Shown here one piece after another: positions 1 to 64,000 of a stretch of DNA of 64,000 nt (the stretch's first letter is position 1; every line of letters begins with the position of its first letter). The stretch is from positions 124,001 to 188,000 of the forward strand of contig NIVC01001500.1 of the NCBI GenBank assembly GCA_002269645.1. Direction: 5' to 3'. The position numbers and the translations under genes were made by a program. Below the pieces are notes generated by a model. It worked only from the letters and a program-made list of their open reading frames with translations. It made no database searches and was not told where the DNA came from. Origin of the DNA: Macrostomum lignano. Taxonomy: Eukaryota.

Positions 1-2089
1 CACATTGTTTATAGAAAAACATATCCTATTCTTTTAAGCCACTTTCTTAAATCCAATTGCAGCTTGTTCAAGTGCCAATGTGAACAGAGAATGCTAAAGG
101 ACCATTACCAAGTCCCACCTCAAACCACAAAGTTCAAAATGCAAGTGTGGGAATGTATACTATATGCATCTAATCTGTGTTGAAAGTAGCACATGTCATG
201 TTTGAATTTTATTATACTGTCCAATTTTCTACTGGAGAGAAAATAGTTCTTTTGATATCAAATTCAAAATTACTGGAAACTATCATGGTCATTTAGCAGA
301 AATTCAAGCTGAAGATCCAACTGCTGAAGATCCAACTACTGCTACTAGTGTTATCTCTGGCAAAAAGTATCCAGTGAGGCATTGCAGTTTTTGTTAAGGC
401 TACTATAGAAAATTATGTGTTAAATCCAGTTTGATAAATCTATTGCTGAGTTTGGAGCCAAAACATGCTCTTTTTGCTATTCATAGGCATTCTATAGAGA
501 AAGAAAAAAGGATTCTTTGCACAATAACCCACTATATATCAATGAGTCTAGAAAGTTTCAATGCCAAGTATGCATACATTTTCTGGTGGCTATATTCAGA
601 AAATTTTGGCTATATCCCTATCAACACTATAAATATACAGCAGTGATCACATAGAGCTTCTGCAAGTGCAAACCATGCTCAAGGAAGACAAGTGGGCTCT
701 TGTTCATATTGGTGCAACAGGGGGTCTGGTTGCTCAGCCAACATTGGAGCCTGACTAGCAGTTATTGCTCTGTAGTCTTATAGTTCAAGATACAAATGTC
801 ATTGTGACATCTGTTGCTGATGCTAAACTGGCAAAGATGAAACAGAAAACAGAAAACTCTTTCTGAGCTCATTTTTAAGGACTACTCTCACTTCTGTTGA
901 GATAGTATCTGGAAGGTCAGGCAAGGTGCCAGAATATTTTTCTTAGACCTTAGCTGAGTGCAGATTCACTAGGTGCTTCATAGTGCTTCATACCTTTGGG
1001 TAGTAGACATTTTATTCATTGAACTAGAACAGTCAACACTTCCAATTGAGCAACATGATGTATATTTTGTTCTGTTCTTTGCATAGTTGATCTTAAAAAA
1101 AGTCATCAATGCTTGCAAGTCTTTTTAAGAATAGCCTATGATAGTTTTTAGGCATAGTCAGTAATTAGTAGAAGTTGAATTCTTAAAGACTATAATTAAT
1201 ATATGCACAATAAAATATATCATTAATCTAAGTTATTAAAATTATTAAAAACCAAATCATAGGCTATACCATGATTAATAAAAAATTGAAATAACCAGGA
1301 AACAAAAAAATTATTCTCTAACTTGATCCTCTATGGCAGCCAAATCCTGAACTATGCGGGACATCTTTCCCATTTCTCATACTAGACCATGTCAATGTGC
1401 CAGACTATGCCTACACTACTGGACTAATCCATGCCAGACATTATCTATAATAATGGCCATTGGCTATAATAGGAATATGATCTTATAGTTCTAGTTAATT
1501 TAGGCCTAGCATCAAGATGATTGATAACTATTTTGTTTGTTGCTAGTATGTTTACCACTCCTTTTTTCTACAAAAATTAGAGGTTGGACAAGTAGAAAAT
1601 TTTGGTTGGGCATGAATTTTTTTGAAATTTTTAGCATCAAGTATGATTATGATTGTGAATGTGAATTTATATTTATAGTAATACAAAATCTGAATTATAT
1701 TCCTGCCAAATTCATGCCAAAATGGACACTACTCTCAAGTTAACAAATTTAAATGTGCTAAAATTGTTTGTAAGTTACCTTGTCTGCCTGTTGTGGGTGT
1801 TTGCAATAAGAGATATTATGAGTTATATAAATTATAACACAATATCTTTTTGAAGCAAATTTACATTTAGAAATCTAATGAATTCAATGAAACAGAAAAC
1901 TATTTCTAAGAATATCATTTATTTAACATATTAGTAGCCTAACTGCCTAACTAGGGGATATACAAATATATCTTCCTACCTCAACAATTTTTTTCATGCT
2001 TAGCATTATCACATTTGGCAGTCATTATCTCACTAACTCAAGTTATCTAGATTTATCCCCCATTTCAAAATAAAAATTGGTCTTTTTTC

Positions 2090-2323
2090 TGTGAAATTGG
2101 AAAAAATGCTGCCTATGGAAAGCAAGTGCTGCAGAACACTGGTTCAATTGGCAGTATTCACTGCCATCTAGAGCCATTTCATCCTAACAAATTTAAAGAA
2201 ATGCAGAAAATTGATGCAGAGCATGGGAAGCTTAAGAGCAAGAACAATGCTACAAGTACTAGTCTACCACTTGAGCAACAAAAACTAAACATATTCTTTG
2301 CAAAGGCACAAACTGAAGTATAG
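2090..2323 (+). pseudogene. Possible decayed BED-zinc-finger fragment of a hAT-type transposase
   Basis: The frame reads FCEIGK...NTGSIGSIHCHLEPFHP, loosely matching BED finger CxxC...GST..L..HL...H spacing. The second Cys is lost and no catalytic domain was found nearby. Confidence 0.25.
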
Positions 2324-2425
2324 AAGGACTCATATCCTTGCTCCATTACAATTGACAGAATCATTATTGAATTTATTGCTCTTGATTTCTTAGCCATTCT
2401 CTATGGTTGAAAGTGATAGCTTTTA

Positions 2426-2448
2426 TCTCTACCTATAAAAATCAAAAC

Positions 2449-2481
<33 letters not shown>

Positions 2482-3110
2482 GTGTGGACAATTTTGATCG
2501 CTATGGACTCCCAAACCACTCAACCAAATTACACCAAACTTTACACGCACCCTAAACTCACTACGGAGAATGTCTTAGGCTACCTTTTAATTTCCTAGAC
2601 TCAAGTCTTCCTACCTAAAAGTACAAAAAACTGCTCAAAATGCGCGATTTTTTCACTAAATCCTCCATAGCGCCGCTCCACTTCTACCGATTCTCTTCAA
2701 ATTTGACACAGGCAATTTTCAACTATTTTGACACAATCGTGTAAAATTTTAAACCTCAAAGTTAATCCTGAAAGCCGCTGTGCACTTTTAAAGTTAGGCT
2801 GTTTTTTTCAGCGTAGCAACCACCCCAACCTCCGCCCGCCTGCCTCTCTTTCCCGATCTGGGCCCAGATGTGTAAAAGGGTTTCAAAATTGACTAACTTT
2901 CAGTTGCCATAAGTTTGCTCCACGTAAAGCGATTGACTTCAAACTTGACACAATTCTTCATTGACTCATTCTCTATCTAAATGTAAAGTTTCAACTCTGT
3001 AACTCAACAGAAAAAGAAACTGTAAGCATGTGAAGTTTGTCTGCTTTTTCTGTTGTTTGTGCCACTCACTCACTCATTCCCCCAGAGCCAGACGAAGGGT
3101 CAGGCAATAG
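2426..3110 (+). mobile_element. Non-autonomous Helitron-like (HINE/DINE-1/Lep1-type) element
   Basis: Starts A|TCTCTACCTATAAAAATC, immediately followed by a (GTCT)n microsatellite (2450-2480), the typical layout of these elements. The 3' hairpin/CTAG end is degraded, so the end coordinate is approximate. Confidence 0.5.
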
Positions 3111-3639
3111 GACTGAATGTACATAGCGAATGTACAGTGTTTTGGAATAACTTTTTAATAGCCTTCTCTGCACCCCCAGAGTGAAGAGGCTACGTTTAGC
3201 CATGACAGTTTAGTGAGAAATTCTAACCACTGCCCTCCCCTCTGTATAGGCAAACTCTGCAGCAGTTTAACAGTGGATGGCAATAGGCAAATCGAGGGAA
3301 TCCACTAACCAGCATGGTTTGTAAAAGCGAAAGATTTATGAAAAGGCGATGCGATGCAATGAAATACATACAACCCTACTAAATTAGGCACACCATGGAA
3401 ATTTTAGGTTTCGTTTAAAGGTACCGTATAAATTTTAAATGGCTTTCTAAGAAATGCGTATTTCCTTGGTTCTAAGACTGATGCAGACTGCAGTGGAGCT
3501 GAAGATACCCAAATTCCTTTCAGGGCTGCAAATTTGCAAGAAAAATGACGTGATCAAAGCATGAGAATAACCATGAGAGTACTACGTCTCACAAACTGGC
3601 TTTCCAAGCAGGGATGGGCAGACTTTTACCTCAAAGGCC

Positions 3640-4870
<1,231 letters not shown>

Positions 4871-5842
4871 ATAGAAATTTTAAAGGATCCAAGGGACGTA
4901 GGGAGAGTCAGGGAGAGACCAGAGTTTAGCAATATATGTTTTAGAGTCAGACAGACATTGCCTGACATTCTGCGCAGTACCCCAGCCAACAATGTCTCAA
5001 ACCCTAATTTTACACGAATGTGCTCCATTTTATGTCTACCTCTATCCTACTAACTATTAACAAGTTTTTGTTTGTGTATGGCCTTAGATTTCAGAATACA
5101 TGCAAAAGTAGTTCCGGGTATTGGAATTCCCCGGGTTCAAAATCCGCGGGTTTCAACAGCTTGTCAATTTCTAAAAGAAGCTTGTCCATAGTGTCACATT
5201 AAAAGCATTTACTTTTATCACAATCTTCTTGATTCCTTCTATGAAAAAGTGAAGAGAGGTGTCCAGGCTGAAATGGACAAGTGCCAAAGCTTAGCAGTTA
5301 CCTGCTACTTGTGGAATGAGAGGCCCTTGGCTTTTGCCTACTTGGCTACTTGGCTACTCCAATTGCCTACTTGGAGATATAGTTGACAAACTTGTTTTTG
5401 CAAACATTAATGCTTGGAAGATTAGCTTCTAGTAAATTGCTTTTATATGTAGCCTTCTTCTAACATAAGACTAGATCAATTGTAATTGGAGGCCAGCTGA
5501 TGATATTAATCATAATATGAAACAGCTGATCACAAATATGAAAATATTTGATTCTATATGTAGTCAAATTGACTACTATGGCATTGTGTTTCAATAGCAA
5601 TTTCTGTATGCCTTTAGTAATGGGGTCATTCTACAAGAGGGTCCCATCATGTTTTGAACTTTAAGCACTTATAACTTTTGAACCATAATAGACAGAACAA
5701 AGCTGCAAAAAGCAATTTCTATGAGTCACTCCAAAAGTCTAGAATAGAAAGGAAAGAGTAACAATTTTTGTTAACCAGCTTTCACCCATAGACAAAATTA
5801 TTTGCCATTAATGCTTAAGTCTCATTGCCAATCCCTTAGCCA

Positions 5843-6029
5843 ACTCTGAGTTAAAGCCTAATTAAATAGGCACCTTATACTAAAAGTCATAGAGCTTGAA
5901 AATCACAATTTTTGCGTAATCCTATATTGTGTCTATATTGTGTCAAAATACTCTGAGTTAAAGCCTAATTAAATAGGCACCTTATACTAAAAGTCATGGA
6001 GCTTGAAAACCACAATTTTTGTGCAATCC
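5843..6029. repeat. ~80-bp direct duplication (period 107 bp)
   Basis: actctgagttaaagcctaattaaataggcaccttatactaaaagtcat... occurs at ~5843 and ~5950. It is followed by another Helitron-like 5' start, TCTCCTATATATTAAAAATG, at ~6031. Confidence 0.8.
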
Positions 6030-6505
6030 TTCTCCTATATATTAAAAATGAAAATCTTGCTAGCAAAACGATGCTAGCAGAATGTTTTTCTTGGCTTGCA
6101 ACTGCCTTCCCTAACAAGTCTCTATCTCAAGCAACTGTGTACAACTGGTATTGCAAGTTTCATTTATAGTATACCTGCCTGAGTGATAAAGGTTGCAACA
6201 ATTGGCCCTTGATAGCTATAACCCAGCACAATATCAATGAAGCCAAGTGACTAATAAATGAGCATAGGCACATAACCTACAATGAGTTACAGTTGCAATT
6301 AGGCATTGAATTGGGACAGGTGCTATCCTGCATGAATACCTAGGCCTGCAGAAGCTATGCACTTGGTGGGTGCCCCATTTGCTATCATAGGAGCAAATAT
6401 AGGTCAGGATTGACTAGTGCAAGAAAATGCCAGAGGAGCATCAAGGAAGGTTTTTGACATCTTTAGTGATGATATAACAATATTCACCAATGGAAAACAA
6501 TCATA

Positions 6506-7445
6506 AGAGGGCTGCTTAATAAATTTGTGGAAAATCCCATTTCCCTTTGCCCAATTCACACAAAATTTGACATAATACTTCTCTCACATGTTCATAACAG
6601 CTTTCAAGTACATGCAGATGCTTCAAGCGGCCCTTGGCGATGAAGCCCCATCTCTGACGATGGTCCACAAGTGGTTTGCTTGCTTTTGCTGCGGCTCCAT
6701 GTCTTTGGACGACAATGGCTGGGAAGGTCATCCAAATGTGGCCAATAATAACACAACTGTGGCCGCTGTCCAGAGGCTCCTAGATGAGGATAGATGCAAA
6801 CAGTTCGAAAGCTTGAGAAAAGTGTGGGGATTTTGGATTCAAGCATTGTTTCCATCTTGTACAATCACCTTGGCATGAGGAAGGTGTCTATGCACTGGGT
6901 CCCTTACCACTTGGACCAAAACCAGATGCAGGCTTAGGTCAAGTTCTCAAGTTTCATGTTCAAAAAGTTTGACCCAAGAGCTTCAAAACTGGTGAATAAC
7001 AAAATCACTGGTGGTGGTGACAAACCCTGGGTCTACTTTTACAACCCAGAAACCAAAGAGCAGAGCCAGCAGTGGATCACAAGAGGACACACCCATCAAG
7101 TTTCGTGCAAAGCTTTGAGAAAGTCATGGTGGCAGTTTTCTTCAGATGATGCAGCATCCTGCCACCTGTGCTGCTCAAGGATGGCGCCACAGTGACTGGT
7201 GAATGGTACTCAACTGCCTGTCTGCTGCAAGTGCTTGAAAGTCTTGCTCAGCAGCGTCCAAAGATGAGAGAATGCGGGATTCTGCTACATCACAATGCAC
7301 CCATGCACTGCACTAGGGTGACCTAGCAGTTTCTCCAGTTGACTCAGCTGATGTTGCTGCCACATCCAGTTTACTCACTAGACCTTGTGCCCTTTGACTT
7401 TTTCCTCTTTCTCAGGATCAAGAAGAACTTGAAGGGAAAGCAGAA
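6506..7445 (+). mobile_element. Mariner (Tc1/mariner DD34D) transposon fossil with a disrupted transposase
   Basis: Left end TA|AGAGGGCTGCTTAATAA resembles mariner TIRs. Motifs present: HTH (ALGDEAPSLTMVHKWF), WVPY(H)L, ITG..D..WVYFYNPETKEQSQQW, LLHHNAPMH and HPVYSLDLVPFDFFLF (the YSPDLAP motif). Multiple stops and frameshifts; the right end is missing. Confidence 0.92.
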
Positions 7446-8130
7446 AGAAAGAATTGGAAAGAAATCACAATTAAATACCACTTTTTAAGATTCTGCACCC
7501 CTGTCTAGAGTACAAACTATACTTGATTGGATTCTCACAAGTCATCAAGATGGCAAAGTTGTTTAACAACTACTAGAAGAAAGTAAGACCTGATTCTTGA
7601 AATGGCAAAAAAAATTGCAACTCTGCTGAATCTTCTAAGAAGCAATTATGAATGGAGAGCATCAGGTTTAGGTATCTCTTTAAGTCTCTCAAAAAGCAAA
7701 AAAATAATGCTTACTTACTAAGTTACTTCTTCCTTGGTAGGAAAACTTGTTGAGGTGGTGATTAAAAATAAAGCCAAAATGCATTATTGATAGCCTCATG
7801 CTAAAAAAACTGTAAGATAAATAAAGTACCAAAATATGCTAGTGCTTATTGTACTCTTGATAGTATAAGGAGAGTCAAATTGACATCAGCAAAGACAATT
7901 TATCCATATTATCAAAATGAGCTTGTTAGTCAAAAAGATAATATACCAAATAAGGTGTGGGCCTATCCAGTGTTAGGCCTTTTGCATAATGTACATAGCA
8001 AAAATGACAATGAATATATGGAAAGAAAAACTGCTTCCTGTACAGTGTGTTGATATTAAGCTAATAGATCTACCTAAAGTAAAGTGCTTCAAAGCAGTAG
8101 AAGGCAAATATAATATATATTCCATGCCTA

Positions 8131-8589
8131 CCATAGTCCGGATCATGGCAGGCGTACGCCGGAGTGAAAATTCGTGTCTTTTCAATTTTACGCCGACGTA
8201 AAGTTCAAAAAATTTTTACGCCAAGTCAAAAGTTGTTTATACGCCAACTTTTTAAAGAATTTGTATTTTTTAAAACTTAAAATTAATTATTTACTTGAAA
8301 ACGGCTGATTTTTTCTAAAAACTAATATTCTTTGTTTTAATTTTGTTTTCTCGTAAATTTTGTTAATATTTTCTGTTTTGTTAACCCTTTATATTCAGAA
8401 GAGCTTTGGTTAATTGATATTTAACTACACGATTGCATCAGCCCTGAACTTTTCTATTTCTTGTACGCCGGTTGTTTACACTTCATGTTGAACCTGAATA
8501 TTCTATACGCCAAATGTATGCCAAGATTGTCAGCGAGTGCAAAATTACGCCGGAAAATTCCGGCATAAAGGCCACCTTCCGGACTATGG
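8131..8589. mobile_element. MITE with 12-bp TIRs and an 8-bp TSD (hAT/P-type)
   Basis: CCATAGTCCGGA ... TCCGGACTATGG, flanked by catgccta (8123-8130) and catgtcta (8590-8597), one mismatch. Internal TACGCC repeats. Confidence 0.85.
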
Positions 8590-9940
8590 CATGTCTATAT
8601 TTAAATGCAAGTTAGATATGAGCATGCTTTCAGGCAACTACTTTTATTATCCTGTATATTAAGATACATTCTAATATATGCAAAAATGGCAGGTACCCTT
8701 GCTTGTTATATGTATATGTTACCTTCTGAACTGTAAGGCATTATTGGGCCTACCCTTAAAATAGACTTGTTGAGTTCAAAAAAACTAACTAATAAGTTTA
8801 ACTTTTTGTTCATAGTTTATTACTTTATTTCCTGTTGTTTTGGTATTAAAACACATTTTTGCACAAATTCAAGTTTAGCAAAGGATTCTTGAAGATTACC
8901 AAAAATTGGTATATTCTAGAAAGTCAATAATAATTTTTTGTTGTTTTACAATAAACATTTTATCAATTATTAAAAAAATATTGCTAAAAACTTCTGAGAT
9001 AGGATTTTTGTTCTAGCACACACTATACACAATCTAGACTTTACCTACCTAGACAGCAGATTCAGATAGAATGATTGCACATGAAGACTAATCTAGATTA
9101 ATCTCAAGAATAATCATGCTATGTAAAGAATTGCAAAGCTTTTACAAAGATTCAAAAGAGGGTAAATGCATTATAGGAATAGCATTATCTTAGATTTAAA
9201 TTTTTATGTACATATTTTTATATAATTGTATTTTTTAGAAGTAAAAAATACTTTTAGATCTACTAGAAATACTTACCAGTCATGTTTTCCTATTTCATCT
9301 TCATAGAGTGCTAGCACTGAATACATTTGAAGAAACAGTAAAAAAATAAGCATACAAAACGAAAATTTGTTCTTATTAATCCCCATACTCAATATACTAC
9401 AGTCCAGAGGTCAAGAGGTGCCTATGTCTAGGTCTCTATGATAAGAAAAACTGTAACAAATTTTGCTCTAGTAGCTAGACTAAAGTTGGAAAAGTTTCGC
9501 AACTAACAAGAATTGTAATGGCTGATCGATTTGTTAATAATTTTTATAAATGTAAAATGCTTTAAAATCGATGGCTAATCTACGCAGGGTATGAATTAGG
9601 TCAAAACGAATTGCACGCGCGCGCGATCAAGCTTATTTAAAACTGTATCGTAGTAAAAGTGACTTTAAAATTTATTACATTAAACGAATTGAAACAAATA
9701 AAAACAAATTTAAATTTTTATCATATGCAAAACACAAAAATCTATGTAAAAATCTATGTATAAAATTAGTTAAAAACGTGACAGTTAAATGTTGACTACT
9801 AATGTAGAAAATGGCGACAGTGCTTGAGGCTAGGCAGCCGTATATACACGTTAGGCGGTATAGAACACGGCAAAAACCGCCTATAAGGCAGTCCGTATCA
9901 TGCTATATGATACGGTGGCATGATATAAACTGCCTTTTTT

Positions 9941-10624
9941 ATGCGCACAAAGGCCCAATATGGCACAAATTTGAACAGACGTTTTTGCTTATCAAGGCGA
10001 GAGACTGTTGATGGCAGCTGCCTAGCCTGCAACGACGAAGTGCACGAAGGCATTCAATGCGAAAGCTGTCACCGCTGGTGCCACCAGTCCTGCTCCGGCC
10101 TAGCAAAGCCAATTTTCACCGCCATCGCAAATGGCCCTAGCGATAATGGTCTCATATGGACTTGCCGAGATTGCAAGACCCATGCCCGCGCGCTACTTAA
10201 CAGCGTGGAGCTGCTTAAAGACCTCAAAGTCAAGCTGACGGCCCTCGAAGAACGCATAGAAGAGCTAGAGTCGATTGAGAGCGGGAAGCAAACTGTCACC
10301 TACGACATCAGCTTTGATGAAATCGTGGAGGAAGTCAGGCAGCGCGGTATAAAGAAGAATAACATCATAGTTTTTGGACTCCAAGAAGACGCTAAGCTCG
10401 AGGACTTTATGCAGGATGGGCTCAAAGTGTCCCCCGCAACTGTCCCAATTGTCGCCACCAGGCGGATCGGTCGCGAACAACCTCTCAGCAATCGACCAAG
10501 GCCCCTCGTTGTTCGGCTGGTCAACGATAGCGACAAAGCGGCCTTCTTCGGTAATCTGAGAAACCTGAGCGAAACTGGCTCTGCCTACTCCCGTATTCGG
10601 ATCTTGTACTCATTTTTGTATTAA
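9941..10624 (+). pseudogene. Truncated LINE ORF1 fragment (PHD finger, coiled coil and RRM-like region; CR1/L2-group type)
   Basis: CLAC...CESCHRWCHQSC...WTCRDC is a Cys4-His-Cys3 PHD finger. It is followed by a coiled coil (LKVKLTALEERIEEL) and RGIKKNNIIVFGLQE...RRIG...RPRPLVVRL, typical of LINE ORF1p. It lies in a segment (9993-10840) absent from the right arm. Confidence 0.8.
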
Positions 10625-11847
10625 TATTTATACTCGTTGTTAGTTGTTAGTCGTCACTTTTCGTCTAAAAATACCGTAAAAATTCTGGCGCGCTTTCAAA
10701 TACTTTATCTTTTACAATAACTCAGCAAATCGTCGTCAAATCGTCTTTATAAACTTCTATATTCGAAAATTCCAAATACATAGCTCTATAATATATTGGC
10801 CAAACAGGCTAATTGCCTGAGCCAAATTCTCTTACTACTCTTTAGTTCACTAATGCAAAGTAGGCCTAGCGATTTTACTAGCCTACTATTCTCTAGTACA
10901 GTAATTTTAGTGTCACTAGAATGCTAGATAAATATTAGGTCAGGATGACTTAGTTACAACTACAAGTGTTAACATTTAACATTATTTTATGTAGGCCTAC
11001 TAGCTGTTTATTATTTCCACAATACACTGTATTAATAGGCCCAGCAAATTAATATTAGAACAGAAGAACAATATGACTCGACTTAAAGTTCAATAAGTGA
11101 ACTTGGATGGCACTCAGTTTTAGTTTGTAGCTAGGCCTATGCACCATTTTGTAATGGAATGCAATAACTGTATGACTAAGCGAGGCCTAAAGCTATATAT
11201 TCTTTTTTTCTGAACCCTGAATCCTGAGTTTAGGAGAGAAACTATTTAGTAAAGCTATATTGATAGATATATTGAACAGGCATAATTTAGGGTTCTAATA
11301 TACTATACTAATAGCCTATTATATATAACTAGTTTAACTAGCTGAGCTAGCATAAAATTCCATAAATGAATGTATTCTTTATTTTTATTTTAATAATAAA
11401 TTAGGTTCTATTCTACTATTTTATATTATAGGTTAAGCCTGAAATTAGTATTTAGTATTTTGAGGTTCTATATTTTTTTGTTTTTTTTAACCTTCCCTTT
11501 CCCTATCTATAACCTGCTAGCCTTCCCTACATAGCTATACCTTGTTGCCCTTCACCATACCCTACCCTGGTGGCCAGGGTTTTTTTTTGTGCGCAGAGTG
11601 TGCGTATGCACCCTAAATTTTAAAATCGCACCCTGAAATTAAAAAAGTAGGTGCGGTTTAGGTGCGGTCTTATAACCATTTTTCTTTAAAGGCTTAACCA
11701 TGCTTAAGCTATTTTTTATGCATTGCCTTAAAATATGAAACAAAATAACTCTTTAAATCCTATTAAGTCATATAGACGATATAGCCTATAGCTATAGCCT
11801 TATGTAAGATATTAAAATATACATTCCCAGTTGTCTGAAATGTGAGC

Positions 11848-14148
11848 AATGTGAGGGTTTCACGAGAGATATTCAGACAAAGGCTCCCTAAAACACGCCC
11901 CGCACCGGGCCCCGAACTGCTACACATTATAACATTTTTTGTCAATGCAGTATTTGATTGCAAGGAAAAGTTAAAATAGTAATGGAATAAATATCTTTAT
12001 TTATTTTTTTAAATATTATTATTTTTTATATTCTCGTTTTCATTATTAAATTATAATATTATTATTTTATTAATATTATTATTAATATCACTTATTGTTC
12101 ACCGAATTTTATATTTCAAAGTAAAAAAAACTAAATTTAATAAAAACTTGAAGCTTAACAGAAAACGCATTCTGAAGTGTCTTTAATTATAGTCCAATTT
12201 GTTTTAATGTGTAGCGCTGCAGGGCGGTGCGGGGCGTGTTTTAGGGAGACCCATTCAGACAGACATTCAAAATGATTGTCTGTAACTTCAAACAAAATTG
12301 ACCCGCTTCAACCATCTTTTTGGCAAATACTTACGCAAGTGTTGGGCGTCAAATAAGCTTTAATTTATTAACTGAAGTAAAAATCCTTCTGACATACATT
12401 GATTTAAAAATTGCTTAGCAACACTAGCTCTGATTAGAAATCGCTTTACTGTTGACTAAAATTGTTTTGATCGTAGCAGCCTAAAAGCAGATACTGGATT
12501 TAAAAATGCTTCGATTTACTCTATACGCATGTCTCAGCTTTAAAATGACACCTCAGGCATTGCAAAAGACAGCTTTTTTGATGCTGAGATATTCAACACT
12601 AAACATTGCTTTGCTCAAACTCACATTCGGAAACTTCACTGATTTTTATTCAATATTTGTTCAGATGCTTGTCTACTTCTCCATTTATTAACCATCGCAT
12701 GGAGCCTTGCTAACGTACAAGTGTATGTAGTTACAGTAAATGGGGTTTTTGTGACTCACTTAAACTTGTTTACGCATTCTACAGCTATTCGCCGCCTTTC
12801 ATTGGAGTGATTCATGGAGTCCAGTTGATAAATTTCCACAAATTGGACTGCTTCTACTACGTCAGATCTCAACATTTGGAACCGTCCTTGAACTATTTCA
12901 GAGTTAAGTGAGCTAATGGCATCAAATGGAAGGCTAGTGCTCGTACTTGTAAGCGAAGCAGGTTCACAATTGAAATGGTTGTATTCATGGCCATGGGATC
13001 TAAACTGATCTGTTTTACTTTCACGATCGCTTTGGTCTGAGAAGGAGCAGCAGTTGATTAACTGAGGTGAGAAGAAGATGTGTCACGACTTGAGCTGTTT
13101 TTAGAAAATATCTTTATCCAATTAAATATTTTCATGCGGCTCCTTAGGTTGTTCCGAATTCCGAGTCTAGAAGTCAAGACAGAAAAAAAGTTAAAAACTG
13201 CTACTGTAGTCCGTAGGGATTGGAAAGCTTAGCAGTACATTAGAAATCGCCTGTTCAATCTAAAAAGTTTGAAGTACATATAGCTATTGGGTTGCAACAA
13301 TAGTAGAAAAAATTCTTCCTTTTTATTTTATTCCCACCGCTTACCTCATTCCAATTTGGATAGCAGAATTGCCACGCAAAAAAAGTAAAAACATAACAAT
13401 AAACTATTTGCTTCATATTAATTGCCACTGACTATTAATAAACGCGACGTCAATTTCTCTCAATAACAGTTGGAACATGTTTCTTGTACACTCGTATATT
13501 TATTTGAACCGCAAAGCGGTGAAAAAGTCATGATTGGTTGCCATATGTACAAATGTACACTCACAGACTCACTGACTCAGGTACAATCTATGCAATATAA
13601 AGGCAGGAATCATTAAAAATCAAATACTTAAGACAGTTTAAGAGAAGTCCAGGTTTAAACTGGACATGACTAGAATTTGACAAGTTTCTAATGAAAAACA
13701 AGGACACGGCAGCTGCACAAATATCGACAAAAAATCAGTGAAATTTCTGAATGTGAGACTGCGCAAAGCAATGCATGTTTAGTGTCGAATATCTCAGCAT
13801 CAAAGCTGTCTTTTGCGACGCCTGAGGTGTCATTTTAAAGCTGAGACATGCGTATAGAGTAAATCGAAGCATTTTTAAATCCAGTATCTGCTTTTAGGCT
13901 GCTACGATCAAAACAATTTTAGTCAACAGTAAAGCGATTTCTAATCAGAGCTAGTGTTGCTAAGCAATTTTTAAATCAATGTATGTCAGAAGGATTTTTA
14001 CTTCAGTTAATAAATTAAAGCTTATTCGACGCCCAACACTTGCGTAAGTATTTGCCAAAAAGATGGTTGAAGCGGGTCAATTTTGTTTAAAGTTACAGAC
14101 GATCGTTTCGAATGTCTGTCTGAATATCTCTCGTGAAACCCTCACATT
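11848..14148. mobile_element. Long-TIR (~430 bp) element nested in the hAT-like element
   Basis: AATGTGAGGGTTTCACGAGAG... (11848-11879 plus 12253-~12647) is inverted at ~13730-14148. No clear TSD. Confidence 0.75.
11880..12252. mobile_element. Mutator-type MITE with a 9-bp TSD
   Basis: TIR ggctccctaaaacacgccccgcacc / ggtgcggggcgtgttttagggagacc. TSD attcagaca at 11871-11879 and 12253-12261. The empty site is seen in the partner TIR at ~14110-14148. Confidence 0.85.
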
Positions 14149-14479
14149 CTAAACAAGACTCAGGAGAAATTGCACTCTGAGCCTTAAAATCGCACCTTGA
14201 AATTTGGCACAAGGTGCGATTTCGCACCTTATCTCTGGCAAAAAAAAAACCCAGCTGGTGGCCTTCCTACAACACTTGCTACCTATTTTTATCAATACAA
14301 CTACAAGCCTTCCCTATACCTTGCTGCCCTTCATTGTCTTTTATGCGCCTTTTCTACACCCTGCTGCCTTTCACAAACCTTGCTGCTCTTTAATATATCC
14401 TGCTTGGCCTTCATTGTATCTTGTTGGCCTTCCCACATGGCCATACCTTGCTGGCTTTTCCCATATCCTACTAGCCTTC

Positions 14480-16445
14480 CCTACACACTGCTGTCCTTCC
14501 CCACACCTTGCTGTCCTTCCCCATACCCTGCTGTCCTTCCCCACACCTTGCTGTCCTTCCCCATACCCTGCTGTCCTTCCCCATACCCTGCTGTCTTTCC
14601 CCCACTCTGCTGTCCTTCCCCACACCCTGCCAGCCTTCCCTACTTCCTGCTGGCCTTCCCTATTTCTGGCTACCCTTCCCTACACCCTGCTAGCTTCCCC
14701 ACACTATGCTGTTCTTCCCTACACCCCGCCAGCCTTCCCTACTCCTGCTGGCCTTCCCTATTTCCTGTTACCCTTCCCCATACCCTGCCGGCCATCCCCA
14801 CATCCTGGAGGCTTTCCCACATCCTGCTGGCCTTCCCCACTCCCTGCTGTCCTTTCCCATCAATGCAGGCCTTCCCCACACCCTGCTGTCCTTCCCCATC
14901 AATGCAGGCCTTCCCCACTCCCTGCTGGCATTCCAGACACCCTGCTGGCATTCCCCACACCCTGCCGGCCTTCCCTACACCTTGCCAGCTTCCCCACATC
15001 CTGCTGTCCTTCCCCACACCCTGCCAGCCTTCCCTACTCCTGCTGGCCTTCCCTATTTCCTGCTACCCTTCCCCACACCCTGCCGGCTATCCCCACATCC
15101 TGGAGGCTTTCCCACATCCTGCTGGCCTTCCCCATCAATGCAGGCCTTCCCCATCAATGCAGGCCTTCCCCACTCCCTGCTGTCCTTCCCCATCAATGCA
15201 GGCCTTCCCCACTCCCTGCTGGCATTCCCCACACCCTGCCGGCCTTCCCCACTCCCTGCTGGCATTCCCCACACCCTGCCGGCATTCCCCACCCCTGCTG
15301 TCCTTCCCCACACTCTGCCGGCCTTCCCCATACCCTGCTGGCCTTCCCTACTCCTTGCTACCCTTCCCCACACCCTGTCAGCTTTCCCTACTCCCTGCTG
15401 GCCTTCCCTATTTCCTACTACCTTTCCCCACACCCTGCCGGCCTTCCCCACACCCTGCCGGCTTCCCCACACCCTGCCGGCTTCCCCACATCCTGCTGTC
15501 CTTCCCCATCAATGCAGGCCTTCCCCACTCCCTGCTGTCCTTCCCCATCAATGCAGGCCTTCCCCACACCCTGCTGTCCTTCCCCATCAATGCAGGCCTT
15601 CCCCACTCCCTGCTGGCATTCCAGACACCCTGCCGGCATTCCCCACACCCTGCCGGCATTCCCCACACCCTGCTGTCCTTCCCCACACCCTGCCCGCCTT
15701 CCCTAATCCCTGCTGTCCTTCCCACACCCTGCCGGCCTTCCCCATACCCTGCTGGCCTTCCCTACTCCTTGCTACCCTTCCCCACACCCTGTCAGCTTTC
15801 GCTACTCCCTGCTGGCCTTCCCTATTTCCTACTACCTTTCCCCACACCCTGCCGGCCTTCCCCACACCCTGCCGGCTTCCCCACACCCTGCCGGCCTTCC
15901 CCACACCCTGCCGGCTTCCCCACATCCTGCTGGCCTTCCCTACTCCCTGCTACCCTTCCCCACACCCTGCTGTCCTTCCACACACCCTGCTAGTCTTCAC
16001 CACCAATGTAGGCTTTCCCCACACCCTGCTATCCTTCCCCATCAATGCAGGCCTTCCCCACTCCCTGCTGGCATTCTCCACACCCTGCTGTCCTTCCCCA
16101 TCAATGCAGGCCTTCCCCACTCCCTGCCGGCTTCCCCACATCCTGCTGGCCTTCCACACACCCTGCTAGTCTTCACCACCAATGCAGGCTTTCCCCACAC
16201 CCTGCTGTCCTTCCCCATTAATGCAGGCCTTCCCCACTCCCTCCTGGCATTCCCCACACCCTGCCGGCCTTCCCCACTCCCTGCTGGCATTCCCCACACC
16301 CTGCCGGCATTCCCCACCCCTGCTGTCCTTCCCCACACCCTGCCGGCCTTCCCCATACCCTGCTGGCCTTCCCTACTCCTTGCTACCCTTCCCCACACCC
16401 TGCCGGCCTTCCCCACACCCTGCCGGCATTCCCCACACCCTGCCA
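14480..16445. repeat. ~19-21-bp C-rich minisatellite (ccttccccacaccctgctg(g/t)), left foldback arm
   Basis: Directly visible, ~2 kb long, with internally duplicated variant blocks. The Pro-rich ORFs are artefacts. Confidence 0.95.
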
Positions 16446-17007
16446 CTCTACCTCTCACAGGCTACCCCTCCCAGACAGCCCCTCCAGGCTAACCCGACTA
16501 CCCCTCCCAGGCAGCCTTCCCGGGCTTCATCTCCCACTCAACCTCTTCCAGACAGCGCTCCCAGGCTACCCTTCCTGACTACTCTTGCCAGGCTACCCCT
16601 CTTACTCAACCCCTCTCAGGCTCCTCTCCCACTCTACCTCTCCCAGGCAGCGCTCCGAGACTACGCCTCGCAGGCAGCCCTTCCAGTCTAACCCTCCCAG
16701 GCAGCTCTTCCAGGCTACTCCTCCCAGGCTACCCCTTCCATGGCAACCACTTCCAGGCTATCTCCCACTGTGCCCTTGAGTACTGTCTCCATTTATGTTC
16801 AAAACTGAGAAGATTGTTTCGTTTTGGTATTATTTAAAAAGATAACACTATGCATCATTATTTACTTCAGACACTTCACTCTCACCATTTCAGGTGCGTA
16901 CATGCGAGTCGGCTTTCCAACGGGGAACTGTGCGTTTATGAAAGCCATTTGGGATTTGGGATGCCAGAAAAGATATTCAATTTTGCAAGGATCCGATAAA
17001 TGCTGCC

Positions 17008-17492
17008 GCTTCGGCTGCAGTGACCGCCGGCTCAAGCGGAGGACGATCGCAGGACCGTTTGCTGCCTGCCGCTTCGGCTGCAGTGACCGCCGGCTCAAGC
17101 GGAGGACGATCGCAGGACCGTTTGCTGCCTGCCGCTTCGGCTGCAGTGACCGCCGGCTCAAGCGGAGGACGATCGCAGGACTGTTTGCTGCCTGCCGCTT
17201 CGGCTGCAGTGACCGCCGGCTCAAGCAAAGGACGATCGCAGGACCGTTTGCTGCCTACCGCTTCGGCTGCAGTGACCGCCGGCTCAAGCGGAGGACGATC
17301 GCAGGACCGTTTGCTGCCTACCGCTTCGGCTGCAGTGACCGCCGGCTCAAGCGGAGGATGATCGCAGGACCGTTTGCTGCCTACCGCTTCGGCTGCAGTG
17401 ACCGCCGGCTCAAGCGGAGGATGATCGCAGAACCGTTTGCTGCCTACCGCTTCGGCTGCAGTGACCGCCGGCTCAAGCGGAGGACGATCGCT
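17008..17492. repeat. 63-bp GC-rich tandem array, 8 units, left arm
   Basis: gcttcggctgcagtgaccgccggctcaagcggaggacgatcgcaggaccgtttgctgcct(g/a)cc repeated every 63 bp starting at 17008. Confidence 0.95.
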
Positions 17493-19429
17493 GCTCCGCG
17501 TGCTATCATCCGGTCCGGTTCCGCTTCGACCTTAACGAACAGTGACAAAGTGAGGATTATTTAATAACTATGGTTATGACCTGAACGATTGTCTGAAGTG
17601 ATGCGTGTTCGTGGGACTCACACCCTGGCGATGCGCAGTCCTGTACCAGCGGTTTGTAGTTGCTGTGTAGCTGAAGTTTCTGCGGGCAGCTCTATGTTGC
17701 GCACATTACTTCAGTTGTTTTTCTATCCAAGCGGCACACTACCTTTGCGTTTATTGAGAGCTGTAATTATTTTTTGTCCGAATAACAAATAAAAAAGCAT
17801 TTTTCTCGATCGATGTCACCCCGGTAATTTGGCTGTTGCGCCATGCATTTTTGTGCAGTTTTGAAAGGTAAAATCGTCCAAGTAGTTTTCTAATTTTTTT
17901 CACTTTGTGTTACACTTATTTGAGAAATTTCGTTCGCGCAAAAGAAATGACCAGACTGCAAGTCGGTTTGAATTTCGGATCGTGGCGGCCTGAAAATTCT
18001 CTCATCCTGCTCAGAATGTTAAACTATCCTTAGCTAATGGCAAACTATCCATATACGAGCTAGTCTGGCTAATTTGCTACCTCAAGTAAGCTAGGTTTAA
18101 AAATAGCACCAAAATTGGGTTGCATGAACAAGCGGGCACTAGCAAAAGCAAGCACGGCTAGAATGGAGATTAGCACAAGAGCTCAAGTATTTTGGAAAAA
18201 GAGCGTATTGACACTGACGCAACTCACGCAAGTACATGTATTTCACCTACATGTATGTTCAATCATGGATTAGTGCCAGTATGCACACGAGTATGTTTGA
18301 CTTAGCTGCAGAGGGCATCATCCGGCGGATGCAGCGATCAGGAGGCGGAGGAGACCGCCCATTCCGCTAGCCTCTGGCGACCATGAATGACTTCCATCGA
18401 AGTGATGTCCCTCGGGGGGCGTCGGTCTCGCTTGCAGCGCGGTCCTCCTCACCGGCGGTGGGGAAAACTCAGCTGAGGTACCGGGTGAGCATCGATATGC
18501 TCTCGGGCCTGCAAGCGTCGGAGAGTTGGGCCGGGGTGAGTGAGTGGTGAAGACCGGGTAGTGGCAGATAAATTGTTCTGCGTTTTTACTGCCTGCTGAA
18601 CGGCAGAAGAGCTTAGGGCACCGCGCACCGCTCCTCAAGTACCTGGCCCTGAAGGAAGCGGTGGCGAGAGAAGCAGCCATGCATGCCCGGAGAGGGCCCA
18701 TGTACATGTAAATGCTCTAAGATCCCTGCGGTTGAGCCTAAGGAAGGCTGCTCTTAGATCACTGCCGGGAGATATTGATGATGCTTCTCAGGGGGAACTT
18801 AGCTGTTGAAGCCGAAACTGCCGGGGGAAGGAGGATCAGGTCGGCAGGACCGTAAGGGGAAGAGCCAGAAGGCAGTATCAGGCCAAGTTGAGCGCCCCAG
18901 GCCTTGGCAAGGACAAAAACCGGGAGATATTTCGAGCGCGGTTCGAGTTGCCGCCTTTTATAGCTCTCACGCGGCCGATTTGTTATAAGGCACGCCGAAT
19001 TTTCCGATTGGCTGAGAGCCTTTGTTAAAACTCCGCCGAAACTGCTGCACGATCCTTCACAAGACCGAAACTTCATAAGTTCAAACTTCATTACTACAAA
19101 TAAAAGTATTTCGTGGTAACGACGAAGCAACAAAAAAGGCAGCAACTTCGCAACAGTCTTGGAAGGGCCCAGTATTTTAAGCTTTGGGGTTGTGAAACTT
19201 CGGTCTTATGAAGTTTCTGTCTTGTGAAGGGCCCTGCATTTTGAGCTTTCGGCGTTGTGAAATTTCGGTCTTTTTTTCGGTCTTGTGAAGTATGGTTTCG
19301 GCGTTGTGAAATTTCGGTCTTATGAACCCCCCCCCATGTAGCTGTGCACGTCACAGAGAAGGCAAAACTTTTCTTCCCCGATATTGTGCTTCTCAAATCA
19401 AATACTCGTACGTATTTAAGAAATTAATA

Positions 19430-19570
19430 ACATGCAATCCGTGTTTCCCGTTCGTTATTTTCAGCAGTACAGCATTTTTGCACCCCCTCATAATTGGTGC
19501 CCCTCATTACTCATGTTGGCCTCCCAAACTTGGACCGCCCCCTCCCAAAATGAAATTCTAGATCCGCCAC
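19430..19570. mobile_element. Solo end of a CAGTGGCGGATCTAG-type hAT MITE inside the foldback spacer
   Basis: ...aaattctagatccgccactg is the reverse complement of this common invertebrate MITE terminus, preceded by C-rich subterminal motifs. The partner end was not found. Confidence 0.45.
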
Positions 19571-20944
19571 TGCTCGTACATGATAAGACTGACTGAATTT
19601 ACTATTACTAATATACATATACTAATTATAAACCATGTCTCAATCCGATGGAAACAACTTACGTACCAGTATGTAAATGTCCATGTACCAGGAAAGTCAT
19701 GGCTATTTAAAAAGTGGCAGGATGTCAGGCTATGAGAGCACGAGACTTTTCCACAGAGGCTTTTCTTGCCGAGCTTTCCTCTCATTTTTAACCAACAGGT
19801 GCTGCAGAGACAGAGGGCGAGAAGGAGAAAGGGAGGCCGATAGGGGCAGATAAACTATTGAGACTACTGTAATGTAAAATCATATACTTTATACCTCTCG
19901 CCATATGGCTCTACCTCCCACTATTCTTTGTCACCGTCGTGTGACCATATTTGTGTCATCACCAAAAGAGAATTCGATAAAACAGGAATGCTTCAGGACA
20001 TGACAGAGCGAATTATCGTAAAAAGCATAGGTAAAAGCAGTGAAGTCTGTTTTATTTTAGAGGCACATGTTTATAATACTCAGTTAAGTATATACATGTA
20101 CTCGTAAAACTGCACATTGACAAAAGACAATGAAAAACTCTTGTCGAAAAAATGCGCTGCATAGTTCTCTCAAAGTTTGGTTAGCAGAACTCGACAAGGG
20201 GGGGGGGGACAAAAAACTGGTTACAGCATTACAGAGCGAGAAAAAGAGCGTCAGCGTTTGATGGTAGTGCAATATTGCAAAGAAGTCACGAATTAAATGT
20301 TCTAAACGCCACGGGCACAGAGAAGTGTGATCAAACATATTTATACGGCTACGTCGGCTAACAGCTAATTTCTGTCCAATGTGGCTGAATAGTCATACAT
20401 GTCGAAGTCGTCACCGTCGTCTTCTTTCACCTCAGAGGATCCTGCGTGCACTCTGCGCCCTATGAATCGGCAGCAGCATAATGCACATTGCTTTGTCTCA
20501 TCTCGACACCTGCCAATGAACGAAAGAAAAAGTCCTTGTATTTAAAATGCAAATGCATGATGCAAAGCATTCCAATACAGTTCATAGCTAATCTGCATTG
20601 TTAGCACTTGATGCTGGGGTGACTATGAGCGGAGAAGCTGAATAGGTTATGTACGCGACCAAAACAATTCACTGATTTCAACAGGAAGAAGCAAAATACA
20701 TGCCATCTTACCATCTACGTACTCTTGTTTCAAACGACCTCAATTTACGTATTCTGCTGATGATATTGTAGAGTGTATAAGCGGCAGCATATAATACTCG
20801 TATTTTTTTACTCACTGCTAATTAAACGAGAAGATAAATAACTGGCATAGATATCCTCTGAAGGAAATCGGATAATATGCTCCTTCCTTAGTCCTTCGTT
20901 CGCCCTTAGCACTCGCAACACTCGTAGATGACAGCACGCGGAGC

Positions 20945-21430
20945 AGCGATCGTCCTCCGCTTGAGCCGGCGGTCACTGCAGCCGAAACGGTAGGCAGCAA
21001 ACGGTCCTGCGATCGTCCTCCGCTTGAGCCGGCGGTCACTGCAGCCGAAGCGGTAGGCAGCAAACGGTCCTGCGATCATCCTCCGCTTGAGCCGGCGGTC
21101 ACTGCAGCCGAAGCGGTAGGCAGCAAACGGTCCTGCGATCGTCCTCCGCTTGAGCCGGCGGTCACTGCAGCCGAAGCGGTAGGCAGCAAACGGTCCTGCG
21201 ATCGTCCTCCGCTTGAGCCGGCGGTCACTGCAGCCGAAGCGGCAGGCAGCAAACGGTCCTGCGATCGTCCTCCGCTTGAGCCGGCGGTCACTGCAGCCGA
21301 AGCGGCAGGCAGCAAACGGTCCTGCGATCGTCCTCCGCTCGAGCCGGCGGTCACTGCAGCCGAAGCGGCAGGCAGCAAACGGTCCTGCGATCGTCCTCCG
21401 CTTGAGCCGGCGGTCACTGCAGCCGAAGCG
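20945..21430. repeat. 63-bp GC-rich tandem array, 8 units, right arm (inverted)
   Basis: Reverse complement of the 17008-17492 array. Confidence 0.95.
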
Positions 21431-22014
21431 GCAGCATTTATCGGATCCTTGCAAAATTGAATATCTTTTCTGGCATCCCAAATCCCAAATGGCTTTCATA
21501 AACGCACAGTTCCCCGTTGGAAAGCCGAATACAAAGTGCGGCGTCAGCGTTAGCTGACTCGCATGTACGCACCTGAAATGGTGAGAGTGAAGCGTCTGAA
21601 GTAAATAATGATGCATAGTGTTATCTTTTTAAATAATAACAAAACGAAACAATCTTCTCAGTTTTGAACATAAATGGAGACAGTACTCAAGGGCACAGTG
21701 GGAGATAGCCTGGAAGTGGTTGCCATGGAAGGGGTAGCCTGGGAGGAGTAGCCTGGAAGAGCTGCCTGGGAGGGTTAGACTGGAAGGGCTGCCTGCGAGG
21801 CGTAGTCTCGGAGCGCTGCCTGGGAGAGGTAGAGTGGGAGAGGAGCCTGAGAGGGGTTGAGTAAGAGGGGTAGCCTGGCAAGAGTAGTCAGGAAGGGTAG
21901 CCTGGGAGCGCTGTCTGGAAGAGGTTGAGTGGGAGATGAAGCCCAGGAAGGCTGCCTGGGAGGGGTAGTCGGGTTAGCCTGGAGGGGCTGTCTGGGAGGG
22001 GTAGCCTGTGAGAG

Positions 22015-23050
22015 GTAGAGTGGCAGGGTGTGGGGAATGCCGGCAGGGTGTGGGGAAGGCCGGCAGGGTGTGGGGAAGGGTAGCAAGGAGTAGGGAAGGC
22101 CAGCAGGGTATGGGGAAGGCCGGCAGGGTGTGGGGAAGGACAGCAGGGGTGGGGAATGCCAGCAGGGTGTGGGGAATGCCAGCAGGGAGTGGGGAAGGCC
22201 GGCAGGGTGTGGGGAATGCCAGCAGGGAGTGGGGAAGGCCTGCATTGATGGGGAAGGACAGCAGGGAGTGGGGAAGGCCTGCATTGATGGGGAAGGCCAG
22301 CAGGATGTGGGAAAGCCTCCAGGATATGGGGATAGCCGGCAGGGTGTGGGGAAGGGTAGCAGGAAATAGGGAAGGCCAGCAGGAGTAGGGAAGGCTGGCA
22401 GGGTGTGGGGAAGGACAGCAGGATGTGGGGAAGCTGGCAAGGTGTAGGGAAGGCCGGCAGGGTGTGGGGAATGCCGGCAGGGTGTCTGGAATGCCAGCAA
22501 GGAGTGGGGAAGGCCTGCATTGATGGGGAAGGACAGCAGGGTGTGGGGAAGGCCTGCATTGATGGGGAAGGACAGCAGGGTGTGGGGAAGGCCTGCATTG
22601 ATGGGGAAGGACAGCAGGGAGTGGGGAAGGCCTGCATTGATGGGGAAGGCCAGCAGGGTGTGGGAAAGCCTCCAGGATGTGGGGATGGCCGGCAGGGTAT
22701 GGGGAAGGGTAACGGGAAATAGGGAAGGCCAGCAGGAGTAGGGAAGGCTGGCAGGGTGTAGGGAAGAACAGCATAGTGTGGGGAAAGGTAGCAGGGAGTA
22801 GGGAAGGCCAGCAGGATGTGGGGAAGCTGGCAGGGTGTAGGGAAGGCCGGCAGGGTATGGGGAAGGGTAGCCAGAAATAGGGAAGGCCAGCAGGAAATAG
22901 GGAAGGCTGGCAGGGTGTGGGGAAGGACAGCAGAGTGGGGGAAAGACAGCAGGGTATAGGGAAGGACAGCAGGGTATGGGGAAGGACAGCAAGGTGTGGG
23001 GAAGGACAGCAGTGTGTAGGGAAGGCTAGTAGGATATGGGAAAAGCCAGC
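22015..23050. repeat. G-rich minisatellite, right foldback arm (inverted copy, ~1 kb)
   Basis: Reverse complement of the 14480-16445 array at about half the length. Confidence 0.95.
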
Positions 23051-24299
23051 AAGGTATGGCCATGTGGGAAGGCCAACAAGATACAATGAAGGCCAAGCAG
23101 GATATATTAAAGAGCAGCAAGGTTTGTGAAAGGCAGCAGGGTATAGAAAAGGCGCATAAAAGACAATGAAGGGCAGCAAGGTATAGGGAAGGCTTGTAGT
23201 TGTATTGATAAAAATAGGTAGCAAGTGTTGTAGGAAGGCCACCAGGGTAGGGTATGGTGAAGGGCAACAGGGTATAGCTATGTAGGGAAGGCTAGCAGGT
23301 TATAGATAGGGAAAGGGAAGGTTAAAAAAAACAAAAAAATATAGAACCTCAAAATACTAAATACTAATTTTAGGCTTAACCTATAATATAAAATAGTAGA
23401 ATAGAACCTAATTTATTATTAAAAAAAATAAAGAATACATGTATTCATGTATTCATTTATGGAATTTTATGCTAGCTCAGCTAGTTAAACTAGGTATATA
23501 TAATAGGCTATTAGTATAGTATATTAGAACCCTAAATTATGCCTGTTCAATATATCTATCAATATAGCTTTACTAAATAGTTTCTCTCCTAAACTCAGGA
23601 TTCAAGGTTCAGAAAAAAAGAATATATAGCTTTAGGCCTCGCTTAGTCATACAGTTATTGCATTCCATTACAAAATTATGCATAGGCCTAGCTACAAACT
23701 AAAACTGAGTGCCATCCAAGTTCACTTATTGAACTTTAAGTCGAGTCATATTGTTCTCCTGTTCTAATATTAATTTGCTAGGCCTATTAATATTGTGGAA
23801 ATAATAAACAGCTAGTAGGCCTACATAAAATAATGTTAAATGTTAACACTTGTAGTTGTAACTAAGTCATCCTGACCTAATATTTATCTAGCATTCTAGT
23901 GACACTAAAATTACTGTACTAGAGAATAGTAGGCTAGTAAAATCGCTAGGCCTACTTTGCATTAGTGAACTAAAAAATAAGCAGAAACGTCTGTTCAAAT
24001 TTGCGCCATATTGGGCCTTTGTGCGCATAAAAAAGGCAGTTTATATCATGCCACCATATCATATAGCATGATACGGACTGCCTTATAGGCGGTTTTTGCC
24101 ATGTTCTATACCGCCTAACGTGTATATATGGGTGGTCCAGAACCAGAACCAATTTGTAAAGTATAACTTTTTGTCTCCTTAACTAGAGGGATATACTTGC
24201 TATAAACTCGGCCAGGCCATTATGTATATTTATTCAAGATATTTGAACTTTGGGCAATACAAAAGTAGTTACAGCGAATAGAAATCAAATGCAGATTAA

Positions 24300-25153
24300 G
24301 GGTGCGTTCGAGTGACTTAAAATGACTTAAACTGCCATTTTAACGTCCTTAGTAAAACAAATGTTAAGCAGACTAAATGTAAAAATAATCTAGGTAAATG
24401 ATAGTCAAATTACAATTAAGAATTAATTCAATTTCTAAAACCGGTCTAAGATTAAAAAACGTCACCTATACTTCTTCCAACTCAACCTGAACGCCTAGGC
24501 ACCGTTTTAACTTCGCTCGCAATTACCACATTTAATCGTAATTGAATATTTTGTATTCTTCACCTTTGTTCTATCATTTGCTTTCACGTCCTTTTGCTCA
24601 GTTCGCTGCCCGTCATTATAGTCTTTGAATAATTGCTTAGTACTAATATTGTTTATTTATTAATTTTTATTACATAGTAGTTTATTTGGACTTGGAATAT
24701 AGTCACTATTATTGTTGCTACTGTTATTATTTTTCTATTGGAGTTTTGTACTTTTTCAGCTTGGTTCTTATTCTTCAATATAGTATCTGAGTGAACTTCA
24801 TGTTATAGTTTACTAAGCAATTATTCAAAGACTATTTTGACGGGCAGCGAAGTGAGCAAAAAGACGTGAAAGCAAATGATAGAACAAAGGTGAAGAATAC
24901 AAAATATTCAATTACGATTAAATGTGGTAATTGCGAGCGAAGTTAAAACGGTGCCTAGGCGTTCAGGTTGAGTTGGAAGAAGTATAGGTGACGTTTTTTA
25001 ATCTTAGACCGGTTTTAGAAATTGAATTAATTCTTAATTGTTATTTGACTATCATTTACCTAGATTATTTTTACATTTAGTCTGCTTAACATTTGTTTTA
25101 CTAAGGACGTTAAAATGGCAGTTTAAGTCATTTTAAGTCACTCGAACGCACCC
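24300..25153. mobile_element. PIF/Harbinger (Tourist-like) MITE with ~350-bp TIRs
   Basis: TAA|GGGTGCGTTCGAGTG ... CACTCGAACGCACCC|TAA, a 3-bp TAA TSD, with near-perfect long inverted arms. Confidence 0.9.
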
Positions 25154-27210
25154 TAAGTACAATTTTATTACTCGCCTTCAAGTTACGTTTAATTTAACTA
25201 TTTCAACTTATTTGACTCATGACTGGCAGTGGGGCAGGACTGCTGGCTAAATAGTGACAAGCTTTTTTGACTGTCAATGGGGCAGGACTGCCGGCTAAAT
25301 AGTGACGCGCTTATTTGACCAGTGCTTTTATTTTGATTTTTTATCTAGAATTTTAGGAGATATATTTAGGATTGCCCAGCCTCCTCCCATCTGGCTGTGC
25401 CACTATTCTAAATATATATTATTGCGAAAATGAACAATATGAAATAAAATATTACATTTTTATTTTTTAGTGATAGGCCTTCTGCCTTTGTCTTTATAAT
25501 AAGCTAATCTAAAAAGCTGCTACCAAGTTGTCATAGACCTTTTTAATATGTTAATAGATTTCTTAGGATTAGTTTGTAATATTTATATTTAATATATTTT
25601 TTATATAATCCGATAGTGTCTAATATATAGTCTAATAGCATCTCTATTTACTATATGATATAGTAGGCCCTAGCATTTAATGTATTATATGGCCTGAGCA
25701 GTTTTTATATGCACTGGTGCCGGTACATGATTTTTGCCAGTTATTAATGTCAAATATATTTCAGTAAAACAAATGTTGAGATACAAGTACAACTCCCACC
25801 ATCGGGCCCAATTAGTGTCGCAATGTGCTTATACACTCAGCAACATCAAAAAGTTGCCATCACTGAAGATTCTACATATATTCTGTCTATGGTCATCACT
25901 TTTTGAGAGTGCAGGTATAAATTCTCAATCTTTGCAAGTGATGTTAACTTGCTATGCCGCTGTAGACTTGAATTGTGGAGTAAAGTGGAGGGAGTGATGT
26001 GCGAGGGTTTTGTTGGATGGATTAAAGCTACCAATCAGTTTTCTCTTATCTTTTATTTCAGAATAGTCCAAGAGAAATTGTGTAGTAAATATAAAATATA
26101 ATAAGTCCTAAGTAACCATCAAAGTATTTAGGCCCAGTATGTTGGGTCTGGTAAAATGTTAAATGTTACACACATTTTTGAAAATGTATAATTTGACATA
26201 ATTAAAAAAGATTCTAGATTAAATGGCTGGGGCAAATGGCAGTGTATACGCATACATATTTAAAATTTAACGAGTTGTAATAGCTTAATGCTTTAGCCTT
26301 TAGCATTTGCCAAATTGGCTGTTGCCAAATTGACTTGTCTCCGAATTGGCTTGTCACCAAACTGACTGGAAGCCGGTTTCTAATCCTTAAGGCATTACCT
26401 GGATTAGAATGTCACTGCACTTCTTTTTAAATTCCCTTTTGTAATATTTCCTAATCCCTTCTCTTCGAGTCTTAGTAAGTTTCTTAGCATTTCAAATGAT
26501 TAGTCCTGAAATAAATAACAATAATTCATTTCAAAATATTCTTATGAAAAACCCTTAGAAGGTCTGAGAATATAAGTGCAAGTTTGTAGATAAAAATAGA
26601 AGAACTGATTTATTTGTAATGAAATGAAATCATATATATAATGTTTTAGGGAATTGAATTTATAACAAATATATATAAGTCTCGCATTTGATTTGCCAGC
26701 TGTCTAAGAGGAGATACACATTACACCCGGCCAGTTGATCGATCCACTCAGCTTTAGATATAAGAAAGTAATTATCTAATATTTTGTTTAGTAAAACAAT
26801 CCATATAATAAAAATGGTCTGTCAGTATCTATCTAGGTATGTGATCAAATTTTTTGAATTTTGTACAAATTCAATGTGGCTACTTATAAAAAATAATAGC
26901 AATATTTTTGAGGATTCATGCATACCAACACCAACATGCACACCAATTGAGCATATATTACATGATCTAGAGTATAGTAGGCAACATGACATGATGCAGG
27001 GTGCTTGCTTAGGGCATATTCCATACCATGTAGACTGTCTTGCAGTGCCATGCACTGACATGAATAACTTACACTACACCAACGTGTATTTCAAATGACA
27101 TATCAAGTATATATAACAAAAAAGTGACAAAGCAAGGCTTGTAAAACAGTAGACTTTTGCCAGAAGAGTGCACATACTGCTAGATTTGAATGTACCATTG
27201 TAACATACAT

Positions 27211-27364
27211 GCGCAACCTTGGGAATCACCCGGCTGTTTCTATTAACAACACATACATGTAAGTCGCTATTGGCTGAGAGCAGTCACGTGACTACTATTC
27301 TGTCCAATAGCGACTTACATGTGTGTTGCCAATAGAAACGGCCGGGTGAATCCCAAGGTTGCGC
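27211..27364. mobile_element. 154-bp hairpin/MITE
   Basis: gcgcaaccttgggaatcacccggc...gccgggtgaatcccaaggttgcgc with ~65-bp arms. The central loop contains AGTCACGTGACT. Confidence 0.75.
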
Positions 27365-27962
27365 CCAAGCATGCATTGTAACAATAATATTAGCTCCACT
27401 ATTATTTTAAGATTTAAGATTTTAGATTTTAACTGCTTTTGCTTTTTCATTCAATCTATATTGAAGAGATTTGCATTTTTGAATGAAATCTATTCATCTA
27501 TCATTGATACTATCTAGTCATCTTAATATTTTATTGCACTTCTATTTGGCTTTTTTAGTTATGACTTTGACTTTATTGCATTTTATATATTAACGAAATT
27601 CAGAAAATTAGATAAAGAAAACTTTAGCCTTTTAATGAATTATACTTCACATTGTAAATATTTTTAAACTTGTAATTATTGGCTATAAAAATGATTAGGA
27701 AAAAAAATAATTTATGCTTTTGTACTAAAAATTAGAACTTGATAGTTTATTAGCTAGGCTTAGAAGTGTTGTTTTGTCCAGCCTTAAGCCTATACATTTT
27801 CCTTGCAAAAATATTTTTCCAAAAAAATTAAAAAAAGGATAAAATATTTTTGTTAAATAAATACTACATCTGTGCTTTTTGTTGCTGCTAATTATAATTT
27901 GATTTATTTAATCTATATTAATCTTGTAATACCTTTCAGCTATTGCTCATCAGATAATACTA

Positions 27963-29461
27963 ATGACTGGTCCAGCATCTACATCTTCAACAGGCACTGC
28001 TGCATCAGTGGCTGATAATGCAAAAACTGGCACTGTAGTAGCTATTAACTCGGCTAATTGCAGTCTGAACGACTCAGTCACGGATGCTGAAAGCATCGTG
28101 ATGAAGCTGCAACAATATAGAAGCGATATTGTTCGACAGGTGAGTTGGACTCAAATACATTGCTTTGTTGCCTCCTGTTACTGCTTCTGAGTGACTTTAG
28201 CAACTCCATTCAAGTCTCCAAGAATCCTAGAATGATTGTGTTGGCGCTTAACTTACGCTAGAGATGTGACGCTTGAATTCATCAAGCAACGCAAATGCGC
28301 TTCAAGCGCAACTCAGAGCTCTACAGCAACTCTGGCACGCCTCAAATACGACTCCTCAGCGGCCGTGCGACTTTTTTTTAGAGGCAGGCGGGTTGTGGCG
28401 CACTTTAAGCGACATAGGCACACAACCGGCGAGAGGCATTACTGCCCATCCCGCCGACTCCCCTGAGCAGGCATACAAGCGCGCGGATACGTACGCAGGC
28501 ACACACTCACACAGGAGTGTACAGCGGCCCTAACTTTATTTTATCGTTAGGCATGTACACTTCACTGTGCCTTGGGGGGTTGGCTCTCAAGGCCGTTAAT
28601 TGCACGAGCAGAGCCAAGCTGAGATTCCAATTCAGCCCCAAATTAATGTGACTGCACTTGGAATTGAGCCTGGGTCGCTGGCCCACCAGAGCAGCTGCGC
28701 TACCTCTGGGCTACGGCCCCCCTTGCCGTGCGACTTACTTTTTGACCAAAATTGTGACGTAAAAGCAGCAAATCAACATAATCTTGGGTAAACGGCAGGA
28801 GTAACTATGACTGTATTATTAAGGCTAAATACCTCGTCATCTAAGTAGTGCTACGTCTTTTGGATAAGCTTTTATAAAAATTGTTACCTGCAACGACTCT
28901 GGGAGCGCTTCTTTGCCTGGATACCGCTTTTACCGAGTATAACAATAAATTTCACAGGTAGGCGACATTTGCACCCAACGGGCCCAGCTGCTCGAACAAC
29001 AACGGCGTCAATGCCGCGAATGCGTCGACAGAGAGCGCAGCCAGCTGCCCGGCCGTCAGCTGGCGCTAAACTACGCCGACTATGTTCGCAGTGTGCAGCT
29101 GCCAAGCCTCATCCAGCAGGGCGTCACGCTGCCCGGCGGGATTCAACTGGATGGCGTCGGCGCCGGCGGGGGAGACGCCCGAGGCGCCACAGCCGGCGCT
29201 GCCAGGGGTAAAACGGCAACAGCTCGAGGCGGTCGAACCGCTCGAGGCCGCCAAGCTGGCGCCGCAGCCGCCGCCGCGTTGGCCGCCGCCGCCGCCTCGT
29301 CGACGCGCGGCCGACCAACCAAATTGCAGATCGTCAATCCGTTCAAATTCAGTCCCGAAGATCTCGAACGAATTGATCCGCGCGAGGTGCAGAAATTGCG
29401 GGAACTATTCGACAAACTGGCCTGTCTGTTTGGATCCGATTCCGGCGTCGGGTCGCGCTGA
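27963..29461 (+). CDS. CDCA8: Borealin / CDCA8-like chromosomal passenger complex subunit (2 exons, ~226 aa)
   Basis: Exons 27940(ATG 27963)-28139 and 28958-29461, joined by a phase-0 GT-AG intron. The spliced KLQQYRSDIVRQVGDI...ERSQLPGRQLALNYADY aligns without gaps over 54 aa to the human Borealin N-terminal helix as recalled (KLASFLKDFDREV...EILRLPKALREMNWLDY), about 12 identities including LP and N-x-x-DY. The C-terminal EDLERIDPREVQKLRELFDKLACL resembles the Borealin dimerisation domain. Confidence 0.75.
28372..28720 (-). mobile_element. tRNA-derived SINE, copy 1 (in the Borealin intron)
   Basis: The minus strand starts GGGGCCGTAGCCCAGAGG (A box) ... GGCTCAATTCC (B box) and ends in an A8 tail. 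12-bp TSD gccgtgcgactt at 28362-28373 and 28724-28735. A second copy lies at 62367-62721. Confidence 0.85.
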
Positions 29462-30971
29462 TTGCAGCTTTTTCCCCTAACTATCTAAACTACTGCTAGC
29501 GATGCATATTCAAGTAGTATCTGACATATTTTACTTTTCTTCTATCATCTATTTTACTAAATTACTTCGTTTATTTTTTCTACTAGCTCTGTAGTAGTAT
29601 AGACAGGTTATTGTCCGATTTTTTTGCTTGACACCCAATAAGCCCGTGTTGAAATGCTAATTCTAACTTGTATTGACTCAGTTTATCATTCATAAAAGAA
29701 ATTATTAACGCAATAATTACTATTCTAAGTATATTCGCTTATAGTTAGGACTGTATTTTGCATTTTGGTCTATTTTTCAATTGATTCGTTTTAATTAATG
29801 CATTTTGATTCATGTTTATTTAAAAAAGTACATGATGTGCTGCAGCGAGGGTAAAACTTCTCATTAGGAATAGTTCTGAACAAGTATATATAAATATATT
29901 ATTTTTCTATCAAATACAACACCAAATCACTAAAAGCTGCGATGCTAAACTGAATGGTGGTGTGTGCCGCAGTTTTCTAATGTGTAGCTTGGTGCATTAG
30001 ACACAGTCGGTGCTTGCGTGCAAATTTATTTATTTAAATATTCAATTGTTGTGGTATTTGGATTTCTTTGTTATTTCAAAATTAATAGCGCAGTTAGGTT
30101 ATAAAAGTTATTAACTAGTCAAATCTATTCACACTTGATGGCAGCTTGACAGTTGAAGCAGCTGGGTTACACTTCTCACCCTGTATCCGCTGATGAAAAA
30201 TTCAGATCAGTGTAGAAAAAAGCTTTGCCTTGCTAGTGACAGATCGTGGTCTGTCTCGTTCTTGCACATCGAGTTCAAGCTGACACAAATCTCCGTTATC
30301 TAGATCACTCAACACGGAGCAAAGCAAGGGCTCTGGGTTTTTTGTTGAAAAATTTGATTCGATGCAGACTTGTTTTCTAAAGCATAAGGGGTGGTTAACG
30401 CGTCCGAATCGCGCCACTGTACCAAGGTTTTAACTCGGTGTGTGCCACTGAGTCACTGAGTGATTTTTCGGCCTCCCACTGAGTGCTTGTCTGGCCTCTT
30501 GCTATGTACCTCTATGGCCTCACTGGAGTGCTTCCCTGGCTTCTCACTGAGTGCCTCTCTATGATTATGAGCGCAAAGGATTGTATCCGCGGGGGTTTAA
30601 TTGTGAGTCTTGTGACGTATATGCCTGTCGTTGAGAATGTATGCACGAACCAACAGATGCCCGCTTGCGTGCTCAGGGGTTCACTCAGTGAATTTTTTGT
30701 AACAAGTAAAAACCTGCAGCTTTCGAAGAAATCGTGATAGTCATACAGAATTTCCTATTATAATTTTAGCTGCCTCAGTCGGTACGTGACTTCAAGTGAC
30801 GATTGTTACAGCTAGACGGGCTGCAGAAATTCAAATTCTGCATGATAAATGAAGTATTTATAGAATAATCTCTATGTCAATCGTCTTGCTCATTTTCAAT
30901 CAAACCTGGGCTAGGGTGCATAACCTTTGCCTACCTAGTGACAACCAGCTGCTACGAGCTGATCGGTTCTT

Positions 30972-32435
30972 CTACTTCACTTTGTCGAGTTCGAAGCTTT
31001 CAGCAGCCTCCTGTCCGATCATGCCGGGCTCGATGAGCGCCGTCACTGCGGTGCGCGCGCTGGTATCGAGAACGGCGCTATTATAATCGACGTTGACTTC
31101 TTGGTCGGCAGCAATGCGCCTGACGACGCACTCGAAGTTGTCAGTTTCAACTCTGCGTCCGACGGCGACGGCGACGCCGCTTCTGCTGAAAGTTCCGCTG
31201 CCTGCGGCTTCGTTCCGAGCCCGACGACGGCAGCAGCAGCAGAGTCCGCTTGCCAGCGAGCGCAGGGCGGCGGCCAGCGATTTGCGGAACGAGGCGGACA
31301 CCAGGCAGTAGAAGATGAAGTTAATAGCGCAGCCAGTTACCTGGCTTAGCGTTGTCAGACTGGTCAGTCTCTGCAGTATATAATATGTTCGAATCGCTGC
31401 GAATTCGGAGCTCTTGAGGCGGCTGAGCAAAGTGTTGCTAATGTATCTCCTGCACAGCAGGTTGAGTATCTGGCCTGGACTGATTAGCACAAGGAACAGC
31501 AAGGTGACGGTCACCAATAACGGTGTCAGATTGTCTGTCTGCTGTACAGCTCCGGCACCGTTGCCTTGCAAACGCGTTGTAGCATCTTCTTGATTGCCAT
31601 TCTGGGCGTTCAGCTGGTTGCGCTGTCGCAGACTGGACCTGTAGGCCAGGATTAGGCGGATGTTGCAGACTACGATGCCGAGTAGAGGCAACGCGTTTAC
31701 TAGCAAAATAGTGGCCCAGTAGTAAATATAAGCGTGCCATTTCATGCCAGGGTCCAGCTCTTTCCTCCGGTTGAAAGTGTAGCACGAGTTACTATTAGTC
31801 GAGTTGTCTATTGTCGCTTCGTATTTAAAGAAATCAGGGAAATGCAACACAACAGCGGCGACAAAAACGATGCCAATTGAGACGCGCAGTTTTCTCCGGT
31901 TGAGCCAGTTGCGCGACTGCAGCGGCCGCCAGACAGCCAGGTAGCGGCAAATCGTAATTGTTAAAGTGAGCCACACGCTAGACGCCATGAAAATATTGGC
32001 GAAAGCCTGGCCAATAATCTGCGAATAAAGTAGACTCAAAGATGAGCATTGCGGTCTGGTCTTGCTGATCGGCAGCGAGCTCAAACAGATGCACAAATCC
32101 GACACGGCTAGGGCCATCAGCGACTGCGACATGGAGCTCTCCAGCCTTGCTGGTCGGCCTCCTAAACCATCTCCGCTAGCTACGCCGCCGCGCTGTCGTC
32201 GCTTGCAGGGCTTAGCGAAGGCTAAAACTGTGAGCAAGTTGCCAGCGATGCCCAGCAAGCAGACGGACCGGAGACCGATGCCCAGACAGATTGATTCGAA
32301 ATCACGGAAATTCCGTATGGCGGCGGCCACTTGTTTGACAAAATCGCTGCTGTCATTCTTGCCGCCTGACTCGAGCATTGCAGTTTTGGAGTGAAATCTG
32401 TGAATTAAAGGTGAGTTGGTATGGAGCTTGAGCAT
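30972..32435 (-). CDS. Intronless class A GPCR, FMRFamide/sex-peptide-receptor-like orphan peptide receptor
   Basis: Seven hydrophobic segments with GIAGN (TM1), LAVSD (TM2), SVWLT..ICRY.AV.RPL (TM3), HFPDFF (TM4), LP.L.IVVCN (TM5), FLVLISP (TM6) and AINFIFYC..SASFR (TM7). The frame is open to 32531; first in-frame ATGs are at 32435 and 32378. Confidence 0.93.
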   Translation of the reverse strand: MLKLHTNSPLIHRFHSKTAMLESGGKNDSSDFVKQVAAAIRNFRDFESICLGIGLRSVCLLGIAGNLLTVLAFAKPCKRRQRGGVASGDGLGGRPARLESSMSQSLMALAVSDLCICLSSLPISKTRPQCSSLSLLYSQIIGQAFANIFMASSVWLTLTITICRYLAVWRPLQSRNWLNRRKLRVSIGIVFVAAVVLHFPDFFKYEATIDNSTNSNSCYTFNRRKELDPGMKWHAYIYYWATILLVNALPLLGIVVCNIRLILAYRSSLRQRNQLNAQNGNQEDATTRLQGNGAGAVQQTDNLTPLLVTVTLLFLVLISPGQILNLLCRRYISNTLLSRLKSSEFAAIRTYYILQRLTSLTTLSQVTGCAINFIFYCLVSASFRKSLAAALRSLASGLCCCCRRRARNEAAGSGTFSRSGVAVAVGRRVETDNFECVVRRIAADQEVNVDYNSAVLDTSARTAVTALIEPGMIGQEAAESFELDKVK

Positions 32436-33504
32436 CTGGATTGATTTGTTTTTGAAGTTCAAATAGATGATTGTGTGGTGATTCCTAATGATTATGGTTG
32501 TGGTGACATTGCAGATGCTGGATATAAGCATTTAGTTCTTTATGGATAAATACTTGTACGCAGGCACAGCGGACTCATTTTTTCATTTTCACGCATTGTC
32601 AAGGACTCTTGTCAAATCGAAACCGCGCGGATTTAGACGCGTTAATTAATTAATCTTGAGCTGATGTTTGTCCAAAAATAGAAGCAAGCGCCTGGCATGT
32701 AGTTGTCCAAAGTCAATGCCAAACCAAGGCGCACTGAAAGCTGTCTTGAAATCTTTTAATCAAAAGGAAAGCGGATTTAGCAACAAACCGGGAACTGGGA
32801 CTGCAGCTGTAGAAGTCCTATTGATTAGTAAACCTTAAAGAGTCGACACTAGTTTATCTAGTTCAAAGTGGCGAAAAACCGATCTAAAATGGTACAATCT
32901 TGGCTGTACAATTCCGTTTTCAGTAAGCCAACAACAACAAAGTATTTTAAGTAAGAGATGCATCGGAATAACCTAATAGTTATGCAGTATTATGAACCAA
33001 CTGTGCGTTAAACGCAGTCACAAGTTAGTTTCGAGCGTAGTTTAAACACGAGTTTGAATCGTAAGACGTCCATGCAAAGTGTGACTTTAATATTTTATTT
33101 TATAATTTCATTTAATAATAAGGCTAGCGCAGACTCGTAACAAGGTTAAAAAACTACAGCAAATTATTGCTGTAGAACTTAATTAACTGTAATGACTTAC
33201 CAGCGTGCCTATAAGCAGTGAATGTGTTGTTTCGAAAGTTGGCGGTTTAACTTTATCCATTCAGCTTTACATGTTAGCAAAAACATATAGCTTATCTATA
33301 GTGCTCAGTTATTGGCTGTGCAGGAATTCTTGTTGGCTGATCTGTCAATCCAACCAATCACACATCGAAATAGGATTTGTCGTCTTGTTTGATTTTGTTG
33401 AAGCATTGAATCTATCTTTTCTAAGCATGTTCTATGAGAGTTCAGTTTGACAGTCTTATCAAACCAACGTCAGCCAACTTTAAAAAATTATTATATAAGC
33501 TTGC

Positions 33505-34080
33505 CCATTTTATTACCCAGGCCACCCAAATCATTCAATTAACGGAGACCCTATTTTATTACCCAGGCTAACAAAATCATTCAAAAGAGAGTCTCTTTCA
33601 TTACCCAGGCTAACCAAATCATTCAACGGAGACCCTATTTTATTACCCAGGCTAACAAAATCATTCAACGGAGACCCTATTTTATTATCTTAGCTGACCA
33701 AATCATTTAACAGAGATCCTATTTTATTACCCAGGCTAACAAAATCATTCAAAGGAGAGTCTCTTTCATTACCCAGGCTAACCAAATCATTCAACGGAGA
33801 CCCTATTTTATTACCCAGGCTAACAAAATCATTCAACGGAGACCCTATTTTATTACCCAGGCTAACCAAATCATTCAACGGAGACCCTATTTTATTACCC
33901 AGGCTAACAAAATCATTCAACGGAGACCCTATTTTATTACCCAGGCTAACAAAATCATTCAACGGAGACCCTATTTTATTATCTTAGCAGACCAAATCAT
34001 TTAACAGAGATCCTATTTTATTACCTAGGCCACTCATTCAACTTTCATTTAACTAAAAGCCTATTTTATTACCCAAAACA
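33505..34080. repeat. 42-bp tandem repeat, ~13-14 copies
   Basis: Unit acccaggctaacaaaatcattcaacggagaccctattttatt. Non-coding. Confidence 0.95.
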
Positions 34081-35065
34081 AGTAACTGATCGAGTGATAT
34101 AATTCCTGCGTTCTCTAATAGCTAGTTTGTATTATCTTCAAGTATATTTTAAGTAGCCAGTAATACTTCAGAGAGAACAACAATGCAAACACAAAAGCCA
34201 AAAAACTAAGCCTACATAAGAGAGGCTGAAGCCTTCATAATCCAGCAAGCACAAGCACAAACAAAGCCTTGTTTACTTTTTGAAAAACAGTCGAGTTTTT
34301 GTTTAAATTATATAAAAAGTGGATACGGTATAAAATATGCGCATGCATGTGCATTTACGAAATTGCATCTGTAGATACAGAACAAAATGTTAGTCTTGTT
34401 TACTCTTTTGAAAAAGACCGAATCTAGCTCTTTGTCTTGCGCTGAATAAAGAAAAACTATGCATGCACATCAGTAGATATAGGTGTAGGTTTAGGTCAAC
34501 TAAAAAATTCAAGTCACTGCGAGGGCAAAAAGAAAAGAATTCGCGTAGCTAAACACTCGGTTGTTGACCCTGGCACTGTTTAAACTGTCAGACCTTCTTT
34601 CACCCACACAAGCGCTGCTCAAAAGCTGAACAAAAATAAGAGAGTTTGAGTGCACGGCCGTTTTTCTGTCTCTCATCCCATCGCACGCGTTGGCCCTATA
34701 GCTGCTATTCAAGTCAAGATCTGCTGCTAGATTTAAAGAAAAGATTAAGCGGTTCTATTTGCGGGCCTGATGACCTGCCGAGCCCCCCTGGCAGCTACTC
34801 GTAAGGAGAGTAGAGAAGAGATATAGAGAGAGAGAATGAATTGAAATGCAAAAACGAGAGCAATCGCGAGGCCGCCCACTGAGCTCCATTCAATTAATTT
34901 CTATCTGTACATTCTCTTTTGTAGCCCTAAATATTTAAGTACGAGCTACCAAGCTTGAATTATTATTAGTAAAGCTTGTAGCTATACCTCAGCGTTAACG
35001 AGTGTATAGCTAACCGTATCGAGCAATCTACAAGAACCAACCGACAACCTGCCAATCGAAGGCAG

Positions 35066-38000
35066 ATGAACAGTCGACAGCAGGTTGAGACACAGTTCTT
35101 GCACTGGCTGGAAGCCAATCACGCCATAGTGCACAATCCGCCACTTGGCTCTAATCGTTGCTCCATCGAATACGAGAGATCTCGTCAGCGCGGCATCCGC
35201 GATGAGCTTGTCCGTATTGCTAGTGGCGTGAGTTTGAATGACAAAGCTTTTATAGGGGCAGTCCAGCTGCAGAGAGGTTTCCAGTAGTTTTCATATTAAC
35301 CCCCACCCTTAACTCGATCTCTGGGATCGAGCTCTCGAGAAACCGGACGTCATACATGGAATTTGTCTATGGCGAAAACCTTTTATGGCGTTATCTATGG
35401 CGTTCTCTTAGAGCATACCGCAGATACTAAATGTATAATAGGCTTCGCGCACTCGTGGCCAAGACATTTAAACGCTAAAAACCAAGTATCGAGCAGTATT
35501 GTTATAACGATTCAATCTGGAGTCTCGACCATAGACTAAGCATTTAATGCACGCTTTTTTCATTCAATTCACGCTGTTTGATTTGCGCGAGATATGGAGC
35601 GGCCATAGACTATGCATTTAATGCACACATTTTGACACTGCAATCGGTTTAAAATGTACTACCTAGCAATAGCAGCATCTATAGCTCCTTGTGTAGCCTC
35701 ATTCCATTGCAGTTGTCTATGAGAGCCAACATACAAGACATGAATTAAGAGTCCTGACGATTAGAAAGTCTAGGCCGCTGTACACCCATGTGCTCAAGAG
35801 TCAGTGGAATCGATAGAATGGTCGTCAGCGCTGTTGTAAGGCTATAGGTCGAATAAAGGCGATAAAGTTAAACCTGATGTCATGGGTAACTCAAACTGCT
35901 CCAAGAGTCAAATCGGGTGGTAATTGTGACCAGAATGCTACACTAGTAGGGCAGCTAAAGTTAACAGCGTCCCCCATTTAAGAAAAGTACATGGCTCTTC
36001 CCTCTCAGGAAGCCCAAGCCTAAGCCCCGTGCTGTTTATTAAATTAATTGTTGCTACATAACAGGACCTGTCTCGCCCAGCTAGAGAGCAGTGCAGCGTC
36101 GCAGGACGAAGAGTCGGAGACAACATCGCTTCGCTTGACTTCATAGCCAAGATTGCCAGCTTGGAGGACACCTTTGGCGTAAGAGAGTTATCTGTTCTGT
36201 TGTGTTGCATCTGTCTAAATTTATCGGGAAATTTACTCACTTTAGCATCCTAATACTCCTACATGTATTTATGCATTCAGTTTCCTTCCTTATACGCCTC
36301 CTTGTCTCCACCTCCGTATTCGGATCTCTCTACCCTTTTCTTAATAACTCCTTTCTACATGTATACCTTGCTCTATTCTCACGACTTCCCTCTCCCTTCT
36401 CTTGTCTCCCGTCTTATCTCCTGTTCTCTCACTCTATCCCTGCCCATCCCTCCTTGGCCCTCTCCCTGCTTCTCTCTCTCTCTGCCTCTTTCTCCCTGCC
36501 CCTCTCTCCCTGCCCCTCTCTCCCTGTCCCTCTCTCCCTACCCCTCTTTCCCTGCCCCTCTTTCCCTGCCCCTCTTTCCCTGCCCCTCTTTCCCTGCCCC
36601 TCTTTCCCTGCCCCTCTCTCCCTGCCCCTCTTTCCCTGCCCCTCTCTCCCTACCCCTCTTTCCCTGCCCCTCTCTCCCTACCCCTCTCTCCCTGTCCCTC
36701 TCTCCCTACCCATCTCTCCCTGTCCCTCTCTCCCTGTCCCTCTCTCCCTGCCCCTCCCTGCCTTTTAACTTGGCTACCAGTACAGCCTATACAATCATCA
36801 AAGGCACAAAAGATCGATATTCTCGAAAATAGCGGCAATGCTGAGATTTGAAATCAGATTTTCAAAAGAGAGCTATAAATGAACACAGTTAAGTATTGCT
36901 GTCTCGTCGAAGAATAGCTATTCAACATTCTTAGTGTGCTAATGAAAACAAAATCCCTAAGCCTGCGACTGCCTCAGCTTGCTGTTTATTAATTTACACA
37001 AACATGGACTACAGTACTCGTAGTATAGGCTCTGCACTAGTATTGGGGGCGCCAATACAATCTCCTAGTTGACTAAGCTAAAGAATTCCATCCACTGCAG
37101 CCAAGTGCTGTATTTAATTAACTATACAGCGCGAATATAAGAACTATGATTTTGAGAGGCGGTGAGCAAGTTTGAGCATCGGTAGGGCGAATGGTCTGCA
37201 TGCAGGCAAGGAGAACCGCTATATAGCTATCATAGTTATTGGTAAATACCCGAGCTCACAGCTTGAAGTGCGCATGCACTCGTTCAGCAACTCGAAGCAA
37301 TATTATTAATCAGCACAGAGAATTATAGTATTAAAATTTGCAGGGAAAGAGAGGAGGAGCGAGGCAGGGGCTGAAAGAGAAAGGAAGGGAGAGAGAGGCA
37401 GAGGAAGAGGGGCTGTGATAGAAGGGCAAGGGGAGAGGGTCAAGGAGAGAGGGACAGGGAGAGAGGGTCAAGGAGAGAGGGACAGGGAGAGAGGGTCAAG
37501 GAGAGAGGGACAGGGAGAGAGGGGCAGGGAGAAAGGGGTAGGGAGAGGGGGGCAGGGAGAGAGGGGCAGGGAGAGAGGGGTAGGGAGAGAGGGGCAGGGA
37601 AAGAGGGGTAGGGAGAGAGGGGCAGGGAAAGAGGGGCAGGGAGAGAGGGGCAGGGAAAGAGGGGCAGGGAGAGAGGGGCAGGGAAAGAGGGGCAGGGAAA
37701 GAGGGGCAGGGAAAGAGGGGCAGGGAAAGAGGGGCAGGGAGAGAGGGACAGGGAGAGAGGGGCAGGGAGAGAGGGGCAGGGAGAAAGGGGCAGGGAGAGA
37801 GGGGCAGGGGGAGAGGGGCAGGGGGAGAGGGGCAGGGAGAGAGGGGCAGGGAGAGAGGGGCAGGGAGAGAGGGGTAGGGAGAGAGGGGCAGGAAGAGAGG
37901 GAAGCTGTACAATGGCGGCCGATCAGCCCCCATCAATATCGATCGCCCATCCGCAGTCCTCTGCCGCAGCCGTGACATCAGAGGCGCACCGGCTGTCCAC

Positions 38001-38398
38001 CAGCGGTCCTCCATCCGAGCCGTCGTCAGGCTCCTTGGATTCGACAGTCCGCAAGCCGCTTGCCGGCTCCGCTCAGCGCTGCTGGCAGTGGCTGGACCAG
38101 CTCTCCGTGCTGCTGCGCCTGCACTCGAGAAACGCGGCCGACTACAACTCTTTCCACGTTGAATGCCACGACGCTGGTGGCCGAATGGGGCGCAGTTTTT
38201 CACACGCTTCGCGCCAGCTGGAGTGCCTGTTCCATCTTCATCATCCGGAACGGACTAAGCGACTACTCACAACGGCCACTGTGAGTCTTGAGTTCAACTA
38301 ACTAACTACCTAACTAACTAACTAACTAACTAATAACTAACTAACTAACTAACTAACTAATAACTAACTAACTAATAACTAACTAACTAACTAACTAA

Positions 38399-38432
<34 letters not shown>

Positions 38433-38465
38433 GCTAACTGACTGAATAACTAACTAACTAACTGC

Positions 38466-38532
<67 letters not shown>

Positions 38533-41500
38533 CCTAACTAACTACCTAGCTAACTAAGTAACTAACTAACTAACTACTCGTAACTAACTAACTGACTAAC
38601 TAACTAACTGAGTGACCGACCAACTAACTCAACTTACCGTCTCTTAAATATTTACTGAACTAAACTCTTGCACTCGCGTCTCCAGGACTCCCTGAAGCAC
38701 TGCCTAAGCGAATGGGCAGCCGTGGACCATCTGGTGTCCGCAGCGCACTCCATTGTACCAATTAGCAGTCGGTGTCCAACGCCAGTTGGAAAACTGTCTG
38801 ACAAAAGCGCTCCACTTCGCGGTATCTGCGCGTGCCTGTACGAAACGCCCGAGGTGAGACTTACTGAGTTACTCTGTTACCGCTGACAGTAACGTAACAT
38901 GTACGCGCGAGTTTTAAGTGCAGGAGGTCGCAACCCTAAGGGTCGCCAATATCTGGTTTATTATTGGGCTCCACCGAGTCTGTTGTTGGGCTCCACCGTG
39001 TCTGTTGTTGGGCTCCACCGTGTCTCTTGTTAGGCTCTCCACCCTGTCTCTTGTTAGGCTCCACCGTGTCGGCTGTTGGGCTCCACCCTATCTAGGCCTT
39101 CAAATAAATTGTCCATCGAAACCGAGTGTTCCGTCCTGATGCAACCGTAACTTCTGGAGGTTCTTTTCAACATGTTTGTCTCTATATTTTATATATTTCT
39201 AGAATAATTTTAAATTAACAAAACACCCTGGTGTCTAGGCTATAACGCTACATACCGATGGAAAGCATCTGTTAAAAAATTTTGATGCTGTATGTATCTA
39301 CTCGCTAATATCAATACTTACTCGCGTGTCGCTTCACCTCCATGAGTAGTATGTCTTGAGTATATTTCTGTCTTTAGAACTATCCGGTTTTTGGTAAATC
39401 AAGCTACGATTATTCAACTAAACAAAGCAGCTCACACGAGACTTTAATATAGAGAACCTTGCTATATATTAAAGGTTAAAGGTTAACAGTTTATAAACTC
39501 TACTTTATGCAGTTCGTCGTGGCGCAAGGCCAAGAGCTGACCATTCTAGACAACTCCGATCGACTGCAGTGGCGAGTCCGTCTGCTTGATGGCAACGAGG
39601 TGACGCTGCCATCTATAACAGTCTGGATTCCGCCGCGAGATGTTAGCTCTATTGATAGAGCCGTTAGGTAAGACTGACGGACTGTCTCTCAGGAAGATGC
39701 AATGTTAGGGGGGGGGGACAGCAGGTCTAACCGTGAGGTCCAACCCCCCCCCAAGACACAGAGAGTGTACATACCTGACGATTAGAAAGTCAGTGCCTTC
39801 GTATTGTGTATTGTGTATTGTGTATTGTGTTCAGTTGTCGAAGTCGTTGCGTCAGGGTGCGTTTCAAATATAGATTTACTTAAACTCACGTCAATCTGTA
39901 GACTCAAGCGTCAGTTATCGGATCAGTGGACTGCGTTAATTGTCAAGCTAAAGCGAGACACTGTGGCACATATTGCGCAACTGTTCACCGGGCTGCTGGA
40001 CAAACAGTCGGTTAGTTTGTCGATTATACGATTGTATGTGTATGGTCGGGTACATCACATCTTCTATCTTCTTCTATCTAATCTAAATATACTAAATCTC
40101 TAAGCTTTGTATGTTTGAATGCTTGCTTGTCCATAACGCTCTAGAGATTGCAATTCTTCACCGATTTTGATCGCGTTTTCGCCAAAACATTCAAAATTGT
40201 CTGGAAAGAAGACAGTTAAAATTTCTTTAATCTGCTTCAATGCTAAAGGGATTAAATATTCGAAAAACATGCTTTTTTGCAAAGGTCAAGCAGCTCTTTC
40301 GACTTGAAATGCGCTGTAAGAATGCTAGAGAAAAAACCGACTGACTGAATTCTGATTTTGATAAAGATTGCATCACAACAAGTTGAAAACACTGTGCCAA
40401 GTTGAAAGACAGAAATTGCGTAACCATATTGCTAACTTTAAATGAGACTGATGCTGACTGCCTGAGTATTTGATTATGTCATAGCTGCTTCGTGTGACTT
40501 TCACTCGAAGAGAATTTGTGTTAGTATTCGTGTAACGCTCTAGAGATCGAACCGATTGACCAATTTTAATCGCGTTTTCACGAAAAGATTTGTAATTATC
40601 TGGAAAGAAGACAATTAAAATTTCTTTAATTGGCTTTAATGCTAAAGGTATTAAATATTCGAAAAACGAGTTTTCCAAATGCTTTTAATGGTAGGGCAAA
40701 CTTTGAATTCTTGATTGGACTGGCTGAATTCCAATTCCAATTATGATTGCGCCATAACTTTTCTCTCTCCACTGTGTAAGCTTCAATACTGGTTGCAGTG
40801 TGCAAGGAGAAAAAATGCTCAGTGGCTGCGTGTGTACATTCTGACCCTGGCTCTGACTGGCGGACTCCATAGAAAATTGCTAGATTTCACTCAATCAACT
40901 GTGCATTGGCTCCGCCTGCACGCCTACACACTGAGCAGCCTATCACTGCTATGTATTTTAACTGCAGTTCTGAAGCATGGCTGATTTTGTTGTCCTCCCA
41001 TCAATAGGCGGAGTAGCCGCAGTGTAGGCACTTAGGACTAGGTTTAGGCTAGACTTAAGGTCCAAGGTTCGAGTCTGCCTCCCCGGCGGATAATAAAAAT
41101 TCAAATAATTCAATAATTTATAGCTTGTGCCTGGACTAATTGAAACATTTTTTATTTAATTTCAATTGAAACATTTTTTTATTAATTAGCAATTCATTTT
41201 TTGCTACTCGGCACAAGCCACTAATCAAATTTGATTTGTAAAAACTGCTTCGAGTATAACTGATCCCATCAATGGGTATTGTCTAGCTCCATAAAAGTAC
41301 GAAATTACTAAACTGCAGACAATGCTGCTAAATGCTGAGCTTTTCAAGACTGCCGATATGTATCGAAAATTGATTAGTGAGCCGTACAATTCTGAGCAAA
41401 TTGCAGTTTGCAGAGGAGACTGAGGAGCCGGCCGAGAGGAGAACTGCAGGCTGCTGAGAGAATGAATGAAAATCGTTAATGGTACAGTTGTAGACTGAAA

Positions 41501-44500
41501 ATGAAATGACTGCAGACTGCTGAGGGGAACTGCAGACTGTCGAAGGGATCATTGCAGATTGCAAAGGGGAAACAACTGCAAACTGCTGAGGTAGTTCCTC
41601 CAGACGTGTGAGCGTATAGCTGCAGACTGCTGAGAGGGAAAACTGCGGACTAATTAGAGGATAATGGCAGACTTCTGAGGCTTATAACTAACTATTGAGT
41701 TTTGAGTGGATATTTACTGTGGAAGATTAAGTACAAGTTGTTTAGGGGATTTCTGCGGCTGCTAAGTGAAATATTTTTGGCTAAGGGGACAATTCTATGC
41801 CGCTGAGGGTATGCATTCTTAATTTTAATAAAAGTTTTAAAATGCAAAGTGGATGATAAATGCCGGCTGCTAAGAAATAACTGCAGTCTTTTTGCGGGAT
41901 TAGATGAAGGGATAATTTCAGGTTGTTGTGGGGATAAATGCCGATTTCCGGGGGTTAACTTCAAACGGCTGAAGTTGCTAAACTAGATTATTTCGACCAC
42001 ATGTCAAAAGGCACAATAGCCGCAGTAGGCAGGCAGTATCAAGCAGAAGCAAACAGAATGCTTTGATGTCAGCAGTTCGAGCCTGCATTGAAGCAGCGAA
42101 TTTATCTTTGTGACCTGTGACAATAATGATTGCATCCTATGCAGATTCATGGAGATGTTAAACACTTAAATTTAAAGATACTTTTGCTGGGGCTGCGTTA
42201 GTCTTCTAGAGCAGTGCTAATCTGCTGTAAGTGCTAATTTGCAAAGGGTCTAATCTGGGTGAGCAGTGCTAATCTGACGTACAATGAATTAATAAATATG
42301 CAAGAGAATTGCAAATCAAATTTAAACTGCAAGTTGCAAACATTTCAAATGGCTTCGATTATTGAGAAGCATATGGAGATCAGTAGCCATCTGCTCCCAG
42401 ATTTTGCGGAACAGTGCCGGTGAACCATTGCTAAATTGCTGGTGAACCATCGCTAAAGTGATGGTAAACCATTGCTAAAGTGATGGTAAACCACTGTAAG
42501 TTTTTAAAAAATGCTACTTTAAACAGAAGAAAACTCAACACAAGAAAAAGCGACAAAAGAATCATCATGTCAACCATAAAAGAAGCGGTCTGTCGAGAAT
42601 AAAATACTCAATGTGAATTGCTAAGATGTCAAGGCTGGTATGGAAAATTTCTGTGATATCAAGACTCATGGGAGAATTTCTAAGATCTCAAGGCTCAGCG
42701 GTAATTGCTATAATGATGTGATTCTGGGAGAATCGCTTTGATTTCAAAGCTTAAGTTCAATTGCTGCGATGTCGATCTTAATGAGGGAATTTCTGAGATG
42801 TCAAGGCTTACTGGGGAATTATTGAGATTTCAAGGCTTACTGGGCCATGGGCCAGATCAAGGCCCATGAGAGAAATTCTGAGATGTCTTGTCAAGTCTCA
42901 GAGGGAAATTCCTATACTGATGTGATTCTGGGCAGAATTGCTTTGATTTCAAATTCCATTTGAGAAATTTCTGAGGTATCAAGGCTCATTAAAATTATTT
43001 GCTGTCAAGGCTCATGGAAATAATTTCTGGAATGCTGTGGCTCTTGAGGGAATTGCCGACATTGTTAGGGTAAGAGTAAGACGTAAACCATATAAATGAA
43101 TAGGCCTGTCTAACATTAAATACTCATTGGGGAATTGCTAAGTTGTAAAGGCTCGTGGGGGTATCCGAATTATAATGTGGCTCAATGCTCAGGGGATTGT
43201 TGTGATTGCAGTACCTGCTCATAATGCCGAAATTTTGTGGCTCAAATAGGAGTTGCTGAGATATCAAGGCTCATTGGGGAATAGCTGAGATTTCAAAGCT
43301 CACGGGGGATCCCTGTAATGCTGTAGGCTGTGACTCTTGGGTATTGCTGAGATGCTAAGGTTCACGGGGGAATGACTGAGATTTCAAAGGCTCCTAAAGC
43401 GAATAGCTGAAATTCACGAAATGTCAAGGTTCATTGGGTATTTGTTGAAATGCTGTGGTTTACGGTGGGAATTGCTGAAATGCTGTGACTTGGCAGGGTT
43501 AGTTTTCAACCATAAGACTCATGTGAAAGTGCCAAGATATCAAAAGGTTAGTCGCTAAAGTTTCATGCTCATGGGAAAATTGCTAAGATTTCAAAAGCTC
43601 ATTGGGGAATTGCTGAAATTCTTGGGCTGAGAGGGGGAGTTGCTGAAATGCTGTGACTCGGCTGCAGGTTAAGGGTTAGGGTTTGAGTTTAATTATAGAG
43701 CGATCGTCGTGTCAATCATAAATGATTCATCAAGGAATTTCAAAGATTAAAGGGGCGAATTAGTTATATGCTTTGGCTCTTAGGGAATTGCTGACAGTTC
43801 AAGGCTTTCGGTGAAATTCAGATTACAAACCTTATGAGGAAGTTACTTTAATGCTGAGGCTCAAGACTCATAGTGGAAATTGCTAACATGCCAAGACTCA
43901 CTTATGGGTAGGTTTGGGGGCTTAGGGTCAGTTTTGGTTCAATCATAGATTAACCGCTGTCAACAATCAATTAAAGACTTGCTAAGATATCAAAGCTCAT
44001 GGGGGTATAGCTGAGTTATCAAGGCTTATAAGGGGATTGCTGAATTCTTGGGAGAGGGGAGTTGGGTTGTTGGGATGTCAAGGCTATAATTACTGCGCTG
44101 GGAGAATTGCTACAATGTCGAGGCTTAATGGGGAAACTGCTGAGATGTCAAGTCCTACTAAGAATTGCTGAGATGTCAAGGCCTACTGAGACGTCAAGGC
44201 TTACTGGGGGAATTGCTGAGATGTCAAGGCTTACTGGGGGAATTGCTGAGATGTCAAGGCTTACTGGGGGAATTGCTGAGATGTCAAGGCTTACTGGGGG
44301 AATTGCTGAGATGTCAAGGCTTACTGGGGAATTGCTGAGATGTCAAGGCTTACTGGGGGAATTGCTGAGATGTCAAGGCTTACTGGGGGAATTGCTGAGA
44401 TCTCAAGCTTACTGGGGGAATTGCTGAGATGTCAAGGCTTACTGGGGGAATTGCTGAGATCTCAAGCTTACTGGGGGAATTGCTGAGATGTCAAGGCTTA

Positions 44501-47500
44501 CTGGGGGAATTGCTGAGATCTCCAAACTTACTGGGATAATTTCTGAGATCTCAAGGCTTACTGGGGGAATTCTGAGATGTCAAGGCTTACTGGGAATTGC
44601 TGAGATCTCAAGGCTTACTGGGGGAATTGCTGAGATGTCAAGGCTTACTGGGGAATTCCTCAGACATCAAGGCTTACTGGGGGTATTGCTGAGATGTCAA
44701 GGCTTACTGGGGGAATTGCTGAGATCTCAAGGCTTACTTAGGGAATTGCTGAGATGTCAAGGCTTACTGGGGGTATTGCTGAGATGTCAAGGCTTACTGG
44801 GGGAATTGCTGAGATCTTAAAACTTACTGGGATAATTTCTAAGATTTTAAGGCTTACTGGGGGAATTGCTGAGATGTCAAGGCTTACTGAGGGAATTGCT
44901 GAGATGTCAAGGCTTACTGGGGGAATTGCTGAGATCTCAAGGCTTACTGGGATAATTTCTGAGATCTCAAGACTTACTGTGGAAGTTGCTGAGATGTCAA
45001 GGCTCATGGATGATGGCTGAATTTTTTTTTGGGGGGGGGTGTTAGGTTGTTGGGCGATTGTCAGATAGTCGGGTAGTACGGCTCAAGTAGCTCATGTAAT
45101 TCAGATACTGAAAAAGTACACACAAGTGATGCTGATTTCTGCTAATAGGAAATACCAGCGCATTTAATCCTTTGCGCTGGTTTGATCCTTTGATTTAGGC
45201 TAATATAGAGAGAGGGTCTAAGGGCGTCAGGGATTTGCATATTGAGCTCCTGCTGCGGATCAGAATATGTCCCGGCCAGTGACGATATGCATCAAGAGTT
45301 TGTGCTTGAAAGGATAAGCACTATTTGCTGATTTAGAAAGGGTTTTGAGCTGATGAACGAAACTTTTTTGGCTAATAAAATTCGGATTGATGACAATTTA
45401 TTTCTGCCAAAATGAGAAAAGGTAATTTTTGATTATTGGAAATCAAAATTTTGGATGATTATAGTAAGGTTACTCTTGTGCCAAAATAAAAACCAATTGG
45501 TGTCATTTTCAAGGCTCCCCAGAGGGGGGCTAAATGGCTAGTCCTATATACTAAAAATGAGTTGTTTGTTTGTACGCAATCGATTAGAGAAAAAATGGCT
45601 GGACCGATTTTCTTCGAACTTGCACTGTTCGATCAGAAATTTTCCTGGGACGGTACATGCATCTTGGCTAAGAAATTGCTCCATGTTAAAGCGATTAAAT
45701 ATTCGAAAAACATGCTTTTTTGCAAAGGTCAAGCAAACTTTTCGACTTGAAATGCATTGTAAGAATGCTAGAGAAAAAACTGACTGGTTGAATTCTGATT
45801 CTGAAATGGATTACATCATAACTGAATTGTAACTCCGACTTGAATTGCGTCACAGTATTGAAAATGCAGTGTGGAAGCGTAGCACCAGACTTGATTTAGA
45901 TTGCGCAACAATATTGTTAACTGATACTGACTGACTGAGAAATTGATTATGTAATAACTGCCTCGTGTGATTTACTCTATGCTTGGAGTTTTGAAACTTA
46001 TAATTATAAGTGCTGAATTCATGTTATCAAAACGATGAGAGCTAGCCTAGAGGTAAACAGACTGAACTGCTAAATGCAGAAACGATGGTTCGAATTTTTA
46101 GAGAGTAGAGTTTTTTTAATTAAAGCTCTTTAACGCCAAGAAAACTAAAAAAATCATAAAAGCGTCATGTAAAAAATCATAGAAGCGTCATGTAAAAAAT
46201 CGTGGAAGTGTCATGTAAAAAATCGTGGAAGCATCATGTAAAAAGCATAGAAGCGTCATGTAAAAAATCATAGAAGCGTCATGTAAACAATCATAGAAGC
46301 GTCATGCAAACAATCATAGAAGCGTCATGTAAACAATCATAGAAGCGTCATGTAAACAATCATAGAAGCATCGTGTAAACAATCATAGAAGCGTCATGTA
46401 AACAATCATAGAAGCGTCATGCAAACAATCATAGAAGCGTCATGTAAACAATCATAGAAGCGTCATGTAAACAATCATAAAAGCATCGTGTAAACAATCA
46501 TAGAAGCGTCATGTAAAATATCGTAAGAGCGTAATATAAAAATCATAGAAGCGTCATTTAAAAAATCATAGAGGCGTCATATAAAAATCAAAAAAACGTC
46601 ATGTAAAAAATCATAGAAGCGTCATGTAAAAATCATAGAGGTGTCATGTAAAAATCATTGAAGCGTCCTGCAGAAATCGTAGAAGCGTCATGAAATAATC
46701 ATAGAAGCGTCATGTAAAAAATCATAGAAGCGTCATGTAAAAAATCATAGAAGCGTCATGTAAAAAATCATAGAAGCATCGTGTAAACAATCATAGAAGC
46801 GTCATGTAAAAAATCATAGAAGCGTCATGTAAAAAATCATAGAAGCGTCATATAAACAATCATAGAAGCGTCATGTAAACAATCATAGAAGCGTCATGTA
46901 AAAATCATAGAAGCGTCATGTAAAAATCATAGAAGCGTCATGTAAAAAATCATAGAAGCGTCATATAAAAATCAAAAAAACGTCATGTAAAAAATCATAG
47001 AAGCGTCATGTAAAAATCATAGAGGTGTCATGTAAAAATCATTGAAGCGTCCTGCAGAAATCGTAGAAGCGTCATGAAATAATCATAGAAGCGTCATGTA
47101 AAAAATCATAGAAGCGTCATGTAAAAAATCATAGAAGCGTCATGTAAAAAATCATAGAAGCATCGTGTAAACAATCATAGAAGCGTCATGTAAAAAATCA
47201 TAGAAGCGTCATGTAAAAAATCATAGAAGCGTCATATAAACAATCATAGAAGCGTCATGTAAACAATCATAGAAGCGTCATGTAAAAATCATAGAAGCGT
47301 CATGTAAAAATCATAGAAGCGTCATGTAAAAAATCATAGAAGCGTCATGTAAAAAATCATAGAAGCATCGTGTAAACAATCATAGAAGCGTCATGTAAAA
47401 TATCGTAAGAGCGTAATATAAAAATCATAGAAGCGTCATTTAAAAAATCATAGAGGCGTCATATAAAAATCAAAAAAACGTCATGTAAAAAATCATAGAA

Positions 47501-50500
47501 GCGTCATGTAAAAATCATAGAGGTGTCATGTAAAAATCATTGAAGCGTCCTGCAGAAATCGTAGAAGCGTCATGAAATAATCATAGAAGCGTCATGTAAA
47601 AATCATAGAAGCGTCATGTAAAAAATCATAGAAGCGTCATGTAAAAAATCATAGAAGCATCGTGTAAACAATCATAGAAGCGTCATGTAAAAAATCATAG
47701 AAGCGTCATGTAAAAAATCATAGAAGCGTCATATAAACAATCATAGAAGCGTCATGTAAACAATCATAGAAGCGTCATGTAAAAATCATAGAAGCGTCAT
47801 GTAAAAATCATAGAAGCGTCATGTAAAAAATCATAGAAGCGTCATATAAAAATCAAAAAAACGTCATGTAAAAAATCATAGAAGCGTCATGTAAAAATCA
47901 TAGAGGCGTCATGTAAAAATCATTGAAGCGTCCTGCAGAAATCGTAGAAGCGTCATGAAATAATCATAGAAGCGTCATGTAAAAATCATAGAAGCGTCAT
48001 GTAAAAAATCATAGAAGCGTCATGTAAAAAATCATAGAAGCATCGTGTAAACAATCATAGAAGCGTCATGTAAAAAATCATAGAAGCGTCATGTAAAAAA
48101 TCATAGAAGCGTCATATAAACAATCATAGAAGCGTCATGTAAAAAATCATAGAAGCATCGTGTAAACAATCATAGAAGCGTCATGTAAAAATCATAGAAG
48201 CGTCATGTAAAAAATCATAGAAGCGTCATCTAAAACATCATAAAAGCGTCATGTAAAAAATCGTAGAAGCGTCATTTAAAAAATCATAGAAGTGTCATGT
48301 AAAAAATCGTGGAAGCATCATGTAAAAAGCATAGAAGTGTCATGTAAAAAATCATAGAAGCGTCATGTAAACAATCATAGAAGCGTCATGTAAAAAATCG
48401 TGGAAGCATCATGTAAAAAGCATAGAAGTGTCATGTAAAAAATCATAGAAGCGTCATGTAAACAATCATAGAAGCGTCATGCAAACAATCATAGAAGCGT
48501 CATGTAAACAATCATAGAAGCTTCTTGTAAAAAATCGTAGAAGCGTCATGAAAAAATCATTAAAGCGTCATGTAAAAATCATAGAAGAGTCATGTAAAAA
48601 ATCGTAAGAGCGTAATATAAAAATCATAGAAGCGTCATTTAAAAAATCATAGAGGCGTCATATAAAAATCAAAAAACGTCATGTAAAAATCATAGAAGCG
48701 TCATGTAAACAATCATAGAAGCGTCATGTAAACAATCATAGAAGCGTCATGTAAAAAATCATAGAAGCGTCATGTAAACAATCATGGAAGCGTCATGTAA
48801 ACAATCATAGAAGCGTAATGTAAAAATCATAGTAGCGTCATGTAAAAAATCATAGAAGCGTCATGTAAAAAGCATAGAAGCGTCATATAAACAATCATAG
48901 AAGCGTCATGCAAACAATCATAGAAGCGTCATGTAAAAATCATAGAAGCGTCATGTAAAAATCATTGAAGCGTCCTGCAGAAATCGTAGAAGCGTCATGA
49001 AATAATCATAGAAGCGTCATGTAAAAAATCATAGAAGCGTCATGTAAAAAATCATAGAAGCATCGTGTAAACAATCATAGAAGCGTCATGTAAAAAATCA
49101 TAGAAGCGTCATGTAAAAAATCATAGAAGCGTCATGTAAACAATCATAGAAGCGTCATGTAAACAATCATAGAAGCGTCATGTAAAAATCATAGAAGCAT
49201 CGTGTAAACAATCATAGAAGCGTCATGTAAAAATCATAGAAGCGTCATGTAAACAATCATAGAAGCGTCATGTAAACAATCGTAGAAGCGCCATGTAAAC
49301 AATCATAGAAGCGCCATGTAAAAATCATAGAAGAGTCATGTAAAAAATCATAGAAGCGTCATGTAAACAATCATAGAAGCGTCATGTAAAAATCATAAAA
49401 GCGTTATGTAAACAATCATAGAAGCGTCATTTAAAAAATCATAGAAGCGTCATTTTAAAAATCATAGAAGCGTCATATAAACAATCATAGAAGCGTCATG
49501 TAAACAATCATAGAAGCGTCATGAAAAAATCATAGAAGCGTCATGTTAAAATCATAGAAGCGTCATGAAAAAATCATAGAAGCGTCATTTAAAAACTAAT
49601 GAAAGTGTCATTTAAAAAATTAAGAAGCATCATAGTAGAATAAAAGAAGCGTCATGTCAGACATGAAAGGTGTCATGGAAAAATTAAATGCAGCTATAAT
49701 GCTGTGCTGGGGAGAAAAACTGAGACGTCAAGGCTCTCAGAGAATAACTGAGATTACGGGGGGGGGTTTCTGAGATGTCAAAGCAAAAGTCAGAAGCTAA
49801 TTCAAAGTTCATGTACTTTACTCAATTTTTTTTATTGCATTCTTTGTTGGCTCGCCACGGGAGGCGCTGATAGAAGAAGAGTCATGTAAAAAATAAAAGT
49901 AGCACTATATATACATAAAAGAAAAGTCATGTCGAAGTTAAAAGATTCATTTGGGAATTGCTACGATGTCAAAGCTAGGTGGAAATCGTTATAGTGCTGT
50001 GATTCTTAAAGAAGGAATCACTAAAATGTCAAGGCTTGGGGGAGAAGAATTGCTGAGATTTCAAGGCTTTATGTTGGGTTAAAGTTAGGTTTAGGTCAGG
50101 TGTGGGTTGAGGGTTATATTTTATCGAGTTTCAAGGTTAGCAGGGGATTTTTCAGATTTCAAGGTTTATGGGCGCCATCGCTGACATGTTAAGGCTTACG
50201 GGGGGAATAGCTGAGATGTCAAGGCTCACGGGGGTATAAATGAGATTTCAAGGCTAAAGTCAGAAGCTACATGTAGTTTATTGAAAACTTTTTATTACAT
50301 TATTTGATGCCTCCTCAGGGGAGGGATCGCTGATTAAAAAAGCGTAATGTAAAAAATAAAAGAAGCTTCATGTCGAAGTTAAGATATTCATTTGGGAATC
50401 CCTACGATGTCGAGGCTTGCAGGGAATCGCTATAATGCTGTAGTAGTGCTATAATGACTCTTAGAGAGAATTACTGAAATTTCAATGCTTTAGGGTTAGG

Positions 50501-53500
50501 TTAGGGTTAGGGTTAGAAGGTTGACAGATATTTTTAGATTTCCAAGGCTTATTGGGGGCATGGCTGAGATGTCAAGGGGGGGAAGTTGATATGTTAAAGC
50601 TTGTGGGGGGGAATTACTGACATGTCAAGGCTTACAAGGTTTGATAGGAGATTTTTTAAGATTTCAAGGATACATGTAGCTTATTAAAAAAACGTGTATT
50701 GCATTTCTTTGGCTCCCCAACGGGGGGGCGTAGATTGCTAGTATGTATCTAACAATCAGGATACAATTCTCTTATCGACAAGATTGTTCGATTTTTCTTT
50801 ATAGTGACACGTTGAATCAAGGAACAAGCATAACTGAAGCCCCAATCTTACACTGATTTCCTTATCCACCAGCTAATTGCCGTCTCTAAACCAACTTGCG
50901 CCGAGGAATTTTACGATTTACTCGAACGAACTCTGCTAGCCGAAGAGGCCGCCGCTGATTCTGAGGGCAGCGCTAGGCAAAAGCTGGCCACTATGCTGGC
51001 TGAACTGCGTGCCCGAACTGTTAGCACCGACGGTGCGTTTCACTGGTGCTCTACAATTGAGAGAAATAAGGGGGTCGGGTAAAGCGGGCTGACGGACGAC
51101 TAGAATGAAAAAGGAGAGGGTTGATGTAGAGTGGGGTGGCTGGAGAGAACTCGGGGTCGGGTAAGACAGGCTGCGATAGCCAATTAAAATGAACTGAAAA
51201 GGGGTTGATGTGGAGTGGGGTGGCTGGAGAGAACTCGGGGTCGGGTAAGACAGGCTGCGATAGCCAATTAAAATGAACTGAAAAGGGGTTGATGTGGAGT
51301 GGGGTGGCTGGAGAGAACTCGGAGTCGGGTAAGACAGGCTGCGATAGCCAATTAAAATGAACTGAAAAGGGGTTGATGTGGAGTGGGGTGGCTGGAGAAA
51401 AATCGAGGGTCGGGTAAGACAGGCTGACTTGGCCAATTAGAATGAAGTGAAAAGGGGTTGATGTGGAGTGGGGTGGCTGGAGAGAAGTCGGGGGTCGGGT
51501 AAGACTTGGCCAATTAGAATGAAGTGAAAAGGGGTTGATGTGGAGTGGGGTGGCTGGAGAAAAATCGAGGGTCGGGTAAGACAGGCTGCCATGGTCAATT
51601 AGAATGAAGTGAAAAGGGGTTGATGTGGAGTGGGGTGGCTGGAGAAAAATCGAGGGTCGGGTAAGACAGGCTGCCATGGTCAATTAGAATGAAGTGAAAA
51701 GGGGTTGATGTGGAGTGGGGTGGCTGGAGAAAAATCGGGGGTCCGGTAAGACAGGCTGCGATGGCCAATTAGAATGAACTGAAAAGGGGTTGATGTGGAG
51801 TGGATTAGCTGAAGAAATATCGGGGGTAGGATAAGGCAGTCCGCAGATGGGCCAATTAAGCAAATTAAGCTAATAAAATCATTAATTTTTCAGAAGCGGC
51901 GAGCGAGATTGCACGCAAGGGGCGCGTGAAGTCAAGCCTACGTAAGCAAGTTCATATTGTTATTTTGGTACCGTTTTTTACAGCTGATTGTTGATTCCGT
52001 ATACTCGTACAAGATCTATCATAAGAAATGAATGATATGATGTACACCCATAGCCCATTGTTAACAACCGTACCGCAGGCAACGATCCATACAGGCTGTC
52101 AACCACCGAGTTAGTCCGCCTGCACACGCTGGTGTCGAAGCTGTGGCAGCACCTGACCAGCTGGGCGGAGTTCCAGCGTGCCGGTTCAGACTGCGCCTGC
52201 TGTTGCTGCTGCTGCGGCTGCGGCAGTCCAGAGGAACTGTGCTGCTGCTCAGCCACAGAAACTAGAAAAGTCGGCACTGCCTTAAACTGGCGCGCGAACG
52301 GCGACTTGGAGTCCGAGTGAGATCAAACTATCACTATCAAATCAGAAGTACGGTATATAATATTAGTAGTATCATTGGTATATCATATCAGTAGTATACC
52401 ATATCATTAGTAAATGATATCAGTAGTATCTCATTAGTAGTATGCCATATCAGTAGTATACCATATCATTAGTATATCAAATCAGCATAGTTATAATGTA
52501 TCTCGATTCGTAACTCGCCAATTAAAACTCAGACTTCTACAATGCAGCAGCGAACGTCTCGAGCTGCTGCAACGCAGCCTCAAATCCGCAGCCAAAGCTC
52601 CGTCAGACGATTACGATACCACTGAACGATAGTCCTCGCTGAGGTCTCCATGACAACCACAGCTAAACTTGGCCACCTGGATTTGAAACCAGCCGAGCCG
52701 AAGCCGTCTGTGGACTTTGTCGTCAGCGGCGTTGTCGTCGGAGCCTCGACAGTGGCGACAGCAAATGCTTTAGTTAAGACGAGTGCAGTGATGCAGCCAC
52801 AACCACCGCCGCCACCACCACAGCCGCAGCAGTCAATGCGGCAGCCGCCAGTCCTCAGACACCAGGCGGCGCAGACAACCGCTCCTGTCGGTCTCCGTCA
52901 GTCCGAGGTTCGAGCCCGGCCGCCGAGCCTCTCCGAGGCGAGCCAAACGATGCTAACGGCTAAAACCCCCACCGCCAGCGTGTTGGTTGTCGCAACGAAG
53001 CATTTAGAGTCCGTTGCTGATCAGGCTAGCGACACACTCGATCTGACTCGTTGGAGACGGCAGGATCGCGACGAGCGTCGCGTCGACTCGTCGATGCGCT
53101 ACCAACCCGACATAGTCGAGACCAGGTGCGCAGCGGCCGGAAAGCTGCTTACAGTTGATCAGTTCGTTGACAGTCCGCTGGCGGATTTGCGTATCGAAGG
53201 GCTTTCCGACAGCGGCGTTCAATGTCGCCTGGCACTTGAAGACGCTAGTGATATTTCTGTGCAGATTGGACCGCAGTTCGACTGCGCCAGTGCGCAGACT
53301 TCGCCACCTGAAGCTGCCCACGACAGCGTGAACACAGGCATCACTAGCAAGGACATAGCGGTCTGGGCGGGCGCAGAGAGTTTCAGTCGCGGGAGCAGAC
53401 TTGTCCGGAGCCGGCTATAGGTCACGTGATCTGCGCTCCAGCCACCGCGATTGCCGGCGTGCGGACGCATCTTTACTTTGCGTTTGAATTCGGTGTTCAA

Positions 53501-56500
53501 ACAGGAGCCAGCGCTTTTGAATCGGTCGATTATGGTCAGCAGGTTGGGTGCAGCGCGTTCGACAAGACGAATCAAGGTCAGCAGGTTGGGTGCAGTGCGT
53601 TCCACACCACGGATCAAGGTCATCAATCTGGAGCAAGCGCATTCAACAACACGGATCAAGGTCATCAATCTGGAGCAAGCGCATTCCACACCACGGATCA
53701 AGGTCATCAGTCCGGAGCAAGCGCGTTCCACACCACGGATCAAGGTCATCAGTCCGGAGCAAGTGCGTTCCACACCACGGATCAAGGTCATCAATCTGGA
53801 GCAAGTGCGTTCCACAACACAGATCAAGGTCATCAATCTGGAGCAAGCGCATTCCACACCACGGATCAAGGTCATCAGTCCGGAGCAAGCGCGTTCCACA
53901 CCACGGATCAAGGTCATCAGTCCGGAGCAAGTGCGTTCCAAAACACAGATCAAGGTCATCAATCTGGAGCAAGCGCGTTCCACAACACAGATCAAGGTCA
54001 TCAATCTGGAGCAAGCGCATTCCAGAACACGGATCAAGGTCATCAATCTGGAGCAAGCGCATTCCACAACACGGATCAAGGTCATCAATCTGGAGCAAGC
54101 GCATTCGAGAACACGGATCAAGGTCATCAGTCCGGAGCAAGCGCGTTCCACACCACGGATCAAGGTCATCAATCTGGAGCAAGCGCATTCCAGAACACGG
54201 ATCAAGGTCATCAATCTGGAGCAAGCGCATTCCACACCACGGATCAAGGTCATCAGTCCGGAGCAAGCGCGTTCCACACCACGGATCAAGGTCATCAGTC
54301 CGGAGCAAGTGCGTTCCAAAACACAGATCAAGGTCATCAATCTGGAGCAAGTGCGTTCCACAACACAGATCAAGGTCATCAATCTGGAGCAAGTGCGTTC
54401 CACAACACGGATCAAGGTCATCAATCTGGAGCAAGCGCATTCCACAACACGGATCAAGGTCATCAATCTGGAGCAAGCGCATTCGAGAACACGGATCAAG
54501 GTCATCAATCTGGAGCAAGCGCGTTCCACAACACGGATCAAAGTCATCAATCTGGAGCGAGCGCATTCCACACCACGGATCAAGGTCATCAGTCCGGAGC
54601 AAGCGCATTCCACGGTGTGAATTTCTGCCAACAAGCAGGGGCCAGCGACTTTGATCGGCTGGACGAATGCGAGCAGTCTGGTAACAGTTACTTCGACCGG
54701 CTGGATGCAGAGTCATGCGCCGGGATCAGTGCATGGGATAGTGTTGATGGTCAGGCGAACGCGCAGTCTCTATTAACAGACACAGCTAGCTGCTACGATG
54801 TTGGAGTTCAGAATGTTGCCATTGAGGCTATCTGCGGGACTAATGAGGCTGTGACTCAGATGGGCTGCAGCAGCTTCTCATTTAATCAGACAGGGTGTCA
54901 GATTGGACCCGGCTACTTCGACTTAACTCATACTGAATGCCAAGCTGGATGCAGTATTTTCGACAAAGCAAATAGTGAGTGCCAGGCTGGTTACAGCTAC
55001 TTTAACAGAACGGAGAGCGACTGTCAGACCGGTTGCAGCTACTTTGACAGAACGGAGAGCGACTCTCAAACCGGTTGCAGCTACTTTGACAGAACGGAGA
55101 GTGACTGTCAGACCGGTTACAGCTACTTTGACAGAACGGAGAGCGACTGTCAGACCGGTTACAGCTACTTTGACAGAACGGAGAGTGACTGTCAGACCGG
55201 ATACAGCTACTTTGACAGAACGGAGAGCGACTGTCAGACCGGTTACAGCTACTTTGACAGAACGGAGAGTGACTGTCAGACCGGATACAGCTACTTTGAC
55301 AGAACGGAGAGCGACTGTCAGACCGGTTACAGCTACTTTGACAGAGCGGAGAGCGACTCTCAGACCGGTTACAGCTACTTTGACAGAGTGGAGAGCGACT
55401 GTCAAGTTGGCTGTAGTCAATTTCAGTTCAAGGAGCAGCTTATTTCAAGCGAGTGGAGCGAGTCATTGGCAAAACGGCAGCGCCCACCATCGCCTGTGTC
55501 AGCTTTAGCCTCCTTGTGCGTGCACCCGGTGCTAGCGGATACTGCTGCCCACTGGGTCACCAATTCCAGTGACGCATCATCCGAGACCGTACAGACTGTG
55601 CAGACTGATTCAGCCATTGCCAAACTGCCAGAACTGAGCCACACAGGCAGTCAGCACTTGCAGGTTGTACTTACTGACATGGCAATCCAGACGGACGCAC
55701 CAGAAGCACTAACGGAGATAAAAAATGTTGCCGAGACTTACAGCAGCCAAATTCAAACTGATGGCAGTCTGTTTAGCCGCCTCAATGCCGAGGTTCAAGC
55801 TGGTTGCAGTGGCTTCCTGCTCAGCGATGCAATCGTTTCGGTGGGTACAAATGCTTTCACGGACTTCAGTCAGGCAAACGTGTGCTCAAATTCAATTGCG
55901 TTAGTTGAGACCGGTAGTCTGCATAAGGTTCTTAGTGAGCCGCAATCTGTCTCAGCCAAAATAGACACCTGCGAGGAGGTCGTCAGAGCCTGCGGAAGCG
56001 TTGATATTGAGATGATAAATTCAAACTGCCAGACTGGCAAAGCAGACAGTCGGGAACTAACTGACTCAGCCGTTCCCAGCGAATGGAGCACCTTACATTG
56101 GAGCAAGTATTCAGACAACTCCGTCCTGATTCGTCCAGCGACTGACGAAGTTCTGGCTCTATGCTTTGGACAAACTGCCGAAGCAATTGCTCGTACGCAG
56201 AGACTTTCAAGTGACAGTTCCGCCGTGGCAAGAGTTGCCGCAGTGGCTCACACAGGTAGCATGCACTTGGTGACACCTTTAAAAGAATTCGGAACGCAAA
56301 CGGATCAGGAGGTTATTATTGAGAAAAGACAACCCACTCAGAGCCTTAAAATCAGTTATTTGGATGGCAGCGAACAAACTGACTCGAGGTTTTTCACACG
56401 CGAAATCGAGTTATCGGCTGGTGTGAGCTGTTGGAGCTTCGCTGAAGATGCTGTCAGAGCGAACAGTCGGCTCCAGCTAGCCGAGACAGGAAGCATTCAC

Positions 56501-59150
56501 GATGTCCCATCTCAGCAGCAGTACGTCTCGGTCAACATGGACCCGGTGTTGGATTCGAAACGGGTCGAATGTCAGGTCGACGCAGTTTGTCAATCCGGCT
56601 GCAGCTTCTTCTTTGATAGACAAGAGGCTGAAAATCAGATGGGGTCTGGTACCTTTGAGATAATTAATAGTGAATGTCAGGCCGGTAGCGGAGGCTTGAA
56701 TTCAGAAGATTTCGAATGCCAAGCTGGTTGCAGCTTCTTCCTGGGTAGAGAAAATGTCGAATGCCAGGCTGGCTGCAGCCATTCAGAATTCGAGAACTTC
56801 GAATGCCAGTCTGGATGCAGCTTTTTCTTTGACAGAGAGGACAACGAATGTCAGGCTGGTCGCAGCTGGTCTGACTTCTCAGACTCCGCTATTCTCGGCG
56901 AGTGGAGTTTCACGCGATCCAACAGCAGCGTCGCTGAGGTTGTTGCGCGTCCTCCAGGCAAAGCTGAAGAGACAGTCAACACCAGAGCAGAGATTCAACC
57001 GGGTACATTCGATTTCGTTGTTGCTAGGCTGCCTAATTTGAATCAGACAGGCAGTCAACACCTTGGAATTAATGTGAAGGAGTGCGAGACGCAGACACTG
57101 GACATTGAGGAACCTGAGCAGTTTATCATTACCGAAAGACTTCATGCAAGCCGCGAACCCAGCCTGAAATATTCGGACAGTTGCAATCAGACCGACCACA
57201 CTCAGTTAGGACACTGCGAGACGGGATCGTCAGCCGGTGTGAGTACGTGGAGTTTCAGCCAGGCGAGTGTCAATGCGAGTTCAAGTTTGAAGTTATCAAA
57301 TACTGGAAGTATTTACGAACTATCGTCTGAGCAGCGGTGCGTCTCGGTCAAGCTAGATGCTGATAGTGAGCCCATCAAAGTTGTTGCTAAGCAGACAAGG
57401 CATGCCGACAGTCAAGTTGATAATGAGCTTCTGCCCACGACCGATGCCGTATGTCAGGCTGGGACCACTTTGTCGTCTGAAGCTGTCCAGCAAGCTGTAT
57501 CAAGCTCGTGGCATCAACCAGACTCTCTCCTTGGCCACGTGAAGTCGCAGCCAATGAAAACTACGGACACTGGTTCGCTCTGGGCTGTGGACGCTGTGCA
57601 AAGCGAGATGCGCACCTCAACAGGTCCAGAATGCTGCGAAGTGGAGTCGCAGACTCACACAGAGACCGCCGTAGCCAGCGTGAAAGCCTGTCTAGATGCG
57701 CTCTCAAATTCGGACATTGAGATTAGCAGCCGAGAGTGCCAGACCGACCCAGAGGTGGTGGTCCCTTCTGTTCGGCTCGATAAGCCGCTGTCCCGCTCGA
57801 TCGCTTGTCGCGACACGGTGTCGCTCTACCGGCCTTTAGACGCGACGGCGCTCGGCGACGACTCCGGCTCCTACTTCACTTACCACCCGGAGCACCCGGA
57901 ACGGATGCGATTCGACGAGCCGTGCCAGCGCGCGCACTACATCCAGACAGATGGCATCCGGATTCATGACGGCCCGATGGTGGACACCGGCTGCGGGCAT
58001 CGGGACGACTTACCGAGTGAGCCTGTTGTTTTATTTAATTGTGCACCATGCTACTATTAGTACGATGTTTTTAGTTCTAATAATTTTAGCCGAAAACTTG
58101 GCTACTGGATTCGATTTGCTGTTTGATGTCTGCGCAAAATAAGGCTTTTTATGGTACGTATTCGAGGTTCAGTATCGGGCTCCAAGTGCCGAACAAAGTT
58201 TCTGTCTCTTCTCAGCTTTCTCGTGTCTGCCATCTAATTTCCTCTCTCGCCTCTTTTCTCTTTTTTCATATATCATCTCATCTTTCCTCTTCTGGAAAGT
58301 AAGGTCATAATGCACACATTCTGCATTCCCAGGCTTGGCGGAGGCTTCAACTGACACCGCTTCGGCGTCAGCCGCCGCCGCGTTGTCCTTGTCGCTGTCT
58401 CTGTCGCCGACCGTAGTGTCCAGCCCTTTCCTTGTTGGCTCCGCCGACGCTGGGTCCAGCGGGCTGCGCAGCCCCGCTGCCATGTTCCGCTGGCGCAGTC
58501 GCAACCAGAGCGCCAGCTCGCATCAGCCGACTGCGCTAACATCGACGTCTAGCGATAGAGACAACGAGGGGGAAGAAGCGGCGGCGAAGCAGGCGGCTGA
58601 GGAGGCACGCATGGTTGCCGAGCTGACCAAAGTGACGCGTCTGGTGCCAGACCTGAAAGGCCGCGACATTCCAGCCGTGCGACTCGGACCACCGATGCCC
58701 ACCGGTGTCGAACACCGCGACATCGCGACACCGACGACGACGACGACGTCTGCTTTGACAAAGGCAACGACAACGGCGACAACAAAGACCATGACGACAG
58801 CGACTGCGTCAATTTCGATAGCGGCGACGTCCGGTTTGCCGATAGTGTCAACGTTGCCGGAAGCGGTATGGACTACTTCAACGACTTCGGCTACTGCTAT
58901 GGCGTCGGCTATTTCAACGACGTCGGCTACTTCAACGACGTCGGCTACTTCAACGACGTCGGCTACTTCAACGACGTTTGCTACTGCTATGACGTCAGCT
59001 ACTTCAACGGCTACATCTACTGGCCCTGTCGTTGACGACGCGGACTCTGTCTTCCAGCGAGCGAAGGCGAAGTCTCTTTCCAGACAGCGCCAGCGTCAGC
59101 TTCAGGAAGCCGCGGCGGCCGCTGCTGCCGATGAGGCGACCAAGCAGTGA
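35066..59150 (+). CDS. Multi-exon gene: partial plakin domain (spectrin repeats plus SH3) fused to a giant Q-x-G/TQT repeat region and a Thr-rich tail, ~2600 aa
   Basis: Phase-consistent GT-AG exons: 35066-35227, 36065-36178, 37957-38280, 38686-38853, 39513-39667, 39902-40010, 50873-51032, 51894-51941, 52079-52316, 52548-58016 (two apparent 1-bp deletions, near 52625 and 53386) and 58333-59150. Additional 5' exons cannot be excluded. Confidence 0.75.
36430..37895. repeat. 14-bp minisatellite in two inverted blocks (C/T-rich 36430-36760; G/A-rich 37340-37895) in one intron
   Basis: The unit tccctgcccctctc is on the left and its reverse complement gagaggggcaggga on the right. Confidence 0.93.
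37957..40010 (+). CDS. Exons encoding plakin-family spectrin repeats and the embedded SH3 domain
   Basis: QRCWQWLDQLSVLLRLHSRNAADYNSFHVEC resembles plectin/desmoplakin [39 protein letters not shown] resembles the plakin LVxKAKxIVQL motif. LRGICACLYETPE|FVVAQGQELTILDNSDRLQWRV...GNEVTLPSITVWIPP matches the plakin SH3 pattern (LCDY...KGDECxLxDNSxRxKWKV...GNEAxVPSVCFLIPP). Confidence 0.85.
38295..38635. repeat. (TAAC)n microsatellite filling most of a 405-bp intron
   Basis: About 80 units, directly visible between exons ending at 38280 and starting at 38686. Confidence 0.97.
40082..40690 (+). mobile_element. Non-autonomous Helitron-like element (full plus partial tandem copy)
   Basis: A|TCTAAATATACTAAAT start followed by a TTTG/GCTT microsatellite. 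The internal block (taacgctctagagat...ttaaatattcgaaaaac) recurs at ~40528 and is shared with the element at 45542. Confidence 0.6.
41005..41095 (+). mobile_element. tRNA-like head of a second SINE family (A box and B box)
   Basis: GGCGGAGTAGCCGCAGTG ... AAGGTTCGAGTCTGCCTCC. The box spacing is too long and no cloverleaf was evident, so this is not a true tRNA. Confidence 0.5.
41690..42200 (-). pseudogene. Decayed 3' end of a CR1/L2-group LINE ORF2
   Basis: Minus-strand remnants LDTACLL..LTCGRNNLV*QLQ (resembling LEYACxVW..LT..QS..LE.LQ) and NAYPQRHRIVPLAK...RRNPLNNL. Confidence 0.35.
42590..45010. repeat. 30-bp satellite (aaggcttactgggggaattgctgagatgtc): degenerate 42590-44150, homogeneous 44150-45010
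   Basis: Directly visible. Degenerate copies reappear at 49700-50700. Confidence 0.93.
45542..46000 (+). mobile_element. Non-autonomous Helitron-like element abutting the 3' end of another
   Basis: cccc-agag-gggg hairpin, then CTAG (45538-45541), directly followed by TCCTATATACTAAAAATGAG and (TTTG)n. The internal sequence matches the 40082 element. Confidence 0.65.
46140..49650. repeat. 22/23-bp AT-rich satellite (aaaaaatcatagaagcgtcatgt), ~3.5 kb, with higher-order structure
   Basis: About 150 monomers. A rare PstI variant occurs at 46667, 47051, 47549, 47932 and 48974. Confidence 0.97.
51070..51835. repeat. 84/85-bp intronic tandem repeat, ~9 copies
   Basis: ggggtcgggtaagacaggctgc...ggggttgatgtggagtggggtggctggagag fills intron 51033-51893. 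Confidence 0.95.
52548..58016 (+). CDS. Giant exon: ~1820-aa low-complexity region with 14-aa Q-x-G-x-S-x-F repeats and TQT-like motifs
   Basis: One frame is open for over 4.6 kb (53426-58060), including ~2.6 kb of non-repetitive sequence where the other frames are closed. It has 24 copies of (H/Q/E)(T/N)TDQGHQSGASAF and ~10 copies of DRTESDCQTGYSYF. The donor A|GTGAGC at 58017 is in phase with the next exon. Confidence 0.85.
58333..59150 (+). CDS. Terminal exon of the plakin-like gene, Ala/Ser/Thr-rich with a basic C-terminal helix
   Basis: Acceptor ttcccAG at 58331-58332. The phase-1 junction gives S-L-A-E-A in frame with the 271-aa ORF. TGA at 59148-59150. Confidence 0.7.
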
Positions 59151-59532
59151 AGAACTCTAACTAGATTCTCGAATATGTTTAATTACAGCATGTTTCACTT
59201 TAATATGCTTAGTAGTTTTTCTTTTTAAAGTAAGCAAAATATTAGAGAATGCTAATTACTTATCATTACTTATCGTTGGGGAATTAATAAAGAATATCAG
59301 AAATTTCTTATTTTGTTAAAGAAAAAAAATCAATAAAAATTTTGTCTATTTTTCTCTTTAATAAAAATATACATGTATATTGACTGCAGCATGCATCGAT
59401 CATTCATCCACCAAGCGTTCTGTGTAATCAATGATTTTAATTTTTTGCCAAATATCTGCGCGTTTCATGGCCCGTAAGGGAAATGGCTTTTTTATTTGGG
59501 ATAAAAGGGATTCGATAGTGGGTTCTTTTTTC

Positions 59533-59728
59533 CACTAGACTCTAGATTCCTACTAGACTAGTTCATGCAATTTGACCGTTTCGGAGCTGCCTCAGTAAAC
59601 CATTTTTAGTGCCACTCAATAGGCCTCTGCAGAGCATGTTTGAACCGTTTATTTGTTCATTTTTTAATTGAAAAAAAATTATTTTACTGTTTGCTGTCGG
59701 TTAAATTTTATGCAGGAATAATCTAGTG
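59533..59728. mobile_element. Small CACTA/EnSpm-type MITE
   Basis: TC|CACTAGA ... TCTAGTG|TC, i.e. CACTA termini with a 2-bp TSD. Confidence 0.6.
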
Positions 59729-59744
59729 TCACGCGATTGCCGCG

Positions 59745-61670
59745 TGTATGTGTGTGTTTCACAATGACAGCAGATGTGTGTGTTTCACAATTACTGCAGA
59801 TGTGTGTCTCACAATGACCGCAAATGTGTGTTTCACAATGACAGCAGATGTGTGTTTCACAATGACTGCAGATGTGTGTTTCACAATGACTGCAGATGTG
59901 TGTTTCACAATGACCGCAGATGTGTGTGTTTCACAATTACTGCAGATGTGTGTGTTTCACAATGACAGCAGATGTGTGTGTTTCACAATTACTGCAGATG
60001 TGTGTGTTTCACAATTACTGCAGATGTGTGTTTCACAATGACAGCAGATGTGTGTGTTTCACAATTACTGCAGATGTGTGTGTTTCACAATTACTGCAGA
60101 TGTGTGTTTCACAATGACTGCAGATGTGTGTTTCACAATGACTGCAGATGTGTGTTTCACAATGACTGCAGATGTGTGTGTTTCACAATGACTGCAGATG
60201 TGTGTGTTTCACAATGACTGCAGATGTGTGTTTCACAATGACTGCAGATGTGTGTTTCACAATGACTGCAGATGTGTGTTTCACAATGACAGCAGATGTG
60301 TGTTTCACAATTACTGCAGATGTGTGTGTTTCACAATTACTGCAGATGTGTGTTTCACAATGACTGCAGATGTGTGTTTCACAATGACTGCAGATGTGTG
60401 TTTCACAATGACTGCAGATGTGTGTTTCACAATGACTGCAGATGTGTGTGTTTCACAATGACCGCAAATGTGTGTTTCACAATTACTGCAGATGTGTGTG
60501 TTTCACAATGACTGCAGATGTGTGTTTCACAATGACTGCAGATGTGTGTTTCACAATGACCGCAAATGTGTGTGTCTCACAATGACTGCAGATGTGTGTT
60601 TCACAATGACGCAAATGTGTGTGTCTCACAATGACTGCAGATGTGTGTGCTTCACAATGACTGCAGATGTGTGTTTCACAATGACCGCAAATGTGTGTGT
60701 CTCACAATGACTGCAGATGTGTGTTTCACAATGACCGCAAATGTGTGTGTCTCACAATGACTGCAGATGTGTTTCACAATGACTGCAGATGTGTGTTTCA
60801 CAATGACCGCAAATGTGTGTCTCACAATGACTGCAGTTGTGTGTTTCTGTGTGTCTCACAATGACTGCAGATGTGTGTTTCTGTGTGTTTCACAATGACT
60901 GCAGATGTGTGTTTCTGTGTGTTTCAAAATGACTGCAGATGTGTGTTTCTGTGTGTTTCACAATGACTGCAGATGTGTGTTTCTGTGTGTTTCACAATGA
61001 CTGCAGATGTGTGTTTCTGTGTGTTTCACAATGACTGCAGATGTGTGTTTCTGTGTGTCTCACAATGACTGCAGATGTGTGTTTCTGTGTGTCTCACAAT
61101 GACTGCAGATGTGTGTTTCTGTGTGTCTCACAATGACTGCAGATGTGTGTTTCTGTGTGTCTCACAATGACTGCAGATGTGTGTTTCTGTGTGTCTCACA
61201 ATGACTGCAGATGTGTGTTTCTGTGTGTTTCACAATGACTGCAGATGTGTGTTTCACAGTGACTGCAGATGTGTGTTTCACAATGCCCACAGATGTGTGT
61301 GTTTCACAATGCCCACAGATGTGTGTGTTTCACAATGCCCACAGATGTGTGTGTTTCACAATGACTGCAGATGTGTGTTTCACAATGACTGCAGATGTGT
61401 GTGTGTTTCACAATGACCGCAGATGTATGTGTTTCGCAATGACCGCAAATTTGTGTGTTTCACAATGACTGCAGATGTGTGTGTTTCACAATGCCCACAG
61501 ATGTATGTGTTTCACAATGACCGCAAATTTGTTTGTTTCACAATGACCGCAATGTGTGTGTTTCGCAATAATCATAGATGTGTGTGTTTCACAATGACCG
61601 CTATAGAGTGTGTTTCGCAATAATCATAGATGTGTGTGTTTCACAATGACCGCTATAGAGTGTGTTTCCC
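59745..61670. repeat. 24/26-bp satellite (cacaatgactgcagatgtgtgttt) with a 34-bp variant block at ~60850-61230
   Basis: Directly visible, about 70 units. The Cys/Val-rich ORFs are artefacts. Confidence 0.97.
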
Positions 61671-62103
61671 ACCAGTGACGACCACTTGTAGCCTTTTAAC
61701 TACCAGAACACTATGGTTGCATATTTTTGTTTTTGAAATTGATTTGAAATTTCTTTTAGCTGTTAGAGATAAACCACACACAGTCTTGATAACGACCTCA
61801 ATCAAGGGAGAGAACGTGTGGAGAGCTTAAGATTGTCTGAGTCTGAGATAAGGGACACCCGAGCTCTGTGGCCTGATCCAAGTGCTGTCACCTTTGAACC
61901 AATTGACTCAACAGAATGATTGAGCAGCCTTTCAGCGACTAGAAAACTATCTATATTAACCCGAGCCTTGCACTGGTTCTGCTCAGGATTCAACTCACCC
62001 GAGGTTGGCTGTTGTCTCTTCTCTGAAATACTTTTCAACCTGTTTATTAATTGATTTTATCGATCTTGCCTTCAGCTTGACATCCAACAAGACTCGTTTA
62101 AGA

Positions 62104-64000
62104 ATGCCGCCGATCAAATTGGCCATAGTAACACTCTTGTTGCTGCTGCCGAGTCTTGTTGTCAGCTCGCCAACAGAGAAGGCAACTAAAAAACAGCCGA
62201 ACATCCTCATATTGCTGGTGGACGACTTGGGTTTCGGCGACATCGGTGAGTCCTTCTGGTTTGTAGGCCGTTCTAAAAGAAAAAAATAATTAATTTAATT
62301 TAATTTTCATTTCTCAATTCTTGAATGCTTTAAATTTATTCTAAGATAGTTTAACGTCTTGCCAGTGGCATGTCAGGCCGGCGCACTTTAAGCGACATAT
62401 TTGTCACACAGCTGGCAAGAAGCATTGCTGCCCGCATTCCGCCGACTCCCCTGAGCAGTCACACAAGCGCGCAGATACGTATGCAGTCACACGCACAGGC
62501 ACACACTCACACAGGAGTGTACAGCGGCCCTAACTTTATTGATCGTAAGGCATGTACACTTCACTGTGCCTTGGGGGTTGGCCCTCAAGCTGGGCGTTAA
62601 TTGCACGAGCAGAGCCAAGCCGAGATTCCAATGTAGCCCCAAATTAATGTGACTGCACTTGGAATCGAGCCTGGGCCGCTGGCACATCAGAGCCTGCGCT
62701 AGACCGCTGGGCTACGGCCCCGCTTAGCAGTATATATATACATGTATGTAAATGACATACTGACTAAACATTCACTGCTTTGTTAATATATAGATAACGA
62801 TTCGTGTTATCTATATATGCGGGTTACGAACGTACAGCCTCCCTGATTCGAATATTATTTTAGCTTTGGTTGCAAAACAGTTCAATGCTTTATCCTAATT
62901 TACTAAAATTTCCTTCTAACTTCACAGGCGCCAACGGCAATACCACAATTCGAACGCCGAATGTTGACAGAATCGCCAAGGAGGGCGTCCGGCTGTCGCA
63001 CCACCTGACAGCCGCGCCAGTTTGTACGCCGAGTCGGTCGGCACTGCTGACGGGAAAATATCCATTAGGATGGGCATGGTGCCCAGCATCCAGATGCAGG
63101 TGTTCCCGTTCACGGCTAGCCAAGCCGGTTTACCAACTAATGAGACCACTTTTGCCAAGGTGGCTCAGCGGTCTGGCTACCGCACCGGACTGATTGGTGA
63201 GCGATCGACCGGTCTTCATGCATTTTTTGTTGTACATTTTAATTATTGGATTTGGAGATTGTGCTGTGGGGACTTGTTTTGCGTGCTGAGTTTGAGGGAT
63301 TTTTTCGCGGTGGTGGGTGTGAGGGGTTGTTTCGGGGTGCTGGGCGTGAGGGGTTGTTTTAGGGTGGTGGGTGTGGGGGTTGTTTTGGGGTGCTGGATGT
63401 GAGGGATTGTTTTGTGGTGGTGGGTGTGAGGGGTTGTTTTGGGGTGCTGGGCGTGAGGGGTTGTTTAGGGTGGTGGATGTGAAGGGTTGTTTTGGGGTGC
63501 TGGATGTGAGGGGTTGTTTTGGGGTGCTGGATGTGAGGGGTTGTTTCGGGGTGCTGGACGTGAGGGTTTGTTTTGTGGTGGTGGGTGTGAGGGGTTGTTT
63601 TGGGGTGCTGGGCGTGATGGGTTGTTTTGGTGTGGTGGGTGTGAGGGGCTTATCTTGGGGTGCTGGACGTGAGGGGTTGTTTTAGGGTGGTGGATATGAA
63701 GGGTTGTTTTGGGGTGCTGGGCGTGATGGGTTGTTTTGGGGTGGTGGGTGTGAGGGGCTTGTCTTGGGGTGTTGGGTGTGAGGGGCTTGTCTTGGGTGGT
63801 GGGTGTGAGGGGCTTGTCTTGGGGTGGTGGGTGTGAGGGACATGTATGCACTGTATGCCCGATCCGCCACTATTGCGCAACTACACCACCAGGAAAGTGG
63901 CATTTGGGCGCCCACTGCAGCAACAGCAAAGACTTCTGCCACCATCCGAACAACCACGGCTTCGACTATTTCTACGGCTGCCTGCTGACTCTGTTGAAAG
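62104..64000 (+). CDS. STS: Steryl-sulfatase/arylsulfatase (STS/ARSD/ARSE-type), 5' part, running off the window
   Basis: Exons 62104-62245, 62928-63196 and 63893 onward. Signal peptide, then [32 protein letters not shown], the catalytic CTPSR (63023-63037) [18 protein letters not shown], and [15 protein letters not shown]....[14 protein letters not shown], characteristic of the STS subfamily. One apparent 1-bp deletion at ~63063. The symbol denotes family, not proven orthology. Confidence 0.9.
62367..62721 (-). mobile_element. tRNA-derived SINE, copy 2 (sulfatase intron 1)
   Basis: Same family as 28372-28720. A box TAGCCCAGCGG, B box GGCTCGATTCC. Confidence 0.85.
63290..63840. repeat. ~27-bp G/T-rich minisatellite in sulfatase intron 2
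   Basis: Unit ggggtgctgggcgtgaggggttgtttt. Confidence 0.93.

Follow-up and report, generated by a model that had tools for sequence, protein, structure and literature searches.

Two co-oriented coding units in Macrostomum lignano: a short plakin-type gene directly upstream of a large repeat-rich gene

The two coding units and their surroundings

The window analyzed here is a 64,000-nucleotide stretch of the Macrostomum lignano genome (contig NIVC01001500.1), in which a plakin-type gene lies directly upstream of a repeat-rich gene of about 2,000 codons on the same (+) strand. A first-pass annotation had described the two as a single architecture, a plakin head on a repeat tail, and this description is partly supported. 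As assembled, the locus contains two co-oriented coding units with two open reading frames instead of one, both probably within one transcription unit. Literature searches combining Macrostomum with plakin terms gave no result.

Unit 1, the head gene, extends from 35066 to 52632 (+) and has 10 exons encoding 520 amino acids, with every rebuilt junction canonical (GT-AG) and in phase. A protein search returned UniRef A0A1I8G9Y0 of M. lignano as a 100% identity match, and the rebuilt protein departs from that UniProt model only by six C-terminal residues (VSLSII) that reflect intron read-through in the model. Two residues differ between the rebuilt head and the matching part of a second UniProt entry, A0A1I8GJC3 (P0003 below). 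An acceptor-like ggcag stands immediately 5' of the ATG at 35066. The features of this unit are as follows.

35066..35227, +: head exon 1, starting with ATG 35066 (MNSRQQVETQFLHWLEANH...); identical to A0A1I8G9Y0; donor GTGAGT
36065..36178, +: head exon 2 (DLSRPAREQ...LEDTFG), from tblastn of P0003 and splice sites
37957..38280, +: head exon 3, spectrin-repeat helix (RCWQWLDQLSVLLRLH...) that falls on SR4 in the plectin and desmoplakin alignments
38686..38853, +: head exon 4, end of SR4 and N-terminal half of the plakin SH3 (…LRGICACLYETPE), from tblastn of P0003 and PDB alignments
39513..39667, +: head exon 5, C-terminal half of the plakin SH3 (FVVAQGQELTILDNSDRLQWRVRLLDGNEVTLPSITVWIPP), from Pfam PF17902 SH3_10 (E=4.3e-9) and PDB alignments
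39902..40010, +: head exon 6, first helix after the SH3 (SR5), from tblastn of P0003, PDB alignments and splice sites
40011..50872, +: 10.8-kb satellite-filled intron (23 nt x155 copies, 30 nt x27 copies); junction backed by P0003
50873..51032, +: head exon 7, from tblastn of P0003 and splice sites
51894..51941, +: head exon 8, 48 nt (EAASEIARKGRVKSSL), present in P0002 and P0003; canonical splice sites
52079..52316, +: head exon 9, with a poly-Cys stretch encoded by (CTG)n; donor GTGAGA at 52317; codon score +22.7 in the head frame
52317..52547, +: AT-rich 231-nt segment (25-30% GC); a 16-nt tandem repeat and a single ATTAAA (52521) lie within it
52548..52632, +: head exon 10 (SERLELLQRSLKSAAKAPSDDYDTTER*), ending in TAG 52630-52632; acceptor ctacaatgcag

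The plakin-type SH3 and spectrin-like exons lie where the first-pass annotation had placed them, in agreement with both UniProt models, and the junctions 40010 to 50873, 52316 to 52548 and, in the tail, 58016 to 58333 all have good splice signals and consistent phase. Exon 8 was absent from that earlier model, and skipping it preserves the frame. The last two entries in the list each allow a second reading: 52317-52547 represents the last head intron or else a 3'UTR or intergenic spacer, and 52548-52632 could be the 5'UTR of the tail gene rather than head exon 10. The codon score of 52548-52632 in the head frame is +6.7, which matches the average for true-frame windows and is attained by 11% of open antisense windows. 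Because its 27 codons reach this score, the segment looks like a head coding exon and not a plain 5'UTR.

The 20 kb upstream of the head are filled by a GPCR gene on the opposite strand (intact, 30972-32531, just upstream of the head), an inverted satellite repeat of 3 kb and pieces of transposons. A0A1I8GJC3 carries a 100-residue N-terminal extension that is antisense to this bona fide GPCR, and the extension was therefore rejected as part of the head gene. Upstream exons supplying CH domains, which would make the locus an ordinary spectraplakin, had been raised in the first-pass annotation; + strand ORFs of at least 28 aa between 25.7 and 35 kb matched none of the CH, spectrin, EF-hand, GAS2 and plectin-repeat families, nor any other domain, and ORFs upstream of 25.7 kb were inspected by eye alone. 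Helical + strand ORFs at 27930-29458, considered as candidate plakin or CH exons, had no Pfam or PDB similarity.

Unit 2, the tail gene, runs from ATG 52650 to TGA 59150 (+), with about 2,060 codons, one 316-nt intron and one internal frame break. Its features are listed next.

52650..53420, +: tail ORF A, second frame, 256 codons, with a poly-P/Q stretch and, at its end, the earliest of the Q/A-G-x-S-F-like motifs
53348..58016, +: tail ORF B, third frame, about 1,556 codons to the donor (GTGAGC at 58017)
53552..54613, +: array 1, 42 nt x25.3 copies, encoding SAFH(N/T)TDQGHQSGA; 91% matches and 0% indels by TRF
54989..55404, +: array 2, 42 nt x9.9 copies, encoding GYSYFDRTESDCQT
55589..55989, +: tail module 1 (HTGSxHL … QTD … AGxSxF … ETGSxH); blastp E=3e-10 with module 2 and E=1e-10 with module 3
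56054..56542, +: tail module 2, 36% identical to module 3 over 173 columns (E=3e-22)
56570..56887 (approximate bounds), +: repeats of the form E-C-Q-A/S-G-C-S-F-F, Cys-rich and degenerate, between modules 2 and 3
56873..57358, +: tail module 3, from blastp among the modules
58333..59150, +: terminal exon, in phase with the donor at 58016; A/T/S-rich; an 18-nt array at 58873-59009 encodes mucin-like Thr/Ser sequence; TGA 59148-59150
59286..59365, +: AT-rich 3' region with three AATAAA/ATTAAA hexamers, from a hexamer scan; likely polyadenylation signals

The sequence past the head is rich in S, T, Q and G, and the tail as a whole is acidic, with 3.6% Cys and about 47 fourteen-residue Q-x-G-x-S-x-F/Y units, most of them in the two arrays. 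Its main open frame (53348-58057, 1,570 codons) carries these 14-residue Q-x-G-x-S-x-F repeats, and the other frames are closed outside the arrays. Within the arrays, variable columns fall mainly at codon position 3 (in array 1, 10, versus 5 and 3 at positions 1 and 2), and the three paralogous modules of about 165 residues have kept their frame despite divergence to 30-36% identity. The tail is real coding sequence, because a long open frame, array variation mainly at the third codon position and diverged modules with an intact frame are all present. The earlier picture of a low-complexity chain of Q-centred motifs has to be extended to include the three diverged modules. The two 42-nt arrays are young and the three modules old, and the modules look like constrained domains. 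ORF A carries the only TM-like hydrophobic stretch of the tail (VVSGVVVGASTVATANALV, 52719-52775), about 30 residues past the head, and unit 2 is possibly membrane-anchored or secreted.

Relationship of head and tail to known proteins

The plakin domain of plectin, desmoplakin, BPAG1 and the spectraplakins consists of spectrin repeats SR3-SR9, with an SH3 domain inserted in SR5. The head shares part of this arrangement. Exon 5 alone matches the Pfam family SH3_10 (PF17902) at 36.8 bits, above the gathering cutoff of 22.8 (E=4.3e-9), and residues 349-398 of P0003 match it at 39.8 bits (E=5e-10). In phmmer searches of the PDB, head residues 129-313 aligned with plectin (3PE0, E=1.8e-9) and residues 130-335 with desmoplakin (3R6N, E=1.7e-8), covering SR4, the SH3 and the start of SR5. 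The SH3 is divided between two exons and has helices on either side, like that of other plakins, and the significant plakin match spans about 200 of the 520 head residues; the length of the head permits at most about four to five spectrin repeats. The first-pass annotation had proposed a profile search for both the plakin SH3 and the spectrin-like families, and the outcome was divided: SH3_10 scores above its cutoff, and the Pfam scan of the head gives no spectrin-family match. A single-sequence AF2 model of P0003 places helices on either side of a small beta region, with a pLDDT (40.8) too low to use. The UniRef name of the fragment P0002, "MIF4G domain-containing", is not borne out, as Pfam gives no such domain on the same sequence.

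The head differs from this wider group in having no CH domain, plakin repeats, EF hands or GAR domain, and apparently no coiled-coil rod. The failure to recognize CH, plakin-repeat or GAR domains in the first-pass annotation was well founded: Pfam finds no match for CH, spectrin, plakin-repeat (PF00681), EF-hand or GAS2/GAR families in head or tail (for the tail, the coding frames of 52626-59147). Desmoplakin, envoplakin, periplakin and the epithelial isoform BPAG1e likewise begin with the plakin domain and do not have actin-binding CH domains, so a CH-less plakin head is not unusual in itself. In these proteins the plakin domain is followed by a long heptad-repeat rod and, in all but periplakin, by plakin-repeat domains. 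Here, in contrast, the head frame ends after 520 residues, and what follows, if joined, is an apparently non-helical protein of 14-residue repeats unrelated to a rod or to plakin repeats. To our knowledge, the 520-residue head is far shorter than any described plakin. The head is a genuine CH-less plakin-domain fragment, and unit 1 encodes a short, divergent plakin-family protein with spectrin-like helices around a plakin SH3 (SR4-SH3-SR5). It may serve as a small cytoskeletal or junctional adaptor in which the plakin domain acts as a protein-protein binding platform.

The spectraplakins (Shot, VAB-10, MACF1 and dystonin) also have the plakin-type SH3-in-spectrin module. Spectraplakin genes bear very large alternative exons; the plakin repeats of shot, for instance, are encoded by one giant exon (PMC2173965). 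The present locus differs in that no CH domain, dystrophin-like spectrin rod, EF-hand or GAS2 domain was found, and in that its giant ORF is devoid of plakin repeats.

For the tail, no homologues were found beyond repeat-pattern matches. Word-indexed protein searches with the tail returned no match, not even an M. lignano model, and the first of these was probably swamped by low-complexity words. A full HMMER scan of tail residues 481-1556 against 1.84 billion representatives gave 138 matches, all inside the 14-residue repeat region; on inspection, the matched microbial and eukaryotic repeat proteins were unrelated, with scores inflated by periodicity, and were rejected as homologues. The best of these matches, with E values down to 9e-27, are microbial proteins with 14-residue x-T-Q-T-G-x-S/A-R-I repeats (P0004, P0005 and P0012, in LamG_3 or DUF2341 contexts), which have the same period and a Q-T-G-x-S/A-x-hydrophobic core. 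They differ from the tail in being prokaryotic or metagenomic and in having unrelated flanking domains, and their identity to it is 21-30% over the repeat region alone; the likeness is most likely a convergence of periodic pattern. The part of ORF B outside the arrays (55400-58015) had no match in the PDB, and none of the public protein collections searched yielded a model that covers the tail.

A looser comparison can be made with sticker-and-spacer repeat proteins of the FG type (pattern matches P0015, …SDQRTGFSFGT…, and P0017, …KGFDYFDKPEE…). The tail shares with them an F or Y every 14 residues, polar acidic spacers of S, T, Q, G and D, and many near-identical tandem copies; the parallel is one of working principle only, without homology, as the matches do not extend beyond the arrays and owe their scores partly to periodicity. 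The tail differs in adding Cys-containing units and the three diverged modules. Single-sequence AF2 modeling of 54908-56047 was uninformative (pLDDT 29.5), and the low-confidence model of the arrays predicted no helices; a disordered polymer is plausible for the arrays. The tail is a genuine lineage-restricted, multivalent repeat protein, much as the first-pass annotation had proposed, and by analogy unit 2 may be a multivalent sticker-and-spacer structural or matrix protein.

Frame breaks and the expression of head and tail

The first-pass annotation had linked head and tail into one continuous protein through eleven phase-consistent exons, including a giant repeat exon at 52548-58016. As assembled, that exon is not one frame. 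Three frames succeed one another across it, and no uninterrupted frame crosses the spliced exons: the frame entered through the 52316 to 52548 junction meets the TAG at 52630-52632, the second frame is open only over 52626-53417 (ATG 52650, stop TAG 53418-53420), and the long frame opens at 53348. The two breaks are the following.

52623..52652, +: junction 1; tail frame closed by TGA 52623-25, head frame closed by TAG 52630-32; first tail ATG at 52650
53348..53420, +: junction 2; 70-nt overlap of tail frames A and B, typical of a simulated deletion

Both breaks have the same direction, with one base missing, and they differ in how much sequence is open in both frames. Junction 2 looks like a 1-nt indel: its overlap is typical of the 1-nt deletions simulated in the gene's own ORF (median overlap 121 nt), and frame B has no ATG in its first 504 codons, yet carries the coding signature. 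This break within unit 2 is most likely an assembly or allelic indel. At junction 1, only 4 nt (52626-52629) are open in both frames, which does not look like a random indel: an overlap this short or shorter came from just 0.9% of the simulated deletions. Repair by short introns was explored by enumeration, which yields many in-phase GT..AG pairs by chance; no convincing donor was found among them at junction 2, and at junction 1 the pair 52316 to 52727 alone uses a consensus donor. In a scan of the + strand over 51900-53600, the only polyA-type hexamer was the ATTAAA at 52521, 26 nt before the acceptor at 52548. From the head TAG at 52630 to the end of the scan at 53600 there is none, which suggests that a head mRNA containing exon 10 would run on into the tail; the next signals found lie at 59286 or beyond, past the tail stop.

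The reading that we favor, and to which we give about an even chance, is that two proteins are made from one transcription unit. Exon 9 would be cis-spliced to 52548, giving a head mRNA that ends at TAG 52630, and the tail would be translated from its own mRNA, generated by SL trans-splicing at or near the 52548 acceptor in the manner of M. lignano operons. Closely spaced, co-oriented genes in M. lignano are commonly resolved by SL trans-splicing (PMC8629364). Like those operons, the locus has two co-oriented units very close together, a good acceptor before the downstream ORF and an ATTAAA shortly before that acceptor; it differs in that the upstream unit appears to splice a coding exon in cis at that very acceptor. 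The acceptor at 52547 (caatgcag) is a partial fit to the consensus [T/C]TNCAG, and ATG 52650 is the first ATG past it. Several observations speak against two proteins. The donor at the exact end of exon 9 (GTGAGA) is a consensus one, 52548-52632 scores as coding in the head frame, no polyA signal follows the head stop up to 53600, the stretch from the head stop to ATG 52650 offers only poor candidates for a trans-splice acceptor (GAG, and TAG without a pyrimidine tract), and trans-splicing at 52548 would, on our own reading, put the terminal AUG of the SL out of frame and create a 26-codon uORF.

The main competing explanation, possible but on balance doubtful, is that a single gene encodes one fusion protein of about 2,590 residues, a CH-less plakin head with the repeat tail. 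Both breaks would then be single-base deletions arising from long-read assembly or haplotype differences, or junction 1 would be crossed by an alternative in-frame intron (52316 to 52727 or 52601 to 52727), both of which exist as canonical pairs. Head and tail share a strand, a strong donor at 52317 faces a strong acceptor at 52547, and the AT-rich 231 nt between them resemble the other introns. Coding-like codon usage continues in the head frame up to the stop and restarts at once in the tail frame, with +6.7 on each side; one more A within the GAA at 52624-26 would be enough to bring the frames together, with a junction peptide such as …DDYDTTETIVLAEVSMTTTAK…. A second indel is not far-fetched, because junction 2 must itself be one, within coding sequence of this very locus, and both shifts have the same sign; the stretch without polyA signals after the head stop also fits one message. 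Weighing against a fusion are the 4-nt window in which the indel would have to land, the abundance of in-frame GT..AG pairs by chance, and the fact that the acceptor at 52727 would turn the GC-rich, coding-like 52548-52726 into intron. The tail also has its own first-AUG start, and no model joining head and tail was found among the 15 billion proteins searched. Moreover, the hydrophobic segment, 3.6% Cys and mucin-like end of the tail are unexpected beside a plakin head in the cytoplasm, except in a membrane-spanning protein. That last arrangement, a "transmembrane plakin", is unlikely: 52719-52775 would be the transmembrane segment of a single polypeptide, separating a cytoplasmic SR4-SH3-SR5 from an extracellular, Cys-containing, mucin-tailed repeat polymer of about 2,000 residues.

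Two further explanations carry less weight than the two-protein reading. The M. lignano genome is partly duplicated, and the tail, or this whole copy of the locus, might be a recently disabled paralogue, its frame breaks being genuine mutations that prevent this copy from yielding a full-length tail protein. Two frame disruptions in the first 900 nt of the tail, the lack of any tail-covering public model, and the two residues distinguishing P0003, which imply at least one further head copy or allele, would all suit such decay. Past the second break, however, 1,556 codons and a 272-codon terminal exon remain open, the splice sites are intact and in phase, and the arrays have 0% indels, so that any decay would have to be extremely recent; we regard this explanation as quite improbable. 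It is very unlikely indeed that the locus encodes an ordinary spectraplakin isoform, with the CH-domain exons and others located on either side of the sequence examined. In favor of this, genes for spectraplakins are very large and use alternative promoters (PMC3352950), and the helical + strand ORFs mentioned above could be seen as candidate exons. None of the expected domains was matched in head, tail or the upstream ORFs scanned, however; the GPCR gene, transposon fragments and inverted repeat occupy the upstream region, and a normal transcript 3' end, with AATAAA just past 59150, closes the locus downstream.

Implications for plakin architecture

Because the frame breaks fall at critical junctions, the assembly by itself is not enough to establish gene models at this locus. 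Should head and tail be joined, the product would be the first known plakin in which the plakin domain is carried on an apparently non-helical, multivalent polymer of 14-residue repeats rather than followed by a rod, plakin repeats or GAR domain. The known range of cytolinker architectures would be widened, and a tractable flatworm model, amenable to RNAi and transgenesis, would be at hand for studying tail function. The transmembrane form, if true, would tie cytoskeleton to matrix within one molecule, in tissues such as the epidermis or adhesive organs, and no counterpart of it is known to have been described. If the two proteins are separate, as in the reading we favor, the outcome is more ordinary: the tail would be a large, unannotated orphan structural gene missing from public models, and the head, a minimal 520-residue protein consisting of a plakin domain only, could show what SR4-SH3-SR5 does alone.

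The plakin-type head gene

The head gene (35066-52632) was rebuilt by tblastn with UniProt models as guides, together with reading of the splice sites. Its ten exons are phase-consistent, with GT-AG junctions throughout, and give 520 codons ending at TAG 52630-52632.

Exons of the head gene (tblastn and splice sites)
35066-35227, +, exon 1
36065-36178, +, exon 2
37957-38280, +, exon 3
38686-38853, +, exon 4
39513-39667, +, exon 5
39902-40010, +, exon 6
50873-51032, +, exon 7
51894-51941, +, exon 8 (48 nt)
52079-52316, +, exon 9
52548-52632, +, exon 10

Seven of the nine donors match the species consensus GT[G/A]AG (PMC8629364), and exon GC is 50-58% against AT-rich introns in this satellite-rich window. 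The head junctions of the first-pass annotation proved correct by the same guides and splice sites, although the 48-nt exon had been overlooked; the frame survives its skipping. An acceptor-like ggcag lies immediately 5' of the presumed start, ATG 35066 (window 35052-35068). The spliced leader of M. lignano has an ATG at its end (PMC8629364), and a leader trans-spliced before 35066 would place that ATG in frame with ATG 35066. Intron 2 carries mutually reverse-complementary 14-nt arrays at 36432-36756 (CTCTCTCCCTGCCC x23) and 37386-37901 (AGGGAGAGAGGGGC x37), which could pair into a long pre-mRNA hairpin. The 10.8-kb intron (40011-50872) consists mainly of satellites, including a 23-nt unit in 155 copies (46148-49657) and a 30-nt unit in 27 copies (44186-45004); related copies also occur around 42759 and 50154.

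In a protein search, the sole match to our first splice of the head was UniRef A0A1I8G9Y0 ("SH3_10 domain-containing protein", Macrostomum lignano), at 100% identity, which marks the window as flatworm nuclear DNA. Its cluster also contains A0A1I8GJC3 (562 aa) and a fragment of 124 aa, both likewise M. lignano models. A0A1I8GJC3 is chimeric, since tblastn identifies its N-terminal 100-aa extension as antisense translation of a GPCR gene at 30972-32531. The 124-aa head fragment A0A1I8G9J6 (50843-52215) is labelled "MIF4G domain-containing protein", a name that looks spurious because Pfam gives no MIF4G in its sequence.

The plakin SH3 module claimed for the head was recovered by Pfam (SH3_10, PF17902), with E=4.3e-9 for exon 5 alone and E=5e-10 on a longer model. 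Furthermore, phmmer against the PDB aligned head residues 129-335 with plectin 3PE0 (SR4-SR5-SH3; E=1.8e-9) and desmoplakin 3R6N (E=1.7e-8), spanning the SH3 plus helix on either side. A single-sequence AlphaFold model shows helices round a small beta unit, at a pLDDT (40.8) too low for use. The Pfam spectrin, CH, EF-hand, GAS2 and plectin-repeat models matched nothing in head or tail, in agreement with the initial statement that CH, plakin-repeat and GAR-type domains were unrecognisable. The head could still belong to an ordinary spectraplakin isoform with CH exons elsewhere, and upstream CH exons had been named as the sign of this; the same five models found none in + strand ORFs of at least 28 aa across 25.7-35 kb. 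In addition, an intact opposite-strand gene lies upstream of the head, a rhodopsin-family GPCR ORF of 519 codons (30972-32531, - strand; 7tm_1 E=3.8e-20, Srw-like). The domain matches and the empty upstream search together show that the head is a genuine CH-less plakin-domain protein and make an ordinary spectraplakin isoform unlikely. The absence of CH domains is unexceptional by itself, because desmoplakin, envoplakin and periplakin also lack them; what is unusual compared with known plakins is that the protein is small and that the head frame encodes neither a rod nor a repeat domain. In characterised plakins the SR4-SH3-SR5 platform binds junctional and cytoskeletal partners, and the head is a putative small adaptor built on that platform.

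Several other elements lie upstream. Three helical-looking ORFs at 27930-29458 (+ strand; e.g. ALQAQLRALQQLWH…, ICTQRAQLLEQQRRQCRE…, …EDLERIDPREVQKLRELFDKL) have no match in Pfam or the PDB and are probably exons of an unrelated gene. Past the GPCR gene come fragments of transposons and an inverted duplication of satellite DNA, 3 kb in size. This large, satellite-rich duplication (~14200-17520 and ~20930-23250, around a ~3.4-kb centre) has arms of up to 764 nt with 98-99% complementarity, and its proline-rich repeats are open in all six frames. Regions 6576-7485 and 9929-10621 cover Mariner/Mos1-like transposase fragments (HTH_48 match) and an ORF of 231 aa that encodes a PHD/C1-like zinc finger and is probably retroelement-derived.

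The repeat-rich tail

The tail is coding sequence, and the giant repeat ORF first proposed here is real. The long tail frame (ORF B) is open for 1,570 codons (53348-58057), the remaining five frames being open inside tandem arrays only; for a frame to stay open by chance over the ~1,080 codons outside the arrays, the probability is near (61/64)^1080, or approximately e^-52. Two 42-nt arrays, at 53552-54613 (25 copies) and 54989-55404 (10 copies), have 0% indels. In the first, codon position 3 has 10 variable columns, whereas position 1 has 5 and position 2 has 3; summed minor-variant frequencies are 2.04 for position 3, 0.32 for position 1 and 0.48 for position 2. Outside the arrays are three paralogous modules with pairwise identities of 30-36%, which are old duplications with the frame retained.

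Modules (~165 aa) of the tail
55589-55989, +, module 1 (with module 2, E=3e-10; with module 3, E=1e-10)
56054-56542, +, module 2 (with module 3, E=3e-22)
56873-57358, +, module 3

The proposed 58016-58333 junction also stands: an A/T/S-rich terminal exon ending at 59150 keeps the phase across donor 58016 (GTGAGC) and acceptor 58333, and AATAAA signals lie 3' of it at 59286-59360. Within that exon, 58601-59032 contains a second open frame, DFGYCYGVGYFNDVGYFND…, resembling the tail GYSYFD motif; its codon score is 24.7 against -1.5 for the T/S/A-rich model frame, on a table trained on the tail and so biased. A further frame problem may conceivably exist there.

The tail contains about 47 Q-x-G-x-S-type units, and ORF B is acidic (D+E 13.1%, K+R 5.1%), with 3.6% Cys and 20.6% hydrophobic residues. 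No Pfam family matches ORF B, and no PDB entry matches the part of it outside the arrays. A HMMER scan of 1.84 billion representatives gave matches confined to the 14-aa repeat region, the proteins matched being microbial ones with "TQTGxSRI" repeats and a mixed set of eukaryotic repeat proteins, and detected no relatives of the three modules. By these findings the tail is an unannotated, lineage-restricted gene. The repeat matches were rejected as homologues and read as pattern likeness, the proteins being unrelated and matched in the repeat region only. Three of them, microbial or metagenomic (P0004, P0005 and P0012), are large proteins with LamG_3 or DUF2341 contexts in which a 14-residue x-T-Q-T-G-x-S/A-R-I unit recurs over long stretches; this repeat matches the flatworm tail in period and Q-T-G-x-S core and is covered by no Pfam family.

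The tail had been called low-complexity; the three modules show that it is not purely so. A single-sequence AF2 model (pLDDT 29.5) is uninformative on disorder. The tail may act as a multivalent polymer in which every 14 residues supply one aromatic "sticker" between acidic polar spacers; it also has the three conserved modules and a mucin-like Thr/Ser-rich end. Its single hydrophobic 19-mer (52719-52775, KD 1.74), Cys content and mucin-like end suggest a putative matrix or structural protein, either secreted or anchored in a membrane.

One protein or two

The first-pass annotation linked head and tail in consistent phase through a giant exon, 52548-58016, and this is contradicted by the assembly, in which three different frames are used across its length. 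From acceptor 52548 the head frame continues for 27 codons before TAG 52630 closes it. A second frame, whose first ATG is at 52650, is free of stops only in 52626-53417, and the long frame is open from 53348. The second change, within the tail, behaves like a single-base indel, because the long frame has no ATG in its first 504 codons and yet carries coding-constrained arrays, because tail motifs are present on both sides of the break, and because the 70-nt overlap between frames is typical of simulated deletions (median 121 nt; 34% at 70 nt or less).

At the head-tail change the two frames share just 4 nt of open sequence (52626-52629), and only 0.9% of simulated 1-nt deletions in the ORF itself leave an overlap that short. 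This argues against a true fusion, to which we assign rather less than an even chance. Nevertheless, one added A in GAA 52624-26 joins the frames, and the two shifts have the same sign. Codon usage is coding-like in the tail frame immediately past the stop and in the head frame up to it, where the score of +6.7 equals the true-frame window mean but is also reached by 11% of open antisense windows. A fusion is further favored by a consensus donor at 52317, by the lack of a polyA signal from the head stop to 53600, where the scan ended, and by possible in-frame canonical introns (52316 to 52727 and 52601 to 52727), although chance in-frame GT-AG pairs are also numerous.

That head and tail are two proteins of one transcription unit is about an even bet. 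In M. lignano 30% of genes are trans-spliced and 15% lie in operons with a spacing of about 100 bp (PMC8629364). ATG 52650 is the first ATG downstream of acceptor 52548, and the lone ATTAAA of the area lies 26 nt 5' of that acceptor. Against an operon, acceptors within the 17-nt spacer are poor, and trans-splicing at 52548 would leave the leader AUG out of frame. The small probability left over covers other arrangements and a copy disabled only recently.

The plakin head and repeat ORF of the original proposal are both real, whereas its one-protein architecture is not established and is contradicted by the assembled frame. Both head and repeat ORF are poorly annotated or unannotated. If they were fused, the hydrophobic segment at 52719-52775 would sit just past the head, and for that reason a transmembrane plakin, linking the cytoskeleton to an extracellular polymer by one chain, was considered, improbable as it is. 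The head is a minimal, divergent plakin that may have a novel partner or tail.

What the first reader, a model, noticed from the sequence alone, without database searches (positions are those of the whole stretch)
52650..58016. Candidate extreme multivalent LC8 (dynein light chain) binding array
Seen: many TQT-like motifs, including KEFGTQTD, KECETQTLD, TDMAIQTD, YSSQIQTD, VQTVQTD, SRECQTD, EVESQTH, HYIQTD, EFGVQTG, DSGVQC, DISVQI and ~10 tandem ESDCQTG, plus about 40 related xQ(A/S/V)G units at 14-aa spacing. Established: LC8/DYNLL binds ~8-residue motifs anchored on T/I/V/C-Q-T, and multivalent partners such as ASCIZ/ATMIN and Nup159 carry about 5-11 sites in disordered regions. Inference: this exon could encode a polybivalent LC8 ladder with tens of sites that dimerises and stiffens the tail. 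The HQSG units are non-canonical and may not bind. An alternative reading is a beta-solenoid or RHIM-like (VQIG/QQVG/CQIG) amyloid-forming repeat.
Basis: partly seen in the sequence, partly recalled or inferred. Interest (0 to 1): 0.75.

Follow-up and report, generated by a model that had tools for sequence, protein, structure and literature searches.

The report
Repeat-built orphan protein with few LC8-type sites

Summary
The motifs and the 14-residue periodicity are real and far above chance. However, the interval is not one reading frame. ORF A (52650-53420) and the long ORF B (open 53348-58060) are in different frames, and the join is unresolved.

ORF B has three arrays of a Q-x-G-x-S-x-F 14-mer: 29, 14 and 7 units. 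They are interleaved with four diverged copies of a roughly 165-215 aa super-repeat. Each super-repeat keeps one [I/T/C]-Q-T site in the same alignment column. These sites score like validated LC8 binders on a matrix built from the 79 binders and 32 non-binders of Jespersen 2019. The tandem units score below the tenth percentile of binders (CQTG 3.1 at best, HQSG -3.5).

AlphaFold2 gives no fold for the tail (pLDDT 34). For array 2 it gives a low-confidence period-14 beta meander (pLDDT 50-63).

The tail has no detectable homologue. Array 2 resembles 14-mer arrays in a Lottia protein and in a large uncharacterised metagenomic family that also reads TQTG, which shows that TQT periodicity can arise without LC8.

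Verdict: a plausible moderate-valency LC8 client. The "tens of sites" ladder is unsupported but not excluded, given the KANK1 precedent. Nothing was tested experimentally.

The parts
52650..53420 (+). ORF A, 256 aa, ATG to TAG. It is a Pro/Gln/Ser-rich N-terminal piece in a different frame from the rest. It holds SDSGVQCR (53205-53228), SDISVQIG (53247-53270) and a hydrophobic stretch VVSGVVVGASTVATANALV (aa 24-42).
   Evidence: LC8 matrix scores are 8.3 and 9.2. Kyte-Doolittle 19-residue mean is 1.74, so a membrane or signal anchor is possible. No Pfam family matched.
53348..53420 (+). Overlap in which both frames are open: frame B opens at 53348 and frame A stops at 53418-53420. A one-base indel or a short intron would have to lie here to join ORF A to ORF B. 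This is unresolved.
53498..54715 (+). Array 1: 29 units of 14 aa. Twenty-four are nearly identical S-A-F-[HQEN]-[TN]-T-D-Q-G-H-Q-S-G-A. The rest are edge units reading QTG, QVG, QAG or QSG.
   Evidence: Variation among units is mostly synonymous. The unit scores -3.5 on the LC8 matrix. His makes up 10% and Cys 1% of residues.
54857..55444 (+). Array 2: 14 units with core Q-T-G-[YC]-S-Y-F-D-R-T-E-S-D-[CS]. This includes the ten ESD[CS]Q[TV]G units.
   Evidence: LC8 matrix scores are -1.4 strict and 3.1 lenient. AlphaFold2 gives 9-residue strands (QTGYSYFDR) and 5-residue turns (TESDC) at pLDDT 50-63. It is the only part with database matches. Cys is 8.2% and aromatics 17.9%.
55427..56065 (+). 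Super-repeat copy 1. It holds SEWS, TVQTVQTD (55586-55609), HTGSQHL (from 55643), TDMAIQTD (55673-55696), YSSQIQTD (55739-55762) and ETGSLH...VSAKID.
   Evidence: Alignment A1. Scores are 15.6 and 13.7. AlphaFold2 with A1 gives pLDDT 34 and no secondary structure apart from one 9-residue helix.
56066..56557 (+). Super-repeat copy 2. It holds SEWS, HTGSMHL, KEFGTQTD (56282-56305), GSEQTD, AGVSCWSF and ETGSIH...VSVNMD.
   Evidence: (score 13.5).
56558..56875 (+). Array 3: 7 degenerate units of 14-15 aa, [EN]-C-Q-[ASM]-G-[CS]-S-F-F. Cys is 10.4%.
   Evidence: The units have Ala, Ser or Met at +1 and score about 0 or below on the LC8 matrix.
56876..57460 (+). Super-repeat copy 3. It holds GEWS, QTGSQHL, KECETQTL (57077-57100), SCNQTD, AGVSTWSF and NTGSIY...VSVKLD.
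   Evidence: (score 9.8).
57461..58016 (+). Super-repeat copy 4, the most diverged. It holds DTGSLW, EVESQTH, SSRECQTD (57725-57748) and RAHYIQTD (57929-57952). It ends at a putative donor GA|GTGAGC; the ORF itself continues to the stop at 58058-58060.
   Evidence: SSRECQTD scores 12.7 when Cys(-1) is scored as Ser. It resembles the CQT octamers LC8Pred lists as likely human binders, such as DNAI1 RDRECQTE and NHS RDSECQTE.

Best explanation
This is a real, lineage-restricted protein-coding exon of an animal gene. The product is modular. Three arrays of a 14-residue unit (core Q-x-G-x-S-x-F, with His or Cys before the Gln) alternate with four diverged copies of a roughly 165-215 residue, apparently unstructured super-repeat.

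Most likely mechanism, which is inferred and not shown: each super-repeat offers one conserved [I/T/C]-Q-T-[D/L] octamer, and the protein adds two or three further IQTD/VQTD sites. This gives about 4-7 LC8/DYNLL docking strands. LC8 dimers would then pair two chains in register, as in ASCIZ, Chica or Nup159.

The long tandem arrays are probably not LC8 rungs. Their conserved positions (Q, G, S and an aromatic residue, at period 14) fit a beta-prone self-associating or structural repeat, with the Q-T-G triplet as part of the repeat core.

Shown: the coding frame, the repeat architecture, the motif enrichment, paralogue conservation of the Q-T column, and matrix scores against published binders.

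Inferred: disorder, LC8 binding, valency and the role of the arrays.
For: Coding evidence. The 2.6-kb tail has 0 stops in frame B against 30-51 in the other frames. Variation in array 1 is biased to synonymous sites.

Architecture.

Enrichment. [TIVC]QT occurs 9 times against 0.86 expected. Octamers scoring 7 or more on the LC8 matrix occur 9 times against 0.86 in 3000 shuffles, none of which reached 9.

Site quality. Three sites score 13.5-15.6, against a binder median of 13.9. At 13.5 or above there are 45/79 binders and 4/32 non-binders. SSRECQTD scores 12.7 under lenient scoring and resembles LC8Pred-listed CQT octamers.

Conservation. Q and T are invariant in the site column across four paralogous copies that share 18-33% identity with the first copy. 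A TGS[QM]HL motif sits exactly 15 residues upstream in three of the copies.

Site spacing. In copy 1 the sites are 22-29 residues apart (Q726, Q755, Q777), similar to ATMIN, Chica and RSP3 spacings in Table S4.

No fold. AlphaFold2 predicts no structure over copy 1 (pLDDT 34, pTM 0.12).

Arrays are not canonical sites. Scores range from -3.5 to 3.1. His(-1), Ser(+1) and Ala(+1) do not occur among the 79 binders.

Arrays tend towards beta structure..

The TQTG 14-mer pattern occurs in 49 metagenomic cluster representatives that look prokaryotic or phage-like from their domain content, so an LC8 partner is not expected there. In Lottia V4CMT4 the Gln of the homologous-looking unit is often Leu or Lys.
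Against: No binding data exist, and no AlphaFold-multimer run with LC8 was possible.

About 40% of TQT-bearing peptides tested by Jespersen et al. bound (29 of 72), so individual sites may fail.

Disorder is not established. The charge-hydropathy values of super-repeat copies 1-3 fall on the folded side of the Uversky line and copy 4 sits on it. Low pLDDT is also expected for any orphan sequence with a four-row alignment.

ORF A has a possible membrane or signal anchor, and arrays 2 and 3 have 8-10% Cys. If the repeats are extracellular or lumenal, cytosolic LC8 could not reach them.

No orthologue was found, so motif conservation across species is untested.

The second QTD of each super-repeat has I, E or N at -1, so what is conserved there is QTD, not an LC8 anchor. 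This hints that QT[DG] may be a repeat relic.

My matrix is a re-implementation, not LC8Pred itself. Its background frequencies come from my own approximate knowledge.
Confidence: 0.4

Rival explanations
1. The CQTG and HQSG 14-mers are themselves LC8 sites, weak singly and cooperative in register. The protein would then form a ladder of tens of LC8 dimers, a rod well over 100 nm long.
For: The perfect 14-residue period corresponds to an 8-residue motif plus a 6-residue linker. This is close to the 3-5 residue linkers of KANK1 and Nup159.

KANK1 is reported to bind at least 15 LC8 dimers through non-canonical anchors (TST, TNT, IGC, VNT, VMA) that do not bind as isolated peptides.

LC8Pred lists human CQT octamers and xQTG octamers as likely binders, and RSVSTQTG and VSRSTQTG are validated.

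The Lottia unit TDNDCQTG has Asp at -4.
Against: Unit scores range from -3.5 to 3.1, below the binders' tenth percentile of 6.0 and the non-binder median of 7.4.

His at -1 with Ser at +1, as in the 24 HQSG units, has no precedent among the 79 binder octamers. Even the KANK1 anchors named in the text I read (TST, TNT, IGC, VNT, VMA, VGE) all have T, I or V at -1.

Array 2 is 18% aromatic and is predicted, weakly, to pair with itself as a beta meander.

In the Lottia unit, Q is often replaced by L or K.

The same TQTG periodicity exists in the metagenomic, prokaryote- or phage-like proteins.

The near-identity of units at DNA level suggests recent expansion rather than a long-maintained ladder.
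Confidence: 0.08
2. No LC8 role at all. The protein is a structural or extracellular repeat protein. The 14-mers form beta-rich (meander, solenoid or cross-beta) or metal- or disulfide-linked assemblies, using Cys or His at the position before Gln. The tail's QTD/QTG/TGS triplets are decayed copies of the same repeat core.
For: The beta-meander prediction.

Cys and His alternate at the same unit position, and arrays 2 and 3 are 8-10% Cys.

ORF A has a possible signal or membrane anchor.

xTGS, xQTG and xQTD look like variants of one core, and the second QTD of each super-repeat has non-anchor residues (E, N) at -1.

Six of the 14 unit positions are shared with the metagenomic TQTG-x-[AS]-R-I family.

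From my own knowledge, Q-x-G cores and Gln ladders are typical of curli repeats, and STQT of bacterial ice-nucleation repeats.
Against: pLDDT never exceeds 63, and only one of five models shows the meander.

There is no Pfam match to Curlin_rpt, Ice_nucleation, RHIM or HET-s at E <= 1, and no PDB relative.

The residues that follow the tail's QT sites (D-x-P-E) differ from the array's G-x-S-x-F. The -1 residue at the conserved column is I, T, T, C, exactly the LC8-permitted set.

The link between ORF A and ORF B is unproven, and the hydrophobic stretch is weak (rich in Gly, Ala, Ser and Thr).
Confidence: 0.3
3. The arrays are sticker-and-spacer low-complexity domains. Evenly spaced aromatic residues sit in polar Q/H/N/S/G/T/D spacers and drive condensation, possibly in a pH-sensitive way through His. 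The TQT-like triplets are incidental.
For: Array 1 has one Phe every 14 residues, with 66% disorder-promoting and 10% order-promoting residues and 10% His. Arrays 1-3 all fall on the disordered side of the charge-hydropathy line.

There is no confident fold.

From my own knowledge, uniform aromatic spacing is a hallmark of phase-separating prion-like domains.
Against: This does not explain the invariant Q and G, or the conservation of the Q-T column and TGSxH motifs in the tail. The net negative charge and few Arg residues in array 1 give weak sticker chemistry.
Confidence: 0.15
4. Not a functional gene. It could be a decaying or mis-assembled repeat locus whose long ORF is kept open by recent repeat amplification.
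For: There is a frame break between ORF A and ORF B with no good intron. No identical product is on record, and the tail has no homologue in very large collections. The locus is flanked by satellites.
Against: The 2.6 kb of non-repetitive sequence has 0 stops in one frame against 30-51 in the others. Variation among units is biased to synonymous sites. Short motifs are conserved at protein level among super-repeats of about 30% identity.
Confidence: 0.05

Closest known systems
ASCIZ/ATMIN, Chica (FAM83D), RSP3: multivalent LC8 clients with canonical TQT sites
   Same: Several [T/I/V]-Q-T octamers lie 20-35 residues apart in a Ser/Thr/Gln/acidic-rich region with no predicted fold. The best sites score in the range of validated binders.
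   Different: No zinc fingers or other recognisable domain and no sequence homology. The sites sit in a four-fold internal super-repeat, each paired with a TGSxHL motif 15 residues upstream. Binding is untested.
KANK1 L2 linker and Nup159 DID: tightly spaced LC8 ladders that form rods
   Same: The arrays are regular and short-period. The 14-residue period is compatible with the 3-5 residue linkers described for KANK1 and Nup159. The KANK1 sites are individually weak and non-canonical.
   Different: The KANK1 anchors named in the text I read all have T, I or V at -1. Here -1 is His or Cys, and +1 is often Ser or Ala. The units are aromatic-rich and near-identical. There are no KN motif, coiled coil or ankyrin repeats in the window. 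The valency would be three times the KANK1 record.
Uncharacterised metagenomic 14-residue repeat family (x-T-T-T-[RQK]-T-Q-T-G-[VK]-[AS]-R-I-x; P0001, P0002, P0003, P0006 and others)
   Same: It has the same 14-residue period and invariant Q and G. Thr at -5, Thr at +1, Ser/Ala at +4 and a hydrophobic residue at +6 are shared. phmmer E-values go down to 1e-26, and the match depends on residue order within the unit.
   Different: The metagenomic units are basic and beta-branched, whereas the window's are acidic and aromatic. Those proteins carry ConA-like lectin, DUF2341 or phage-type N-terminal parts. Repeat E-values are inflated and the targets were selected by this same query, so convergence cannot be excluded. 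No structure is known.
Lottia gigantea hypothetical protein V4CMT4 (LOTGIDRAFT_171212)
   Same: It has 14-residue units T-[DE]-N-D-C-[QLK]-T-G, 36-39% identical to array 2 over 110-144 residues. It also has LTGSVH and DAGSLW motifs that recall the window's TGSxH and DTGSLW.
   Different: Gln is replaced by Leu or Lys in about half the units. The residues after Gly differ (PVQP or SVPPS instead of x-S-x-F). There is no detectable similarity outside the array and no canonical TQT[DE] site. Homology is plausible but unproven.
RHIM ([I/V]-Q-[I/V/L/C]-G amyloid motif of RIPK1/3, ZBP1, TRIF)
   Same: Q-x-G tetrads occur, and there is one exact VQIG (ORF A aa 204-207).
   Different: RHIM proteins carry one or a few motifs of about 18 residues with hydrophobic flanks, next to signalling domains. 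Here about 50 tandem units mostly have H, C or Q at the first position, and there is no Pfam RHIM match.

Membership tests
Multivalent LC8/DYNLL client | Two or more 8-residue motifs anchored on [T/I/V/S]-Q-[T/V/C/I] | tested here: met
   Tail sites are AIQTD, QIQTD, GTQTD, ETQTL, VQTD, YIQTD and ECQTD. The count is 9 against 0.86 by chance.
Multivalent LC8/DYNLL client | Flanking residues compatible with binding, meaning a score within the range of validated binders | tested here: met
   Met for 3-5 tail sites, which score 9.8-15.6, with SSRECQTD at 12.7 under lenient scoring. The matrix is my re-implementation of Table S4 data, not LC8Pred itself.
Multivalent LC8/DYNLL client | The same criterion applied to the roughly 50 tandem 14-mers, the 'extreme array' | tested here: not met
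   TESDCQTG scores -1.4 strict and 3.1 lenient, TDQGHQSG -3.5, and CQAG/CQVG units 0.4 or below. The binders' tenth percentile is 6.0. His(-1), Ser(+1) and Ala(+1) are absent from the 79 binders.
Multivalent LC8/DYNLL client | Motifs lie in an intrinsically disordered region | tested here: inconclusive
   AlphaFold2 gives pLDDT 34 and no structure for super-repeat 1. However, the alignment had only four paralogous rows, and the charge-hydropathy values are borderline.
Multivalent LC8/DYNLL client | Cytosolic or nuclear exposure of the motifs | tested here: inconclusive
   ORF A has a hydrophobic stretch (KD19 1.74) and arrays 2 and 3 are 8-10% Cys. The join between ORF A and ORF B is unresolved.
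Multivalent LC8/DYNLL client | Evolutionary conservation of the motifs | tested here: inconclusive
   Q and T are invariant across the four paralogous super-repeats. No orthologue was found in which to test conservation between species.
Multivalent LC8/DYNLL client | Direct binding to the LC8 dimer, with stoichiometry | not testable with these tools
   This needs ITC, pull-down or SEC-MALS, or AlphaFold-multimer with LC8. An LC8 sequence could not be submitted to the structure tool.
RHIM amyloid motif | [I/V]-Q-[I/V/L/C]-G core within a motif of about 18 residues that the family profile recognises | tested here: not met
   Only one VQIG is present, in ORF A. The array tetrads read HQSG, CQTG, CQAG and QQVG. 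There is no Pfam RHIM hit at E <= 1.
Beta-solenoid or beta-rich repeat proteins (curli, ice-nucleation and antifreeze type) | Tandem units that fold into a regular stacked beta structure, or a match to a family profile | tested here: inconclusive
   AlphaFold2 gives a period-14 beta meander, not a solenoid, at pLDDT 50-63 in one of five models. There are no Pfam matches and no PDB matches.
Metagenomic TQTG 14-mer repeat family | Period 14 with invariant Q and G, plus T(-5), T(+1), S/A(+4) and hydrophobic(+6) | tested here: met
   Unit profiles are compared. Scores are 77-122 bits against about 0-10 for queries with permuted units. The targets were selected by this query, so the control is biased.
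Metagenomic TQTG 14-mer repeat family | Common descent, shown by shared non-repeat domains or context | tested here: not met
   No similarity exists outside the array. The flanking domains differ.

The most novel reading that the evidence does not exclude
The CQTG and perhaps the HQSG 14-mers are a new class of weak LC8 (or LC8/Tctex-family) docking units. They would act only cooperatively, giving a ladder of 20-50 LC8 dimers on paired chains. At the roughly 3.5 nm per rung implied for KANK1 (53 nm for 15 rungs), this would be a rod of about 70-175 nm, several times the largest valency reported. A variant of this reading is that the TGS[QM]HL motif, 15 residues before each conserved TQT, is a second light-chain site, echoing the adjacent Tctex and LC8 sites of the dynein intermediate chain.
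Probability: 0.07. Interest if true: 0.8.

Novelty: new member of a known kind. Interest (0 to 1): 0.35.

Why it matters
If the tail sites bind LC8, this would be a new multivalent LC8 client built by internal duplication. One docking site is kept per duplicated module, which would show how valency can evolve by repeat expansion. It would also provide a natural series of IQT, TQT and CQT anchors for testing motif rules.

If instead the arrays prove to be the binding units, the known limit of LC8 valency (about 15, in KANK1) and the accepted anchor chemistry would both need revision.

The negative lesson also has value. TQT or TQTG periodicity appears in a large metagenomic, prokaryote- or phage-like repeat family, so counting TQT-like triplets in tandem repeats is not evidence of LC8 binding on its own.

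Tried and rejected
- Pfam scan of both ORFs returned only sub-threshold noise (HrpE, IFN-gamma).
- Word-indexed homology searches of the tail found nothing, either as a single sequence or as a profile of the four super-repeats.
- A full phmmer search against 1.84 billion representatives hit only array 2. The hits are a mix of unrelated 14-residue tandem repeats (a fish TRIM-like protein, insect and other junk repeats), plus the metagenomic TQTG family and Lottia V4CMT4.
- A metagenome contig scan with the tail found nothing.
- Exact-product look-ups for ORF A, ORF B, the GPCR ORF and the PHD ORF found nothing on record, so the source organism stays unidentified.
- The GPCR search at E <= 1e-10 found nothing.
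- Rfam found no matches in the window.
- PDB sequence searches with array 2 and with P0002 found nothing.
- The intron search to join ORF A and ORF B gave many GT...AG pairs, none convincing.
- The permuted-unit control for the metagenomic similarity is order-specific but biased by target selection, so I do not use it as proof of homology.
- My first matrix penalised Cys at -1 by -5.3 only because Cys is rare. I corrected this after finding CQT octamers in LC8Pred's human list.
- I considered reading KANK1's SVCETGSNTEE as a TGS anchor matching the window's ETGS motifs. I rejected this because the anchor there is more likely SNT, and the peptide did not bind.
- KANK homology is rejected: the window has no ankyrin or KN features.
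- I did not run a fold search on the models, because a pLDDT of 34-45 would give meaningless matches.


Full report
**What is in the sequence**

The window is from an animal genome rich in satellites. It contains a rhodopsin-type GPCR ORF, sulfatase exons and a PHD-finger ORF, and GC content swings between 31% and 58%.

The flagged interval holds two ORFs in different frames:
- ORF A, 52650-53420, 256 aa, running from ATG to TAG.
- ORF B, open from 53348 to the stop at 58058-58060; 1544 codons are counted from 53426.

I could not find a convincing intron to join A and B. The join may be a one-base assembly error, a weak 62-nt intron or a different first exon.

Frame B is clearly coding:
- Its 2.6-kb non-repetitive part has no stop, against 30-51 stops in each of the other five frames.
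- In the 24 near-identical units of array 1, 7 of 10 variable nucleotide sites are third codon positions. Pairwise codon differences are 640 synonymous against 296 non-synonymous.

**Architecture**

Anchoring on Q-x-G shows three arrays of a 14-residue unit:
- Array 1: aa 25-430, 29 units, of which 24 read SAF[HQEN][TN]TDQGHQSGA.
- Array 2: aa 478-673, 14 units, with core QTG[YC]SYFDRTESD[CS].
- Array 3: aa 1045-1150, 7 degenerate units of the type ECQAGCSFF.

The unit consensus has invariant Q and G, Ser at +4 in 94% of units, Phe at +6 in 96%, Thr at -5 in 71%, and His or Cys at -1.

Between and after the arrays lie four diverged copies of a roughly 165-215 residue super-repeat. Identity to the first copy is 33%, 31% and 18% (alignment A1). 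Each copy carries short conserved islands:
- (S/G)EWS.
- L-x-[HQ]-TGS-[QM]-HL, followed exactly 15 residues later by [I/T]-Q-T-[D/L].
- A second QTD.
- AGVSxWSF.
- L-x-L-x-[EN]-TGS-[IL]-[HY]...VS[AV][KN][ILM]D.

**Is it more than chance?**

Yes. In the 863-residue tail:

| Pattern | Observed | Expected from 20,000 shuffles |
|---|---|---|
| [TIVC]QT | 9 | 0.86 |
| xQTD | 8 | 0.25 |
| TGSx[HYW] | 7 | 0.02 |

No shuffle reached any observed value.

**Scoring against real LC8 data**

I took the 79 binder and 32 anchor-bearing non-binder octamers of Jespersen et al. 2019 (PMC6607443, Table S4) and built a log-odds matrix. The background composition of disordered proteins comes from my own approximate knowledge.

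Calibration:
- Binders, leave-one-out: median 13.9, tenth percentile 6.0.
- Non-binders: median 7.4.
- At 13.5 or above: 45/79 binders and 4/32 non-binders.

Scores for the window's octamers:

| Octamer | Score |
|---|---|
| TDMAIQTD | 15.6 |
| YSSQIQTD | 13.7 |
| KEFGTQTD | 13.5 |
| KECETQTL | 9.8 |
| SDISVQIG (ORF A) | 9.2 |
| SDSGVQCR (ORF A) | 8.3 |
| RAHYIQTD | 7.1 |
| TESDCQTG (array 2 unit) | -1.4 |
| TDQGHQSG (array 1 unit) | -3.5 |

My first matrix over-penalised Cys at -1. LC8Pred's own scan of the human proteome lists CQT octamers as likely binders: DNAI1 RDRECQTE, CTTNBP2 RSVACQTD, NHS RDSECQTE and NHSL1 RDSSCQTE. When Cys is scored like Ser at -1, SSRECQTD rises to 12.7, level with those four (12.7-14.3). 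TESDCQTG reaches only 3.1, because Glu(-4), Ser(-3), Asp(-2) and Gly(+2) are all mildly unfavourable.

His(-1), Ser(+1) and Ala(+1) never occur among the 79 binders. The paper states that a charged or oversized residue in the anchor abolishes binding.

The four best-placed sites (AIQTD, GTQTD, ETQTL, ECQTD) occupy one alignment column of the four super-repeats, and Q and T are invariant there.

**Structure**

AlphaFold2 on array 2 as a single sequence gave mean pLDDT 44.8. Over the perfect repeats it gave 50-63, as a regular meander of 9-residue strands (QTGYSYFDR) and 5-residue turns (TESDC). Only one of the five models showed this.

AlphaFold2 on super-repeat 1, using the four paralogous rows as the alignment, gave pLDDT 34, pTM 0.12 and no structure beyond one short helix.

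So nothing buries the tail motifs, but low confidence is also what any orphan sequence would give. On simple composition, the arrays fall on the disordered side of the charge-hydropathy line, while super-repeat copies 1-3 fall slightly on the folded side and copy 4 sits on the line. Arrays 2 and 3 are 8-10% Cys and 12-18% aromatic. Array 1 is 10% His. ORF A has a weak hydrophobic stretch (KD19 1.74) that could be a signal or membrane anchor. If it is one, and if ORF A belongs to the same protein, the repeats could be extracytosolic and out of reach of LC8.

**Relatives**

The tail has none:
- Word-indexed search with a single sequence.
- Word-indexed search with the super-repeat profile.
- Metagenome scan.
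- Full phmmer search of 1.84 billion representatives, where every one of the 137 hits aligns only to array 2.

Many of those hits are unrelated 14-residue tandem repeats. Two groups are worth noting.

Group (a): 49 representatives, typically about 500-2400 aa, are metagenomic. Some have ConA-like lectin, DUF2341 or phage-type parts. They carry long arrays of x-T-T-T-[RQK]-T-Q-T-G-[VK]-[AS]-R-I-x and share six of 14 positions with the window's unit. They have no Pfam family and no PDB relative. A permuted-unit control shows the match is order-specific. However, the targets were chosen by this same query, so the result does not prove homology.

Group (b): Lottia gigantea V4CMT4 has T-[DE]-N-D-C-[QLK]-T-G 14-mers that are 36-39% identical to array 2. 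It also has LTGSVH and DAGSLW motifs. There the Gln is often Leu or Lys, so what is conserved is D-C-x-T-G rather than an LC8 anchor.

Both observations show that a TQT-like periodic core can be a property of the repeat itself.

**Literature context**

LC8 binds 8-10 residue strands. Position 0 is usually Gln, and non-TQT sites are rarer and weaker (PMC12057147).

Multivalent clients include ATMIN (10 sites in Table S4), dASCIZ, Chica, RSP3 and Nup159. A 2026 preprint reports that KANK1 binds at least 15 LC8 dimers cooperatively, through individually non-binding, non-canonical sites with 3-4 residue linkers, forming a rod of about 53 nm (PMC12803091).

A 14-residue period is therefore sterically acceptable, and a poor matrix score cannot exclude cooperative binding. 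Still, the KANK1 anchors named in the text I read all have T, I or V at -1, unlike HQS and CQA here.

**Conclusion**

The tail looks like a moderate-valency LC8 client with about 4-7 sites, one conserved per super-repeat. This is my best explanation, at confidence 0.4.

The arrays that would make the ladder 'extreme' do not meet current motif rules. They more likely form a separate beta-prone, self-associating or low-complexity module. Rival confidences are 0.08 for the full ladder, 0.30 for a structural or extracellular protein with no LC8 role, 0.15 for a sticker-spacer domain and 0.05 for a non-functional locus.

RHIM membership is rejected. Everything about binding, disorder and localisation is inferred. 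The decisive experiments are listed separately.

Noticed in passing
Proteins P0001, P0002, P0003, P0006, P0007, P0009, P0010, P0013 and about 40 more (not in the window): A large uncharacterised family of metagenomic proteins, typically about 500-2400 aa, with long arrays of a 14-residue unit x-T-T-T-[RQK]-T-Q-T-G-[VK]-[AS]-R-I-x. Some members carry ConA-like lectin, DUF2341 or phrog_14065 parts. The family has no Pfam model and no PDB relative. Its fold could explain what a Q-T-G 14-mer does.
   Followed up: partly
window 14200-17520 and 20930-23250: A large inverted repeat built of satellite arrays. The inner arms 16151-16914 / 21552-22315 and 16909-17510 / 20927-21528 are 98-99% complementary, with about 3.4 kb between them. 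The long 'ORFs' here are artefacts of stop-free repeats.
   Followed up: partly
window 30972-32531 (-): A single-exon rhodopsin-family GPCR ORF of 519 aa (7tm_1 3.8e-20, with an Srw-like secondary match). It has no relative at E <= 1e-10 in the word-indexed search and no identical product on record. The source lineage therefore seems poorly represented in public protein sets.
   Followed up: partly
window 62005-63193 (+): Exons of a sulfatase gene, with the [10 protein letters not shown] and C-T-P-S-R active-site signatures (PF00884, 1.8e-9). This is a separate gene downstream, on the same strand as the finding.
   Followed up: partly
window 58335-59150 (+): A 271-aa Thr/Ser/Ala-rich ORF containing an 18-bp tandem repeat (58873-59009) and with no Pfam match. 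It could be a further exon of the same gene or a separate low-complexity gene.
   Followed up: no
window 51118-51858 and 59748 to about 61600: An 85-bp satellite (8.8 copies, 91% matches) lies just upstream of the gene, and a 24-bp satellite array just downstream. The gene therefore sits between tandem-repeat blocks.
   Followed up: no
window 9941-10624 (+): A 227-aa ATG ORF with a PHD/C1-like zinc finger at its N-terminus (sub-threshold Pfam matches). It is probably derived from a mobile element.
   Followed up: no
window 55910-55990, 56486-56560 and 57302-57380 (ORF B aa 825-850, 1017-1042, 1289-1314): A second conserved motif class, L-x-L-x-[EN]-TGS-[IL]-[HY]-x-[VL]-x-S-[EQ]-x-[QR]-x-V-S-[AV]-[KN]-[ILM]-D, occurs once per super-repeat and is preceded by AGVSxWSF. 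There is also an (S/G)EWS motif after each array. I know of no counterpart for either.
   Followed up: no
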